DNA of 64,000 nt, from IMG/VR virus record IMGVR_UViG_3300024308_000302, positions 226,158 through 290,157 of that record. One strand, given 5' to 3'. The position numbers were made by a program, and so were the translations under genes. The notes beneath the pieces were generated by a model. That model made no database searches. It saw nothing but the letters and a program-made list of their open reading frames with translations, and was not told the DNA's origin. Position 1 is the stretch's first letter. Each line of letters starts with the position of its first letter. This document shows, in pieces, positions 1-64,000 of the stretch.

Positions 1-98
1 AATTCAGTTAACATTATAGCTTCAAAAGAAGCTTTGTCTGAAAATTTTGCATTAATCTTATACGGCTGTTCAAAAATTCCAATCATAATAGTCTCCGT

Positions 99-860
99 TC
101 AAATACAAATCATTTGTAACAACTCAATTTTTTGCTCAATACTCATATCATCAAAATCACTACATTTACTACCATGTGTAGAAATAATAAGCTCATCAAT
201 AACAGATTCAATATTATAATTGAAATCTTTGTCCACGTCTACAATTTTGTTTGCGGCCCAAAAATCTTCTTCAAATAAAGTTTCATTTTTAACTAAATAA
301 GCCTTTTTATTTTTTAAATTAAATGCAACCTTAAATTCTTGCTCTTTTTTAGAAAAAATTGTAATAAATGGAATACAAACAATATCATTTTGTTTATTAA
401 ACTTAAAAGATATATAAATACGACAGTTCGCCTTAAAACCATCAATAAAAGAATTAATAATAAAAAAATCATAAAGAACAAATTCAGTAGTCTTATTGAA
501 AGAATTATTATACAAAACACAATCAGAGTTGAACTTTTCAAGAGACTGAAAAGTTTGTTTAAATATATTATGTTGATTTAATGAATTTAAAAAAAGATCT
601 ATAGTTTGAAAAGAATGTTTATAATTATTCATATCAAAAAGATTTCTTATTTCAGATTCATTATCATTAGGGCCAGACACCCCAATTATGTACCCAGAAT
701 TATGAGAAATTGTCATAGATAAATCTTCTCTACCAGAAGAATTAAAAGCCCTTAAAATACAATGCGAAGGGCCATTATTCAAAGAAAGTTCACTATCAGG
801 GTAATGCCTTGAAAAAAATAAGTTAGCTTGTGCTAAAATAGAAGATTGATTATTTGGCAT
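99..860 (-). CDS. hypothetical protein with C-terminal M-x-x-hydrophobic signature
   Basis: 253 aa ORF, AGGT RBS; ends IELLQMICI*. Confidence 0.8.
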   Translation of the reverse strand: MPNNQSSILAQANLFFSRHYPDSELSLNNGPSHCILRAFNSSGREDLSMTISHNSGYIIGVSGPNDNESEIRNLFDMNNYKHSFQTIDLFLNSLNQHNIFKQTFQSLEKFNSDCVLYNNSFNKTTEFVLYDFFIINSFIDGFKANCRIYISFKFNKQNDIVCIPFITIFSKKEQEFKVAFNLKNKKAYLVKNETLFEEDFWAANKIVDVDKDFNYNIESVIDELIISTHGSKCSDFDDMSIEQKIELLQMICI

Positions 861-938
861 AATAACACCTATAAAATAAAGACTGTTATTTTAGCACAAA
901 CGAGTAAAAAAAGTAAAGCTAAAAAAGGCCAAAGCCTT

Positions 939-1466
939 TTATTTGTTTGTTAGGTATTTACCTATGAATGTAATAACAAGTTGAGTACCAACTTCTGTTT
1001 GTATTTCACCTAAACCATCATATGGAGAAACACTACCAGTAATCTCAGTAGCTGATATCTGAACAACACATGTATAAGGCCCAGTGCCTGTACAATTTTG
1101 ATATGGAATTGATATATTGCCATACACTAATCCCATACCACTTACTTCCTCAAGAGTCACAGAATCTATAACAATTTTGTTTGTAGTAGTCAATGTATAC
1201 GTCACTGTATTTTTATCAACTAATCCTGCTGGTGTTTGAGCAGTGATGATAGCATTGGTTGATGGAGTGTCACCAAAAGAACCACCTGTATCCACATAAG
1301 TAGGAGTCTCAGGGTCAGTAGGCGTCTCTGAATTACTTAATATAAATTGTATTGAATTAACTGGAAGAGAACCACCATTAACCTGCTCAAGTGGGACTTG
1401 AACTTGATAATCGGCATAGACACAACTTGAAGCAAGCAAAGCAATAGAAGTAATTAACTTTTTCAT
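939..1466 (-). CDS. secreted protein (signal peptide + YxVxxPLE motif + Pro/Thr linker)
   Basis: MKKLITSIALLASSCVYA signal; YQVQVPLEQ..NSIQF; TPTDPETP; AAGGA RBS. Confidence 0.8.
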   Translation of the reverse strand: MKKLITSIALLASSCVYADYQVQVPLEQVNGGSLPVNSIQFILSNSETPTDPETPTYVDTGGSFGDTPSTNAIITAQTPAGLVDKNTVTYTLTTTNKIVIDSVTLEEVSGMGLVYGNISIPYQNCTGTGPYTCVVQISATEITGSVSPYDGLGEIQTEVGTQLVITFIGKYLTNK

Positions 1467-1650
1467 ATGATCCTTTTTTATTGTAATAAATATATTTTTT
1501 CATATATCATAATAATGTCAATACGATAAGTATTAAATTTAAATTAAATAGAAATAGCGATTTGATCGCAATTTCAAAAAAATATAATATTTAATAAAAA
1601 ATAAACAAAAAAAGCCCTAAGAAGGGCTTTTGGTTGAGTGTGTAATGTAG

Positions 1651-1785
1651 TTACAGTTCTTTTCCTTTATTCTGAGTAGCTTCAGCTTGTTCCCAAGCAG
1701 CTTCTTTTTCCTTTTCATTCTGCTCTTTCAATTGAGCGTAAGCAAGTTCGATTTCTTGTTCTTTAGTCAGTGCAGCTTTAGTCAT
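1651..1785 (-). CDS. small acidic helical protein (44 aa), not in ORF track
   Basis: GGAG RBS; MTKAALTKEQEIELAYAQLKEQNEKEKEAAWEQAEATQNKGKEL*; followed by hairpin at ~1608-1631. Confidence 0.7.
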   Translation of the reverse strand: MTKAALTKEQEIELAYAQLKEQNEKEKEAAWEQAEATQNKGKEL

Positions 1786-1950
1786 TGTGTTTCTCCGTTA
1801 CTTCGTTGTTTATGTGGAGCAAGTATAGCTCAAAATGAAGATGTTGTAAACAAAAAAAATAAAAAAAATCAAAAATATGAGAAGTTTTCAAAAGTAAGAT
1901 TGACTTATAATAAGTTCGATGCAAAAATGACATTTTTAAAAGGAGTTTGT

Positions 1951-2709
1951 ATGGACACAATGTCTATTTTAAGTAGTATTTTTTTTCTAATCGTTATTTT
2001 CTTATTTTACCAAGAAGCGGCTCTAGTCATTGGTATTGTATTAGGTGTATTTTTGTTTTTATACAATTTTTTATGGGACATTCCAAAATCATTGATGGAA
2101 TTTATATTAGAAAATGGGCTGTCAGAACATGTAGATTATTTTTATGATGCCAGAATACCAATAGTATCAATTAGCTTATTATTAATAGTAATTTGGTCGA
2201 TACCAGTAGGGATGACGGAAAAGTTTGGCACAAAAACAGCAAAAATAATAGCTGTCATTTTTGGCGTTGTTCCATTTGTAGGATTGTTGACATATATACA
2301 CAGCGATACACAAGAAGGCTATTTTAAAAATGTATTTAACAGTAAATATGAAGATCTATCGTCAGCAAATATGTATTTCAATAATTCAAAAGTTGGTAAG
2401 GAATTGAGAAATGCAATTGATACTAAAAATTATACTGTAATAAATAAATATTATCCTAAAAATAGCAGTCTTGAAGATTATGTTAACAAAAAAGTAAATG
2501 CTTTGTCTGTCGAGGAATATATTAACAAAAAAGCATTGATTACAAGTATAAATGTTCCAATTATAACAGAAAAGTTTAAATCAATCGCAAATGATAATTA
2601 CATAACTCTTGAAGAGTATGAACAATTTAAAAAAGAAGTGCTAGAAATTGCAAACTTTAACCCATTAAAGCTTAACTCTGAACAATTAAGATTCATATAC
2701 AGCATTTAA
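1951..2709 (+). CDS. membrane protein
   Basis: AAGGAG RBS before ATG 1951 (track start 1687 overlaps the 44 aa gene); about 4 hydrophobic segments. Confidence 0.75.
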   Translation: MDTMSILSSIFFLIVIFLFYQEAALVIGIVLGVFLFLYNFLWDIPKSLMEFILENGLSEHVDYFYDARIPIVSISLLLIVIWSIPVGMTEKFGTKTAKIIAVIFGVVPFVGLLTYIHSDTQEGYFKNVFNSKYEDLSSANMYFNNSKVGKELRNAIDTKNYTVINKYYPKNSSLEDYVNKKVNALSVEEYINKKALITSINVPIITEKFKSIANDNYITLEEYEQFKKEVLEIANFNPLKLNSEQLRFIYSI

Positions 2710-2743
2710 ACAAAAATAAACCGCTTAAGCGGTTTTTTATTTA

Positions 2744-3514
2744 TTAAATATACATCATTTTAAAAACAGTAATGTCATCATCTACCATATCATCAATCTT
2801 TTTGCCTAACACTGGTAAAGTATATTCAACTTCCATGAAGTCCTTCAGTTTAGAAGCAAATTTATTATCTGGTGTTTTTAACACTTTTCTTACAAAGTTG
2901 ATTCGTCTATATTCTACTTTTTCATTAAAAGTAAAAGAGTAATAGATAACATATTTAAATACATCAGAAAATATGACACTACCTCTTTTTTGTACAGAAT
3001 GACGTAATGTATTGTTTACATCCAACATATCACCAAGCAATTTATTGTAGAAGTCAACGACTTTCAAATCTACATCAGTATAGGTATTAACACTATATGA
3101 CTGTTTAAATGAATCTTTCAAATAAATATCACTAATGTCTATTTCTAAGTCTCGTGGCAATCCATTATTGTAGATTGTAAATGCAGCCGTTAGTAATAAA
3201 GTCTCACCAGTAGGCTCAATTGTCGCTTCATAGACAACAGAAAGAGAGTCAAGACCTGTAGACCAAATACTGGTATTTACAAATAATTCTTTGTAAAAAA
3301 TGTTATGACGATTATCAAATAGATCGTCTAGGTGTTCATATTTATCTACTGGAACAATATTTTTGAGTTGTTCTTTATTAAGTGTTGATAGGTTTTCAAT
3401 AAATATATTTTCTTTTTTCAGGCGAACAATTGCATTATCAAATATTTCTTTTTTCGTTTTAGAAATATATGTACCTAATGTATTAAAATTAGTAAATTTT
3501 TGATTTTTAGTCAT
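2744..3514 (-). CDS. hypothetical protein with C-terminal signature
   Basis: 256 aa; ends ITVFKMMYI*. Confidence 0.8.
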   Translation of the reverse strand: MTKNQKFTNFNTLGTYISKTKKEIFDNAIVRLKKENIFIENLSTLNKEQLKNIVPVDKYEHLDDLFDNRHNIFYKELFVNTSIWSTGLDSLSVVYEATIEPTGETLLLTAAFTIYNNGLPRDLEIDISDIYLKDSFKQSYSVNTYTDVDLKVVDFYNKLLGDMLDVNNTLRHSVQKRGSVIFSDVFKYVIYYSFTFNEKVEYRRINFVRKVLKTPDNKFASKLKDFMEVEYTLPVLGKKIDDMVDDDITVFKMMYI

Positions 3515-3535
3515 AATAACTCTCGAATATAAATA

Positions 3536-4357
3536 TTAAATGTCCATCATTTCTTGTAATGTAAATTCATTTTTCAAATCAGAAATATTTGAAATGTTCA
3601 TTTTTTTAAGTTTAAGGACAGATACAATTGCAGTTTCAATTAATTCATTATCTGCTGACATGAACTCATCATATGTCAACATAAGTTCTTGTCCATACAT
3701 ATAGAAATATAAAGCATATTTTTCAGGTACATGAATATCATTTGCTGGATTAAAAAGAAATTTAATAGAAAATGTATTATTACTGAGCTTAAAAATAGAT
3801 GAAGAATATTCAACTTCAAATAAATCAATAATTTTTTTTGATTCTTCTGGATAAAATTTGTTACTAACAACTGTATTGAATAAACTATCATTTAAAATTA
3901 AAAGAGAATCAATTTTTTTGATTGCTGATAAAATACAATTAAAATTTGCTTTTGAATAATGGTTTTTAATGTCGCCATAAATAAAACCAATATAATGTCT
4001 ACAAAATTCATTAAAAAGATATTCTCCTGAAAGTTTTCCTTTTCGTGAGTCATAAAATGTAACATTAAAAAAATCATAATCTGTATGCTCATTATTAATT
4101 TGTGGCAATAGTTTGCCATCTGTCTCAAAAAGAATATTTAAAGATGGGTCAAGATTGCCAGAAATTTCAAAAATAATTGTTACAGGAAAATCAACTTTGT
4201 TACTCACAAGCGATTCAGACTTAAGAAGAGTCAAAAATTCAGCTAGAATATCTAAATCAATAGTAAATTTTTTCTTAGACTCTGTATTTTTTTTACCAAG
4301 TGCTACATAATTGATTTTATCAATATTAAACAGTGTTGTTTTTTCGATATATTTCAT
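3536..4357 (-). CDS. hypothetical protein with C-terminal signature
   Basis: start moved to MKYIEK; ends FTLQEMMDI*. Confidence 0.8.
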   Translation of the reverse strand: MKYIEKTTLFNIDKINYVALGKKNTESKKKFTIDLDILAEFLTLLKSESLVSNKVDFPVTIIFEISGNLDPSLNILFETDGKLLPQINNEHTDYDFFNVTFYDSRKGKLSGEYLFNEFCRHYIGFIYGDIKNHYSKANFNCILSAIKKIDSLLILNDSLFNTVVSNKFYPEESKKIIDLFEVEYSSSIFKLSNNTFSIKFLFNPANDIHVPEKYALYFYMYGQELMLTYDEFMSADNELIETAIVSVLKLKKMNISNISDLKNEFTLQEMMDI

Positions 4358-4435
4358 AAATAGTCCACAGATAATTTCTTCGTATATTACCAAAAAAGAA
4401 TTAATAAATCAATAAAAAAGATGCCTAAGCATCTT

Positions 4436-5932
4436 TTATATTTTATTTTTTATCTTATTTTTAATTGTCTTCCCATCGTCAGTGCTCTTATAAAGTTCAA
4501 ATGCTTCATCGTAAGATTTAGCTTCTGTAATAGCAATAGCCTTTAAGAAGTCTCCATTTTGATATAGAGATAACAAATTTGGATAATTGTTTTTTATCAA
4601 GTTCGCTAACTCATCTGGTTTAATATATGTCAATAAACTACTGTTTGCAGTATGATCTAAATGAAGGACAATTTTATGTTCTTGAAGGTAATCTAAAACA
4701 GGAGCAATATAGGCAAGTTTTTCTTCTGCTGTAGCAGTATAGGATAAAGCTGAATCAATTACAAAACAAACTTTCAAATTATCTCGTTGTTCAATACATA
4801 AATTATGGTAATACATTTTAAAGAAACTATTATCACCAGAAATGTGAATGTAGTTATAATCACTCTCTAAATATCTTTTAGATAAAGAATGATAACCATA
4901 AGTTAGACTTGGTTCGGCTGACAAAATAGAAATCTTGGGATCTATTAAATCAAAATCAGCAGTCGTTTCAGACAAAGGAATACCAGAAGCTCTTATAGTG
5001 TTATCATCAATAACAATTTCCATCATAGAGTCTGAAACGGATTTAAACCATTCAGGACGATTATTTTCAATAAAACTAATAAAATCATTAAGAACTGGTG
5101 TATTTAGCATATCTTCTTCACTTTTAGCATTTGCCATTACACCAAGAACTACAGATTCTTTTGCCTGAAACAAATAGAAGTAATCATCAAATTCTTTATA
5201 GTAGTCATCCATAAGCTCTATATAAGTTTGATCAGCATCTATAACAGTAATGTTAAATTTATGCTCAAATTTATGTGGTCTTAAATTAGCATCTAAAGGA
5301 ATTTCTTTGTCCAACAAATCAATAATATTCTTAACGTAGAAGCTAACAGATTGAGCACTGACATCATTACTATTCATTACATCCTTAAAGCAATTAAAAG
5401 TATGACACAATTTAACAATAGGTAAATTTTGAATAGTATATGAAAAGTCAGTAAGATGATTTTTTTCACTAAATGCTAAATTGAATTTAGATATAAAATC
5501 TTTAAAACCATCACTATCATCTAATATATCATTAATAATTTTAACCACTTGTTTATCTGAATTATTTAAAATCGGAATTGCATTAAAATCGTCGTTACGT
5601 GTTGGCTTTATTGAATTTAAAGTATCAGCAAGAGCTAAAGAATATTCATAGGCTTCATTTTCGTCTTCTGTTGGTTGCTTGGAATTTAACTTGGACTCAA
5701 TAAATTTACCGTGTTCATTTTCTGTTAAAATTCTTTTTGATCTGTAACTTATGGCTAAAGGATTATCTTCTAAATCAGTTTTGGATAAACTGAGATCATA
5801 AAAGTCCTTTAATAATGTTGTTTTATAGAATTTTAAAGTTGACAATTCATTGAAATAGTTGTCATTAATAGAATTAGACAATTTAAATTCTTCACGCAAT
5901 TTTATAAAATCTTCTGCTTTTGCTTTTTTCAT
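4436..5932 (-). CDS. hypothetical protein with basic C-terminal tail
   Basis: 498 aa; ATGA overlap with upstream gene; ends KTIKNKIKNKI*. Confidence 0.85.
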   Translation of the reverse strand: MKKAKAEDFIKLREEFKLSNSINDNYFNELSTLKFYKTTLLKDFYDLSLSKTDLEDNPLAISYRSKRILTENEHGKFIESKLNSKQPTEDENEAYEYSLALADTLNSIKPTRNDDFNAIPILNNSDKQVVKIINDILDDSDGFKDFISKFNLAFSEKNHLTDFSYTIQNLPIVKLCHTFNCFKDVMNSNDVSAQSVSFYVKNIIDLLDKEIPLDANLRPHKFEHKFNITVIDADQTYIELMDDYYKEFDDYFYLFQAKESVVLGVMANAKSEEDMLNTPVLNDFISFIENNRPEWFKSVSDSMMEIVIDDNTIRASGIPLSETTADFDLIDPKISILSAEPSLTYGYHSLSKRYLESDYNYIHISGDNSFFKMYYHNLCIEQRDNLKVCFVIDSALSYTATAEEKLAYIAPVLDYLQEHKIVLHLDHTANSSLLTYIKPDELANLIKNNYPNLLSLYQNGDFLKAIAITEAKSYDEAFELYKSTDDGKTIKNKIKNKI

Positions 5933-7767
5933 GATAATCTCTGTTTTAATTTAACTTTGTTTTCTTTAATGACACCATTTTCTTTTAAGTAACTTTCAAG
6001 TGAATCAATGGTACTTTCTGTCATTGAGTGTTCTTCTCTGTTTGCATAAAGAGCTGCTTTTTGTGCAATTTCAATTTGTTTAGTAATATCTGAACCATAT
6101 AACTCATCATCATTTTTTAAGTGTTGAGCATAAGAAGAACCAGATTGATCAAGTGTAAAACCAATCATGGAATAAATGTCAGTAGAGCGTTTATTAAAGT
6201 CACATAGAATGTATTGTCGATTATTAACGTCCGTTACATACTGATCAAAATAATCCTCATCACGAACTATACACCAAGATTTTGAGCCGAAAGCAACACA
6301 TTGTTCATAATCTTTAACTTCAAAAACATAAATGCCATTATCAGCATATAACTTATTCAAACCAAATGATTCTAATTTTAAATCAATAACTTCTGGCGTA
6401 AATTGATCGAAATAATTCAATAATCCAGTTAGCATATTAATGACATCTTCATTGTTTTTCATGGCTGCAATTTTCTTACCAACAAAAGTTTGAAGTTGTG
6501 ATGAAGTAACTTTATTATCATACAATGATTTAAAATGTGGTTCGGTTTCTTCATTGAAGTGATGTTTATATTTTGAACTCAAAATAGTATAAGCAAATTG
6601 TTTTATTTTGTTTTTATATACAATATTATTAATTTTATCATCAATACCTTCAAAATTTTTATCTTTCAAAGAGTTTAAATCAAAATTATATTGTTTCAAA
6701 ACCGGGTAGTGCTCTAACAATGAATGAACTGTCTTGATAGCGTTTTCAACACCATCTTCATGTATCTTGTTTTTAAAGAATGGAATATGAGATGGTTTCT
6801 TTCTTAGAATAAATGAAACTGCATCACTATGAACATCACGATTAAATTGTTCTAATTCTTTGTTATTAGTGATTGTGTTATAAACTCCATTCTTTAAATA
6901 AGCAATGCTATTATCATTAAAAACTAAAACCTTATTTATTTTTTGAGAGGATGTAAGTTCAAGTGTAGCAAAGACTTCCTCAGAAATATTTTTAGTATGT
7001 ATAAACTTTTCTAAAGAGTTATCACTAGGAATTTTTGATTCTTGTTCTATGAATTGAACAGCCTGAGATATCAAATATGTAGGATCTAATTTGGTGATTT
7101 CGTTTTTTACTGTCTGAATATAATTATTATTAGCAGATTCATACTTATGATACGAATCATAAAAATCTTTAATATCTGGTATTGCATCAACTAATTTATT
7201 AATTGATTTTATAATGTACCCCTTATCTTCTTCATGTAAAAAAGATTTAGACAATTGTTCATTTAAAACATAATATGAGAATAAGAATTTATTAATCAAG
7301 ACATAGTTCTTTTGAAGATCAGCAGCAAAATCTTCAACTATTTCGCGTTTAGTAATCAAATCATCAGTTATAGATTCATCAAAATGATCAAACTCTTCCA
7401 TCTTTTCTAAATACAAGTTATACCATGCTTTATTTAACTCTTTATTATTTTTAACAACATCACGTACTTGCATTTTTTTAGTGTAATCTGGAGCAACTTT
7501 GCTATAATGATCAACAGCATCAGCAGTTGATTCAAATTTGATATGATCAGTCTCTTTTATTATATTTAAGATATTATCTAATCTATTTATGGTTTCAGAT
7601 AAAGGAACTGCGTGTTCATTGACAGAGTTTACTTTATTCTCTTTGAAGAAAGGTATAAATGTTAATTCGTTATATTTTAATTTAGCAGAACTGTAACTCC
7701 AAAGAGAACCACCAACTCTTAATTCATTAAGGCTATCAATTTTACTTAAAATTTCTTCAAGATTCAT
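5929..7767 (-). CDS. hypothetical protein, possible PcfJ-like C-terminal domain
   Basis: ~612 aa; FEVKDYEQCVAFGSKSWCI motif; basic tail KVKLKQRLS*. Confidence 0.75.
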   Translation of the reverse strand: MNLEEILSKIDSLNELRVGGSLWSYSSAKLKYNELTFIPFFKENKVNSVNEHAVPLSETINRLDNILNIIKETDHIKFESTADAVDHYSKVAPDYTKKMQVRDVVKNNKELNKAWYNLYLEKMEEFDHFDESITDDLITKREIVEDFAADLQKNYVLINKFLFSYYVLNEQLSKSFLHEEDKGYIIKSINKLVDAIPDIKDFYDSYHKYESANNNYIQTVKNEITKLDPTYLISQAVQFIEQESKIPSDNSLEKFIHTKNISEEVFATLELTSSQKINKVLVFNDNSIAYLKNGVYNTITNNKELEQFNRDVHSDAVSFILRKKPSHIPFFKNKIHEDGVENAIKTVHSLLEHYPVLKQYNFDLNSLKDKNFEGIDDKINNIVYKNKIKQFAYTILSSKYKHHFNEETEPHFKSLYDNKVTSSQLQTFVGKKIAAMKNNEDVINMLTGLLNYFDQFTPEVIDLKLESFGLNKLYADNGIYVFEVKDYEQCVAFGSKSWCIVRDEDYFDQYVTDVNNRQYILCDFNKRSTDIYSMIGFTLDQSGSSYAQHLKNDDELYGSDITKQIEIAQKAALYANREEHSMTESTIDSLESYLKENGVIKENKVKLKQRLS

Positions 7768-7841
7768 GTTTAAATTATTATTTGATTGTATTTTTATATT
7801 GTAACATATAAACAAGAAAAAAATAGACTAAAAAAAACAAT

Positions 7842-7863
7842 AAAAAAGAGGCCGAAGCCCCTT
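7842..7863 (-). terminator. rho-independent terminator (UUCG loop)
   Basis: gaggccgaagcccc hairpin with A-tract. Confidence 0.75.
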
Positions 7864-7882
7864 AAAAGTTAGATTAATGTTA

Positions 7883-8569
7883 TTAACTCAAAGACAAGAT
7901 ACTATTTTTATAGATATCAAAAGGATTTGAAGAATCTGATGATTCTGCACAAATACCACAAGATTCCCATTTTTTACCAATCATAGAGAGGAATGTGTTG
8001 ATAAATTTCACTTCTGCCAGATAAGGTAAATCTGATTCATTAAATACATTAGGAACAATACTCCCAGAACGATTTGTTCCTAGCTTTGTTCTATAGGGTT
8101 CATCTTCAAAAGTTGGCAATCCTTTAGTTTCACTGTGAATATACTCAACGAATCTATCCGAGAAATCATTGAAATTTAGTTTCATATTAGAAAAGCTAGA
8201 ACGTGCCTTGAAGTCGCTCACAATTGAGTCATAAACATTTTGATGACAAGCAAAGAAACTCAATACATAATCTTTATCATCATATTCTACTTCTTTTTCT
8301 GATCCACGAAGATTTAGGAAGTCACTCCAAGTAACATGACGACCAATCAACTCAGAAATCATGCTTAGCATAAAATCTTCACGGTTTTTATCTTGTGGAT
8401 CAATATAGAATAGATCTTCTTGAAATACGCCACGAACAGAAACAGGAAATGGACGAACATTGACATTAGAAACAGAAGTATCTGTATATTTTTTGCTGAT
8501 AAGAATAGGAATCAAAACCGCTTTTGGGTTTTGATAAAAAGGCATGCCAGTAATAGAACATGTGAACAT
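7883..8569 (-). CDS. hypothetical protein
   Basis: 228 aa, GAGGT RBS; begins MFTCSITGMP. Confidence 0.8.
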   Translation of the reverse strand: MFTCSITGMPFYQNPKAVLIPILISKKYTDTSVSNVNVRPFPVSVRGVFQEDLFYIDPQDKNREDFMLSMISELIGRHVTWSDFLNLRGSEKEVEYDDKDYVLSFFACHQNVYDSIVSDFKARSSFSNMKLNFNDFSDRFVEYIHSETKGLPTFEDEPYRTKLGTNRSGSIVPNVFNESDLPYLAEVKFINTFLSMIGKKWESCGICAESSDSSNPFDIYKNSILSLS

Positions 8570-8593
8570 AAATATTACCTCTTTAGTTAAGAA

Positions 8594-9283
8594 TTAATTG
8601 GCATCAGGTGTAATAACCTTGCCTACATATCGTTTACCAGTTGAATAATCAGCATAAAGCTCAAATACAACATAGGTATCGTGGTCTTTCAAATTATCCA
8701 GAATAAAACTTTTATCATTATGGTTTGGAACAAGAGGCCCAACCATTTCTTGAAGTGTTTCATTAGGCAAAATTGGAAGTAAATGGCTGTTAAAGTTATC
8801 TCTCTTAGTACATCCATAACCTTTATAGAGATTTTTACTATCAATAATGAATGTATTTAGATCTTCATCTGCTTTAAATTTCAGATAAACAAACTTGTCT
8901 TTGATAAGTTGATCACCATCATATAGAAAGTTTGAAGCAAAAGATTGAGCATCTACTTTTTTGCGGAAAGTATATTCATTAAAAAGATCAACAAGTGCTT
9001 GGCTATCAAATTCCGAAAATCCTCTTTGAACCAAATACTCTATTTTTTTTGAAAAAGAAGTATGAAAGTCAAAAGTTTCAAAATAATTATAACAAAGATC
9101 AAGATGAATTCTAAAACGATCTTTAATAATAAAGTCACTAGCAAAACACAAAATGGTAGATTCTGGTGTAGGCGAATGAAGGAATGCAACAGCAATGCTG
9201 CTATCTTGTTTACCTAAAATAACATTCAGCTTGGTAAGGAATTCGTTTTGTTTTTCATGAACTTCTGAAATATTTAGGCTCAT
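8594..9283 (-). CDS. hypothetical protein, paralog of 44007..44735
   Basis: EFLTKLNVILGKQDSSIA vs EFIGRLKAILNRGDSSIA. Confidence 0.8.
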   Translation of the reverse strand: MSLNISEVHEKQNEFLTKLNVILGKQDSSIAVAFLHSPTPESTILCFASDFIIKDRFRIHLDLCYNYFETFDFHTSFSKKIEYLVQRGFSEFDSQALVDLFNEYTFRKKVDAQSFASNFLYDGDQLIKDKFVYLKFKADEDLNTFIIDSKNLYKGYGCTKRDNFNSHLLPILPNETLQEMVGPLVPNHNDKSFILDNLKDHDTYVVFELYADYSTGKRYVGKVITPDAN

Positions 9284-9477
9284 TTAAAAGCTCCATCAAA
9301 ATGTGTGGTGTATTGAATGACATCAGAGATTATATCAAAAATGATGGAAAGAATCAAACAAAAAAAGAAGCATACGCCTCTTTCTGATTGCTATATAATG
9401 TCATTTTAAGGTTTCATATTATTGATATTTTTCTTTTGTAAGCATAGAAGACTAAGTAAATTTAAATAAATTTTAAA

Positions 9478-9939
9478 TTAAAGTACAAATAGTTGTTTAA
9501 ATTCTTCTTTAGTTAGCGTTCCATCAATATAGGCTTGTGTTACATTATAATAAGATCCATTTTTATATTTTTCTAATATTCTTTTACCACCAATATATTT
9601 AACAACTGTACTTATGTATAATAGTTTTTCAGGTATTTCTTCTGGTTCCTGTATATGCTCTTTTTTATGTTCATTTATAAAATAATCATACCTTTTACTG
9701 CTTTCTTCATCATCATAAAAATGAGTATGAAGGTAAAATTCTTCAATATTGTCAAACAGTTTAATAGAATCTGGATTAGAATCATGAATAAATAAATAAA
9801 CGCCACTTTTTTTACTGATAATACTATTACCTGAAAGATCTCGGGCTAAAACTTCAGAATTTCCATCAAGAAGAAATAACTCTGAGTTAAATTTTATATT
9901 ATCCTGATTAATATTAATAGTAAAATACTTTGATTTCAA
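9478..9939 (-). CDS. hypothetical protein (cassette cargo)
   Basis: 153 aa, TTG start after AGGAG. Confidence 0.7.
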   Translation of the reverse strand: MKSKYFTININQDNIKFNSELFLLDGNSEVLARDLSGNSIISKKSGVYLFIHDSNPDSIKLFDNIEEFYLHTHFYDDEESSKRYDYFINEHKKEHIQEPEEIPEKLLYISTVVKYIGGKRILEKYKNGSYYNVTQAYIDGTLTKEEFKQLFVL

Positions 9940-10029
9940 TTTAATTTACTCCTGAGTTTCTTAAAAATGAAGCTCCACCTTGATGACGTACACTATCATG
10001 TACAATTCTTTTAACTAAAGACATTGATT

Positions 10030-10078
10030 TTCCATCAGGCTCATGATGAAAGATAAGGTCATTTTTATTTACAAAGTC
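10030..10078 (-). pseudogene. relic fragment of the DUF5565-like ligase gene
   Basis: translates DFVNKNDLIFHHEPDG vs KFENEEGLVFHH-PDG in 15959..16612; about 31/43 nt identical by eye. Confidence 0.55.
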
Positions 10079-10085
10079 TATATTA

Positions 10086-10457
10086 TCAATCCCTGAATAA
10101 AGACTTTGTATAAAATCGATGAAGTTTATAAATTTCAGTAGCCCTTTCTTCTGTAATTGGAATAAGATTTAATAATTTAGACTTTTCTGAGTTATGTTCA
10201 AAAACATTATAAAACCAAGAACCAACAGCAGCAGTATAGGTATTCCCCGGAGCACATGAAACTCTTTTAAATTTTGGAATTGGATTGCCAAAACCATCAA
10301 CAGTAGTAACAGTTGAAATATAAAGAGCTGAATTATCTCCTTTATCACTATCAATATAAAACTTTGAACCCAAATAAGGATTGTCTTTATACAATTTAAT
10401 AACTTCAAGTAATACAAACAATAAAAATAGAGAGCAAATAATAAGAATAATATTCAT
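10086..10457 (-). CDS. N-terminally membrane-anchored protein (cassette cargo)
   Basis: 123 aa, hydrophobic N-terminus. Confidence 0.7.
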   Translation of the reverse strand: MNIILIICSLFLLFVLLEVIKLYKDNPYLGSKFYIDSDKGDNSALYISTVTTVDGFGNPIPKFKRVSCAPGNTYTAAVGSWFYNVFEHNSEKSKLLNLIPITEERATEIYKLHRFYTKSLFRD

Positions 10458-10730
10458 ATAGAAATCCTATAATAAAAAACAATAAATAGCAGTCTATCAT
10501 TATACTACTTATAAATTTCCTTCACATTATAACAAAAAATGGTAGATTTGTAAACAATTATAAAGAATATCACCTGTAAAATATTTGAAGGCAACTAGAA
10601 GCTTAGCCAAAGTAATAAAAAAGATGATTATATAAAGAACACTTTTGTTAAATGTAAAATTTTAATTTAACTTATTGATTGAATATAAAAAGTAGATATG
10701 ATTAAATAATTAAAGACAAAGGTAAAAGAA

Positions 10731-11042
10731 ATGGAATATATAAACGCTAACGGAATAAATAATAACTCAAATCAACCACAACCAGAAAATGAAGAAGTAG
10801 ATAAATGTATTAAATATTTAAAAAATATAATAGAAAATGATGTATATAACAAAACCACTAGCAGCTATGCTCTTAAACATTTAATAGACAAAGAAGAGAC
10901 ATATGTCTCAAATGGTGCATTTATAGAAGCATTGCGTATATTAAAAATGAGTTATGAAAGATGTTCTGAAGAGTCGCCAAATGTTTGGGTAAAATTTGAT
11001 ATAAAAGATTTAGAAAGAGCAATAAAAGAATACAAAAGTTGA
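10731..11042 (+). CDS. hypothetical protein, SYxLKH..YVSNGxFI family
   Basis: TSSYALKH..YVSNGAFIEA, a motif I recall from small phage/plasmid proteins. Confidence 0.7.
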   Translation: MEYINANGINNNSNQPQPENEEVDKCIKYLKNIIENDVYNKTTSSYALKHLIDKEETYVSNGAFIEALRILKMSYERCSEESPNVWVKFDIKDLERAIKEYKS

Positions 11043-11047
11043 TAAAA

Positions 11048-11155
11048 AAGAGGCTTCGGCCTCTTTTTATCATCACTCTACATTATTTTTTCTTCTTGCT
11101 ACGCTCATCAAACTTCTCAAATGTAGCATTTGCATATATAGAAAGATAATTTAAA
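11048..11155 (-). repeat. diverged copy of ligase 3' end + terminator + junction motif
   Basis: reads FEKFDERSKKKK* vs FGKFDSRNKNKK*; terminator aagaggcttcggcctctt; flanked by catatatagaaagat. Confidence 0.75.
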
Positions 11156-11159
11156 AAAA

Positions 11160-11741
11160 TTATGCAATTAGATCATATTTTAATTTATGATCATTGATTT
11201 TCTGTTTAAACATTTCAGTCATTTCATCTAATGTTAAAAGATGAAGATGTTCTTCTAGCTCATACCAACATCTAAAATCTTTTAAATAAGAGATAATCAT
11301 TTCTTTATCACAAGGACCAAGAAGAATATAATAAATTTTATACTTTTCACGACATGAAAACTTCTCAGTAATATACTCAGAATATTTTTTTAATTCTACT
11401 ACAAGTCTACCAATAAGTTCTTCATTTGCTTTTTTAACATTCACCGTTTTTTCTGAAATAGATTTAACTTCAATATTTAAATAATAATCCGCAAAATCGG
11501 CAATTTTAAATGCTTCTGACGACCTGAAATTACTTTCTCTCTTGTGTAACCGCACTTGGCTGTCTAAAACAAATGGAAATCTGTTGAAATATTCAGCTTT
11601 TACAGTCTCACCTTTTTTTAAAGCCATCTGATATAATTTTACTAATTTATCACGTTGATTAATAAAACAACCAATTTCTTTAAGCCTTTTTTCAACAATC
11701 TTCTCTGCTTTCTTTCCATTTATATACGAAACTTTAGACAT
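11160..11741 (-). CDS. putative PD-(D/E)XK nuclease
   Basis: N-terminal GKKAE helix; ADFADYYLNIEVKS. Confidence 0.5.
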   Translation of the reverse strand: MSKVSYINGKKAEKIVEKRLKEIGCFINQRDKLVKLYQMALKKGETVKAEYFNRFPFVLDSQVRLHKRESNFRSSEAFKIADFADYYLNIEVKSISEKTVNVKKANEELIGRLVVELKKYSEYITEKFSCREKYKIYYILLGPCDKEMIISYLKDFRCWYELEEHLHLLTLDEMTEMFKQKINDHKLKYDLIA

Positions 11742-11910
11742 TAGAATATAAACCTTTATATCTTGAATTTGAAAGTATTATAGCATGAAGACTGTTTTCA
11801 TGCTACTATTTTTTGTTGTTGGCTGAAATAAGATAGTCCATAGATTTAGTATTGAGTTGATTTTTTTTATTTTGATAATAAAATTTTAATAATTAATAAA
11901 AGAATAAAAG

Positions 11911-13041
11911 ATGACAGAAATTAAGAATATAAGAATATTATTAGAATACTATTTTAATAATTTTAAAGATGAATACGCAATAGCTACTTCAGTATTAATG
12001 TATGTAGATACAAGTAGCGAATTTGCAATAAAAAAAGAAATTGAGAAAAGAGTTGATCTTTTTGACAATAAAGATATAGACATTAAAGATAAATGTGAAA
12101 AAGTTTTTAATATTTTAGAAGATATAAAAGAAAATATTGGATTAAATTTTGGTAAAAACGAACAAATATTATATAATGAAAATAAATTTACATCAAGCTT
12201 CAAATTGCTTTCTGATTTTTGCAAAGGTGCTTCAATAATAAATTCTGCATATTCCAAGGAATATATAGATATGACAGGAAAAGGATATAAAAGAATGTTG
12301 TCACAATTATTGACAAAAATCAATAACAACTTAATTGAAGTCATTATTGAAAAAAAGAATAATAATCTTGATAGTATAGTAAAATCAGAAACTGATTATA
12401 TAAGTAATATGAAAAGTAATAAAACAAATAATGGCATAAAATTGCTTAATTATCATGCTTCAATAGAAAGGGATAGAAAAGAGTATATAGAAAATGAAAT
12501 AAAAAAAATAAATAATGATAATAAAATAATTGGTGAAGCAATAGGTTGTTTTTTGTTAAACTATCATAAAACATACGAATTTGAAATAGATCATTATACC
12601 GAATTAATAAAACACTTAAGAAAAAATATAGAGCCAAAAGAAAGAACTGAATTTGAAGGTGTGATACAAGCATCAGATTATGCTATTAGCTATTGGGCTA
12701 CTAATTTTGACAAAATAAAAAGTGAAGAACAAAAAATAAATGATGAATTTGAAAGTTGGAATTTAAAAAGCTTTCTTAGCTCTGTAGTTGCAGGAAAATT
12801 ATTGACACAGAAAAATATTGACGAATTAACTTTTATAAGTGAGTTAAGGTTTATTAACAACAATAACGGGCAAGAAATGAACAGTATTGAAGTTAAAAAA
12901 ATATTTGATAAAGCAATGGAAGAAAAACAAAAAATTAAACAAAAAGTAAAAGTAAAGGAACCAGAAATACTAAAAGAAATAGAAAAAAAAGAAGAAAAAA
13001 TAGGTTTTATAAAAAGAGGCATAAATTGGTTTTATAAATAA
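11911..13041 (+). CDS. hypothetical helical protein (cassette cargo)
   Basis: 376 aa, very A-rich; ends KIGFIKRGINWFYK. Confidence 0.75.
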   Translation: MTEIKNIRILLEYYFNNFKDEYAIATSVLMYVDTSSEFAIKKEIEKRVDLFDNKDIDIKDKCEKVFNILEDIKENIGLNFGKNEQILYNENKFTSSFKLLSDFCKGASIINSAYSKEYIDMTGKGYKRMLSQLLTKINNNLIEVIIEKKNNNLDSIVKSETDYISNMKSNKTNNGIKLLNYHASIERDRKEYIENEIKKINNDNKIIGEAIGCFLLNYHKTYEFEIDHYTELIKHLRKNIEPKERTEFEGVIQASDYAISYWATNFDKIKSEEQKINDEFESWNLKSFLSSVVAGKLLTQKNIDELTFISELRFINNNNGQEMNSIEVKKIFDKAMEEKQKIKQKVKVKEPEILKEIEKKEEKIGFIKRGINWFYK

Positions 13042-13043
13042 AG

Positions 13044-13200
13044 AAGAGGCAGAAGCCTCTTATGTTTTTGGCAGTTTCTCCGAATATTCACGCTTCTTCT
13101 AAGAAGTGGTGACACCCAAATAACCGTCCAAGGTTACATCATTTTTTGTGCTTGTTGCGACTGTCAAACTTACCAAAGCATGGAAGCCCGAAATCCTTTC
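13044..13200. repeat. 157 bp direct repeat of 15865..16020 (ligase 3' end, UTR, terminator)
   Basis: identical except 2 substitutions and a 1-nt indel. Confidence 0.97.
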
Positions 13201-13471
13201 ATATGTAGAAAGATCATGTAAAGTTTTATTTATCATACTCATTAAAATATTGAATTTACTTACTGTACAGAATATCTTAAAACTAAGATGTATCTGATAT
13301 ACAACATATTTTTATAAATATATTTTTGAAATTAATTAATGAAGATTATAATTATAAAAAAAGGAAAATAAAATCAATGAAATGCACTATTGATTTTCAA
13401 AAAAATAAAAAGTATCATAGTAAAAACACTAATTTTTTTTAGATAAGTATAGAAATAATTAAGGAGATATT

Positions 13472-13660
13472 ATGACAACTAAAGCAGAAATATATAACGA
13501 AAAAGATGAGTTAATAAATACTTTTGAAGGTGTTAATTTAATTCCAATAAAAGATGGAAGTTCAATATTCGCAAATAGTTCATCGCAAAGACCAGTATTA
13601 TATTATAATTTAAAACCGGGCCATTATATTAAGAATATATTAACATCAATAACTAAATAA
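13472..13660 (+). CDS. small hypothetical protein (cassette cargo)
   Basis: 62 aa, AAGGAG RBS. Confidence 0.7.
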   Translation: MTTKAEIYNEKDELINTFEGVNLIPIKDGSSIFANSSSQRPVLYYNLKPGHYIKNILTSITK

Positions 13661-13681
13661 ACAAGATAAAAATAGAATAAA

Positions 13682-13795
13682 AAAGAGGCTACTGCCTCTT
13701 TTTTTTACCATCATACTATATCAATTTTTCTTCTTATAACGTTCATAAAAATTGAAGAATGAAGCAAAACTAAAATCTTTAAATATGTCAAAAGT
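13682..13795 (-). repeat. diverged copy of ligase 3' end + terminator + junction motif
   Basis: 13777..13721 reads DFSFASFFNFYERYKKKN*, same 19-codon register as DFGLPCFGKFDSRNKNKK*; flanked by atatgtcaaaag. Confidence 0.65.
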
Positions 13796-13805
13796 AATTA
13801 AACTT

Positions 13806-15443
13806 TTAAATAACATCAATAACAAGATTAATTGCAAAAGAATTATTAAGAAGATCTGATTTTAAGTCAGGATAACCAGCATAAATATTATTTGTTATAG
13901 CCACTCTAATTGGTTCATATAAATTATCTTCTAAATATGTTTTTAAATTATCATCTTGTATCGAATCTATGATTTCGTCAAATAAATCATTAAAATCTTC
14001 TAAGCAATAATTTAAGATCTCGCTTTTACTAATAGTTGAAAGAAAAGGAATATTGAAATTTTTCAAATTTAAAGAATTTCCACCTTTGGACAAATAAATA
14101 TAAACACAATTTTTAAAAGAATAAAATAATTTATAGTATAAAATATAATTGACTAATTTTTTTCGATAAACAGCTTTCATTTTATTACTGATAACTTTTC
14201 TTTTGGCTGCTTTATATTTATTAGTAGAGAAAAAGAGTTCCAAGAAACTTGGGTTATCTTTCAAAGAATCAGAATAGGCATTAAATAAATCATAAATAAT
14301 ATCTATGTTATTTATTTTTTTGAGCATATTTTTAGGACAATAATATATGCCAATTTTATTTGACGACAAAGAATCGCAATTATTGTTGATATTTTTAAGA
14401 TGCCATTTTTTGTTTTGTTTTTTTAATTCATTAAAATAAGTATTTTTTGCTTTAATTTCTTTATTTTTTTCTTTCATTGTTTTTAAAATGGTGCTCTCTT
14501 TATATATTGGTGGATTACACAGTATACAAACGTTATTTCTGGCATATGATTTTCTTATGCCTTTTATTGAACAATTAACACAATTAATAGTTTTTAACTT
14601 TAAAAATTTTCTACAAATGTAACAAGAAAAAGAATCTGATGATCTTGATAATTTTATCAGGGTTTTATAATCATGATAATGCTCTCCAAAAAAATTAACA
14701 CAATTTGGACATTTAACTTTATCGATTACAACAGGTATTCTGAAAATAACATCATTATATGAAGAATGATTAAAAAGAATAATAAAGTGTTTTAAATCAT
14801 CATAAAGAAAATAAGTAGGCAATTTATTTATGCTTAAATGTTTATTTATTGTATACAAAGGCATTAAAGAAACAGCAGCTACAAAATAATTAGAACGTGC
14901 CAAATTGGTAAGATTATTAATCATATCTTTCCTAAAATATAAAAAATAATCTATTAAAAATTGTTTTTTCTTACTCAAAACAAAATAACAAACAATATAG
15001 TCATTTAAAATTTTATTTAAATCATTTTTAATATTTTCTACATTGAAAAGGTATGAAGTGTGGCTGTCAGCATTTCGCTTTGAATTAATATCATAAAATA
15101 ACAAATTGAAATCATTATAATTAATTGGATTTTTTTCGAAAAAATCATTACCATGTAGACTCTTAACAATATCAATTAGAATCGATGCATTTACTGATCT
15201 TATGGTATTACCTGTTTCAGAAGAGATATTAGCGTTTACATCTTTTTCAACAACTAAGCCTCGTAATGTGAGTTCACAATAATCATGTAAAGATGAATAA
15301 AGCTCTGTATAAAATAAATTAATATTACGCTTCCCAATATAACCAGAATCTATAAATGCTGAAATATTGAAAAAATTCTCAAAGAAAATGGCATTAGCTT
15401 TATTATAGAAAAGATCTGGATCTGAATTAAACATTTTACTCAT
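13806..15443 (-). CDS. putative HEPN-domain / zinc-ribbon protein
   Basis: AGGAGG RBS before MSKMF; RNADSH (R-N-x3-H); CPNC, CYIC, CVNC, CILC. Confidence 0.55.
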   Translation of the reverse strand: MSKMFNSDPDLFYNKANAIFFENFFNISAFIDSGYIGKRNINLFYTELYSSLHDYCELTLRGLVVEKDVNANISSETGNTIRSVNASILIDIVKSLHGNDFFEKNPINYNDFNLLFYDINSKRNADSHTSYLFNVENIKNDLNKILNDYIVCYFVLSKKKQFLIDYFLYFRKDMINNLTNLARSNYFVAAVSLMPLYTINKHLSINKLPTYFLYDDLKHFIILFNHSSYNDVIFRIPVVIDKVKCPNCVNFFGEHYHDYKTLIKLSRSSDSFSCYICRKFLKLKTINCVNCSIKGIRKSYARNNVCILCNPPIYKESTILKTMKEKNKEIKAKNTYFNELKKQNKKWHLKNINNNCDSLSSNKIGIYYCPKNMLKKINNIDIIYDLFNAYSDSLKDNPSFLELFFSTNKYKAAKRKVISNKMKAVYRKKLVNYILYYKLFYSFKNCVYIYLSKGGNSLNLKNFNIPFLSTISKSEILNYCLEDFNDLFDEIIDSIQDDNLKTYLEDNLYEPIRVAITNNIYAGYPDLKSDLLNNSFAINLVIDVI

Positions 15444-15864
15444 AAAACCTCCTAAATTAAAATTTATATCCAATATTACATAATATATCATAAATAAAGT
15501 AGTCTTTAAAAAAATAGAGTCTTTTTGAACTATGAAAATAGGTAATAAAAATAAAACCAACTATTTTTATATCTTTATATCATATAAATTAATAAAAAAT
15601 ATACAAAAAAGACATATAACGTGTAATATATTATAAATAAAGTAAATTGTTAATACAAATATATTATTGAAAAATGAAAATATTTTTTACGTTTTTTATA
15701 AATCTAAACGAAGATTTATAAAGTTAATTTATATATAATAATGCTTATTTTATAAGCTTATTTCTTAAGTTTTTGAACAAATACATATAAAACAGCAATT
15801 TTAGAACATTTTTTATCAATATATGTAAAAATAAAAACGTGAAGTTTTTTTAATAGAAATAAAA

Positions 15865-16020
15865 AAGAGGCCGAAGCCTCTTATGTTTTTGGCAGTTTCT
15901 CCGAATATTCACGCTTCTTCTAAGAAGTGGTGACACCCAAATAACCGTCCAAGGTACATCATTTTTTGTTCTTGTTGCGACTGTCAAACTTACCAAAGCA
16001 TGGAAGCCCGAAATCCTTTC
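15865..16020. repeat. 156 bp direct repeat of 13044..13200
   Basis: covers last 62 nt of ligase gene, 3' UTR and terminator. Confidence 0.97.
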
Positions 16021-16612
16021 TCCTTAATTTAGCATAACGCCCATCAGGATGGTGGAAAACAAGTCCTTCTTCGTTTTCAAACTTGTCTTCGAAAAGTTTT
16101 TTCAAACCTTCAAAAGAGAAGTCAGTCACTTCAAACGCAACACTACCATGTTCCCAGAGTTCGTGGCGAGTAAGGTTGTAGGGGTTGCCATTAACCTTTG
16201 GGCCAACAAGTTCGTAGGTTTTGCCATCCTTCAACTCTCCAGAATTTGCAAGAGCCTCAAGGTGAAACTTGTCCTCTGGACCTTCACCAACAGGAACCCA
16301 GTGTGGGAAATGCAGGCTATGAGCAGCAGGCTTAGCTTCACAAGGAATAGCACCTGCTGGAACCTCATTGAACATATGGTCTTCTGGTACAAACTTATCG
16401 CCCAATTTACGAGCCAATTTCGAGAAATTCGATTTCAGCTTGCGGTCAAAGCGTTTAAACAGTTTGCCATCCTTGAAGTAGGCAGACGAACCATCAAACT
16501 TGATAGTAGCCTTGCCTTCACCACGAACAACCCATTCCGCACCCGGAGTAACAACATCGGTAGCAAGATCAGTATTACGGTCAATCACGAACAGAGTTTT
16601 GATTTTTTTCAT
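15959..16612 (-). CDS. DUF5565 / C12orf29-like ATP-dependent (RNA) ligase
   Basis: KFDG adenylation motif, TYELVGPKVNGNP, EGLVFH..AKLRRKDFG. Confidence 0.75.
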   Translation of the reverse strand: MKKIKTLFVIDRNTDLATDVVTPGAEWVVRGEGKATIKFDGSSAYFKDGKLFKRFDRKLKSNFSKLARKLGDKFVPEDHMFNEVPAGAIPCEAKPAAHSLHFPHWVPVGEGPEDKFHLEALANSGELKDGKTYELVGPKVNGNPYNLTRHELWEHGSVAFEVTDFSFEGLKKLFEDKFENEEGLVFHHPDGRYAKLRRKDFGLPCFGKFDSRNKNKK

Positions 16613-16692
16613 GTTAAATCTCCTAAATAGATTAAAGTAGTTTTCGAATCCAACCGCCTCTATTTAAGGGTTTCCCCTCTGTTTGTGAAGCT

Positions 16693-16721
16693 AGTATAGC
16701 AAAACACGACCTATTGTGCAA
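16693..16721 (-). promoter_or_regulatory. sigma70-like promoter of ligase gene
   Basis: TTGCAC-17 nt-TATACT with extended -10 TG. Confidence 0.7.
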
Positions 16722-16754
16722 GATTTTTTTTAACCAATGATATCGAAATTACTA

Positions 16755-17402
16755 TCAAATAATTAACATCCTGAGTGTAATTAGATTATTTTCAAATTCA
16801 CTAGTATTAATACGATAAGCACCATCAAAGTACCATTCTGGAAACAATTCCTTTGTAATTTCTTTATCATCATTGAGAAATACTTCAAGAAGCCTAAATT
16901 CATCATCTAATGGACAAAGCATATTACGATGCTTAGTAACGTTCAAAACAATATCTTGACTTGATTTTGATTTAAGATAATGAAGCGATTGATATTCAAA
17001 GTTGCTATCATATGAAATTGAGATTTTGTAACCTAACATGCCAGATTTAGAGCATCTTTTTACAATCGTATAAGATAAATCGACATTTGATATAATACCA
17101 TTATTGTCAGTAGTAACTATACAATTACTTCCAAAAACAATATTACTATTAAGCTGTTTTAAAAAATGAGAAATAGGCAATATCGGACTTAAACCAGTTA
17201 GCTCGATTTTTTGATTGTTGTAGGCATAAAACTTATCAAAATTTTTGATATTCTGTTGTTCGCTCATAAAAGAACTGTCAAATTTATTGAATACCAATCG
17301 TGCAATATTGCTTACAAAAGATTGAGCTTGTTTCTTTTTTTTCATAGCTGCATCATAGTTTTCTTGATAAACACTATAATTTGATTTTAAGGTAGGCGTC
17401 AT
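16755..17402 (-). CDS. hypothetical protein with C-terminal signature, related to 55936..56898
   Basis: ELFPEW..AYRINTSEFENNLITLRMLII*. Confidence 0.8.
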   Translation of the reverse strand: MTPTLKSNYSVYQENYDAAMKKKKQAQSFVSNIARLVFNKFDSSFMSEQQNIKNFDKFYAYNNQKIELTGLSPILPISHFLKQLNSNIVFGSNCIVTTDNNGIISNVDLSYTIVKRCSKSGMLGYKISISYDSNFEYQSLHYLKSKSSQDIVLNVTKHRNMLCPLDDEFRLLEVFLNDDKEITKELFPEWYFDGAYRINTSEFENNLITLRMLII

Positions 17403-17416
17403 AATTAATTACCTTT

Positions 17417-17674
17417 TTAAATAAAAAGTCGAGTAAAATCAACAATAACATCTCTATTATTGTTGCATTGTTTACCACAGCATTTACATTTACGATTTGA
17501 CTTTTGAATGTCTTCCAAAACAGCCAAAGCTCGCTTGTTAGCAGCGATAGCTCTTGATTCAGCTTCTTTTGCTCTAGCTAAAGCATAATCAGCACGAGCA
17601 AACAAATCAGTCAGGTTGGACAATGATTTTAACTCCTTTACCATTCGTATATTCAGGCAAGCTGCTCCAAACAT
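17417..17674 (-). CDS. small coiled-coil protein with CKCCGKQC; start uncertain
   Basis: overlaps upstream gene. Confidence 0.5.
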   Translation of the reverse strand: MFGAACLNIRMVKELKSLSNLTDLFARADYALARAKEAESRAIAANKRALAVLEDIQKSNRKCKCCGKQCNNNRDVIVDFTRLFI

Positions 17675-18188
17675 AAAGGTTATCTACAAAATGTGGTGGT
17701 TCAACACGTTCAATTTCAAGAGCTTCTGCCATTTTTGTTGCACGAGTAATAGCTTCTTCTGAAGTTAAGAAACTTGCAATGATTACTGTATTTTCGACTT
17801 CATATTTGATAATTGCACCATTATCTTCTGGATCAAAAGATGGCCTATAACCACTGACACCACGTTTAACGTTTTGAATGATAATCGAATAGGATTGATC
17901 ATTACTGGGGTCATAATCAAGGTACTTAAGTTCATAACAAATAGCAAAATTACCTTTGCCAAAGTCTTCAAAATTCTTCCATCCCATAACAGAACGACCT
18001 GTAGCCCCACTGGTCCAATCTTTTTTCGTAATATAGACTAAAGTTCCTTTGGACAATCCATAAACATCCTGATTGAGAACTGTTTTAATAATGCAATCTT
18101 TTAATTGTTTAGTCTCATCCAAATTGTCTGTTTTTTTTGGGGTGCTCTCACCAAAAATTAAATCACCAAACTTTTTAAGACCATCCAT
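17607..18188 (-). CDS. hypothetical protein, paralog of 48472..49032
   Basis: YITKKDWTSG / YINRKDWFSG; both end in PD*. Confidence 0.85.
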   Translation of the reverse strand: MDGLKKFGDLIFGESTPKKTDNLDETKQLKDCIIKTVLNQDVYGLSKGTLVYITKKDWTSGATGRSVMGWKNFEDFGKGNFAICYELKYLDYDPSNDQSYSIIIQNVKRGVSGYRPSFDPEDNGAIIKYEVENTVIIASFLTSEEAITRATKMAEALEIERVEPPHFVDNLYVWSSLPEYTNGKGVKIIVQPD

Positions 18189-18296
18189 AATGTTCTCCTT
18201 AGATTTAGGTGTATTATATCAAATTTTTGAAAATTACTCAAGCGATAAACATCATTTCAAAAAGTCAAGGTATAATCATTCAGGATTTTGGTGTCC

Positions 18297-19247
18297 TTAA
18301 CCTTTAAATTTGTTACAAACTTGAATCTTTTGTTTTTCATTTTTACGCTGGAAATTCAACTTATAGAAAACCATCTGGTTGAGCACATCAAGCGTATACG
18401 CGGCATCATTGCCAGCAACATGCAGTCTCAAATAAGGAATATCAAATGTACGAAGGGCTGTTCGAAGAGAAGCTGTCTCATTTTTAACATGATCACTGTT
18501 CAAGAAATGAAACTCATTTTTTGAAACATAAGAAGTATCAATGAAATTCATATTCTCAATAAACTCTTCTTCAAGGCCAAGCTGTTTCAGAATACTAATT
18601 TCAGTACAAAGATTATGGCCAACCAAATAATCACAATCAGAAAAATGCTCTTTGAAAATATCCAAAATAGCAGTTTTGTCGATATTGGAGGTTTCACCAT
18701 AGTTAAAACGGTCTTTAGACTCATTTGAGAAAGAATAGTTGTATGACATTCTTTGGCCATTTACTTGAATAGAAACACCCATTTCAAGCGGTTCAAAGTA
18801 ATCACCAATGGTTACAAATTCAAAATCAAGAGCCATTAATTTCTTATCAGCAATATTTGTAGGCAATGGCCGATTGAATGACTCAATTAAATTTGATTTC
18901 TTTTTTTTCTTAGTAACACAAGCTTCCTGACGCAATAGCTCAAGTTCACGCAAATCATTTAAAGAGTTCACAAAAAAGCAGGCGTCTACTTCTGTAACTG
19001 TACTTTTCTCATAAGGTGCTGTTTTTTTCTTGATTCGAAAACGTTTATAAAGCTCGTTTTGAAATAATTGAAAAGATTCAACATCAATATAGAGCAATGA
19101 ATTTTGAGTGTAGATTTTAGAGAAAATTTTAAGGTCAATAAGGTTTTCAGAGGTAAAAAACTTTTTAACAGCAGCAATTTTTTCAGATTCTTCCAATGGA
19201 ATTCGGTTAAATGTTACGCCACGAATTTTGTCAATATTGTAGTACAT
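18297..19247 (-). CDS. DEDDh 3'-5' exonuclease
   Basis: ALDFEF, LVGHN, FIDT, LHVAGNDAAYT motifs. Confidence 0.8.
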   Translation of the reverse strand: MYYNIDKIRGVTFNRIPLEESEKIAAVKKFFTSENLIDLKIFSKIYTQNSLLYIDVESFQLFQNELYKRFRIKKKTAPYEKSTVTEVDACFFVNSLNDLRELELLRQEACVTKKKKKSNLIESFNRPLPTNIADKKLMALDFEFVTIGDYFEPLEMGVSIQVNGQRMSYNYSFSNESKDRFNYGETSNIDKTAILDIFKEHFSDCDYLVGHNLCTEISILKQLGLEEEFIENMNFIDTSYVSKNEFHFLNSDHVKNETASLRTALRTFDIPYLRLHVAGNDAAYTLDVLNQMVFYKLNFQRKNEKQKIQVCNKFKG

Positions 19248-19358
19248 GACAACCTCATATTCTTTAAAAGATAGCTGATTGTATCATGATCCAAAATAAA
19301 AATGAACCCCCATACGTCGAGAAAATAAAAACCACCCGAAGGTGGTATAATATAACAT

Positions 19359-20402
19359 TTAAAATCTTGCCATTTTTAAAATTTCAAAATCTTTAATATT
19401 GATTTCTTCTGCTGCAATATCCAAATTTTTCTTAAAAATCTCAGCAATATCATCCCTAAGAGCCTTATGAATATTATCAACACCATCAAAAGAGATTGTT
19501 TTAAAATTATGTGATGATCTAATATCAATTTTTCTATAAGAAATAAAATGATTTTCAGTAGTAACAACAAAAAATCTATGAAAATCCGATGGAGTATCTT
19601 CAATATTTATAGTATAACAATCATAATGGTCTTTAAATTTATTAGGATCAATCTCTAAAGTAATAAATCCTTTCAATGAATTAAATTCTTGTTTACTACC
19701 TGTCAAATTTATATAAAAAGCCAATGGATAAAATACTGAAACAATATCATCTAATTTAGACTTTGAAAAAAATGGACTTAAAGCTTTTCTTATTGATTTT
19801 GGATGCAAATCAAATTTAATCGAATTTGAACCATCATTTGTTTCAATATATTTACTTTTTAATTCATCTTCACTCATGTAAACAAAAGAATTATCAGGAA
19901 TTTTTGATGTAATAATATCTACATAATCCAAAGCCAATTTATCAATAAATTCTTTTAAAGTAATATTTTTTGGCATAATATCTTGTAATTTTCTTAAAAG
20001 TTCTGAATAGCACTTATCATAAGCAGAACCAGCCAACATTTCACTAAAGGTATATCTATTATTAAAGAGATCAATATAAATATTTTCAAGGGTCTGATTT
20101 TTTCTAATAGCAAATTTAAGATCCCCAAAGAAAAAAACTAATTTATCTATATAAAACCCAACACAAACTTTATCTGCTTTTTTTTGAAGATCCCCATAAA
20201 GAACAGATGAACGAAGATCTGACAAATTTTTTAATTGATCAAATTTTCGATAATCAATTTTAAACATTTCATCAAGAAATATAAAAGTATTTGCATCTGC
20301 TTCGAACATATAGACATCAGAATTTATACTGGAAGATTTCATTTTTGAGAAATCATAAAGTTCATGAAGACGTTCTTTTTTTTGAGTCATAAGATCTGTC
20401 AC
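19359..20402 (-). CDS. paralog family A protein with C-terminal signature
   Basis: GTG start after GGAGG; ends FEILKMARF*. Confidence 0.8.
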   Translation of the reverse strand: MTDLMTQKKERLHELYDFSKMKSSSINSDVYMFEADANTFIFLDEMFKIDYRKFDQLKNLSDLRSSVLYGDLQKKADKVCVGFYIDKLVFFFGDLKFAIRKNQTLENIYIDLFNNRYTFSEMLAGSAYDKCYSELLRKLQDIMPKNITLKEFIDKLALDYVDIITSKIPDNSFVYMSEDELKSKYIETNDGSNSIKFDLHPKSIRKALSPFFSKSKLDDIVSVFYPLAFYINLTGSKQEFNSLKGFITLEIDPNKFKDHYDCYTINIEDTPSDFHRFFVVTTENHFISYRKIDIRSSHNFKTISFDGVDNIHKALRDDIAEIFKKNLDIAAEEINIKDFEILKMARF

Positions 20403-20552
20403 AAGTGTACCTCCAAATATCCAAATATAAAATGAATTTAAACTTTGAGCTATGATTATATCAATATAGGGAAAAATTTGCAATATTTATTCAGAGAATA
20501 AAAAATACCACTCGAAAGTGGCATCTTATGTAAATTATGTAACTGAAGAACA

Positions 20553-21644
20553 TTAGAAACTAATCATAGTAATCAGTTCAATATCTTGATTACTAATATC
20601 TTGCTGTTCAATGTTTAATTTCTCCTTAAACACATTGGCAATATCCTTTTTAAGTTCATTGTATACAGCATCAATACCTTTAATTTTAGTTACCTCATAA
20701 CTTTGAGTAGCAATATTGATGCGATCTCTATGATTAGTATTATAAGAAATAAAATAATCATCAGTAGTAATACCAATAGATCGATATTTCATAATATTGG
20801 AGAAATGCATAGTTTCAGGCATATCAATACCCATAAAGTAACAATCATGATGTCTACTAAATTTATTTATACCATTCAAAGGTCCAATATAACCATGAAG
20901 TTCCTCAAACTTACCAGATGGATTATCAACAAGAGATAAAAACGCAAAATGAGAAAGCACAAATACTATATGATTTAATTTGTCTGTCGGGAAAAACGGT
21001 TTCAATGCTTGTCTAATTTCTGCTGGTTTCAACCCAAATTTTCTAATAGCAGTAGCCATATTAGAATCATCATAATCATCAGAAACATTAGAATATTTTT
21101 CAATAAATTCTTCATTATCAACATATACAAAAGCATTATCAGTAATAGAAGCATTAATAATGTCTTTGGGAGAAGATTTATTTTTAAAATTAAATTCGGC
21201 TAATGTGATATCAGATGGTAATAGGGAATTCAATTCTTCCAGTTTTTTTTGATAGTATTCTTCATAAGCTGAATTATCAATAAAAGAATTAAATGAAAAG
21301 AAAGTTTCATGTATACCAATTTTTGCATTTTCAATTTTTTGGCCACGATTAATATGAAACTTAATGTTACAGTTAAATTTTAATGTACCAGAATCAATAG
21401 CAACAATACAAGAAACTGATTTATCTATATCATGATTCCTAATATGCATTATAAGATTATTTAAATTTTTAATTTGATCAAGTTTCCTATAATCCAACGT
21501 AAAGAACTCATTTAAAAAAATAATAGATCGCTCATCATTCTCAAAAAAATAAAAAGTTGTACTACCAATACATTTAGTTTTTGCTGAATCAAAATCATAC
21601 AGTTCACGAAGACGTGTTTCCATGAGTTGCATTACATCAATCAT
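20553..21644 (-). CDS. paralog family A protein with C-terminal signature
   Basis: tandem paralog of 19359; ends IELITMISF*. Confidence 0.85.
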   Translation of the reverse strand: MIDVMQLMETRLRELYDFDSAKTKCIGSTTFYFFENDERSIIFLNEFFTLDYRKLDQIKNLNNLIMHIRNHDIDKSVSCIVAIDSGTLKFNCNIKFHINRGQKIENAKIGIHETFFSFNSFIDNSAYEEYYQKKLEELNSLLPSDITLAEFNFKNKSSPKDIINASITDNAFVYVDNEEFIEKYSNVSDDYDDSNMATAIRKFGLKPAEIRQALKPFFPTDKLNHIVFVLSHFAFLSLVDNPSGKFEELHGYIGPLNGINKFSRHHDCYFMGIDMPETMHFSNIMKYRSIGITTDDYFISYNTNHRDRINIATQSYEVTKIKGIDAVYNELKKDIANVFKEKLNIEQQDISNQDIELITMISF

Positions 21645-21712
21645 ATAAAATCCTCAAGTTGATTAATTAAAAATCAAAAATATAAAATATGTAGAAAAAC
21701 ATTGTATAATAT

Positions 21713-21734
21713 AAAAAAGAGGCCGAAGCCTCTT
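21713..21734 (-). terminator. rho-independent terminator (UUCG loop)
   Basis: aagaggccgaagcctctt + A-tract. Confidence 0.8.
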
Positions 21735-21747
21735 GAAAATTATTTAA

Positions 21748-22233
21748 TTAACGGGTTAAGGTGTAATGATTAATAGAATCCATTACATCTTCTGAAACCA
21801 AAGTTTCCCGACAATCACCAGAACCATCCAGCACACCAGTCGCAATAATAATGTCAGATGGTGCAAGTTTAACACCAACAAGGGTTCGATATTGTACTGC
21901 TTGTTCAAAAATATCAACACCAGCAGAATTAGCAAGGTTGATTTCATCAAAAATCAAAACGATCTTTTTTTGTCCTTCAACACGAATCTGATTAAGATCC
22001 AAAATCCACTTCGGAAGTGCAGGTTCCTGCCCAAGAACTGGCAAACTCATAAAATCAATGACATCAACAATAGGAGTCCGAATAATGCAAACATGATAAT
22101 CTGGGTCACTGAATTTTTCCAACAGCCTACTCTGTGTTCCATGCCCAACTTTACCCCAAACAACAAAACTTTTGGATAGGTCCAGTTCATTAACACCAAC
22201 CACTTGCACTTCACGAGTTTTTTGAGTAGTCAC
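21748..22233 (-). CDS. truncated or degenerate MoxR-like AAA domain protein
   Basis: Walker B LIFDEINLA; Walker A position GKVGHGTQS lacks GK[ST]. Confidence 0.55.
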   Translation of the reverse strand: MTTQKTREVQVVGVNELDLSKSFVVWGKVGHGTQSRLLEKFSDPDYHVCIIRTPIVDVIDFMSLPVLGQEPALPKWILDLNQIRVEGQKKIVLIFDEINLANSAGVDIFEQAVQYRTLVGVKLAPSDIIIATGVLDGSGDCRETLVSEDVMDSINHYTLTR

Positions 22234-22302
22234 TTTATAAATTCCTCTGTTTTAATGATGAATTAAGTATAACATAAAATGGAAATGAGAGCAATCAACT
22301 TA

Positions 22303-22527
22303 TTAAATCAAAGAATCTGTTTCAAGAATAAATATGTTTTTTGTATCTGCTACTGGAGTATCCAAGCCTCTGCTGTCAGATAGTTGTTCTTCATTTTGTG
22401 GAATATAAAACATCGAATCATCCTCTTTAAGAGAAAAATCGATAGGCTCAGGTTTAGGGAACACACTTCTTCGTATTTTTTCTATGTTAAACGCTAAAAC
22501 TGATGTGTCTATGATAGTAGAATTCAT
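22303..22527 (-). CDS. hypothetical protein
   Basis: 74 aa, GGAG RBS. Confidence 0.65.
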   Translation of the reverse strand: MNSTIIDTSVLAFNIEKIRRSVFPKPEPIDFSLKEDDSMFYIPQNEEQLSDSRGLDTPVADTKNIFILETDSLI

Positions 22528-22560
22528 GTCAAAACTCCGTTTTTGATATATGCCATTTTA

Positions 22561-22986
22561 TTATATCATATTATTGATAACTTCAACAAATGCACCTTTA
22601 TTATTAAAAAGATACAAAGTATCAACAATTTTGTTATTGCGTGGGTCCATCACAATAGAAACCATTTTTTCCTTAGAAATGTTTGAAGCAACTTCTTCTT
22701 TAACAACAGCTAAAAATTCAGGAAAATTACCAATATCACCAGCACAATCAGGTGTAATTCTTTTGCTCGGATGAATCATGAAAATACGTGGTTCACCAGA
22801 AGTCCAACCAACAGCAAGAACACTACCAGTGTCTTGATTTCTAAAAAATGGAATCAGATACATATAAGAATTAAAGCCATGTTTTTTATTGCCCATCGCA
22901 CAAGCCAGAGCTTCAAAGTTTTGAAGACAATCTACAATATCAACAACACTATCAAGAGAAATATTGTATTTGAACATAATCATCAT
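22561..22986 (-). CDS. hypothetical protein, related to C-half of 23335..24264
   Basis: YLIPFFRNQD / FLIPLFRKKD; LFNNKGAFVEV / LFDDNGPFIDV. Confidence 0.75.
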   Translation of the reverse strand: MMIMFKYNISLDSVVDIVDCLQNFEALACAMGNKKHGFNSYMYLIPFFRNQDTGSVLAVGWTSGEPRIFMIHPSKRITPDCAGDIGNFPEFLAVVKEEVASNISKEKMVSIVMDPRNNKIVDTLYLFNNKGAFVEVINNMI

Positions 22987-23101
22987 CCTATAATGTAATG
23001 TCCAATTATACCATAAAACAGACCGAATATCTACTATATTATCTAAAATTTGATATTTTTTAAAAAAGGTATATCATATATAAACAAAATTATTGGAGAA
23101 T

Positions 23102-23305
23102 ATGATGGACTTCGAATTATTAATAAGCATAAATTGGATGTCAATAGTCGGCATATTGATGGTTATGGCTTCCATCTATTTATTAGGTAGCTATATAGAA
23201 AAAGTTAGAATTAAAAACAAAGACCCAAAAGGATTATCTGAAATATTAATATTCATATTGTTAATTGGTGGTATTGCTTTATTTTTCATACCAATAATGA
23301 ATTAA
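23102..23305 (+). CDS. small two-TM membrane protein
   Basis: GGAG RBS; two hydrophobic helices. Confidence 0.7.
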   Translation: MMDFELLISINWMSIVGILMVMASIYLLGSYIEKVRIKNKDPKGLSEILIFILLIGGIALFFIPIMN

Positions 23306-23334
23306 AAGGCTGATTAAGTCAGCCTTTCATGATT

Positions 23335-24264
23335 TCAAACTTTAGTAACATCAATAAATGGCCCATTATCATCAAACAATTTTACAACCCCCTTACGTCT
23401 ATGTGTATAATAGCCATCAGTTTTACCATAATAAGAATTGTTTTTATAGTATTCCATAGCATTATGAATAGATACCATATTAGGATGAGTTAAATTTTTA
23501 ATAATAATATCCTTTTTATTTTCTATGAACTCAATAAAATTCATATCAAAATAAGAAATCTCAAAATCTTTTTCATAAGATTTTTCAGGTTTTCTCATTC
23601 TATAGAGAACAAGTTCCAATTTAAAAAAGTCATAACTTGCTAAAATGACAGATTTATCTTTTTTTCGAAAAAGTGGAATTAAAAATCGATGACAATAATC
23701 AGTACAAGGATCATAAGCAGGACGTTCACGTTTAGTGGCAAGATAATCAATCGCATAAGCTTTTTGTGAAAGCATCTTAATGCAATTAATAATACTTGCA
23801 GTATCAGTTAATTGAATTGACTCATTAAAACTAGAATAAAGGGAGCTATGAAATGAATTCAAAAGAGCTTTAGCATCAGCATCAATCACTTTTCTGGTGG
23901 TATATTGATCCAACACAATTTCAGCTTTACCATAGACTTGTGAAACATCCCAACCAGAATATTGCTCGCCCTCTAAATAATAGTAAAATTCTGCTGGATT
24001 TGAATTGATATTACTTTTAATACGAGCAATTAGGTCATGAGATAAATAAACAGGAGCACAACTTTTATAATTAAAGAACGAAACAACAGTCTCCCCCTTA
24101 GACTCCTCTATTGTGGCCCTGTAACCTTCACCCGGATATTCGGCGGTTGTTTCAATATGCCGACATTCTTTTAAATATTTATTAATAGAATCAATAAGAT
24201 CATTATAACTAGATAATTGTTTATTTAATTTCATATTATAACGATTATATACACTATGCCCCAT
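23335..24264 (-). CDS. hypothetical protein
   Basis: 309 aa, GGAGG RBS. Confidence 0.8.
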   Translation of the reverse strand: MGHSVYNRYNMKLNKQLSSYNDLIDSINKYLKECRHIETTAEYPGEGYRATIEESKGETVVSFFNYKSCAPVYLSHDLIARIKSNINSNPAEFYYYLEGEQYSGWDVSQVYGKAEIVLDQYTTRKVIDADAKALLNSFHSSLYSSFNESIQLTDTASIINCIKMLSQKAYAIDYLATKRERPAYDPCTDYCHRFLIPLFRKKDKSVILASYDFFKLELVLYRMRKPEKSYEKDFEISYFDMNFIEFIENKKDIIIKNLTHPNMVSIHNAMEYYKNNSYYGKTDGYYTHRRKGVVKLFDDNGPFIDVTKV

Positions 24265-24370
24265 TATAATAATCCTCCAAAATTTGAAGATATTGTATCA
24301 AATAGTATTACAATTATCAACAAAAAAAGCCACAGAAGTGGCTTTTATATACTACAACTATGAAAGATTA

Positions 24371-24802
24371 TTAAGCAATTTTCTTTTTGTAAACAGCTTT
24401 TGCCGAAGTAGAGTCAAATTCAAAGAAACCATATGGGAAATCTTTCAGATAACCTTCTGCTTCATAGGTTGAAATGAATTCAACTTGCTTGTTATCTGGA
24501 GACAAACCATAAATAGTAACCAGAGATGGGTCAATAAGACCATCATGAACCAGAAGACCAATAAGATTTAGTGGAATATCAGAGTGAGTCGAAATGTGCA
24601 AATCCCAATGCGGTTGGCAATAACGAAGCTCTTCTGCAACTTTATCTGCTACTTTACGCGGATGAAGCCGCTCTTCAATCAGATGACGATGAATAGCATC
24701 AACAGAGTAACGAACTACACCATTATCAAAACCAAGCTCTCCACCACAGGAAAATTTAAGGTCTTGAATGTTTTCACCAATGTAGATAAAGATTTTTTTC
24801 AT
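24371..24802 (-). CDS. ABC-ATPase C-terminal-like (DUF3696-like) protein without Walker A
   Basis: E.RLHP..ISTHS..G....P.GFF pattern. Confidence 0.5.
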   Translation of the reverse strand: MKKIFIYIGENIQDLKFSCGGELGFDNGVVRYSVDAIHRHLIEERLHPRKVADKVAEELRYCQPHWDLHISTHSDIPLNLIGLLVHDGLIDPSLVTIYGLSPDNKQVEFISTYEAEGYLKDFPYGFFEFDSTSAKAVYKKKIA

Positions 24803-24835
24803 TCTGATGCTTCCTGACTGGATTAGATTGAGTAA

Positions 24836-24864
24836 ATTATAGCAAAATTCAAAAGAAGTAGCAA
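24836..24864 (-). promoter_or_regulatory. sigma70-like promoter
   Basis: TTGCTA-17 nt-TATAAT, extended -10. Confidence 0.7.
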
Positions 24865-24866
24865 CA

Positions 24867-25277
24867 TTAAGCGACTACTTTTTTAACCTCTTTAAGCTTG
24901 ATGTTATTGAAGGTAAGCCAACTGCCAACCAGTGGCAGAAAATCGGAACTATCACCTTTTTTTGCATTCTTTTTAAGTGTAATGTGTGGCTTGTGAGGCA
25001 AGTCTTCTTCAATGCCATATGATTTCACAAAATCATTGATAGCGAAACTCCAATCGCTATTATCGAGTTCAGCAACAATATAGATGGTATCACCAACTGG
25101 CCATTCAGAAATTTTTGCAATGCGAGCCATGTTAGAATCAAATTCTGGGAATTTAAGACCAAGAATAGCATCACTACGGTCAAAGAAGATGGTCATATGC
25201 AAAGTTTCTTTAGACACAAAAGGCTTCATGATTTTATTGGAAGCATTGTCAAGATAAGCTGCAATATATGATGCCAT
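24867..25277 (-). CDS. 2H phosphoesterase, Acb1/T4 gp57B-like
   Basis: two HxT motifs (LHMTIF, PHITL), 136 aa. Confidence 0.7.
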   Translation of the reverse strand: MASYIAAYLDNASNKIMKPFVSKETLHMTIFFDRSDAILGLKFPEFDSNMARIAKISEWPVGDTIYIVAELDNSDWSFAINDFVKSYGIEEDLPHKPHITLKKNAKKGDSSDFLPLVGSWLTFNNIKLKEVKKVVA

Positions 25278-25343
25278 TGTTAAGTCCTCAATTAGTGTTT
25301 AGACAATTATAGCAAAAAATGAAAGATAACACAATGGAAACAC

Positions 25344-26423
25344 TTAAATATCCATCATCTGTGCCAATAATACAATGTCTTCTGTCAAAACATCATATTC
25401 AATATTGTTTTCTTTCAAAATATTAAAAAGAAACGGAGAAGGATGTTTTAAAATAAGATGCATCATATTGTTTTTGAAGAAATCTAATTGAGCTAAAAAT
25501 ATCGAATCTGGAATTTTAGACAACATATCAACAAAGGTTATTTTAATACCATTTTTTAACACCTCAAATTGAAGATGAACAACATTAAAATTACTGTCAG
25601 GATTTAAAGAATTAATTTCAGTATCATATAGCCAAGAAATAAACTTGAAAGTATTCTTATAAGATTTTATAAATTTATTCCAAATAAGCTCAGAAAATAT
25701 AGATGACAAATTTCTATCATAGAAATAGGCATTAACAACCAATTTTTTATTAGAATAATTAAAATAACATGACGAATGGGGAATAGTTAATAAACTAATA
25801 CTTTTATAATCAACAAGTCTGTTTTCAATCATAAATTTAGTTAAACATGATCCTATATTGAGTCTATTTATATAATGACTAGCATAAGATTCAAGTGCAA
25901 TAGGTACACCAGCCAATGCATAAAATGAAAATTTATCACCATTATCAAAATGAATACTATATTTTTCAATAAAGCCAGCCACAATTTTTTTAGAAATGGT
26001 AACATCCATATAAACGATACCGTTTCTAAAAGCATCTTCTTGTGTTACCATCTCGAATTTGTGAATATCTTTAAATTTATACAGTTCAGAAAGAGATGCT
26101 AAATGAAAAAAACCAAAATTTGCAAGTAAAAAATCCATTTTTTCAGATACTGAGTCATAATTAGAAACATCAATAGACAAGGAAAACTGCATACTCGCCC
26201 AAGCAGCTTCTACTCTACGAGGATCAGTAAGAATAACTTCAATAAGTGCTGATGACTCTTCTAATTCAACAGTAAACTTATTCCCATATATGTTTTCTAC
26301 TATAAAAGTATTATCACAACGGTCATGAGAATATCGCAGTCCAGATGAAAATTCTTTTTTATGGATAAAAACAGATTTATTAATAAAGTCAGATAATTGT
26401 AGTCTTTTTTTGATCTTAATCAT
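25344..26423 (-). CDS. paralog family C protein with C-terminal signature
   Basis: ends VLLAQMMDI*; similar to 26436..27551. Confidence 0.8.
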   Translation of the reverse strand: MIKIKKRLQLSDFINKSVFIHKKEFSSGLRYSHDRCDNTFIVENIYGNKFTVELEESSALIEVILTDPRRVEAAWASMQFSLSIDVSNYDSVSEKMDFLLANFGFFHLASLSELYKFKDIHKFEMVTQEDAFRNGIVYMDVTISKKIVAGFIEKYSIHFDNGDKFSFYALAGVPIALESYASHYINRLNIGSCLTKFMIENRLVDYKSISLLTIPHSSCYFNYSNKKLVVNAYFYDRNLSSIFSELIWNKFIKSYKNTFKFISWLYDTEINSLNPDSNFNVVHLQFEVLKNGIKITFVDMLSKIPDSIFLAQLDFFKNNMMHLILKHPSPFLFNILKENNIEYDVLTEDIVLLAQMMDI

Positions 26424-26435
26424 CTTGAGTACCTT

Positions 26436-27551
26436 TCAAACAGTATACATATCAAAAATAGAAACTGAATCTTCACCGAATGTTTCATTTCTATTTGCAA
26501 TAACACCATTATCAATAAAGAAATTAATCATAGTTTCTGATGGATACTTCAATGCCAATGCCATAAAATTAGAAGTTAATCTTTTTTCATCTGATTCAAA
26601 TAACAATTTCAAAAAGTCAACAGGTGATTCAGACCTTTTAATATTAATTTCAACAGAATCTTTATTAATGACACACTCAAGTTCAACAAAAGTTGGTTGA
26701 TAAGGCTGAGCTAAAAATCGACTTCTCTCTAAGCCAATATGATAAGAATAACTAACACCAAACAAAGAACATAGTTGATAAATCAACTTCGACCTATAGA
26801 CGATATGGTTAACCACGCCAGTAGGAAAAATATTTACAACATCGTCATAATTCATGACTGTTCTTAATGTAATAGAACCATTTTTCTTATACACTAAGAA
26901 ACTGGTATCAAACATAGAAATCTTTTTCACGTTTGCAATATTAATAAATTTTTTATAATGCTCAATAAATGAAGCTCTATTGTATAGAGTCTCAAAACGT
27001 CTACTTAAAGTGCTGTTAGCATATATATAATCAAAATCTAAGACTTCAAAACAAATGCCTGCCAAAGAATAATATTTTGTTGTAGGAATGCCAAGTCCTG
27101 AAATCTCCCACTTATCGAAAAGTGAAATACCCTTCAATTTTTTAAAATCCAAATGAAATTCAACATCATAATTGTCATGCAGAAAAACTTGGCCAGTTTG
27201 GAATATGTCTGAAAACTTAACAAATCCTATTTTTTTAAAAATTTTAAGCGAATGAAATGATGAAATATGAAAAAAGATAATGGATTCAGTCAAGAATTGA
27301 AGTGCATCTTCATCTTTTTCATAAGGATCTAAAGTAACAGAAAAATAATTTTTATGACCTAAACCCACTGCAACATAAGCTTTAGAGGTATTTTTATCCA
27401 GTTTCACAAAGATCTTATTACTATATGAATTAGTAAAATGGTATTCGCCATACTTGGCAACACACTTAATCTTATTCATAAATCTTTTGTCTGCTTTCTT
27501 AATGATAATTGGTCGCTCAAAAAGCTTATTATAAGATGGTTTATTAAACAT
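26436..27551 (-). CDS. paralog family C protein with C-terminal signature
   Basis: FFHISSF/FFHLASL, YSLAG/YALAG, LKYPS/LKHPS; ends VSIFDMYTV*. Confidence 0.8.
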   Translation of the reverse strand: MFNKPSYNKLFERPIIIKKADKRFMNKIKCVAKYGEYHFTNSYSNKIFVKLDKNTSKAYVAVGLGHKNYFSVTLDPYEKDEDALQFLTESIIFFHISSFHSLKIFKKIGFVKFSDIFQTGQVFLHDNYDVEFHLDFKKLKGISLFDKWEISGLGIPTTKYYSLAGICFEVLDFDYIYANSTLSRRFETLYNRASFIEHYKKFINIANVKKISMFDTSFLVYKKNGSITLRTVMNYDDVVNIFPTGVVNHIVYRSKLIYQLCSLFGVSYSYHIGLERSRFLAQPYQPTFVELECVINKDSVEINIKRSESPVDFLKLLFESDEKRLTSNFMALALKYPSETMINFFIDNGVIANRNETFGEDSVSIFDMYTV

Positions 27552-27727
27552 AAAAAATACCTATGAAAATATTGATCAATTATATCAAATCACCTAAAAA
27601 TAATCAATAAAAAAGACAACCTAAGTTGTCTTTAGTGAGTTATATCTTTATGATATGTGTCACGATTTTTTTTGTATTAATAACAAAAAAGCTCATAACG
27701 AGTTTTTTCGTTATCCATACATGTTCC

Positions 27728-28009
27728 TTACTCTTCTACATCAACATTTTGAATATCAATTTCACTTACAATACGGCGAAGAGCAGCATTTTCATGAAAA
27801 CGAGAACGAGAGTTCAGGAATTTTTTGGCACCCCGACGATCTTTTGCAATGCCACGTTTACCATTTGTGTGATCACCACACGTTACATGGGCAGAAACAG
27901 ACCGATCAGAAAGACCCAATGTAACTGTTTCGCCAAAAACAGTGTAACGATTGAAAACAACATTAGGATCTCGGTCTTCTTTAAAGCCACGCTGATGATT
28001 AGTTTTCAT
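27728..28009 (-). CDS. small basic hypothetical protein
   Basis: 93 aa, GAGGA RBS. Confidence 0.75.
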   Translation of the reverse strand: MKTNHQRGFKEDRDPNVVFNRYTVFGETVTLGLSDRSVSAHVTCGDHTNGKRGIAKDRRGAKKFLNSRSRFHENAALRRIVSEIDIQNVDVEE

Positions 28010-28062
28010 TAGTGTATCCTCTGATTTTAGTAAGTCTATTATACCTCAAGCAGAAACTTTAT

Positions 28063-28524
28063 TCAATAATGAAATCGAATAAGAGCCAGTTCTTCCTGTG
28101 TAAGCTTAGATTTGATTGAAGAAATAAGTGATTGCAGATGGTCTGCTTCGGTTTGAGCATCAAGTCTAGCTTTAGCAACGGTTTCTTTCATTTCTTGTTC
28201 AAAATCTTCAAAAATGAAACGCATTGGAATATGAGAATAATACTCAAGTTTCAGCTTGGGTTCAATCTCATGAGAAATATAAAGACCAATTTTTTCCTTA
28301 TATTTATCATAGTCAAAATAGCCACGGAATTTGTCATTGTAGGTATCATAATCATACCAATCAAAGCGTTCTTTCGTTTCACGCTCAAGAGTTTGCAATA
28401 CGTACAGAATACGAGCTTCAAGTTTTACCAAAATTGGATACGTTGAAGAATTTGTATGACGATGTGCAGGTAGTTCTTTGAGTTGTTCAAGATCTTCTTT
28501 CTGCAGTGCTGGTGCGTAAGTCAT
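28063..28524 (-). CDS. hypothetical protein
   Basis: 153 aa; KSKLTQEELALI tail typical of phage hypotheticals. Confidence 0.75.
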   Translation of the reverse strand: MTYAPALQKEDLEQLKELPAHRHTNSSTYPILVKLEARILYVLQTLERETKERFDWYDYDTYNDKFRGYFDYDKYKEKIGLYISHEIEPKLKLEYYSHIPMRFIFEDFEQEMKETVAKARLDAQTEADHLQSLISSIKSKLTQEELALIRFHY

Positions 28525-28662
28525 TTTGAAGCTCCATTGTCTTGTAAAGGAAAGATACTATAACACAATACGGTAAAAAAGAAAACAAAAACATCAAAAA
28601 ATAAATGTAGAAAATTAAATGAAAATAGTTTATAATAATGGTAATTTTTGGGAGATCAAGAC

Positions 28663-29892
28663 ATGAGAGAAGTGGATATTAAAGGTTTTGGAAAAAATAT
28701 TATACAAACTCTATTTAGCTTTTTTGATGAAGCTGGTGCCAAAAACATTTTTGAAAAAGTTAAAACCCATTATAGAAGCCGAGAGTCATATGATGGATAT
28801 TGGTATGAAATGAAAATAGATAAAAGGAATTACATCACATTCAGCAAAACAAACAATATAGATACTATTAAATTTCTGGTATCACCAATGCTATCACCAG
28901 AATATAGTGAAAAGCTTACACCTAAAGATTTAAAAGATTTCTTGAATGTCATGTCATCTCAAGTACATATTTATAATGTTTCAATGTTAAAGAAAATGAC
29001 GCAAGATTTTAAAATTGATACATTTAATGAAGCTTACCGTATATTAGATAATGAATTACAAAAATACTACCCAAACATGATTGCTGATATTGCTATTGTT
29101 TTTGCTGCTTCTGAAAAATTTAAAAAGACTGTATTATTAAATGATGGTGACAACCATTATCACAAATATAAAATTAATGAAAAACAAGTTGTAGTATTCA
29201 GTAATACATCCTCTGTTGAAGAATATTTTACGATATATGAAAAAGATTTAAAAACAAACACTGTCAGAATTATCACTGACAAAGTAGACACAGTAACAAA
29301 AAAACATAATATTAGAACAATCGTTATTGGAAAGTATAAAAAAATTATTGAAGAATATTTAGAAAGTCATCCACCCATCTGTGTAATTGAAAATAATCAG
29401 ATAAAGTATCTTGATGACATCAATGAAATTTTTGATTTAAATAGTCATTCAAAAGAATTGGGACATAAATACAAATTACAAAAAGAACTACCATACAATC
29501 CAGAAAATATGAAAGAGATGTTTCAGTATTTAGATTTTGATAACATGTATACTTTGTTAACTCATGGTATGTGGTCAACTAAAGGAAGATGGCAACATAA
29601 TGAAAAAGATGAATACTACTTTGTGTTTGAATCTGAAATCGAATATTTCAAGTCACATGAAAAAATGGTTTATGAAGAGGAAACTGCCCTCAAGTATGTA
29701 AGTATTACAATAAAAGAAGCTGCAATGTTGTCTTTACCAGAAGGAAAGCTCAAAACTGAATGGGAGAATTTAATTGTTGAGTCTTACCTATATATTAAAA
29801 ATAATAAAGAAAAACTACCAGTTTGTGCAATTACTGATAGTGAATTTATGAAAGTTGAAAGATATCTAAAGGCAAACGACTATATCAAGTAA
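28663..29892 (+). CDS. hypothetical protein
   Basis: ~409 aa, GGAG RBS. Confidence 0.8.
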   Translation: MREVDIKGFGKNIIQTLFSFFDEAGAKNIFEKVKTHYRSRESYDGYWYEMKIDKRNYITFSKTNNIDTIKFLVSPMLSPEYSEKLTPKDLKDFLNVMSSQVHIYNVSMLKKMTQDFKIDTFNEAYRILDNELQKYYPNMIADIAIVFAASEKFKKTVLLNDGDNHYHKYKINEKQVVVFSNTSSVEEYFTIYEKDLKTNTVRIITDKVDTVTKKHNIRTIVIGKYKKIIEEYLESHPPICVIENNQIKYLDDINEIFDLNSHSKELGHKYKLQKELPYNPENMKEMFQYLDFDNMYTLLTHGMWSTKGRWQHNEKDEYYFVFESEIEYFKSHEKMVYEEETALKYVSITIKEAAMLSLPEGKLKTEWENLIVESYLYIKNNKEKLPVCAITDSEFMKVERYLKANDYIK

Positions 29893-29941
29893 AAGAAAAG
29901 AGCCATGAGGCTCTTTTTTATTTGTTTCAAAATCTAAAGTG

Positions 29942-30037
29942 TCAAGCTTGATTATCCTGTCGAACCTCAGCAATAGCACTCGGATTGAAAGAAGCAAAAG
30001 CCAGTGCAGATACAAATACATTAATCATCTTTTTCAT
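29942..30037 (-). CDS. 31 aa signal-peptide-like mini ORF
   Basis: GAGGA RBS, own promoter; MKKMINVFVSALAFASFNPSAIAEVRQDNQA*. Confidence 0.45.
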   Translation of the reverse strand: MKKMINVFVSALAFASFNPSAIAEVRQDNQA

Positions 30038-30115
30038 GGTTTAATCCTCTATTAAGAAGACATGATTATACCAACATAATAGAACAGAAACAACCATTAT
30101 TTTTAGAATTTAAAA

Positions 30116-31027
30116 TTAAGATTTTTCTAATATTTGAACATTGAATTTATCTTGTATTTTATCCATTAAATCAATTTGTTGTTGTGTAAAATATTTTCTT
30201 GGACGTAATTGACGATTTTTATTGATATCCATGTAAGCAAAGGCATGCGTACCTGACTTATTATAAGAAAGTCTATCCAAATTAGTCATGACTTCACTAC
30301 TTGGACGGAAGCATAATAGCAATTCTGTGGCTTCTGCTTGTGATAAATCATAAGAATCAATATAATTCAAGATAAATGTAACTTTCCTTGATTGCTCCAT
30401 CAAATATTGATCAATTTGTGATTGTACAGAATCTCCACCAAACCCAATAAAGCCATTGATAGCCATATTGATAGCCGATCTTTCTATTTGTGTCTTCTTT
30501 GATGCTTTTTGAAGCAACATCATCTCATAAACTTCATCGAGAAGTTTATTAATGCTTTGTTTAACTTGTTGCTTTAAATTTTCTTTTTCAAAGTCTGGAG
30601 AGTATTGTTTTAAAATAGCCGCTACAGAATCATCAATACTGCCATTTTGTGATGCAACAAATCGTTTAAGAAGGTTAGCATCAAAAGGGACTTCTCTATT
30701 TTGAAGTTGTTGAATTAACTCTTTATAATGAGTACATATGGCTGGATTATGAGATGTTCCGAGATACATCTTTGGGAAATAATGAGATGATTTGAATTCG
30801 AAATTCAATGCTTCTAATTTATCAAATATAGAATTCCATTGTTGCTTTACTGGAATAAGTGATGGTTCATTTGCAACTTTATTTAAAATCAATGTAAGAA
30901 AATCAATACCCTGCCAATCAGTAGCAGTATGCCATGATTTTAATCTTTTTTTGATAGTCTTAAGAAATACATCAGGCTCACTTGTTAAAAATAAAACAAT
31001 ATCATTATTGATAATTTCAGTTCTCAT
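30116..31027 (-). CDS. hypothetical protein
   Basis: 303 aa, GGAG RBS. Confidence 0.8.
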   Translation of the reverse strand: MRTEIINNDIVLFLTSEPDVFLKTIKKRLKSWHTATDWQGIDFLTLILNKVANEPSLIPVKQQWNSIFDKLEALNFEFKSSHYFPKMYLGTSHNPAICTHYKELIQQLQNREVPFDANLLKRFVASQNGSIDDSVAAILKQYSPDFEKENLKQQVKQSINKLLDEVYEMMLLQKASKKTQIERSAINMAINGFIGFGGDSVQSQIDQYLMEQSRKVTFILNYIDSYDLSQAEATELLLCFRPSSEVMTNLDRLSYNKSGTHAFAYMDINKNRQLRPRKYFTQQQIDLMDKIQDKFNVQILEKS

Positions 31028-31107
31028 ATTGTAATCTCCAAAATAAAAATATAGTACAAAAAATAAAATTATAAAACAAAAAAACCTTCGTGAGAAGGTT
31101 CTTTAAA

Positions 31108-31186
31108 TGGATGCGAGAGTGGGATTCGAACCCACGATCTCCAGCTTATGAGGCTGGCGAGAACGGCCTGACTTCTCTATCTCGCT
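31108..31186 (-). tRNA. tRNA-Met(CAT), initiator-like
   Basis: cloverleaf; CCAGC-CTCATAA-GCTGG; A1:A72 mismatch, A11:U24; encoded CCA. Confidence 0.9.
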
Positions 31187-31199
31187 ACAAAGCGTAATT

Positions 31200-31276
31200 T
31201 GGTCGGAGTGGCAAGATTCGAACTTGCGGCATCTTGCTCCCAAAGCAAGCGGTCTACCGGGCTGACCTACACTCCG
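31200..31276 (-). tRNA. tRNA-Pro(TGG)
   Basis: CGGAGTG acceptor, CTTGC-TTTGGGA-GCAAG, TTCGAAT loop, CCA. Confidence 0.95.
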
Positions 31277-31377
31277 TTTCGATATGTAAATAATACGATA
31301 TTTATAAATTGTTGTCAATATTTTTTTTTTGACATTTATTTAAAATTGGTAGAATGTTAAAAAACAAATAGTTATTT

Positions 31378-32115
31378 ATGAAAAAATGGCAAATATTTGA
31401 ACAAGATTGTTTAAATCACCTTATAAAAAATAATAATGACACAACAAAAAAGTATACATCAAAAGGTTCTTCGGATTCTACCCTTTCTGATATCCAAGTA
31501 ATAGTTAATGATAACATCTCATATTATATAGAAGCTAAAATGCCAAAATCACAATGTGGGCAATTTGTATTATTGAAAAATGAATATAATGATTTCTATT
31601 ATAGCGAAAAAAATAAATTGAATATTAATGATTTTTCAAAAAAAATAATTGATTATATAAACAAGAACAAACTTAATGAAATTAATCAAAAGAATATTCC
31701 ATTAAATTTAGATCAAGATTTAATTATTGATTATATTATTGAACATTATAAAGAAAAACAAGTTAAATATATAATAAGCCGAAAAAAAGATAAATATGAT
31801 TTAATTCCATTAATACATTCAGAATTAAAAGAAAAGTTTGAATTTAGTGGAACATTGAGAATGAAAAAGAGTGGTTCCAGAGATTTAACCAAAGCACTTG
31901 AAGAGAACTTAATAGATTACATAAAAGATTGTTACATCAGTAAAGAAATTATTGATACAAAGACAATGTATAATTTAAATAAAGAAGGTGACTTCATAAT
32001 CAATGTAGATGGGTATGATTTATATTTCAAACAACAAGAGAATAAAAAATACATTGTAAGAGTCTTATCAAATACAAAAAATTATTGTGTTATATTTTCA
32101 CTTAATTTAAAATAA
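31378..32115 (+). CDS. putative PD-(D/E)XK endonuclease
   Basis: WQIFE..SDIQV..YIEAK..QCGQF. Confidence 0.55.
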   Translation: MKKWQIFEQDCLNHLIKNNNDTTKKYTSKGSSDSTLSDIQVIVNDNISYYIEAKMPKSQCGQFVLLKNEYNDFYYSEKNKLNINDFSKKIIDYINKNKLNEINQKNIPLNLDQDLIIDYIIEHYKEKQVKYIISRKKDKYDLIPLIHSELKEKFEFSGTLRMKKSGSRDLTKALEENLIDYIKDCYISKEIIDTKTMYNLNKEGDFIINVDGYDLYFKQQENKKYIVRVLSNTKNYCVIFSLNLK

Positions 32116-32127
32116 AAAAAGAGCCAA

Positions 32128-32283
32128 TTAAGGCTCTTCTCCATCTGTAAATACAATATGTGGTTTATCTTTCAATTCTTTAGATCCAAGAGGATAGATT
32201 TCGATTGGTTTAGATTCAAGAATACATTGTAAAACATGGTCTACTTCTTCTTGAGTAAGCTGGCCTGATTGATCTCGAAACAT
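32128..32283 (-). CDS. small hypothetical protein (51 aa), not in ORF track
   Basis: AGGAGG RBS; MFRDQSGQLTQEEVDHVLQ..EEP*. Confidence 0.7.
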   Translation of the reverse strand: MFRDQSGQLTQEEVDHVLQCILESKPIEIYPLGSKELKDKPHIVFTDGEEP

Positions 32284-32422
32284 TAGGTATCCTCCTGATT
32301 ATTAAGGTGTCATTATACAATATAATCGTAATTTGTACAAGATTTTTTTAAAGCCCAACAAGTTAAAGATTTGAACACTAATAAAATGAGTGTTATATTA
32401 TAATAAAACAATAATAAAAAAT

Positions 32423-33460
32423 ATGAAGTTCAATAAAATAGCAATAGCTATTGGTCTTTTATCAATCTATGGAGTATCGAATGCTGCATATACAGTAAAG
32501 TTTCCATTAGAATACAATTCAATAAATATAATTGACCAATCAGGCAATAATGGTGGAACACCAACAGAGCCAGAAGTACCAATAGAAGAAAAACCACTTG
32601 CTGAAATGACTACTGTACATGCTCCAACAGAAGTATTTATAAACCATCCATTTGAAATGGCAATATCAGGGATAAATGCCTCAAAATACAAAATAAGAAG
32701 CAATAGTAATGCGTCAGGAATAACAACTAATGGTGTGGAATTTACCAATACTTCTAATTATGAGATAACTCCAACACAGCCGGGTTCATATGAATATTCA
32801 GTAACTGCGATAAATGAAGATGGAAAAGAATCATCAAGTATAAACGTATACGTCCAAGCAGAAGGATTACCAACTGTCAGTGATATAAAAATTAATAATA
32901 CAGAAAAATTCTTGCATACAGCGAAAGGAAGTTCATTGAGCCTATCAGCAAATGTATCTAATGGCTCACACCTTGTTGAAAATGTACCAGACAATGCAAC
33001 AACTGATCCGGGTGAATACACTTATACAATCTATTCTGAAAAAACATTAAATGGAGTTACCGAAAAATCAGTTACAAATAATTTCGTTGTAGCAACTGGT
33101 ACAATGTTTAAAATGACAATAGGTAGATACAATAATGGTACTAATGATCTTGCTGGTTATATGGATACAACGAAGTTCCCAACATATACAACCAATGCTG
33201 TAGGTTCATTATCTATTGACAATATCGATCAGAATAAGATTTTACATGTTTATCAAAGCGTAAATGGTGGGTCTGTAATGTTTGGTTTTGATCCAAATTC
33301 ACCAAACGGTTTCTTTGCTGGAGGAAAAATATGGCTTCAAAATGTTCTGTGTGGACAAACAACCACATCATATACATCTACAGTTGATACCTATCTATTC
33401 GCTGGTTGTAGTTTAAGAATAGGGCCAAATATAGGACAAGAAATTAAGATTTACTATTAA
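32423..33460 (+). CDS. secreted beta-rich (Ig-like) protein with YxVxxPLE motif
   Basis: signal peptide; YTVKFPLEYNSINI; TPTEPEVP; two PGxYxY repeats. Confidence 0.75.
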   Translation: MKFNKIAIAIGLLSIYGVSNAAYTVKFPLEYNSINIIDQSGNNGGTPTEPEVPIEEKPLAEMTTVHAPTEVFINHPFEMAISGINASKYKIRSNSNASGITTNGVEFTNTSNYEITPTQPGSYEYSVTAINEDGKESSSINVYVQAEGLPTVSDIKINNTEKFLHTAKGSSLSLSANVSNGSHLVENVPDNATTDPGEYTYTIYSEKTLNGVTEKSVTNNFVVATGTMFKMTIGRYNNGTNDLAGYMDTTKFPTYTTNAVGSLSIDNIDQNKILHVYQSVNGGSVMFGFDPNSPNGFFAGGKIWLQNVLCGQTTTSYTSTVDTYLFAGCSLRIGPNIGQEIKIYY

Positions 33461-33501
33461 TTGAAAATAAAAAACTCTGCTCGAAAGAACAGAGTTTCTT
33501 T

Positions 33502-34335
33502 TTAATCATCTTCATCTGTTTCTTTAGTATAACTACGGCGAGAAATACCAGTGATAAGCATTAGTTCATCTGGTTCATCATTCATAGTATAAACACTAAC
33601 ACCATCAAGATTACCAGTATTCACATAGCCACTTTGTTCATAAATGACATTCATCATCTCACTCCATTTTTCACCACTAATAGTTGAATAATTGAAGTCT
33701 TCAAGCCATCGACCTGAACGTAAAATCCATCCAATAAATTCTGTCTTCCAAAAAACAAGAACTTGAACATTACCATATTTATCATTTGAATCAATATCTT
33801 CCCAAACAATACGTAATTCTAAACATTCAGGCTGATTAGCATTATCATTAAAGAAATCAGATAATGTTTTTTGTTTTGAACCATATTTATTGTATTTTAC
33901 GTTTTCCAAACTAAAGAATTCAAAAAATGCTTCTTCAAGATAAGAAAAATCAGCATCAGAAAGTTTAGGCTGATTAATAGCTTCTTCCCATGAAACTTTT
34001 CTAACATAGATAGGCTTAACATCAGATGTCTGCACAATCAGAGTTTTTTCAATAAAATAAATTTCTTGTGTCGGAGCAAAATGCATGTGATTTGTAATCT
34101 GTTTATAAACCAAAGAAGAACCGATTTGGTCAGAACCTTGTTGATCACATTCATTTGCAAAACCTACTAATACTTTATATGCATCATCAATGTAATAAGG
34201 ATGAAAAACAAGCAATTTATAGGACGCAAGGTTACGGTTGAAACGTTTTTGATCTTCATGCGAAGTTGTTTCAACTGTTTTTTTCAAATTATGAACAAAA
34301 AATTCTTCAATTGATTGAATATGACTAGAAGACAT
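33502..34335 (-). CDS. hypothetical protein
   Basis: 277 aa, TAATG coupling to upstream gene. Confidence 0.8.
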   Translation of the reverse strand: MSSSHIQSIEEFFVHNLKKTVETTSHEDQKRFNRNLASYKLLVFHPYYIDDAYKVLVGFANECDQQGSDQIGSSLVYKQITNHMHFAPTQEIYFIEKTLIVQTSDVKPIYVRKVSWEEAINQPKLSDADFSYLEEAFFEFFSLENVKYNKYGSKQKTLSDFFNDNANQPECLELRIVWEDIDSNDKYGNVQVLVFWKTEFIGWILRSGRWLEDFNYSTISGEKWSEMMNVIYEQSGYVNTGNLDGVSVYTMNDEPDELMLITGISRRSYTKETDEDD

Positions 34336-34598
34336 TAAATATCTTCCATCTGGTTAAATACTGCTTGATCAAAGTTACCCAAGCGTTCACGATAAACCTT
34401 TTCACACAAGGCAGCAAATAGACGTTTAGGCATATTGATAGATGTCACTTCTGCTTTCATATTACAACCCGGACACATGAAATGTGCAGATGGCGGATAA
34501 GTTTTGGAATCTTTGAAATCTTTCATATTGCTGGTGCGTACAACAGCATTACAATGATTACATTGTACTTCCATTACTTCTTGGCTGACAAGTTCCAT
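34335..34598 (-). CDS. small zinc-ribbon protein
   Basis: CNHC..CPGC. Confidence 0.7.
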   Translation of the reverse strand: MELVSQEVMEVQCNHCNAVVRTSNMKDFKDSKTYPPSAHFMCPGCNMKAEVTSINMPKRLFAALCEKVYRERLGNFDQAVFNQMEDI

Positions 34599-34677
34599 GA
34601 TTAACACCTCTGATAAATTTCAAGCATTATACCAAAACTAAAAAAAAATAGCTATTCATTTAAAAAGATGACCTCGA

Positions 34678-35220
34678 TTAGTCATCAGAATTTCGACCAC
34701 TACCAGAAGAACGAGAATCAGAGTCTGAACCTGAATCTGAGACACTTGACCAAAAAATATCAGTATTCACATCACCACTGCGACGCTTAGTAGAATCAGC
34801 AGATGACCTTGAGCCAGATTTTGGTGTAATATCAGTGGCATAACGATTAGGATTGTTTAATACTTCAAGAGGAAACTTTTCATGAAACTCTTTTTTCTTT
34901 TGACGAATAAGCTCTTCGTCAGCTTGACGTTTTTCAAGATTTTCACGAAGATCTCTGATAGCTTTATAAAAGAATTTATAAGTTGAATTATCAAGATATT
35001 TATCATTAAATGAAATTTTACCACTAGCAGCATCATGAACAATTACGTATGGATCTATTTTGTAATAAGTATGAGTCGGGCCATCAATAGTTAATTTGGT
35101 TCCATCAAATTTAAAGTTAAATTCAATAGTAGAAAACATCTGATAAGTTTTACCTTCTTTCAAACTTCTGCAAATACTATGCAAATTGTCAGTAAAGTCA
35201 TTTCTAAAAAATTTGAACAT
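34678..35220 (-). CDS. hypothetical protein with Ser/Asp-rich tail
   Basis: AGGAG RBS before MFKFF. Confidence 0.75.
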   Translation of the reverse strand: MFKFFRNDFTDNLHSICRSLKEGKTYQMFSTIEFNFKFDGTKLTIDGPTHTYYKIDPYVIVHDAASGKISFNDKYLDNSTYKFFYKAIRDLRENLEKRQADEELIRQKKKEFHEKFPLEVLNNPNRYATDITPKSGSRSSADSTKRRSGDVNTDIFWSSVSDSGSDSDSRSSGSGRNSDD

Positions 35221-35297
35221 GAGATAATCTCCTATTTTGCAAAGATTATACGCAACAAAATAGAAATTACAAGAAATAAAAAATCCGCCGAAGCGGA

Positions 35298-35870
35298 TTA
35301 AGAAAACAGACCAAACAAGCCAGCTACAGCACTCGCTCCACCAATAATGTCCCAAGCATCAATCTCTGAAGATTCATTTTTAGAACGGGTGTAGGATTGG
35401 CGACGTGGCTTTGAAAAGCCCATAAGACTTGGAGAAACAACAATAGAGATCCAGATACTATTATCACTATTTTTTGGATCTTTAAAGTAACCAATAAGAA
35501 CAAATTCTTGATTATAATTACTTGCTCCATTCAGGAAAGTGATAGGGTTTTCTGTGTCATTATCAACGATTTGACGTTTCAGAGAGTCAGGAAGAGCTTT
35601 GAACCCACAAGAAAAGAATAGCTCTAGATAATCAATGTATTTTTTATTGATAAGGGATGTTGGAATACTTTCAGCATAGGCATACATAGCAACAATATTA
35701 TTACTATTACCACCAATAACAAAATCAATATCACCCTTTTTCAAGCGAAAAGGATTCTTCAAAAACTTATTACTATCAAGTTTTTCATAAGAATAACCAG
35801 CTTCTATCATTTTGTCATAAACAGTACGAGAAGCAAGGCCAGTAGTAACACCAGAAATCCGAATGCACAT
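35298..35870 (-). CDS. hypothetical protein with C-terminal hydrophobic anchor
   Basis: ends IIGGASAVAGLFGLFS. Confidence 0.7.
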   Translation of the reverse strand: MCIRISGVTTGLASRTVYDKMIEAGYSYEKLDSNKFLKNPFRLKKGDIDFVIGGNSNNIVAMYAYAESIPTSLINKKYIDYLELFFSCGFKALPDSLKRQIVDNDTENPITFLNGASNYNQEFVLIGYFKDPKNSDNSIWISIVVSPSLMGFSKPRRQSYTRSKNESSEIDAWDIIGGASAVAGLFGLFS

Positions 35871-35967
35871 GATTACACTCCAAATATTATCTAATTCAGA
35901 TGTTGATAATAACAAAAAAATGAATAAATATCAAGAAAAGCTTTTAAAATAAATAATAAAAAGGAGA

Positions 35968-36153
35968 TCAAAGATCTCCATAATTATAAACAACTAAGCC
36001 TTCTGTGATTGGTAGAATTTCGAGTTCACCACCTTCGCTGTAGTTTTGCAAGCCTCGCATTTGAGAACGTGCATCTTCTTCATTTCGAGCAATAACAACA
36101 ATCATTCCAGCCCAACCACAATCCAGCACATACAACATCAATTCGTTATTCAT
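35968..36153 (-). CDS. small hypothetical protein
   Basis: 61 aa, GAGGA RBS. Confidence 0.7.
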   Translation of the reverse strand: MNNELMLYVLDCGWAGMIVVIARNEEDARSQMRGLQNYSEGGELEILPITEGLVVYNYGDL

Positions 36154-36209
36154 AGTAATATCCTCTTAGTTAATCTACTGATCAGATACTTGAATAACTA
36201 TTTTACAGC

Positions 36210-36452
36210 TTACTTTACCAAGAAACGTTTACCTAACAGAACTTCAATAGCTTCTTCTTTAGGAATATCCATTTCGAAATTATTGGCTGCAGCCATTTTT
36301 TCAAATTGTGCAACAGAATCGTTATGCAAATCTTCAATGCTTTTGTATGGGCCTGAAAAAGTGTTTGCAACACCATTATTTTCAATAGCCTTCTCATAAT
36401 CACTTAGCCAAAGGCGAGCGACAATGACATACTCTGAAACCTTCTGATTCAT
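36210..36452 (-). CDS. small hypothetical protein
   Basis: 80 aa. Confidence 0.7.
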   Translation of the reverse strand: MNQKVSEYVIVARLWLSDYEKAIENNGVANTFSGPYKSIEDLHNDSVAQFEKMAAANNFEMDIPKEEAIEVLLGKRFLVK

Positions 36453-36455
36453 ATC

Positions 36456-36671
36456 TTATTCCTCTTCATCAATCAATGAAACATCAAAATCACCACCACG
36501 AAGAATTGAAAACATATGAGCTACAGAAGAAGCATGATTAGCCTCAATTAAACCTTCTTCTTTAGCGATACTCAATAGAGTGTCATACAACTCATCGTCA
36601 TTTAATTTAGAACTCACCAAATAAGTCTTTGATGATGCATCATATTGATAAGACATAACAATCACCTTCAT
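36456..36671 (-). CDS. small hypothetical protein
   Basis: 71 aa. Confidence 0.65.
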   Translation of the reverse strand: MKVIVMSYQYDASSKTYLVSSKLNDDELYDTLLSIAKEEGLIEANHASSVAHMFSILRGGDFDVSLIDEEE

Positions 36672-36751
36672 TCAAAATAGATGCATATGATAGCAAAATT
36701 ATGATAAAACTACAAGTGTTTTATAAAAAAGCCACCATGTGGTGGCTAATA

Positions 36752-37042
36752 TTATTTGTACAGAGAAGATACAGAAAATTGGTCATCTACAGCATTTGAA
36801 TTCTTGACTGCATAATACAAACGAACACAATCACTGAATGGACTTACTGTATGCTCTTTAGAGATAATGAACTCAAAAAGACTTTGTTCATCAAACTCTG
36901 GATTTAGATTTCCATCCTGATCGAACAATACTCGATGGAATGCAACTTGTTCTTCATCCTGAACATTGTGGTAATGCGGATCATAATGTTGAAGAATGAA
37001 ATTTCCACTTTCGTTAAATACTTCATTAAAAAGCTTATTCAT
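36752..37042 (-). CDS. hypothetical protein
   Basis: AAGGAG RBS before MNKLF (track start lies inside the tRNA). Confidence 0.75.
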   Translation of the reverse strand: MNKLFNEVFNESGNFILQHYDPHYHNVQDEEQVAFHRVLFDQDGNLNPEFDEQSLFEFIISKEHTVSPFSDCVRLYYAVKNSNAVDDQFSVSSLYK

Positions 37043-37087
37043 GTTTTTTCTCCTTTGGATTTTCTGTCCATTAGATTTAGCTGAATA

Positions 37088-37171
37088 TGGTGCCCGGAGC
37101 CGGACTCGAACCGGCACGACTTTCGTCGGAAGATTTTAAGTCTTCTGTGTCTACCATTTCACCATCCGGGC
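37088..37171 (-). tRNA. tRNA-Leu(TAA)
   Basis: GCCCGGA acceptor, GAAGA-CTTAAAA-TCTTC, long variable arm, CCA. Confidence 0.95.
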
Positions 37172-37223
37172 GATGTATGCCAGTGATTATACAGAAGGCA
37201 TACCAATTAGTAAAGCATTTTTA

Positions 37224-37679
37224 TCAAGAATTTTCCCACAACGATTTATCAACAAACATAGTGCCATTGTGAACATCAACCAGACCAACAAAGCTAAGAC
37301 CTACAGCAGACTGGTCAAACAAAACTCGACTGACTTTCAGAGTGTCACCACGAGAAACATTTTGAACACGAATTGATTCTACTTGAGATTCATTGCCGAT
37401 GCCAGTAAAAACAACTTCTTGACCAACACTAAAATTGTGACGGAACCAATATTCCGCTTCAACAAAAAGCTCTGCATTATACTGACCAACAAGTTCGTTA
37501 AAAGTAAGTTCCATTTTATCAGTGATAATAACGTCCTTCACTGTAAGTCGATCTCCATATTTGACAAGATCATCAACCTCAATACGCTGGCATTCATCCA
37601 AATGCTTGCTTGATGAAGTGTAAATAACACTCATACCAGAGGTAATAAGAGGTGCGTTAAGTAAAAGATCTTTGTTCAT
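37224..37679 (-). CDS. hypothetical protein, possible internal two-fold repeat
   Basis: GDRLTV / GDTLKV. Confidence 0.7.
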   Translation of the reverse strand: MNKDLLLNAPLITSGMSVIYTSSSKHLDECQRIEVDDLVKYGDRLTVKDVIITDKMELTFNELVGQYNAELFVEAEYWFRHNFSVGQEVVFTGIGNESQVESIRVQNVSRGDTLKVSRVLFDQSAVGLSFVGLVDVHNGTMFVDKSLWENS

Positions 37680-37837
37680 AATTGCTCCATGTGTAAATTT
37701 CTAAGATGATTCATTTTAACAAAAAAAAATAATTTAGACAACCTTTATATCAAATATATGGACATAAATAGGCATATTTAAAGAAAAAAGAGAAATAAAT
37801 ATACATATTAGAAAAAAAACAATCGCTCCTGCGGTTG

Positions 37838-38296
37838 TTATTTATTTTCATATTCTTTTTTTAGTTTTAAATAGAGTTCGTGTTTTTCTTTTTCCTTCTG
37901 CTTCATATCTGCTCTAATTTTGTCAGCAGCCGCAAGGATTTCTTCTTGTGTAAGATCTTGGTTAATAGTGATATCGACAGTATCAAGGCTATATTTGCCA
38001 GAGTTTAGAGTATGATTATTACTTGTTACACCATTAACGTTATAAATATAATGATTTTTCAGATCATAATATCTACAGGTATCACAAAGAAACTTTATAT
38101 GAGTTCGAAATACTTTAGATCCATCAGAAGTCTCACCAACTAAAACAGGATTTTTAAAGCTATTTGCATTATATTCATTGATTGATTGAACAAGTTGATC
38201 TCGTTCTTTTTTCTCTTGTGCAATTTCTTGCTCCCTATCATATTGACATGCTGTCAGAGTTAAAACAGCCAACATAGAAAAAATAATCTTTTTCAT
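37838..38296 (-). CDS. lipoprotein
   Basis: lipobox LTAC. Confidence 0.75.
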   Translation of the reverse strand: MKKIIFSMLAVLTLTACQYDREQEIAQEKKERDQLVQSINEYNANSFKNPVLVGETSDGSKVFRTHIKFLCDTCRYYDLKNHYIYNVNGVTSNNHTLNSGKYSLDTVDITINQDLTQEEILAAADKIRADMKQKEKEKHELYLKLKKEYENK

Positions 38297-38529
38297 AAAA
38301 TCTCCATAAGTATATTCAACTAATTATATTGAAAAAATAAAAAAATCAATCATCATAAGAACATTTCCAACCACCCCATCCAGGGTCCATGCCGGGCATG
38401 GTAGGTCCACAACTGATATCAGAGCCTTTTTTTCGTTGTTCTTCAAGATATCGCCTGCTTTCTTCTGCACGTTTAGCACATTCTTTAGGATTGTTAATAC
38501 ACCATTCTTTTTTTGCACTATCTATATAT

Positions 38530-40378
38530 ATGAACTACTCCGCCCTGAAGGACGAAGTTTCTTGGTTCGGAACCAAGTCTTCTCGCTGACGTTCATTGTC
38601 AACTTCAAATAAAGCTATCAGCTTCATTCGCACGGTTTCTCTTTTCATCTTTCTTGGCACGTATTGGCCATTTTTTAACTCATGAAAAGCTAATCGAAGA
38701 ACTTCTTCGAATATTCTGTTTCTTATATTCTTGCAAGCATTATTATCTGCATCATCTATATGACCACATGCATTACAAGTAAAACTTCTTCCTTTTCTAA
38801 CTGTATGCTCCACGCATTTACAGTTAGAACAAGTTTTAGAAGTATAGCTTGGTGTGGTCAGATGAACTCTGATGCCTTTGTTATTGGCTTGCTCTTTAAA
38901 CCAATCTTTGATACTTGAAAGTCTCAATAATCTAATTAACTTTGAATATTTTACATTCAAAGTTTCATCTTTAATAAAAGAAGCTTTACATTGAGACAAA
39001 TTCAAATCTTCAAGTACAATATCGGTAATGCCATTTTTAATTAAGTCTTTTAATATTGTCGATATTAAAGACTTGAAATGGAATTCAACACCTAATAATA
39101 GTTTATTGAATTTCTTTTGTTCTATTGTTGATAATTGTTTGAATCCTTTGTTCTCAAAGGATTTTAATTTTTCTACAATTGCTTCTATATAACTTCTATC
39201 ATAATCTTTAAGTTCTTCACGATCATGAAAAGCAATTGTACAAAAATTAGAAGCAACATTTAAATCAATACCACAAATTTGTTTTTTATTTATAACACTA
39301 TCTTTTTCTAATGGTTTAAAATATTCTTTATCATCTTCATAAGTCAAACCAATATCAAGATGATTTTTGCTATTCAAACGGACAGTATGAATAGCATTAA
39401 GGTTAAAATTGTTTATATTTTGGTGATATTTAGAATTGAAGGCTAAAGGAACATGAATGTGTTCCTTACCAATTCTAAAATTATACCAATATTTATACTC
39501 ATTTGATTCATCAATATAAATATGAGAATGTTTAGTTTGACCAATTTGTGGTATTTTCATGTAAGAGCCAGTTGAATATACAATTGGCTCTTTCATATAT
39601 GACAATATTCTTTGTTTTCTATTTATAAGTAATTGTCTAACTCTATTCCAATAAGGTTTTTTCCTTAATGCTTCAATGCTGTTATTGAAATCAATAACAG
39701 ATTGAAGTTTGAGAGGATCTTTAACTTCTAAAGACTTTAATGAAGAATCAAGGCTTGATTCTTCAATAAACATCAACCAGTTCATTATTTTAGTTAAAGA
39801 AGAATTTCTTGAAATAAAGGTGGTGTCTTTGACATCTCCTTTTTTATGTAAAATTTGACCATCTTTTGAAGTTACATTACGTTTATAGTAAGTAATTTTA
39901 AATTCTTTTTGGAGAATAAACTTATTGTTCGAAATAAGTTTATCCATCCAATTAGAATAGAAGTCCATAGATTGATGAAATATTTTTTGAATTTCCCAAG
40001 AATAGAGATTAGGGGTTTTAAATTGCTTAAAACGAGAAGCCAGAACTTTTTTAGAATCTTCATTACAAAGCATTGCTTTGTGATTGAAGATATAGTATGA
40101 AATATTGTTTTTAAAGTTTTTAACAAAATCAAAATGTTGGATCAGGGTATTTTTCTTCTTATGATTGAGAATCGACGAAGAAGAAATACGTTTAGTTTTG
40201 ATATTTTTTTTATCAGAAGATCCAAAAGCCATAAGATTCCTTAAAATATATGCTTGCAAATTATAGACCAAGAGAAATAAAAAAGCAAGCAAAAAATGTA
40301 AGAAATCAAAAAAGAAGTAAATTTTTATCCCCGACCTGAAGGAAGAGGTTTTAAATTTTATAATTTGATTTCAATAGG
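38530..40378 (-). mobile_element. tnpB-only IS200/IS605-family element (IS1341-like)
   Basis: subterminal hairpins aaaacctcttccttcaggtcgggga (LE) and gaaacttcgtccttcagggcggag (RE); inserted 3' of TTAT, ends TCAT; no TSD; no tnpA. Confidence 0.85.
38535..40232 (-). CDS. tnpB: TnpB RNA-guided endonuclease (565 aa)
   Basis: RuvC GIDLN / LEDL / DADNNA; YTSKTCSNC..CNACG zinc finger. Confidence 0.9.
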   Translation of the reverse strand: MAFGSSDKKNIKTKRISSSSILNHKKKNTLIQHFDFVKNFKNNISYYIFNHKAMLCNEDSKKVLASRFKQFKTPNLYSWEIQKIFHQSMDFYSNWMDKLISNNKFILQKEFKITYYKRNVTSKDGQILHKKGDVKDTTFISRNSSLTKIMNWLMFIEESSLDSSLKSLEVKDPLKLQSVIDFNNSIEALRKKPYWNRVRQLLINRKQRILSYMKEPIVYSTGSYMKIPQIGQTKHSHIYIDESNEYKYWYNFRIGKEHIHVPLAFNSKYHQNINNFNLNAIHTVRLNSKNHLDIGLTYEDDKEYFKPLEKDSVINKKQICGIDLNVASNFCTIAFHDREELKDYDRSYIEAIVEKLKSFENKGFKQLSTIEQKKFNKLLLGVEFHFKSLISTILKDLIKNGITDIVLEDLNLSQCKASFIKDETLNVKYSKLIRLLRLSSIKDWFKEQANNKGIRVHLTTPSYTSKTCSNCKCVEHTVRKGRSFTCNACGHIDDADNNACKNIRNRIFEEVLRLAFHELKNGQYVPRKMKRETVRMKLIALFEVDNERQREDLVPNQETSSFRAE

Positions 40379-40438
40379 ATAAAAAGAGCAATAAAACCAC
40401 AAATAAATAAAACAATTAGAACCGATGTAACGATTTTG

Positions 40439-41194
40439 TTAGTCATTTGCCATATCCACATTGACATTTGAAGTCAAAGAAAAATTGATAATTTTTTCAA
40501 GTTTTTCACAATTATCAATTTGTGCAAGATAATTTTCTAACTTATAAAAAACAGCTTCTTGCACTGCAAAATTCATTTTTTGTTCTTGAAGATCTTTGTC
40601 AATAATGCTTCTAATTTTCTCTTTGAAAAAGGCAAGACGTTGAGTATTAAAAGTTTCTTCTTTTACTTTTTTATTTGCAAAAAAACATTTAATTTTTGAA
40701 ATAAAATTTTGATGATTGTTTTCAATTGAGGGATATTTAATTTTAATTTTACCAGAGTCAGAAAACCAATTCCATGAAATATTAGTAATTTTCCATTCTT
40801 CTTTGAAAAAAGCATCCATGTATTCTTTTTTAATAATGTCATCAAAGAAATAATCAACAACTTTTTCATCAGTATCATAATAAAGATTAAGAGGGCCTTC
40901 AAAATTATGAGAAATTCCCAAGAACTCTGTTTTAAATGCAATACCAAAAAAGATTGCAATTTCTGGGCTGTTAAAAGGAAGATTACAAGAATGAGTTTTA
41001 TTAAACGGATTCGAAAATGCCTCAAAGCTTTTATCAATAAGTTTTAATGGAGATTCAGTCCAAGAAAAAGAAGGATATTGTTTTGATGGATCTTTTTGCA
41101 AAGATCTAAAGGCTTTTTGAGCATTAGCAATAGCATTTTCTTGCAAACAAATGAGATCTTTTTTAGCTGGTGAAACATATTCATGTTTAAACAT
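40439..41194 (-). CDS. hypothetical protein
   Basis: ~251 aa, AAGGA RBS. Confidence 0.75.
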   Translation of the reverse strand: MFKHEYVSPAKKDLICLQENAIANAQKAFRSLQKDPSKQYPSFSWTESPLKLIDKSFEAFSNPFNKTHSCNLPFNSPEIAIFFGIAFKTEFLGISHNFEGPLNLYYDTDEKVVDYFFDDIIKKEYMDAFFKEEWKITNISWNWFSDSGKIKIKYPSIENNHQNFISKIKCFFANKKVKEETFNTQRLAFFKEKIRSIIDKDLQEQKMNFAVQEAVFYKLENYLAQIDNCEKLEKIINFSLTSNVNVDMAND

Positions 41195-41208
41195 GTTTGC
41201 GATCCTTA

Positions 41209-41820
41209 TCAATGAGAGGAATAAAGTTCAGATTTCAAATCAGTAATATTATTCCAGAAGGCATCAATATTACTCATGATTGCAATACGGTTAGAATCAG
41301 AAACTGATTTTTTTTCAAAAATTTCATTTGCTTTAGTCTTAGACATATCAGAAAGAGCTGAAACAGTATAATTTTCAACAAACAAATCTTTCCAAGTGTT
41401 ATCAATGTTCGCAACTTTAGAATTTTCATGATAGAAATCAACAGTTTTTGACAAGAGGAACCTGTCAGTAGTGATAGATGTAACAACATCAATAATTTCT
41501 TTATCAGAGTAGACACGAACTGGAAGTTCACCAACATAAGCTTCTTTCAAGTTTTCAAATTCAATATGAACAGCTTGTTCAGCAATAGCTTGAAGCTCTT
41601 CCATATTTTTTGGTTTTCTTGAGTCGCTTGGGTAATAAATAAAGAGGTCAGACGCCGCCCGATCAAGCAACACTGGTTTATCCCAAGAAACCATAAATGC
41701 TTGCATTTTAACATCCAATAGCATTTTAAAAGTGCTCTGAGCCACTGCAATACCAACACTTTGAGCAATAAGTTTGTTCTTATAACCTTTTGCTTTTGGA
41801 ATAACAATATGTGATTGCAT
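41209..41820 (-). CDS. hypothetical protein
   Basis: GGAG RBS before MQSHI; weak resemblance to 40439. Confidence 0.75.
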   Translation of the reverse strand: MQSHIVIPKAKGYKNKLIAQSVGIAVAQSTFKMLLDVKMQAFMVSWDKPVLLDRAASDLFIYYPSDSRKPKNMEELQAIAEQAVHIEFENLKEAYVGELPVRVYSDKEIIDVVTSITTDRFLLSKTVDFYHENSKVANIDNTWKDLFVENYTVSALSDMSKTKANEIFEKKSVSDSNRIAIMSNIDAFWNNITDLKSELYSSH

Positions 41821-41849
41821 GTCTATTCTCCACTGTTTTAACTTGAGCA

Positions 41850-41878
41850 ATTATAGCACAAAACTGAGGCTCAAGCAA
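41850..41878 (-). promoter_or_regulatory. sigma70-like promoter
   Basis: TTGCTT-17 nt-TATAAT, extended -10. Confidence 0.7.
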
Positions 41879-41943
41879 GAAAAGGTGTCATCTACCATCA
41901 AAATTGAATATTAGATATGTTCTCAAACAGGCTTGATTTCAGT

Positions 41944-42345
41944 CTATTGTTTTTCAAAGTAAGACAATGGTAAACAAATCACATTGTTTCCAGCAACACA
42001 TATATACCAATCAGAAAGGATTTTACGAGAAATATTGTAATACAATGTACAGCGTGGTTCATCAACAGCCAGTAACCTGACTGGGCGAGTGCCATAAATC
42101 TTAAAGTGTTCTGACAGTATCTTAATTGTAGTGGATAGCACTGGAATGGGTTTTCCAAAACCAGTTAAGTCATCATTCTTCTCAAGTCCATTAGATCCAG
42201 CAATAATAGATACAGTCAAGAAACGTTGATCAACAGAATCATCTTGAATATAAACCTCATATTCAAATGCTGAATCAGAAAAGATGGCATGCAAGCCATC
42301 TTTGTCTGATTTTTTTAAGCTGTAATCAAGAGTTTTATTAAACAC
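41944..42345 (-). CDS. hypothetical protein
   Basis: 133 aa, GTG start. Confidence 0.7.
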   Translation of the reverse strand: MFNKTLDYSLKKSDKDGLHAIFSDSAFEYEVYIQDDSVDQRFLTVSIIAGSNGLEKNDDLTGFGKPIPVLSTTIKILSEHFKIYGTRPVRLLAVDEPRCTLYYNISRKILSDWYICVAGNNVICLPLSYFEKQ

Positions 42346-42370
42346 AAAAATCCACCGTTAAAAAAATTGT

Positions 42371-42805
42371 TCAGATTGAATTTCTATCAGCACCAATTAG
42401 TGCTTCATTCATGCTGTTAACAACAGAGACTAAAGGATGCTTAATCCAAGATCCAATTGGTCGATAAGTACCCTGTTCAATTTGAACCCCCGGAGCGACA
42501 ATGAAAATCGGAATACCAGATCCAAGAGCAATACCAACTTCAACAAGTGTGCCTTTCAATGGAAAATCATCAGGTTCAACATATACAATCAAACGCTCTG
42601 CTGATTGAATTTCAAGAACAAATTTTAACCAAAGTTCACTCATAAGTTGGTCACATTCAGAAGCTGATTGGAATTCAACTGTTTTATCAATGCTGTCAAT
42701 CCATGTGGAAACAACATGATAACCATCAACATCTCTCAACTTACGCCAAGCTGCTGGACGTTCTGGCAAACTTGCTCGGCTGGCAATGTAAACACCTTTT
42801 CTCAT
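42371..42805 (-). CDS. nucleoside 2-deoxyribosyltransferase-like fold protein
   Basis: VYIAS..STWID..GTLVEVGIALG. Confidence 0.6.
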   Translation of the reverse strand: MRKGVYIASRASLPERPAAWRKLRDVDGYHVVSTWIDSIDKTVEFQSASECDQLMSELWLKFVLEIQSAERLIVYVEPDDFPLKGTLVEVGIALGSGIPIFIVAPGVQIEQGTYRPIGSWIKHPLVSVVNSMNEALIGADRNSI

Positions 42806-43242
42806 TGTAGATTGCTCCTAATCTTGTATCGTTTAACAAGTGTATCATAAACATGAGTATTCATCAATGAGAAATTACCTTTACAAAAAGTATCAAGTTC
42901 CAGTTCATATCCAAGATAGTCTATCATAAAAAGAACAACTGCGGGTGAACGGGAAACACCAGCAGAACAATGGACAATAACCAAAGAAGGATCGCTAAGA
43001 TTTTCAAGCCAATTTAAAATAGAATCAGCTTGATCATCACTAAAAATAACATAATCATGAAATGGATCATCAGTAATAGGTTCTGTAATATCGTGAAAAT
43101 ACAAACGAAGGACATTAGTATGACAATCATCTAACGCCATAAAAGTTTTGCCTTCACTAATGCTGATAATGTTATGTGGCGTATTCAGATCGAATGCCGC
43201 CCAACATGTATAAAATCGTGCTTTTTTCATTGGCGTTAGCAA
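42802..43242 (-). CDS. tyrosine/dual-specificity (CX5R) phosphatase
   Basis: VHCSAGVSRS; LYFHDI. Confidence 0.85.
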   Translation of the reverse strand: MLTPMKKARFYTCWAAFDLNTPHNIISISEGKTFMALDDCHTNVLRLYFHDITEPITDDPFHDYVIFSDDQADSILNWLENLSDPSLVIVHCSAGVSRSPAVVLFMIDYLGYELELDTFCKGNFSLMNTHVYDTLVKRYKIRSNLQ

Positions 43243-43475
43243 ATTTTAAACTCTGTAAGTTCGTGTGTTTTCATGAAATCTCTCATGACATGTTTGAACT
43301 TATCACAATATTCATAGTCAGGGTCATCAATTTGATCTTCTTCAAAATCGTAAACTCTAATTTCATATTGTGGTCGTACACTGTCCATAAAATCGCATGC
43401 ATCATTATGATCATAACCAAGACTGACAGCATGAGCCAACAAATCAGAATACTTAAACAAATCAACTTTAGCCAT
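43236..43475 (-). CDS. small acidic hypothetical protein
   Basis: 79 aa, AGGAG RBS. Confidence 0.7.
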   Translation of the reverse strand: MAKVDLFKYSDLLAHAVSLGYDHNDACDFMDSVRPQYEIRVYDFEEDQIDDPDYEYCDKFKHVMRDFMKTHELTEFKIC

Positions 43476-43535
43476 GATAAACTCCTAAAAGAAATATATT
43501 ATACTAAAATTAGCGAATAAAATCAAACCATTTCT

Positions 43536-43898
43536 TTATCTGTTCAATTTACTATCCAAGACATTTAACATTTTTTCAATAACAGCATTAAAATAATCAA
43601 TGATAAATGGAGTCACTTTAATGTCATGTAATTCTTTGATAAATTCTGAGGACAGTTTTTCAACAGTGACAATATCAAATGGCATGATTTTTACACTATC
43701 GTCAATTGAAGGAAATGAAATGGATGTGGAATTGAAATGCAAGATAGCATGGGAGAATACAGATGATACAAATAGTACAACAGAATGCTGAGTGCTTGAA
43801 AAATTCAATTTGTCTACAAGATGATACTTGCAAAGTGAAATACGGCGTTCTTCTGACTTACAAACACTGATTGCTTCAACAGCTACTTTATTGGTCAT
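43536..43898 (-). CDS. hypothetical protein
   Basis: 120 aa, GAGGA RBS. Confidence 0.7.
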   Translation of the reverse strand: MTNKVAVEAISVCKSEERRISLCKYHLVDKLNFSSTQHSVVLFVSSVFSHAILHFNSTSISFPSIDDSVKIMPFDIVTVEKLSSEFIKELHDIKVTPFIIDYFNAVIEKMLNVLDSKLNR

Positions 43899-44006
43899 AT
43901 CAAATCCTCATTGGATTGAAAAAAGACTGCAATAAAAATATAGCAAAATATCAAACAAAATGCAACAAAAAAAGAGGCCGAAGCCTCTCATGGTTTCAAT
44001 GTTAAA

Positions 44007-44735
44007 TTAAGATTTTTCAAGTAGATATTTGATATCGACAACTGTTAATGTTGAGTCAATTAACTCATATCCAACATCAACAAAACAATCATAAGTTTCA
44101 AAATCTTTGTAATACTCAACGATAAGAGGACTAATAGCAAACTTATTATAATCAGACATTGCATCTTTCAATGAATTATAATTACGTTGCATTAAAAGAT
44201 TCATATCACATTTGAAAAAACCAGATTTATTAGCTAAATCTTTATTTAAACTAGAAATACTTTCTAAAAGTGTTGTTCGTGGCACTAGTGCATAATGTTT
44301 AGACACTTTCTTATCATTAACAATAAGTCTATTTCTATTTTCGTCAAATGTATATTTCAAGACCAGTACGGAAAGTGGTTTTTCTCTATATTCTGGAGTA
44401 AAGAATTTTGAAGCAAAAAACAATCCTTCATATCTGTTTGTTAAAGCAAATTCACTAAATAACTCATTAAGAGCAATAATATCTGAATCACTAAAAGATT
44501 TTGTGCTTCTCTCTCTAAATGGAAGGTCATATGCGTGGAAACCGAAAGTTAAATAGTCCCCGCTTGAAGCATCAAAGGGTTCAATAATTACAGTATACCG
44601 CTGATCAGCAGTCATAGCAATATAGCAAAAAGCAATACTACTGTCACCTCTATTAAGAATAGCTTTCAAACGACCAATAAATTCGTGATTTTTTGACAAA
44701 TCTGCATTAAATGTAACAACTTTTTCTTGTTCCAT
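44007..44735 (-). CDS. hypothetical protein, paralog of 8594..9283
   Basis: GGAGG RBS before MEQEK. Confidence 0.8.
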   Translation of the reverse strand: MEQEKVVTFNADLSKNHEFIGRLKAILNRGDSSIAFCYIAMTADQRYTVIIEPFDASSGDYLTFGFHAYDLPFRERSTKSFSDSDIIALNELFSEFALTNRYEGLFFASKFFTPEYREKPLSVLVLKYTFDENRNRLIVNDKKVSKHYALVPRTTLLESISSLNKDLANKSGFFKCDMNLLMQRNYNSLKDAMSDYNKFAISPLIVEYYKDFETYDCFVDVGYELIDSTLTVVDIKYLLEKS

Positions 44736-44833
44736 AAAGCCTCCAATAAATTTTTCTAATAATAGCATAATAACTAAAAATTACAACTAAAAATTAAAAT
44801 AAAGAATAAAAAAAGGGGCCGAAGCCCCCATTC

Positions 44834-44983
44834 TTATTTCTGGGTATGGGTGAATTTGTGAATCAACATTGACCAGCGACGAACCTTCGATTGCGAAGGT
44901 GAACGGTCATGAAGGTGATGATGGTCACCAGAACCAGAACCCAAAATCAGGAACAGCAAAAGAATACGTTTAATTTTCAACAT
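44834..44983 (-). CDS. 49 aa peptide with hydrophobic N-terminus and His cluster, not in ORF track
   Basis: GAGGA RBS; UUCG terminator at ~44809-44829. Confidence 0.55.
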   Translation of the reverse strand: MLKIKRILLLFLILGSGSGDHHHLHDRSPSQSKVRRWSMLIHKFTHTQK

Positions 44984-45184
44984 ATGTGTTTATCCTCAAA
45001 ATTTTCAATAAATGGCAGATTACAAAGGTAATCAAAATAGACAGAAGCGTTATTGCTTTGTTTCTTATGGTGTCTATTGTAACGAACGGTAGCACCTGTA
45101 GCAAGTTTTTTTTGAGGAATTTGATGAATTTTTTGTTATGAGGTGTTTGGTAACAAAAAGAAAAAGGCCCATGAGGGCCTGCTT

Positions 45185-46243
45185 TTAAATAGACATCATC
45201 TTATACAACAACAATGAATGATCAGTGAGTTCACTTGAAGGAATATTTAGTCTTTTAGTAAATCTACTTTTCACTTTTTCAAAAAGATGATTATAAATAT
45301 TTTCATAACCACTCAAAGAAACCAGATCTTGAGTATGATGATTAACTTCCATATAACCAATATCTGGATTTGTAAGCGAAAAATACAAACCAATAGTGCA
45401 TGGAACATCATCGTAGTATACAACCATTATAGAATATAAGTTATCTTCTACTTTGAAATGTTTAGTTGGTCGAATCAAGTTAAAGAATAGTTCATATCTT
45501 TGCATATTATACAATAAACACGAATCAAATCTTAATAGTCCCTCAATAATCTTAACTTGACTTACGAGTTGCTTGCTAAAAACCAATGGAAGTGAATCAA
45601 AAAGTCTTTTTGGTTCAACTCCAAAATTAAAGAAATACATTGCGAAATCATCTGGAGTAATATGCATCAAATCTTTATTTACAAGTCTTTCCTTTTGGAT
45701 ATCAATTACCGTTTTTTTTGACAAAGAGAGTAACTTTTTAAAAGTCATATCATTTTCAAGAAATTCACGAGTTTTAACTAAAATACCAGAATACAGATTT
45801 TCAAAAGAAACATAATCTATCAAACAGTCAGACTTAAAAAAAGAATTTTGATAGAGGATAAATTCAACAACATGATCATCTGATTCTCTTGAAAATGAAA
45901 AACTCAGTGTATCGCCCAAATAGAACTTAACAGTAGCTCTTGGAACGTGGCTATATTGGCTAATTGGAATGGCAATTTGTAATGATTTATTTGCATCCTT
46001 TTTTTCTTTTTCCAAATCGCTGACATAGTAATAGAAATCAATAAGTGTTGAAAGTTGTTTAATTTTTTTAAGATTATAATTGCAACTATGAAATTCAAAA
46101 AATGAAGCAATAAATTTATAATCTCGATCACTACGAGGAAGTGTATAAATTGTAAAATTATTTTTTACAGTGATATCTGCAACATCATCCAAGTTGTAAA
46201 AAGATTGCAATCTATCTAAGCAATCATCATAAAAAGTAGGCAT
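45185..46243 (-). CDS. paralog family A protein with C-terminal signature
   Basis: begins MPTFYDD; ends LLLYKMMSI*. Confidence 0.85.
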   Translation of the reverse strand: MPTFYDDCLDRLQSFYNLDDVADITVKNNFTIYTLPRSDRDYKFIASFFEFHSCNYNLKKIKQLSTLIDFYYYVSDLEKEKKDANKSLQIAIPISQYSHVPRATVKFYLGDTLSFSFSRESDDHVVEFILYQNSFFKSDCLIDYVSFENLYSGILVKTREFLENDMTFKKLLSLSKKTVIDIQKERLVNKDLMHITPDDFAMYFFNFGVEPKRLFDSLPLVFSKQLVSQVKIIEGLLRFDSCLLYNMQRYELFFNLIRPTKHFKVEDNLYSIMVVYYDDVPCTIGLYFSLTNPDIGYMEVNHHTQDLVSLSGYENIYNHLFEKVKSRFTKRLNIPSSELTDHSLLLYKMMSI

Positions 46244-46351
46244 TATTAATATCCTTCAAAATATTTTTAAGCATATGTGATAATAACATACACCTAAAAA
46301 AAAGTATACAAAAAAACAGCCAAAGCTGTTTTATTATCTTACAAAGAGTAA

Positions 46352-46480
46352 CTATTTTTGTTTTTGCATGTTATCTTTTGTTTTCAGCATCTGAATACTT
46401 TTCATTTCTTCTGATGGAGATACAGCCATAACACCAGTAGAAATTACAAACAACGTCAAAAAAATAGCCATATATTTCAT
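46352..46480 (-). CDS. small exported peptide (42 aa)
   Basis: MKYMAIFLTLFVISTGVMA signal-like start. Confidence 0.45.
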   Translation of the reverse strand: MKYMAIFLTLFVISTGVMAVSPSEEMKSIQMLKTKDNMQKQK

Positions 46481-46505
46481 GATTAAATCTCGGTTAAAGC
46501 CTCTA

Positions 46506-46991
46506 TCAAGAGGCCAGTGAAAGAAATGATACTTGAGAAGCAACAAAGATTTCATCTTCTGTTGGAACAAAAGTGCCTTTAGCAGAATCAGTAAATGGAA
46601 CGTTTTGACCACGAAGTTTTTCTACCACATTAGCTCGATTGAATTGATTAGCACGAATATGATTGTTTACAGCAACAACACGTTCACTAGCTACGAAAGT
46701 AACAAGAGTGCATGCACCATTCAAAGCCTCCATGCTTTCATTAAACTTTGCAGATGGAAGATCAGGCATCTTTGTAAGAGTTTCGTGCAAAGCTTCCAGA
46801 TCTGCATGAGAACCACCTTGAAGCATGACTTCTACTTCACTTTTGAAAGCCCAATCCAAAAACAGTTTACTGGCAATTGGTGAAAATACACCAGCACGTT
46901 CTTTTTTCCAAAGATTGTTGATGCCATGAGTAGACTGAGGAAGCAGGTTGCTACCACGAATGTACATGTTGAAAATAGTGTATCGTTTCAT
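46506..46991 (-). CDS. possible phage PTH2-like (peptidyl-tRNA hydrolase fold) protein
   Basis: FNMY..QSTH..WA..LQGG..ALNGACT pattern. Confidence 0.45.
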   Translation of the reverse strand: MKRYTIFNMYIRGSNLLPQSTHGINNLWKKERAGVFSPIASKLFLDWAFKSEVEVMLQGGSHADLEALHETLTKMPDLPSAKFNESMEALNGACTLVTFVASERVVAVNNHIRANQFNRANVVEKLRGQNVPFTDSAKGTFVPTEDEIFVASQVSFLSLAS

Positions 46992-47157
46992 ATATATAGA
47001 ACTCCTAAAATTTAACAAATGAGCGGGATTATACTACAAAAATTGATGATGTGCAATATTTTTTATAGCATTTTTTCAAATCTTTAAACAAAAAATTAAT
47101 AGCTTGACTTAAATTGTAATTAGCTTAAAATTTTTAATATTAATAAAAAGTGAAGCA

Positions 47158-47676
47158 ATGTTTAAAAATTTTAGCAAAACAATATTAAGTGGCGTTTTAA
47201 TAGCGTGTGCAGGGTGTGGGCCTCAACCATTTTCTCCAAACTTAGAGCCTAAAGGTCAAGATCTTTTCTTTCCTTCTGACCGTACTATGTTAGGATTCAA
47301 ATTATACCAAAAAATAGAAGACATTTCAAACACTTCCAAGTATACATTGTCAAAAAGTGAGAATGGAGTTAACTACTACACAGTAAATAGCCATAAAAAT
47401 GATCCAAGACATCTTGAATTTTTAATAGGCATGCAGAACGAAAGAGTTTACTCAATAGAAAGCAAATATGAATATCCAGATTTCAAAACATGCAATGAAT
47501 CCGCTGAACAAATATATAACGAAACAAAAGCCTATTTTCCACTTAAAAAACAACCAGACATAAGTGGTAAAGGTTATACCTATGATGGCATGTATAGTGA
47601 TTATATATTTATAACTGCCTGTACAGATTTACTAGATAAGGAAAAGATAATACACAGCAGTATATACACAAGATAA
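47158..47676 (+). CDS. lipoprotein
   Basis: signal with LIACAGC. Confidence 0.7.
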   Translation: MFKNFSKTILSGVLIACAGCGPQPFSPNLEPKGQDLFFPSDRTMLGFKLYQKIEDISNTSKYTLSKSENGVNYYTVNSHKNDPRHLEFLIGMQNERVYSIESKYEYPDFKTCNESAEQIYNETKAYFPLKKQPDISGKGYTYDGMYSDYIFITACTDLLDKEKIIHSSIYTR

Positions 47677-48456
47677 TCAAATTAAAGACATTTTCATTAC
47701 ATTCAAGTTTTCATCAAATCCATCATCGAATATACCATTGTCATAAAGCTCTTTCATCTTGAAATAGAAATGAGAGAGTTTGTCATTAGTGTCAAGTTGA
47801 GTGTATTCAAAATAAGGATAAAATTCTAAAAAAATTGGAAATGCTGAATGAATAGTTGCTAAATTTTTACTAAGAAAATTATTAAATAAACAAAACTCAT
47901 CATCTGGTGTTTCATAAGAAGTCCTAATTGAATAATCGTTTGTACTCAAGTCAATATCCCCACGGATTGAATTATGTTTGCTATCCATGTAATAATAGAA
48001 AGTAAATTCATCATCATTATCTGTATAAAAATTTCTTTCTAACAAATAATCTTTGATTTCATTTTTAGAATCAAGATTAATGTCTACACGAATTAAATGT
48101 GCTAAATCAGGAAATTTTAACGAATTATCATATAAACCATATTCAGCAGTGAAAGTTATATATTCAAAATTACCATATGAGTCATAATTAAACTGGATAT
48201 TACCAGCACTTTTACCAATGCCATAAGTAGAAGTTGCCCTGAAATTATGGCCTATAAGACAACTAGTCAAACTAATGTTTTCAAAGTTAATTTCTGGATT
48301 AAACTTTTCGTTAAATTGATTAAAAAGGTGAATAATTCTATGTTTAAAATAGAATTGATGCTCTGACTTCATGAGCACCAATTTAACCTTTTGATCGTTT
48401 AAACAAGAAAAGTCAGGATTTAAAAAATCGAATATAACGGACTCATCAACTTTCAT
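47677..48456 (-). CDS. hypothetical protein with C-terminal signature
   Basis: ends LNVMKMSLI*. Confidence 0.8.
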   Translation of the reverse strand: MKVDESVIFDFLNPDFSCLNDQKVKLVLMKSEHQFYFKHRIIHLFNQFNEKFNPEINFENISLTSCLIGHNFRATSTYGIGKSAGNIQFNYDSYGNFEYITFTAEYGLYDNSLKFPDLAHLIRVDINLDSKNEIKDYLLERNFYTDNDDEFTFYYYMDSKHNSIRGDIDLSTNDYSIRTSYETPDDEFCLFNNFLSKNLATIHSAFPIFLEFYPYFEYTQLDTNDKLSHFYFKMKELYDNGIFDDGFDENLNVMKMSLI

Positions 48457-48471
48457 GTCAAAGACCTTAAT

Positions 48472-49032
48472 TTAATCAGGTCGAATAGAAATTCGAATGC
48501 CAGTACCAAAATCATTAAGCGTGTCCCATACATGAACATCAAGGTGTGCAGGTGTTTCTTGTTTAGGAATATGCAAGGCATCAGCCATAGCAGTAGCTCG
48601 TTTCAAGGCTTCATTTGATGATAAGTAACTTTCAATCACAATAGTGGATACTGTTGAGTATTTTACTCGTGCAACGTTATCTTCTGGATAGTCTTCATCT
48701 GGTAGAAAGCCATCCATTTCTTTTTTATGCTTTTCAATGACGATTGAATAAGAATTTTCACTTTTTGAATCGTAACGAATGTATTCACGATCAATCAAGA
48801 AGAAGTTACGGTCAGCAATATCAGAAAACTTGGCATAAGCACAAATTCGGTGATCTCCTGAAAACCAGTCTTTTCGATTAATATAAATAGAATCACCAAC
48901 ATTAAAGTCATAAATACCTTTTATGATGACTGCTCTTGCAAGCTTTCTGCTGCCATCATCTGGTTTTTCTTTATACATGGGATGATTCGGAAAAAGTTTT
49001 TTATGTAATTTATCAAGCATAGACTCAATCAT
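48472..49032 (-). CDS. hypothetical protein, paralog of 17607..18188
   Basis: AAGGAG RBS before MIESML. Confidence 0.85.
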   Translation of the reverse strand: MIESMLDKLHKKLFPNHPMYKEKPDDGSRKLARAVIIKGIYDFNVGDSIYINRKDWFSGDHRICAYAKFSDIADRNFFLIDREYIRYDSKSENSYSIVIEKHKKEMDGFLPDEDYPEDNVARVKYSTVSTIVIESYLSSNEALKRATAMADALHIPKQETPAHLDVHVWDTLNDFGTGIRISIRPD

Positions 49033-49444
49033 TTTTATTCTCCTTATTATAGTCAGCAATGAAAGCAGCAAGAAGACGTTCATTGTCCATGCTTTGTTCA
49101 AATTGAAGTCCCGGATCATTACATGCCATGGAACACTCATCACCCGATTCCCAAGCGTCAGACATATCTGAAAGTTCTTGTTCTGCATCTTGCAATTCTT
49201 TAAGCCGATCTTCCAAAATAGACAGAGATTGAAGATCCGTTTTTACACTAAAACCGAGAGTTTTAAAAAGATCTTCTTGATGAGTAACAAGTGACTGTTC
49301 AGAATCACGAATAATACCATCAACTTGATGTCGAGTTTGTTCATCTGTAACATCTTTAAAATCTTTAACATAAAGATCAATAGTTTCTTGATGATGACGA
49401 ATCATGGTGATTTCGAAAAGGGCATCGCTGTAAGAGATAGTCAT
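49025..49444 (-). CDS. acidic coiled-coil protein
   Basis: 139 aa. Confidence 0.75.
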   Translation of the reverse strand: MTISYSDALFEITMIRHHQETIDLYVKDFKDVTDEQTRHQVDGIIRDSEQSLVTHQEDLFKTLGFSVKTDLQSLSILEDRLKELQDAEQELSDMSDAWESGDECSMACNDPGLQFEQSMDNERLLAAFIADYNKENKND

Positions 49445-49508
49445 AAAAATCGCTCTATATGAAATTTAAAGCATTATACCACAAACAAAAAAAGCCCGCA
49501 AAGGCTTT

Positions 49509-50087
49509 TTAAATACCATCAATAAGTAGTCTTGCTGCAAGGTTGTCATAAACAAATGAAGCTTTCAAATAGACAATGTTATTACCTACTGGGTTTACAC
49601 CAAAGACACAGTGAAAATAAGAAGCCAATACGTCATTGTTCAAGGTGACTTTGCCAGACAGATTGTCATAATCAGTAGATTCACTCATTTTTGTTCTGAT
49701 AATAGGGAACTTTAAATCCGCTCCATACTTTTTATCAAAACGCACTTTAACATCTTTCATAACAGTCATGCAATTTTCACCAGAAGCTGGATAAGCTTGC
49801 TCAACTACAATCTTACGCACATTGTCTTCATGAAATTCAACAGTGACAGCATTGCGAATAGTAACCTTTTGGAAAAAAAGACCCGGATCATATTCAAAAC
49901 CATCTTCACCCTTGAAACAATTTTTACCATCACATTTAAAACCATTTTCCTGCAGGGTACTAACTGTAGAATTGAAAGAAGTTCCTTTGTAAGAAAAATC
50001 ACGAATGCCCGGTTCTTGAGTAGCAAAAGCATTAGCTACAAAGAATGAGAATGCAAAAGCAACAACTGCAAAAATAGATTTTTTCAC
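49509..50087 (-). CDS. exported protein
   Basis: GTG start after AAGGA; signal KKSIFAVVAFAFSFFVANAFA. Confidence 0.75.
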   Translation of the reverse strand: MKKSIFAVVAFAFSFFVANAFATQEPGIRDFSYKGTSFNSTVSTLQENGFKCDGKNCFKGEDGFEYDPGLFFQKVTIRNAVTVEFHEDNVRKIVVEQAYPASGENCMTVMKDVKVRFDKKYGADLKFPIIRTKMSESTDYDNLSGKVTLNNDVLASYFHCVFGVNPVGNNIVYLKASFVYDNLAARLLIDGI

Positions 50088-50097
50088 AATATTTTCC

Positions 50098-50292
50098 TTA
50101 TTCAACAAAACCGCCATGAGATTTTTGACCATAACTTTTAGAAACTTTTCTAAGAGCTTCTGAACGTTCCATTTCAAGATTACGTTTTTGGCTATCAGTA
50201 GAAGCATTTTTGACAGCATTATCAAAACGTTTGTTAACATCATCAATATCTTGACGAATTCGTGAATGACCACCACCTTCAAAAAATGCCAT
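50098..50292 (-). CDS. small hypothetical protein
   Basis: 64 aa, AGGAG RBS. Confidence 0.7.
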   Translation of the reverse strand: MAFFEGGGHSRIRQDIDDVNKRFDNAVKNASTDSQKRNLEMERSEALRKVSKSYGQKSHGGFVE

Positions 50293-50337
50293 AACATGCT
50301 CCTATTATCAATATGCATAGATTATAACAAAATACAC

Positions 50338-51000
50338 TCAAACAATCAATGATTTATTACTGTATGCTTGAATAATAACTGGAACTCTTTCCTTGATATC
50401 ATTGCTTAATGGCATATTCTGAATATATCTGTAAATTTCTTGCGTGTTTTTTGCATATTTCATGAAGTCATCTGAAATACTTTTTGCAAGAACAGCAAAT
50501 TTATCCTGCTGTCTATTATAAAAAACAAAATCTATTTTCTCATTCATTTGAACATAATCTAAACCAAGATTTTGGTAAACAGTTGCAAGATATTGAATGT
50601 CATCATTATAAATATGACGTTTTCTAATAACAAGGCAGTCAGCCATTTCTTTCAAATCAGGCGGAAGAACCTTTATGATAGCTTGATAATAATTATGTTT
50701 GGCTTCATCCAATTGTGATTGTATTTCTGCATTATGAGCAATGGATGCCTTATTTTGAGCATGAATAACATTCAGCAACTTTGAAGTAGACGAAGTTACC
50801 AATGCCAAAAGTTCCTGACCTTCTGGTGATAAATGCTCACTGTTAACTTGTCTCAGCAATTCTAAAACGTTGTCTTTGGTGTAAGAATAATGTGGCTGAT
50901 AAGTCAATTCATTAACGATAGGTTTAAGTTTGGATTCAAAGAAAGCAACTTCACCTTCATAAATAAGATTAATAGCTTCAATTTGAGAATGATTTTTCAT
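50338..51000 (-). CDS. hypothetical protein
   Basis: 220 aa. Confidence 0.75.
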   Translation of the reverse strand: MKNHSQIEAINLIYEGEVAFFESKLKPIVNELTYQPHYSYTKDNVLELLRQVNSEHLSPEGQELLALVTSSTSKLLNVIHAQNKASIAHNAEIQSQLDEAKHNYYQAIIKVLPPDLKEMADCLVIRKRHIYNDDIQYLATVYQNLGLDYVQMNEKIDFVFYNRQQDKFAVLAKSISDDFMKYAKNTQEIYRYIQNMPLSNDIKERVPVIIQAYSNKSLIV

Positions 51001-51015
51001 TTATTTATAGATACC

Positions 51016-51258
51016 TTAATTTCTATTTAATCTGTTTTTTAACCAAAATTTACGGCAATTAAAATAATAATAAATAGCAAACATTAAAATAATAATACCA
51101 CCTAATGCATAGAGAAGTATAGGCAAAATGTCTCTTCTAGAAAACAATATATTCTTATAGATTAAATCGAATGTATTACAAAGAATAGTTCCAAATAATC
51201 CACAAAGATACCAACACAAAAGATTAACAACTAAAGCATTAGTCATATTATTCTCCAA
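51016..51258 (-). CDS. small two-TM membrane protein
   Basis: two hydrophobic segments. Confidence 0.65.
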   Translation of the reverse strand: MENNMTNALVVNLLCWYLCGLFGTILCNTFDLIYKNILFSRRDILPILLYALGGIIILMFAIYYYFNCRKFWLKNRLNRN

Positions 51259-51290
51259 GAAAAAGGCTAACTCAAGTTAGCCTTTAGTGG

Positions 51291-51473
51291 TTACACGTTA
51301 ACAGCAGCTTGTTCAAGGCGATACATTGCCAAAGCATGTGCCCGCAGGAGCTTCATTCCTACTGGTGTTACCTTTACTTCTTTATGATGCGGGAAGTAAA
51401 CAGAAGGATTGTCCAGACGTTCCTGAACAAAATTGGCTACGTAATCGTTAAGACTAACAGTTTTTTTTGACAT
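51291..51473 (-). CDS. small hypothetical protein
   Basis: 60 aa, GAGGT RBS. Confidence 0.7.
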   Translation of the reverse strand: MSKKTVSLNDYVANFVQERLDNPSVYFPHHKEVKVTPVGMKLLRAHALAMYRLEQAAVNV

Positions 51474-51506
51474 ATGACACCTCTTTTAGTTAATTAAATT
51501 TAGGAA

Positions 51507-52181
51507 TCAAGCAACTTTTTTATTGGCTGCTTGATTTTGTTTCTTTAGCGAGTAAGCCATTGAAGTACCAAGCTTAATCAGTTTGCCAGTTTCAGTGCGA
51601 GTAATAATACTGACAATGCTGTCTTGTTCAATTCGACGACGCTTACGTTCTGCTTCAATTTTTTGTTTAATATCTTTAGCTTTACTGATTTGAGAAACTT
51701 CACCAGCAAAATCAGCATTACGCAGAGTCAAACATGGAATCTCAAACTTTTCTTCACCTTGCTCAACCACAAACATCAATTTGAGATCACTGGTGGTTTT
51801 TGGAGCTTTCTTAACTTCTGGGAACAAATCAATCCAACTAATTCGGCGTTGAACAATTTTGTTGAATTCTACAACAGTTTTCTTTTTAATGGCCTCTTCA
51901 ACATGAGGATCAATAACAAAACGGTTATTATAGTCACTGTAAAGAACAGTAACAATTTCTTTATTACGTTCATCAAAGATGATAACCAAAGAATAATTAT
52001 CAGGAGTAGAATGAATAACACAATGAGAGCGGTGTTTATCCTGACCTACTGGAACATACAAGCCTTTTCGCAACAGAATAATAACATCACTGCGAGTAAG
52101 AGAGCTTCGTTCTTTCAATTGTGCCGTAGCATGTTCACTGAAAAAGAAGCCATCTTTTTTAGGGGCGGTAACAACAGTCAT
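51507..52181 (-). CDS. hypothetical protein, N-terminal DUF4258-like domain
   Basis: FSEHATAQLKER..IVTV. Confidence 0.5.
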   Translation of the reverse strand: MTVVTAPKKDGFFFSEHATAQLKERSSLTRSDVIILLRKGLYVPVGQDKHRSHCVIHSTPDNYSLVIIFDERNKEIVTVLYSDYNNRFVIDPHVEEAIKKKTVVEFNKIVQRRISWIDLFPEVKKAPKTTSDLKLMFVVEQGEEKFEIPCLTLRNADFAGEVSQISKAKDIKQKIEAERKRRRIEQDSIVSIITRTETGKLIKLGTSMAYSLKKQNQAANKKVA

Positions 52182-52284
52182 ACAGTCCTCCAATTTTATT
52201 CACTTCATCATATTAGGAGTCAATTCTAACACAAAATATTGCAGTAAACAAGCTGAAGTGTATAATGGCCAAAAGGAGAAAATA

Positions 52285-52638
52285 ATGGAAAAACCACAAA
52301 AAGGCTTGATCATAAAAAAACAATGGCTTGATTTGATTCTATCAGGAAAAAAGATAATAGAAATTAGAAGTTCTCATACCAAAGTGAGAGGAAAGATTGC
52401 TTTAATAGAAAGTGGCAGTGGCCATATTATAGGTGAATGTGAAATTGTTGACAGCACCTACCTTGACACAGAAGAAAAATTGAATCAAGCAATGATTGAT
52501 GGTTGTGTTTCAAAAGACGTGGCACTCATTAGTTATTATAAGAAACCACATGCATGGCACATTAAAAATGCAATTAGATATGCATCACCAATTCCATATA
52601 ATCACCCTAAAGGTGCAGTTATATGGGTAAATATTTAA
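52285..52638 (+). CDS. ASCH domain protein
   Basis: IKKQWLDLILSGKKIIEIR; AAGGAG RBS. Confidence 0.85.
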   Translation: MEKPQKGLIIKKQWLDLILSGKKIIEIRSSHTKVRGKIALIESGSGHIIGECEIVDSTYLDTEEKLNQAMIDGCVSKDVALISYYKKPHAWHIKNAIRYASPIPYNHPKGAVIWVNI

Positions 52639-52669
52639 ACACTAAAAAAGGCCCCGAAGGGCCTCTTAT

Positions 52670-53218
52670 TCAAGCTACTACTTTTTCTGTCTGGCCGTAA
52701 AGCATGGCACCTTCAATGGATTTTTCAATCCATTTTTTGTTTTTGCGGATAATAATGTCATTAATCAGGTCAATGTCATCAGTTACAGTAGCCAGCAAGC
52801 GAGCCACATTAGTCAGAGCAGTAAAAATGGTGGCTACAGTATCATCATCGCTCATGAAGCCTTTGTAAGAACTGGCAGCAATCTTTTGGTTCTTCTGAAT
52901 AGCGTCAGACATTTTGCCAGTGCTAATCAAATATTTAGTCATCAGCATATCAGTGCTCATGTCTTTATCAGCAAAGTATGCCATGTTAACTACTTTTTCA
53001 GCTTCAAACAAGGAAGTGTGCTTAATAACATAAGCGATAGAAGACACTACAAGAATGTTATCTACAGCTTCTTCAATGGTTTCTTGAAGATCATTTTTTT
53101 CTACGTGAGCTTCCAACAGTTCACTTTGTTCTTCTGCAAGTTTAGTGACACGCTGGAAGATATCTTTCTTGTCGTAACTCATGGATTCTGCGATTTTAGT
53201 GATTTGCAGATTGATCAT
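52670..53218 (-). CDS. MazG-like nucleotide pyrophosphohydrolase
   Basis: KLAEEQSEL..EEAVD; degenerate second repeat. Confidence 0.7.
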   Translation of the reverse strand: MINLQITKIAESMSYDKKDIFQRVTKLAEEQSELLEAHVEKNDLQETIEEAVDNILVVSSIAYVIKHTSLFEAEKVVNMAYFADKDMSTDMLMTKYLISTGKMSDAIQKNQKIAASSYKGFMSDDDTVATIFTALTNVARLLATVTDDIDLINDIIIRKNKKWIEKSIEGAMLYGQTEKVVA

Positions 53219-53365
53219 GGTTTTTTGCTCCGATTTATGTGATTAATGAGTTTATACTAACAAAATTCTTTTTGTAGGTCAAATACAATCCAAATCATCA
53301 TTTGACGAAGAGAAGTATAACATATCCCAATAAAATTGACAAGAAAAAAGCCCATCTATGAGCTT

Positions 53366-53878
53366 TCAATCGTATCTTGTTGCAGTGACAATTTGCGTGT
53401 TGGCTATGTATTTTAAACTTTTTCTGATATTATCATTAAAATTATGGTAGTCATATTCATTGATAACTACAATGATATTTTGATTAACATCTTCCATAAT
53501 TTTTTCTGGGTAATTAACGGCCCCATCAGTCAAATTAATAATACAATCGGCATTAAAATTTGAAGATATATTATATTCATAAACAGCTTCTAAATTCGAG
53601 CCACCTCTACCATAATGAGAAGAGAAAACATGATCACTATAAAGTGGTAAGTCAAGAATATTTTTGTTATCGAATGAAAGCTCCTTAAACAAACATGTAT
53701 CCCAGCCAAATGCTTTTAAAACAACATCCTTATACATCAGTTGCCCAGTTAATTGGGAAAGATAAAAGCGATACATTTGCCTAAAAAATGGGTCAGAAGC
53801 AATAGATCCAGAAAAATCCAAACCAACAATAATTTTTACTGGTCCATCTTTTTGAATTGCGGGAAGATTTTCAAACAT
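53366..53878 (-). CDS. stand-alone VWA domain protein
   Basis: MIDAS DFSGS, GRGGS, LTDG. Confidence 0.75.
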   Translation of the reverse strand: MFENLPAIQKDGPVKIIVGLDFSGSIASDPFFRQMYRFYLSQLTGQLMYKDVVLKAFGWDTCLFKELSFDNKNILDLPLYSDHVFSSHYGRGGSNLEAVYEYNISSNFNADCIINLTDGAVNYPEKIMEDVNQNIIVVINEYDYHNFNDNIRKSLKYIANTQIVTATRYD

Positions 53879-53903
53879 GATTTAATCCTCAAATGAAAAT
53901 AAG

Positions 53904-54362
53904 TTATTCATATTCAGCGATAATAGCCAAAGCAGTTTTTCGATGTTGATCTAAAGATGAAAGACGATCAGTCTTATGCTGATGGTAATATTTCAAGAAA
54001 CTATCTGGATCTGGGTATCGTTCATCTTTAACATTACGTTCACCATGCCTTGGTGCAGAAGGGTCATATTTAATCCAGAGTTGCCATGCAGTTGTTGAAC
54101 CGTCAATCAAATAGGAACGAGTTTTAACCCAAGTTTCAGGACAAGGGTTATTCAAAAAACACAAAAAGACATTTTTAACAGATTTGCTTACTCCACCAAA
54201 AAAGTTATGCATACCAGAAAGAACGCCTTTGTTATCTTTTTCGAATGATTGCAAAGCCGACTGATATTGATCGTCAAAATAGCGGTAGCATTCGACTGCT
54301 GCCGCATATTTTTCATCTTTAGGTTTAAGCTTTTTGGGAAAAGCAAGAATAGTTGCAGTCAT
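53904..54362 (-). CDS. hypothetical protein
   Basis: 152 aa; P.PETW..TAWQ motif. Confidence 0.75.
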   Translation of the reverse strand: MTATILAFPKKLKPKDEKYAAAVECYRYFDDQYQSALQSFEKDNKGVLSGMHNFFGGVSKSVKNVFLCFLNNPCPETWVKTRSYLIDGSTTAWQLWIKYDPSAPRHGERNVKDERYPDPDSFLKYYHQHKTDRLSSLDQHRKTALAIIAEYE

Positions 54363-54363
54363 C

Positions 54364-54534
54364 TTATTCGCTCATTTCACGGTTGATTTCAGCAGTGAAG
54401 AACTTTTTCAGACGACGACGAACAAGGCGAGTCAATTTTGATTTGGTTTTGCCGTGAAACTCGTTGCAGCAAGAGCATTTACGACCACCCGGACCAAGTT
54501 TTTCGAAACGGCAAGCAAAGTTTGGTGTGAACAT
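54364..54534 (-). CDS. small basic Cys-rich protein (56 aa), not in ORF track
   Basis: AAGGA RBS; GPGGRKCSCC..RLVRRRLKK. Confidence 0.7.
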   Translation of the reverse strand: MFTPNFACRFEKLGPGGRKCSCCNEFHGKTKSKLTRLVRRRLKKFFTAEINREMSE

Positions 54535-54602
54535 AAGAACAATCCTTTTACTGTTTAATTGAAAGAATTATAGCATGATGATGCTAACCATGCAACATTT
54601 TT

Positions 54603-55322
54603 TTAGATAGACATCATTTCTACCAAAAGTAATGAGGATTTTGTTTTCCTAACCAAATCATATTTTTCTTTAAGATATAGGTCATAAAAACATTTTTCAA
54701 AAGAAAAATGAGGATCTTTATTAATTGAAACATTCTTTTTTAAATGATCAGGTATATCATTAGAATCATTTTTATTAATCGGCATTAAATATTGCACATT
54801 GAACTTGTTGTTAGAAGTATTAAGATTCACCCAAATCAAGCGTCTGTTTAGCTCAAGATCCCACTTATATTTAATAACATTGTCTCTTAATCTTATAGTA
54901 ATAGAAAGTCCATCATAAAATAAAGCTTCAATGTTATTATTATACTCTTCACAACCTACATAATTTGTTGAGATCTCTTTTTCAAGTTTAAACTTTTTGA
55001 TATTTTCAAGAAAGGCATTTTTTATACTGCCATCATTATGAATGAAATGAGATGAAACGTCTGGTGTGATGTCAAAAATCTCCAACTCATTATCAAGACA
55101 ATATCGTACAATAAAGTCAAAGTTATATTGAGTAGTTATAGAAAATTCGAGAGCAGTAGGACCATTAGATGACGATGTACCATACTTAGGATTAACCCTA
55201 ATATCTAAAATGATTAAATCAGAATTAAAAACTAAAGATAATTTTGATTTAATCCAATACTTTTTATCATCATCACTGACAGTCCAAGATGCTTGGTTAA
55301 GTTTTTTTTGTATCTTATCCAT
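54603..55322 (-). CDS. hypothetical protein with C-terminal signature
   Basis: ends LLLVEMMSI*. Confidence 0.8.
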   Translation of the reverse strand: MDKIQKKLNQASWTVSDDDKKYWIKSKLSLVFNSDLIILDIRVNPKYGTSSSNGPTALEFSITTQYNFDFIVRYCLDNELEIFDITPDVSSHFIHNDGSIKNAFLENIKKFKLEKEISTNYVGCEEYNNNIEALFYDGLSITIRLRDNVIKYKWDLELNRRLIWVNLNTSNNKFNVQYLMPINKNDSNDIPDHLKKNVSINKDPHFSFEKCFYDLYLKEKYDLVRKTKSSLLLVEMMSI

Positions 55323-55345
55323 CTTGGATATACCTCATTATTAAA

Positions 55346-55534
55346 CTAATTAATATATTTAAAATAAATTGCACAAACAAATATTACAATACCAACTAAA
55401 CTTTGAATAATATTGGAAACTTTATACTCAGAACCAGTACGATCACCAGAACCTAAAAGATTCAATACACCGCCAATGAATAATGCAAAACCTATAAAAA
55501 GAACAGCAACAAAACCTATCCATTGAAAAAGCAT
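55346..55534 (-). CDS. small two-TM membrane protein
   Basis: 62 aa, GAGGT RBS. Confidence 0.7.
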   Translation of the reverse strand: MLFQWIGFVAVLFIGFALFIGGVLNLLGSGDRTGSEYKVSNIIQSLVGIVIFVCAIYFKYIN

Positions 55535-55564
55535 AATAGAAACCTCAACTTAAAGAAAAGATGG

Positions 55565-55888
55565 TTAGCCAACAAACTTCCAATTGTCATCAACAACAAT
55601 AGTGCAATCACGACCACTTTTCTTGATCGCTTGTTCAAACAAATAGGACAATGTACCCGGACTTGAGAAATCTGGGAGATTCAACCCATGACAGCCGGGA
55701 TGAAAATCACCATAACGACCAAGCATAACAGATTTGCCATTCACCAAGACTTCTGCCATATGAAATGAACTGGTGACATGACTACGCTCAGTAACAACGT
55801 TACGATCTTTAAGTGGAATTTTGTGATCTTTCATAAACTGGATTACAGAGTTAGATTTATCAGTATCAATTTTCATAGTATTCTCCAT
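55565..55888 (-). CDS. hypothetical protein
   Basis: DFHPGCHG motif. Confidence 0.75.
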   Translation of the reverse strand: MENTMKIDTDKSNSVIQFMKDHKIPLKDRNVVTERSHVTSSFHMAEVLVNGKSVMLGRYGDFHPGCHGLNLPDFSSPGTLSYLFEQAIKKSGRDCTIVVDDNWKFVG

Positions 55889-55935
55889 AAATTTTGTTAA
55901 TTATAGCATTTATTGAATAAAAAAACAACAATGTA

Positions 55936-56898
55936 TTAAAGCATAAGCATATCTATAAGCAACAAACGATTATTAAATTCAGAAGAATTAAAATCATAAG
56001 CAGAAGGAATACAGAACTCAGGAAAAGTTAATTTCAATTCTTCATCAGAGTCTAATACAAGGTGTAATTTTATTAATTGTCCAATATCAGTCAAGCAAAG
56101 ATCTTTAACAGGTAATTTAACTGATTTAGAAAAATTACTGTTACAGAAGAATGTACAAATATTATCAGTAATGGCACCACAGGTATCATACATATTAGTT
56201 ACTATTACAAAAATCTCCTTTTTACGAGAATCTGAAGTCTCATAATATAGAGATGGTGAAGTGGATTGAAATTTTACTTTTGTAAGATGCAAAGAATGAT
56301 CAAAAGCAAATGAAACTGTACTACTAATTTGCCCAAATGAAATATTTTCATTAATCATATTAATTTTTACTTGAATTGATTCCACATTTTTAGTTAAAAA
56401 ATTAGAAACATCATCATCAATATAAGGATAATACGATTTATTATCAATAACCTTATCTACACTATTTACGTCATAAGTGTAATCTTTTAAAAATTTATGA
56501 ATTTGTTTTTTCATCAAATAATGAGTTTCTTCACCTGAAATTTCATAACTATCCTTCGATTTATATACATTCAAATTAGGAGTTATAACAATATTCAATA
56601 ACTCATCACCAACATCATCTGAAAGTGAATAACTTAAATGTACATGACTGAATGAAAGATCATCATTAAAAATAGCCCAAAGGACAGTATGAGCATTGCT
56701 GAAGAAATTAAGTACAGGTTGAAAATCAACAGGTAGAGGAATATCAGGATTAATAATTTTCAATGAATGCTTATCCAGATAAACTGATTCTCGTTCATTA
56801 ATAAAGCAAGCAGCACTGGACAGGACTTTAAGAACAGCAATATCAGATGCTTTCAAATGTAATAAAATACGTTCAATTATTTCAAATGTTGCTTCCAT
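55936..56898 (-). CDS. hypothetical protein with C-terminal signature, related to 16755..17402
   Basis: LTFPEF..AYDFNSSEFNNRLLLIDMLML*. Confidence 0.8.
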   Translation of the reverse strand: MEATFEIIERILLHLKASDIAVLKVLSSAACFINERESVYLDKHSLKIINPDIPLPVDFQPVLNFFSNAHTVLWAIFNDDLSFSHVHLSYSLSDDVGDELLNIVITPNLNVYKSKDSYEISGEETHYLMKKQIHKFLKDYTYDVNSVDKVIDNKSYYPYIDDDVSNFLTKNVESIQVKINMINENISFGQISSTVSFAFDHSLHLTKVKFQSTSPSLYYETSDSRKKEIFVIVTNMYDTCGAITDNICTFFCNSNFSKSVKLPVKDLCLTDIGQLIKLHLVLDSDEELKLTFPEFCIPSAYDFNSSEFNNRLLLIDMLML

Positions 56899-57019
56899 TT
56901 ATTATGCCCATATATAAAATAAAGCTACATTCTATCAAATTGAATGTTAAATAACAAGAAACATTTGAAAGATTTAAAAAAATATGTAAAATAAAGATAG
57001 AAAATACAGGAGAACTTAA

Positions 57020-57427
57020 ATGAGTTACATTGATGACAATTTAATGGACGGGGAAAGAGTTGAATACAGAGCAGAATTAAGCAACTGGGCATTCTTTTCA
57101 AGTATAGCCATCAGCATTATATTAATACCAGTAATAGTTGGATTAATTGGGTTATTTATAATTCATATAGTGAAGAAAAGCACTGAAATAGCAGTAACAA
57201 ACAAACGTCTTATCTATAAGAAAGGTTTCATTCAAAGAGATACTGTTGAATTGAATATAAAAAAAATAGAATCAATGCAAGTTGAACAAACGATAATTGG
57301 AAGAATTTTCAATTATGGTACATTAATTGTATCTGGTACTGGTAGTTCACATGCACCAATAAAGTATATTAGAGATCCAATGAAGTTGAGAACTGAAATA
57401 TCATCAGTAATCGACAAAACAATATAA
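57020..57427 (+). CDS. bacterial PH (bPH_2) domain membrane protein
   Basis: MSYIDDNLMDGERV..TNKRLIYKKG..GRIFNYGT. Confidence 0.85.
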   Translation: MSYIDDNLMDGERVEYRAELSNWAFFSSIAISIILIPVIVGLIGLFIIHIVKKSTEIAVTNKRLIYKKGFIQRDTVELNIKKIESMQVEQTIIGRIFNYGTLIVSGTGSSHAPIKYIRDPMKLRTEISSVIDKTI

Positions 57428-57443
57428 AAGGCTCCGAAGAGCC

Positions 57444-57845
57444 TTATTGTTTTTCACGCCGCAAATGTTGAATGAAGTTATCAAGCAAGATTTTGATTTC
57501 AGGGCCAGCAATAGTGTTAGCACTATGGACAAAGAATTTGAAGTTATCAGGGATAACATATTTTTCATCCAGAACGCTTTCAACAATCCAATGAGCAAAA
57601 TCAAGACCAGCTTTCAACAGGTTACCATTTGCATCCAGACCCAAATCGTTATCGAACGAAATGTAGTAAGGAAGGAACCCTTTTTCTTCAATGAGAGCAA
57701 CAGCTTGTTCCATTGTCCGACAAATATAGAAGTCTTCAATGAAGTTTTCATAAACGACAGCATTGCTTGGGTAAACCATGTTAACCGAACGCAGGTCGTC
57801 AAGGAAAATCGAGTAAGGCATTTTTTTCATTTCTAAATAATCCAA
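57444..57845 (-). CDS. cyclic-phosphate-processing receiver (cREC) domain protein
   Basis: IFLDDLR, ISFDNDLG, GLDFAHW, VHSAN. Confidence 0.75.
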   Translation of the reverse strand: MDYLEMKKMPYSIFLDDLRSVNMVYPSNAVVYENFIEDFYICRTMEQAVALIEEKGFLPYYISFDNDLGLDANGNLLKAGLDFAHWIVESVLDEKYVIPDNFKFFVHSANTIAGPEIKILLDNFIQHLRREKQ

Positions 57846-57987
57846 TTTACTTTAAGTGAGCCTGCATTATACATTATGAAATCATTAATGTCACGATATA
57901 TTTCAAGAAAAATAAAAATGTCTATGAAAAAGAAAAACCTTATAATCACAATTGATAAAAGGTTTTTTTAGATAAAAAATAAACAAA

Positions 57988-58614
57988 TTATTTAGGTTTA
58001 AACAATGGATCAGATGGGAATTTTTGGGTATTTATTGACTGATCTCTAAGGCTGGTTTCTGGACTAAGTTGACACCATGTAACACCTATACTATCTGGAT
58101 TTGCTTTATAAACTGTATAAGCATAGTCATATAGTTTTTCATTTGTTTTTAAATTAGTAAATGTGACTTCAAATGAATTATTGCCAGTTTTTTTACGAAC
58201 TAGAGAATATTCTGATTCAGGTGAATTAATTTTTGAGAATTTATAACAATTGGCATCATTACTTTTACCTTCATAGTTGCATGAAGAGTCTCCTTTTTTA
58301 AAACTTTCTATTTTATATAATGAATAACCATCATTATCTAATTTCAATTTTTTTTCAACAAAAGCGAAAGATGGGACATCAGAATCCTTTCCAAAAGCTT
58401 CATAACTTTCAATAACATCATAATTGTCTCTAAGCTCAGAATAATCATAATAGACACTTTTAATTTTATTGTCTTTAAAATCTTGTTTATATTGATCAAT
58501 TAACGCATGATTAACATGCAGATAGTTCTTATCTGATGGACAATTAACATCATCTTGGGCATTAGCATAACTTGTTAAAAGAATTGCTGGTATTAATATA
58601 AATAATGATTTCAT
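57988..58614 (-). CDS. exported protein
   Basis: AGGA RBS; signal MKSLFILIPAILLTSYANA. Confidence 0.75.
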   Translation of the reverse strand: MKSLFILIPAILLTSYANAQDDVNCPSDKNYLHVNHALIDQYKQDFKDNKIKSVYYDYSELRDNYDVIESYEAFGKDSDVPSFAFVEKKLKLDNDGYSLYKIESFKKGDSSCNYEGKSNDANCYKFSKINSPESEYSLVRKKTGNNSFEVTFTNLKTNEKLYDYAYTVYKANPDSIGVTWCQLSPETSLRDQSINTQKFPSDPLFKPK

Positions 58615-58681
58615 TGTATGTCCTATTTGATTTAAATTTATTATAACCATCATAATCATCAACAAGAATAAGTCAAGACAT

Positions 58682-59719
58682 TTAATAATTTATCATATGA
58701 CACAACAAAACTTGATTAGTAGTTATATCTTCCATATTGATGTTTTCAAGATTTAATGTGTTAACTATTGTATCAAAAATCTTTGTTCTAAAAGTGTCAT
58801 AAACTACAGAGATATTATCAATAGACACAAAAACACCTTTATTATTACAGCTATAATTAAAGCCTGATTCTGATAAGTTAATTGATATAGTTTCATATTT
58901 ATTGTTTGAAAATTTAATAGTATATAGTGTAGAATCAACTAAAAATCTACTTACTTTTTCATTACGTTTTACGAAATAAGAAAAACAAGAATCACCGGAT
59001 ATATAATGATAGAATTGAATGACAGAAATTAGTTGAAGTATTTCATGAGCTTTATGATAACCAAGAACAGACAATAAGAATGACTTAAATTTACTGAAGG
59101 ATAGTTCAACAGTAGAATCATGAGCTATGAATGATATTGAATTTGAAGAAATATTTTGAACAAAATCATTCTTCCTGAAAATTTCAAAATAATCCTCAAA
59201 AATTGTATTGTAACAAACAAGCACATCTGAAAATTTAATTTCTTTAATCTTAGGATTTTTTAAATAATTTTTGATAACTTCCATATAAGTTTTATGAAGT
59301 AATGAATCATCCATAATTTGTTCTCTATTAAAATTTCTAAGTTCAATTGTAAATATGATTTCACCATTTTCTGGAATATATATTTTAGAATTCAAACTAC
59401 CAAGATAAATATAGAAATCATTATTAATACGTTGAATCATATATAAGTTCGAATAACTAGAACTACCATTTAAAAGTTTATGAAGGATTCGTATCGAGCT
59501 TAATTGAAGAAAATATCTATAATTGAAAGGAAATATCTCATTAATCCCTTTTAAGAAGGACACAATATCTGAATGACAATCCTTAATGAAATAAAGTTCT
59601 GAAGTAGGTTTTAATTTAACAATTCGCTGTTCATTATTATTTAACTGGCGATTAAAGTAATCAGAACCAAATAAAGATTCAACCATAAGAATGATTTGCT
59701 GATGATAATTTGTATTCAT
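58682..59719 (-). CDS. paralog family A protein with C-terminal signature
   Basis: ends VLLCHMINY*. Confidence 0.8.
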   Translation of the reverse strand: MNTNYHQQIILMVESLFGSDYFNRQLNNNEQRIVKLKPTSELYFIKDCHSDIVSFLKGINEIFPFNYRYFLQLSSIRILHKLLNGSSSYSNLYMIQRINNDFYIYLGSLNSKIYIPENGEIIFTIELRNFNREQIMDDSLLHKTYMEVIKNYLKNPKIKEIKFSDVLVCYNTIFEDYFEIFRKNDFVQNISSNSISFIAHDSTVELSFSKFKSFLLSVLGYHKAHEILQLISVIQFYHYISGDSCFSYFVKRNEKVSRFLVDSTLYTIKFSNNKYETISINLSESGFNYSCNNKGVFVSIDNISVVYDTFRTKIFDTIVNTLNLENINMEDITTNQVLLCHMINY

Positions 59720-59860
59720 AATAAAAACCTTGAAAAGAGTGCAAATATTATACATATAAGTTGAACAAGAGTAAACAAAAAATTCCAAAAATAAGAGATA
59801 ATTCATAAATTGACAAAAAAAATAAACAATATAAAATTATATAAAATAGAGGATTAAAAT

Positions 59861-60160
59861 ATGAATGATAAAACAAAAAGAATATTAAAACATATGTTAA
59901 GTGCAATCATATTGATGATCTCATTATTATTTGGATTCGCATCCATAACATGTTTTGTAATAGGTGCTCCAGTAATGGGTGTATTTTATATTATGTTCTC
60001 AATATCAATTATTACACTACTATTTAAGAAATCTAAAATGAATAGAATAATTTTAGCAATATTTTTATTAGCCACATTAATTTTAGGTACATTCCTTAAT
60101 CAAATTGCACCACAAGAACCAGAAATAGTAGACCAATACTTAGAAAGCCATCAGATCTGA
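59861..60160 (+). CDS. three-TM membrane protein
   Basis: GAGGA RBS; hydrophobic helices. Confidence 0.75.
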   Translation: MNDKTKRILKHMLSAIILMISLLFGFASITCFVIGAPVMGVFYIMFSISIITLLFKKSKMNRIILAIFLLATLILGTFLNQIAPQEPEIVDQYLESHQI

Positions 60161-60168
60161 TGGCTTTT

Positions 60169-61206
60169 TTATTTATATTTCACGATGAAATAAACATTTA
60201 AATCTTGGAATGTTAAATAAAGAGGATCTATATCCAATGTTTTTGATATATCTTTAATTAATACTGTTTTAAGAAAATTATAAATTTCACAATAACCATG
60301 CAGATGAACACTTTTACCTTCATTATCGATATATGCCAATTTAAATAAAGATTCATCAGTATTAATAGCCAATCTATATGAGTTAATTTTGCTTTCAAAA
60401 GTTATTACATTGTACGAATTAAGTAATTTTGATTTATATCGATTAAAAATATAATCTATATTATTAAAAAATGGTCTTATAGATTTATTAAAAACAAAAC
60501 AATCAAGTATTTCTAAAAAATGAATTAAGGTTTTTAATTGGTTAATACCTTTTGAATTAACTTTAGATTTCTTTAAAATGTCAAGTATAGCATCAAAACC
60601 ATGATCTTTAATTAAAACAATTTCATATTCATGTGAAAGATATTTTGAAGCATTCTTATAAAGGTCTGTAATAGAGATATCAGCAAAAAGATTTTTCTTG
60701 AAAGAGTTTTGAATTACTGACTCTATATCAAGATTACAAAATTGAAGAACATTTTTATCATTAATAGTTAACAGGCGGGGATAATGAGAAATTTTTGAAT
60801 TCAAAAAATCCATATAAATGGTGTCATATTTTTCTTCAAACTCATCAACACAATATCTACATCCGTTAATAATAACAAAAATGTCATTCATGCCAATAAA
60901 TATTTCAAAACATGGTTTTATATTAATAGTGAGTTTATCTTCCCATATATCCAAGTAAATATATGGTTCAAAATGTTTTGATTCCATAAAGCTCAATATA
61001 TTCATGAGTGAAATAAATTGATTAATTTTATTAACATTAAGATTGGGAATTAAATTTAATAAATCATTAAATTTCTTATAGTCATATTTATAAATAATGG
61101 AAATCGTAGACAGAATGAGTCCATCAGATAGGCTATAACTAAAAGCACCATCTTTAGGATAGGACTTAATAATAAAATCATTAATAATAGAAAAGATAGA
61201 TTTCAC
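60169..61206 (-). CDS. paralog family A protein, variant C-terminus
   Basis: GYCEIYNFLK..LDI..DLNVYFIVKYK*. Confidence 0.75.
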   Translation of the reverse strand: MKSIFSIINDFIIKSYPKDGAFSYSLSDGLILSTISIIYKYDYKKFNDLLNLIPNLNVNKINQFISLMNILSFMESKHFEPYIYLDIWEDKLTINIKPCFEIFIGMNDIFVIINGCRYCVDEFEEKYDTIYMDFLNSKISHYPRLLTINDKNVLQFCNLDIESVIQNSFKKNLFADISITDLYKNASKYLSHEYEIVLIKDHGFDAILDILKKSKVNSKGINQLKTLIHFLEILDCFVFNKSIRPFFNNIDYIFNRYKSKLLNSYNVITFESKINSYRLAINTDESLFKLAYIDNEGKSVHLHGYCEIYNFLKTVLIKDISKTLDIDPLYLTFQDLNVYFIVKYK

Positions 61207-61679
61207 TTCAACTCCCCATTTAGAGAGTAAAGAATATAATCATGAATTAGCTTTTCTTTGTTACCCATTAAAAGACGTACACCTAAAAAATTAACATCAC
61301 TATAATCATGACCTAACCAATAACGTTTTTTATTAACATGTTGATTTAATCCTGCATGAGCAGAAAAAAACAAAGAAGCTTTTTCAACAATATCTAAAAT
61401 AACTTCGTCAGGAGGTCTTTTCTGTGTTCTAATACCAATAGAATGAGCGTGAAGATTGTTTTTACATAGATGATGATCAAACAAAGAAAGCGTGTTATAG
61501 CTGTAATATTCTAAATAATCGTACCACCATTTATCATAGGTAGTGTTCCTGAAAGGACATTCGATATAAAAGGAAGATAAAGAAGACTCAATTTCAAAAC
61601 CAGTAATAAATGAAAATAAATAATCCATGAATTCTGTACAGTTTCTATCTGTATCAATTGTTATAATGTATTTAGCCAT
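61203..61679 (-). CDS. hypothetical protein, paralog of 62409..62876
   Basis: ITIDTD..FSFITG / LIIDTN..CAFVTG. Confidence 0.75.
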   Translation of the reverse strand: MAKYIITIDTDRNCTEFMDYLFSFITGFEIESSLSSFYIECPFRNTTYDKWWYDYLEYYSYNTLSLFDHHLCKNNLHAHSIGIRTQKRPPDEVILDIVEKASLFFSAHAGLNQHVNKKRYWLGHDYSDVNFLGVRLLMGNKEKLIHDYILYSLNGELK

Positions 61680-61696
61680 GATATCAAGACCTTTAA

Positions 61697-62356
61697 TTAG
61701 GTGAACAGATGTTCACCAATTGCAAACTTTTGACTTGCACTATCAACATTATTCAAAGAAGGAAGATATTCAATGATGTAATCAGGAACTGATTCCTCGG
61801 AGAAAAATAGCGTGTAGTCAAAAAGCATAATGAAAGCAGACAAATTGTAAACAACAGAAGAAAGCGTACTAACATCTGTGAGCAATTCAGCACCTGAATT
61901 ATAGATGATAGCATGTGCATCTTTGTCAGCTACACCTTTTGAATCAAATGCAAAAATGTAGTTTTCATGTGCTTTTGGCTTATGAAGACAAACTGACAAC
62001 GACTTACAGTTTTGATGGTAAGCTTCTCGAATATCATAAATATTAGAATCAAAAGTGATTCGAACAGGAACATCAACATAATCCACACCAGCAATTCCAA
62101 TAAGTTTACCTACACGAACAGTAAAATATTTGGAATAGCTATCTTCAATCTCTTTCTGAATGTCCAAAAATGTCATTGCTTTGTTCACACAGTCATCAAG
62201 ACCTGACCCAACAATGACTTTATAATCATTCTTATTAAAAAAACGCAATTGACAAGAATCTGGAGAATTACTTGCAACTTTAGCTGAATCATGTTCAATA
62301 GTCGGAGCATAAATACTAAGCCAGTGATTTCTTTCTTCTTGTGTATATTTTTTCAT
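61697..62356 (-). CDS. hypothetical protein
   Basis: 219 aa. Confidence 0.75.
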   Translation of the reverse strand: MKKYTQEERNHWLSIYAPTIEHDSAKVASNSPDSCQLRFFNKNDYKVIVGSGLDDCVNKAMTFLDIQKEIEDSYSKYFTVRVGKLIGIAGVDYVDVPVRITFDSNIYDIREAYHQNCKSLSVCLHKPKAHENYIFAFDSKGVADKDAHAIIYNSGAELLTDVSTLSSVVYNLSAFIMLFDYTLFFSEESVPDYIIEYLPSLNNVDSASQKFAIGEHLFT

Positions 62357-62408
62357 TTTTGAAGATCTCTTAAATTGAAGTATGGATTATATCAAAAACC
62401 AATACAAA

Positions 62409-62876
62409 TTAGCAATCAAAAACATCAAAACGATGAACCAAAGACTGATCTTCTTCTTTAATAATACGCAAACTCAAAAGTTTGAAGTTATCAATATTCA
62501 AATCACTACGACCAATGCTTGACATAACTGTATGGTAGTTATCAACAAAATATTTAGAACGGTCAATAATTTCAGAAATAACCAAATCATCAGGGACTTC
62601 TTCAATATAAATCTGTACTGAATTATATTTATTGCCATGTTGAGCTTCGGATGGATAAATATCGACTGGACTATAGCATTCAGACCCCGGATTTTCTGGA
62701 TCTTCAATATGAATGATGTTTTCTTTAAACCAATCAAGATTTTGAATATCAGCAGAATATTTTTTTGAAATCTCTGCTCCAACACCAGAATCACCCCACT
62801 CACCCGTTACAAATGCACAAAAATTACGTTCAAAATTGCCAGCATAACTGTTAGTATCAATAATCAGGTAGTACAT
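62409..62876 (-). CDS. hypothetical protein, paralog of 61203..61679
   Basis: 155 aa, GAGGA RBS. Confidence 0.8.
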   Translation of the reverse strand: MYYLIIDTNSYAGNFERNFCAFVTGEWGDSGVGAEISKKYSADIQNLDWFKENIIHIEDPENPGSECYSPVDIYPSEAQHGNKYNSVQIYIEEVPDDLVISEIIDRSKYFVDNYHTVMSSIGRSDLNIDNFKLLSLRIIKEEDQSLVHRFDVFDC

Positions 62877-62935
62877 AATAAGTCCTCTTTAAAAGTTAAT
62901 TATATAGCAAAAAAAGTAAAAATAAAAGAAATATT

Positions 62936-64000
62936 TTAAATTTTAAGCATTTGATATAGTTCAATAGATTTATTACAAAGGTCTTGATTTTCTATTCCAG
63001 TAACAGCAGAAATCTTATCCAACAAGGATTTTTTCAAGTGCTCATAAATATTATCAATACCACGAATACAAAGTGGTTCATAATCAAATTCTTCTGTCCT
63101 ACATTCATAAACCAAACAATCAGAATGGGTAGTAATATATAGGTCTTGCCATCCATTAATTTTTTGATTATGTGTGAAAGTTATATTGTATAAATAATGT
63201 TCATCTCGAAATTTATTTATTACATCTTGAAATCTGATTTCAATTTTAAATTTTTTTGAATAAAAATCTAAATCATCCAATTGTTCTTTAAAAACAAGAA
63301 TACTAAAAATTTCATTTAGTTTATTCAAATGATCATTACTTAAAAATGGGCTAAGGTATTTTTGAACTTTATAATTTGTGATATCAAATTCATGAGACTT
63401 AGATCCATTAATTAAATCCAAGTTAACAATAGAATCCGATTCGTTTTTTTTATGAAATAAATTATTAAATTCTGTAGCTGTATAATATGAAATCTTGTTA
63501 TCAACAATTATAGAATTAATAAACTCTTTTAAATCTAAGTTCATAGTATGAATGAAAGACTTAGCTGTGATATTGGCAGGCAATAAAGCATTAAGTGTAG
63601 TTAATCTTTCTTGATACGTTTTTTCATAAGCTGTTCCATCTATAAGTTCATTAAGAGAAAACTCATCAAAATGAAATCTAATTTTCAGATTACTTAAACT
63701 TGTTTTATTAAATACTGCAAACATAAGCCTTGGTCCATGACTAAACATAACATTCTTATTAGTGTAAATAATTTTAACTTTAAATGATTGTTTAGTCTCG
63801 CCCTTCTGAATATAATCAAGAAGCCACATAATAGATTCTAATTGTGCAATTTTATGACTGTCAAGATTGAAAAATAGAGAAACAATTTCTTCAAATCTAT
63901 GATCATATTCAAAATGATAAACACGCGGCAATACTTCTGAATCATCATGTTCATATTTTTTTTGAATTGCATCTACAAATTCATCATAAAAAGATGGCAT
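62936..64000 (-). CDS. paralog family A protein with C-terminal signature
   Basis: begins MPSFYDE (cf. MPTFYDD at 46243); ends IELYQMLKI*. Confidence 0.85.
   Translation of the reverse strand: MPSFYDEFVDAIQKKYEHDDSEVLPRVYHFEYDHRFEEIVSLFFNLDSHKIAQLESIMWLLDYIQKGETKQSFKVKIIYTNKNVMFSHGPRLMFAVFNKTSLSNLKIRFHFDEFSLNELIDGTAYEKTYQERLTTLNALLPANITAKSFIHTMNLDLKEFINSIIVDNKISYYTATEFNNLFHKKNESDSIVNLDLINGSKSHEFDITNYKVQKYLSPFLSNDHLNKLNEIFSILVFKEQLDDLDFYSKKFKIEIRFQDVINKFRDEHYLYNITFTHNQKINGWQDLYITTHSDCLVYECRTEEFDYEPLCIRGIDNIYEHLKKSLLDKISAVTGIENQDLCNKSIELYQMLKI

What the first reader, a model, noticed from the sequence alone, without database searches (positions are those of the whole stretch)
19359..64000. Six-member, highly diverged ~350 aa paralog family (family A)
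Seen: 19359, 20553, 45185, 58682, 60169 and 62936 share an N-terminal block (FKIDYRKFDQLKNL / FTLDYRKLDQIKNL / YNLKKIKQLSTL / FPFNYRYFLQLSSI / PNLNVNKINQFISL / FNLDSHKIAQLESI) and a C-terminal block (G-x-D/E-x-I/V-Y/H-x-x-L..L-N/D-I) before the M-x-x-h tail. 60169 has lost the Met and gained a terminal Lys, so it is a natural variant of the signal. Inference: expansion with diversification, as in host-interaction or anti-defence families.
Basis: partly seen in the sequence, partly recalled or inferred. Interest (0 to 1): 0.6.

Follow-up and report, generated by a model that had tools for sequence, protein, structure and literature searches.

The report
Orphan two-module paralog family with shared tail
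The six genes are real relatives: they belong to an old family of about 345-residue proteins (at least 13 copies) with no detectable known fold, and each ends in a short tail that about 9% of this AT-rich element's proteins share, so the tail looks like a common docking or sorting tag whose partner is unknown.

Summary
BLASTP links only four of the six proteins. A profile built only from relatives found elsewhere recovers all six full length (weakest E 4.5e-19). It also recovers five more copies upstream of the window, and two more lie just past the record's end.

Each protein is a tandem duplication of one alpha/beta module of about 150 residues (hhalign E 8.6e-6). AlphaFold2 models the module at pLDDT 94.7, yet its best PDB match is only Z 4.0. 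There are no Pfam, PHROG or PDB sequence matches. Only 58 cluster representatives match among 1.84 billion proteins.

The paralogs are old: each has closer kin in related elements than in its own genome. They diverge faster than their neighbours (38-46% against 54-93% identity in a syntenic relative). Close-strain dN/dS is below 1 (0.30 and 0.69).

The M-x-x-hydrophobic tail is part of a 12-residue C-terminal motif on 40 of 488 ORFs, on otherwise unrelated bodies, and it is kept in relatives. It resembles the clamp-binding C-terminus of RB69 DNA polymerase.

My reading is a variable, non-enzymatic binding body plus a constant docking tail. Function and partner are inferred, not shown. The host record is an excerpt of a 1.54-Mb contig in which I found no capsid or terminase.

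The parts
19359..20390 (-). Family member, 343 aa from the corrected ATG start. The listed ORF ran on to a TTG at 20483. Tail ...FEILKMARF.
   Evidence: E 2.5e-69; 343-aa gene call in the near-identical strain L024; promoter-like site at 20483-20455 inside the over-long ORF
20553..21644 (-). Family member, 363 aa, used as the modelling reference. It forms a tandem pair with 19359. Tail ...IELITMISF.
   Evidence: (E 4e-74)
45185..46243 (-). Family member, 352 aa. Tail ...LLLYKMMSI.
   Evidence: E 7.6e-60
58682..59719 (-). Highly diverged family member, 345 aa from the corrected start. Tail ...VLLCHMINY.
   Evidence: E 4e-6 at iteration 1; 345-aa gene call; E 4.5e-19, profile positions 17-343
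60169..61206 (-). Highly diverged family member, 345 aa, GTG start. Variant tail ...LNVYFIVKYK: Ile replaces Met and one Lys is added.
   Evidence: E 1e-7 at iteration 2; E 8.9e-24
62936..64000 (-). Family member, 354 aa. Its ATG is the last base triplet of the record. A further member follows at once on the parent contig (L016:8917-9987).
   Evidence: (E 3.7e-70)
20556..20591 (-). Example of the 12-codon C-terminal tail ([KDEN]-D-x-[LIV]-x-[LIV]-h-x-M-x-x-[IFVLY], then stop). The same position in the other members is 19362-19397, 45188-45223, 58685-58720, 60172-60207 (variant) and 62939-62974.
19331..19346 (-). Intrinsic-terminator-like hairpin plus T run just downstream of the 19359 gene.
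   Evidence: 4 sites found, 0.5 expected
20502..20527 (-). Terminator-like hairpin between the two tandem members.
20455..20483 (-). Best sigma-70-like site (TTGCAA-17-TG-TATAAT, 10 of 12), about 65 nt upstream of the corrected 19359 start.
   Evidence: Promoter-like sites as a class do not exceed shuffles, so this is weak evidence.
45165..45180 (-). Terminator-like hairpin just downstream of the 45185 gene. Another lies upstream of its start at 46313-46332.
   Evidence: 7 sites found, 0.6 expected
60142..60169 (.). Palindromic hairpin at the 3' end of the 60169 gene.

Best explanation
Family A is a lineage-restricted family of non-enzymatic proteins, each about 345 residues long.

Shown:
- Each protein is a tandem duplication of one alpha/beta module of about 150 residues: two short strands, a long helix carrying the conserved Q-x-x-S/x-L motif, a five-stranded sheet, and a long helix carrying Y-x-x-x-L.
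- The fold has no detectable counterpart among solved structures.
- The protein ends in a short acidic, hydrophobic amphipathic helix right at the C-terminus.
- That tail is also carried by about 30 other proteins of the element whose bodies are unrelated.
- The copies are old paralogs kept in related elements.
- The bodies diverge quickly while the tail is held fixed.
- Four of the six window genes are bracketed by intrinsic terminators.

Inferred: the variable body is a binding surface that engages a different target in each paralog, whether a host or a competitor molecule. The constant tail is a docking or sorting peptide that brings all tail-bearing proteins to one shared partner. The logic matches viral multigene families that combine a variable recognition domain with a constant C-terminal hub-binding motif. 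The partner is unknown. The nearest sequence precedent I could verify is the C-terminal clamp-binding peptide of RB69 DNA polymerase.
For: - Family reality and extent.
- Narrow distribution, with the tail kept in nearly all 58 representatives.
- Internal duplication: hhalign N half against C half gives E 6e-5 with 11 sequences and E 8.6e-6 (probability 83%, 102 columns) with 45 sequences.
- Models: pLDDT 81.9 and pTM 0.71 for the full length, 94.7 and 0.84 for the N module.
- No fold match: best VIA Z 4.8 (whole protein) and 4.0 (module); Foldseek E of 0.0076 or worse in PDB and 0.0093 or worse in BFVD; Atlas TM 0.29 or lower normalised by the query.
- Conserved columns are almost all hydrophobic or aromatic, plus one Gln, one Glu, one Lys and one Ser. 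There is no His, Asp or Cys pattern of a catalytic kind.
- The tail: 40 ORFs observed against 5 expected from composition. It is strictly terminal, with 2-8 internal matches in 75,863 positions. Scored leave-one-out and ignoring positions -4 and -1, 31 of 40 tails still exceed the 95th percentile of other C-termini.
- The tail is conserved at codon positions 1 and 2, hardly at position 3.
- Tail-bearing bodies are unrelated to family A by hhalign, and 20 of them have no Pfam match.
- The tail is kept in orthologs of the syntenic relative and on other proteins in more distant relatives.
- Family members diverge faster than nearly all their neighbours. dN/dS is 0.30 and 0.69, with no change in the tails.
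- The paralogs are old.
- Terminators flank the members.
- The RB69 gp43 C-terminus ...KKASLFDMFDF, read from the record, scores 9.0 on the tail matrix. Only 1 of 448 non-tail C-termini reaches that score.
Against: - No function, target or partner was observed. The binding role is argued from the lack of catalytic-type conservation and from analogy.
- Promoter-like sites do not exceed shuffles in this AT-rich DNA, so expression timing is unknown.
- dN/dS below 1 gives no direct sign of an arms race.
- The record has no Pfam match to a gp45-type or beta clamp, a terminase or an HK97 capsid. No candidate partner was found, and the nature of the element (phage, giant element or bacterial island) is unsettled.
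- The RB69 comparison is a single case chosen after the fact.
- The tail helix has the lowest confidence in the model apart from three loops (blocks at pLDDT 71 and 60), so whether it is free or packs on the body is not known.
Confidence: 0.4

Rival explanations
1. The tail-bearing proteins, family A included, are virion cargo. The C-terminal peptide would load them into a capsid, or onto an internal body, for ejection into the host. This would parallel the C-terminal cargo-loading peptides that load diverse cargo into HK97-fold encapsulin shells (from my own knowledge).
For: A short, strictly terminal motif sits on about 9% of proteins with unrelated bodies. The accessory gene content is phage-like: T4-type RNA ligase, NUDIX, HNH nucleases, an endolysin. 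One PHROG 'virion structural protein' match lies elsewhere in the record.
Against: The 290-kb record has no Pfam match to a capsid or terminase. The known phage capsid-targeting signals (T4) are N-terminal and are cleaved off. Nothing shows that these proteins are in particles.
Confidence: 0.15
2. The tail is a C-terminal degron or protease-tethering peptide. It would time the removal of these proteins, or let them hand bound targets to a protease, as the C-terminal ClpX-binding peptide of SspB does (from my own knowledge).
For: The tail is a terminal hydrophobic peptide with an exposed carboxylate, and M-h-x-h-COOH fits the general h-x-h-COOH pattern read by PDZ-type and protease N-domains. 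The record encodes two trypsin-like proteases.
Against: Those proteases are only 199 and 226 aa, with no room for a PDZ domain. A degron would not need a conserved 12-residue amphipathic helix. No data bear on protein stability.
Confidence: 0.12
3. The tail is a sliding-clamp-binding peptide of the T4/RB69 type (or binds another replisome hub), so these proteins ride on a clamp.
For: The RB69 gp43 C-terminus matches the motif at positions -7, -6, -5, -4 and -1 and scores 9.0. Only 1 of 448 other C-termini reaches that score.
Against: Forty-odd clamp clients would be without precedent. No gp45-like or beta clamp was found in the record. The match is to one short peptide chosen after the fact.
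Confidence: 0.08
4. The 1.54-Mb contig is the genome of a small-genome bacterium. The tail-bearing proteins would then be secreted effectors, and the tail a C-terminal secretion signal.
For: The record is cut from a 1,539,155-bp contig and has no capsid or terminase match. C-terminal signals are known for type IV secretion (from my own knowledge).
Against: The roughly 170 largest ORFs scanned show no housekeeping genes and no eukaryote-like effector domains; the matches are phage-type accessory genes, a few metabolic or transport genes (M17 aminopeptidase, Na+/H+ exchanger, amino-acid kinase) and two TnpB-type transposase genes. No secretion system was seen. There are 35 tRNA genes with many duplicates for AT-rich codons. 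Known secretion signals are far less sharply defined.
Confidence: 0.1
5. The six ORFs are not truly related. The shared blocks would reflect AT-rich composition plus the genome-wide tail.
For: BLASTP finds nothing for 58682 and 60169.
Against: An external profile matches both nearly full length at E 4.5e-19 and 9e-24, with a clean gap to noise. Length, strand and secondary-structure order are the same. A tail-free profile still separates the family from the other tail-bearing proteins.
Confidence: 0.02

Closest known systems
Viral multigene families with a variable recognition domain and a constant C-terminal hub-binding motif, such as poxvirus ankyrin-repeat proteins with a C-terminal PRANC/F-box-like domain (from my own knowledge)
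   Same: Many diverged paralogs sit in the accessory part of a large genome. The body varies, the extreme C-terminus stays constant, and copies are kept over long times.
   Different: There is no sequence or fold relation. The constant part here is only about 12-20 residues. It is shared with non-homologous proteins, and its partner is unknown. The genes have bacterial-type ribosome-binding sites and terminators.
C-terminal clamp-binding peptide of RB69/T4 DNA polymerase gp43 (...SLFDMFDF-COOH; binding to gp45 is established knowledge, Shamoo and Steitz 1999, recalled from memory)
   Same: The pattern at the very C-terminus is the same: aliphatic at -7, hydrophobic at -6, acidic at -5, Met at -4, hydrophobic at -1. 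I verified the sequence in the RB69 record and scored it.
   Different: That peptide occurs on a few replication and transcription proteins, not on 9% of a proteome. No clamp gene was found in this record. Binding was not tested.
Encapsulin cargo-loading peptides and microcompartment encapsulation peptides (from my own knowledge)
   Same: They are short terminal peptides, portable between unrelated cargo proteins, and read by one shell protein.
   Different: The consensus sequences differ. No shell or capsid gene was identified here, so this is an analogy only.
Paralogous orphan families in the accessory regions of huge phages and T4-like early regions
   Same: The genes are small and one-stranded, many have their own terminators, about 20% of ORFs fall into paralog clusters, they diverge quickly, and they lack annotation.
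   Different: This family has no match in PHROGs, in the phage record collection or in IMG/VR contigs. The record lacks phage hallmark genes.
T4 MotA C-terminal 'double wing' domain and BamC helix-grip domains, the best weak structural neighbours
   Same: They are alpha/beta modules of similar size, and BamC also has two in tandem.
   Different: The scores are at noise level: MotA Z 4.1, BamC Foldseek E 0.1-1.2 with TM at most 0.17. I do not treat these as relatives.

Membership tests
Family A (as defined here) | A near full-length match to a profile built only from external homologs | tested here: met
   All six window ORFs and five more in the record match at E 4e-74 to 4.5e-19. The next ORF scores E 0.004.
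Family A (as defined here) | Two tandem copies of the alpha/beta module, each with a Q-x-x-S/x-L helix and a Y-x-x-x-L helix | tested here: met
   hhalign N half against C half gives E 8.6e-6 over 102 columns. The order of secondary-structure elements repeats in the model.
Family A (as defined here) | A C-terminal L-Y-x-M-x-x-hydrophobic tail | tested here: met
   Five of the six window members have it. 60169 carries the variant I-V-K-Y-K. Met is in 84% of 45 aligned sequences.
Any Pfam, PHROG or PDB sequence family | A significant profile match | tested here: not met
   No match passes a curated cut-off. The best E-values are 0.007 or weaker (Pfam), 0.05 or weaker (PHROGs) and 0.29 or weaker (PDB).
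Known protein folds (PDB, BFVD, ESM Atlas) | Structural similarity above noise for the whole protein or for one module | tested here: not met
   Best Z is 4.8 (whole) and 4.0 (module at pLDDT 94.7). Foldseek E is 0.0076 or worse. Atlas TM normalised by the query is 0.29 or lower. A weak search result does not prove that the fold is new.
T4/RB69-type clamp-binding C-terminal peptide | Sequence pattern at the extreme C-terminus | tested here: met
   The RB69 gp43 tail scores 9.0 on the tail matrix, which 1 of 448 non-tail C-termini reaches. This is a resemblance only.
T4/RB69-type clamp-binding C-terminal peptide | A cognate sliding clamp encoded by the element, and binding to it | tested here: not met
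   PF02916 and PF00712 have no match in the 290-kb record. The rest of the 1.54-Mb contig could not be searched. Binding cannot be tested with these tools.
Tailed phage (for the host record) | A large terminase subunit and an HK97-type major capsid protein | tested here: not met
   PF03237, PF17289 and PF05065 have no match in the record. The ten largest ORFs scanned singly gave one partial PHROG match to a 'virion structural protein' and no Pfam structural family. The listed PHROG families of 150 further ORFs include none annotated as structural. Other capsid and terminase families, and the rest of the contig, were not tested.

The most novel reading that the evidence does not exclude
The family is one client class of a previously undescribed sorting or docking system. 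In this system a 12-residue C-terminal peptide ([KDEN]-D-x-[LIV]-x-[LIV]-h-x-M-x-x-[IFVLY]-COOH) addresses about 9% of the proteome of a very large AT-rich element to one receptor. The element may be far larger than any described phage, since the record is cut from a 1.54-Mb contig and the orphan genes continue past both of its ends. The family body would then be a new duplicated alpha/beta fold used as a diversifiable binding scaffold.
Probability: 0.3. Interest if true: 0.85.

Novelty: new variant of a known kind. Interest (0 to 1): 0.6.

Why it matters
Diverged paralog families are common in large mobile genomes, and most cannot be interpreted. This one offers three handles for experiment.
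- It has a confidently modelled duplicated module with no detectable structural relative.
- The family is deep and old but phylogenetically narrow, so orthologs and paralogs can be compared.
- It carries a sharply defined, strictly terminal peptide shared with dozens of unrelated proteins and conserved across related elements.

A single pull-down or localisation experiment with that peptide could assign a common pathway to about 40 orphan proteins at once. It would also show whether large prokaryotic elements use a linear C-terminal address tag, comparable to PTS1, encapsulin cargo peptides or clamp-binding tails.

Tried and rejected
- Database searches for the family that found nothing: Pfam, PHROGs and PDB sequence searches. 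Also tblastn against 50,697 phage records, pattern scans of IMG/VR contigs and of GTDB genomes, and the language-model look-alike search.
- Fold searches in four libraries with two models found nothing above noise. I do not accept the weak MotA-CTD, Med17 and BamC rows as relatives.
- Alternative genetic code, rejected. Recoding any stop does not merge ORFs meaningfully. TAA, TGA and TAG follow the tails in the same proportions as elsewhere.
- The tail as a DNA-level motif, rejected. Conservation sits at codon positions 1 and 2.
- One hidden superfamily for all tail-bearing proteins, not supported. hhalign of 30 tail-stripped bodies against the family profile gave only one weak hit (the 255-aa ORF at genome 150775-151542, E 4e-4 over 49 columns).
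- A PDZ-bearing protease as tail receptor, rejected. The two trypsin-like proteins are too short.
- Naming the organism failed. An HMG-CoA reductase pattern scan found nothing. The parent contig is not held for whole-record search. The sample ids appear in no paper. Two literature searches for a described tail motif or a megabase phage found nothing relevant.
- The 'Acinetobacter phage MD-2021a' hits are a mislabelled bacterial assembly. They give only a faint hint of kinship with gammaproteobacteria, through tRNA-Leu and pepA.
- Complex prediction and read laying were not used. I had no defensible partner to test, and no question that needed reads.


Full report
**Context.** The window is bases 226158-290157 of a 290,157-bp IMG/VR record classed as a 'provirus'. 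The record has 32% G+C. About 80% of its ORFs are on the minus strand, and none is longer than 633 aa.

The record is an excerpt of a 1,539,155-bp metagenomic contig, cut at gene boundaries. Past its right end lie, in order:
- another family member;
- a roughly 9-kb metabolic cluster (HMG-CoA reductase, UbiA, a PEP-utilising enzyme, an AMP-binding enzyme) at 34% G+C;
- more orphan genes, including a further family member.

Orphan genes also continue past the left end.

I scanned the 160 largest ORFs outside the family and tail set. Recognisable functions are mostly phage-type accessory genes: T4-type RNA ligase, RLIG1, NUDIX, three DEDDh exonucleases, HNH, WHH and colicin-type nucleases, and an endolysin. 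There are also two TnpB-type transposase genes, an M17 aminopeptidase and a Na+/H+ exchanger.

No terminase, HK97 capsid, gp45-type clamp or beta clamp profile matches the record. Whether this is part of a very large phage-like element or an island in a small bacterial genome stays open. The standard code applies.

**The observation.** BLASTP alone joins 19359, 20553 and 62936 firmly and 45185 marginally. It leaves 58682 and 60169 unlinked.

An iterated profile search over all 1134 ORFs of the record converges on 11 proteins of about 345 aa, all on the minus strand. These are the six in the window plus genome 194905-195894, 195895-196896, 199683-200774, 207877-208932 and 219680-220711.

A profile of these 11 found only 58 cluster representatives (E at most 0.001) among 1.84 billion proteins. 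Most are full-length proteins of 320-420 aa. I then built a profile from 34 of those external proteins alone. It hits exactly the same 11 local ORFs nearly end to end (E 4e-74 to 4.5e-19), with a clean gap to E 0.004. That settles the homology of the two outliers.

Two more members lie on the parent contig just outside the record.

**Anatomy.** AlphaFold2 with the 11-sequence alignment gives pLDDT 81.9 and pTM 0.71. The order of secondary-structure elements repeats.

Profile-profile alignment of the N half against the C half gives E 6e-5. With 45 sequences it gives E 8.6e-6 (probability 83%, 102 columns). So the protein is an internal duplication:
Its twin lies at residues 229-239.
Its twin lies at residues 128-135.

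The N module folded alone with 45 sequences reaches pLDDT 94.7. Even so, its best match among 48,161 PDB representatives is Z 4.0, well under the Z 7-8 that the tool says is usual even for unmatched models. Foldseek, BFVD and the ESM Atlas give nothing.

Conserved columns are hydrophobic or aromatic, plus one Gln, one Glu, one Lys and one Ser. There is no catalytic-type pattern. I therefore read the body as a binding or scaffold protein, not an enzyme. This is inference.

**The tail.** The M-x-x-hydrophobic end belongs to a 12-residue terminal motif: [KDEN]-D-x-[LIV]-x-[LIV]-h-x-M-x-x-[IFVLY]-COOH.
- It occurs on 40 of 488 ORFs, against 5 expected from composition.
- It is almost never internal: 2-8 matches in 75,863 positions.
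- Scored leave-one-out and without the two defining positions, 31 of 40 tails still exceed the 95th percentile of other C-termini.
- Conservation sits at codon positions 1 and 2 (0.44 against 0.28), and hardly at position 3 (0.37 against 0.32). Selection is therefore on the peptide.

The bodies of the other tail-bearing proteins show no similarity to family A. Twenty of them have no Pfam match. The tail is retained in orthologs at 32-54% identity in a syntenic relative, and it occurs on further proteins in more distant relatives.

Within the family, Met-to-Ile at position -4 recurs in several lineages. The 60169 protein carries that change plus a unique extra Lys.

The C-terminus of RB69 DNA polymerase, read from the phage record as ...KKASLFDMFDF, fits the motif. 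It scores 9.0, which only 1 of 448 non-tail C-termini reaches. That this peptide binds the gp45 clamp is established knowledge I recalled from memory. Here it is a lead, not a test.

**Evolution.** In a syntenic 21-kb stretch of a related contig, most neighbours are 54-93% identical. The two family orthologs are 38% and 46% identical. Another relative has three copies at that locus instead of two.

On a quick maximum-likelihood tree of 48 sequences the local copies are fully scattered. Most pair with a protein from another element. The exceptions are the long-branch members 58682, 60169, 194905 and 195895. So the paralogs predate the split of these elements.

Against a near-identical strain, dN/dS is 0.30 and 0.69 for the two tandem members. 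It is 0.24 and 0.08 for two neighbours. None of the 15 amino-acid changes falls in the last 14 residues. The counts are small. They show constraint, perhaps relaxed, not positive selection.

**Gene organisation.** Terminator-like hairpins are enriched (4 against 0.5 expected, and 7 against 0.6). They bracket the 19359, 20553 and 45185 genes, and a palindromic hairpin follows the 60169 gene. Clear ribosome-binding sites precede the starts. Promoter-like sites are not enriched over shuffles, so I make no claim about expression timing.

**Interpretation.** The best-supported model is modular. A fast-diverging, duplicated binding body is joined to a fixed C-terminal peptide that connects all tail-bearing proteins to one partner. 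What that partner is could not be decided. The candidates are a clamp-like hub, a shell, a protease or unfoldase, and a secretion coupling protein. I give each a low individual probability.

**Limits.**
- I could not search the rest of the 1.54-Mb contig.
- I could not name the organism.
- I found no candidate partner, so I ran no complex prediction.
- The external profile was drawn from hits of a profile that contained the local sequences. This is a mild circularity. The strength and full length of the matches offset it.

Noticed in passing
whole record; in the window for example 99-860, 2744-3514, 3536-4393, 16755-17402, 25344-26423, 26436-27551, 47677-48456, 54603-55322, 55936-56898 (all minus strand): A 12-residue, strictly C-terminal motif ends 40 of 488 ORFs whose bodies are otherwise unrelated. 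It is also present on other proteins in related contigs (L001, L017, L019). It resembles the clamp-binding C-terminus of RB69 gp43.
   Followed up: partly
window 64000 and beyond (L016, L017); record start (L023): The 'provirus' record is cut at gene boundaries out of a 1,539,155-bp contig. Orphan genes and family members continue past both ends. An island of HMG-CoA reductase, UbiA, a PEP-utilising enzyme and an AMP-binding enzyme (34% G+C) sits at the right-hand cut. No terminase, capsid or clamp profile matches the 290 kb.
   Followed up: partly
genome 33-183 kb (L003-L012); window 31108-31276 and 37088-37171: There are 35 tRNA genes with heavy redundancy: about 12 Leu(UAA), 7 with anticodon CAU, 5 Arg(UCU). 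Two have a CUA (amber-reading) anticodon, at about genome 179.8 and 180.8 kb. Two have odd anticodon loops. Even so, TAG still ends ORFs.
   Followed up: partly
window 4436-5932 and 5929-7815; genome 209584-211026 and 211023-212924: A two-gene module (about 490 aa plus about 630 aa, overlapping by 4 nt) is present twice. These are the largest ORFs of the record, and they match nothing in Pfam, PHROGs or phage records.
   Followed up: partly
window 38535-40292 (minus strand): A 585-aa TnpB/Cas12f-like protein (TNB domain, E 2e-15). A second OrfB_IS605-type transposase lies elsewhere in the record.
   Followed up: no
whole record: BLASTP clusters 99 of 488 ORFs into 40 paralog groups. One is a nine-member family without tails (window copy at 939-1466). 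Another is a three-member family in which all copies carry the tail (window 3536-4393; genome 189176-190018 and 223448-224281).
   Followed up: no
window 18297-19247, 15959-16612: A DEDDh exonuclease (one of three paralogs) and an RLIG1-type RNA ligase lie next to the tandem family pair. The ligase is 93% identical in the relative where the family members are only 38-46% identical.
   Followed up: partly
window 19359-21644 compared with L001 and L025: Copy number and content of this locus vary between relatives. There are two adjacent copies here, two copies split by two inserted genes in L001, and three copies in L025.
   Followed up: partly
window 19359-21644 (sequencing-run search): Near-identical DNA occurs in runs from 14 studies labelled subsurface, soil, food, freshwater, plant, silage and wastewater, and in several single-organism runs. 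The carrier is therefore cosmopolitan, or it is a frequent contaminant.
   Followed up: no
phage collection records CAKLQF02/CAKLQH02 ('Acinetobacter phage MD-2021a'): These 'phage' records carry ordinary bacterial chromosome genes (pepA, holC, ribD, amtB and others), so they appear to be a mislabelled bacterial assembly.
   Followed up: partly
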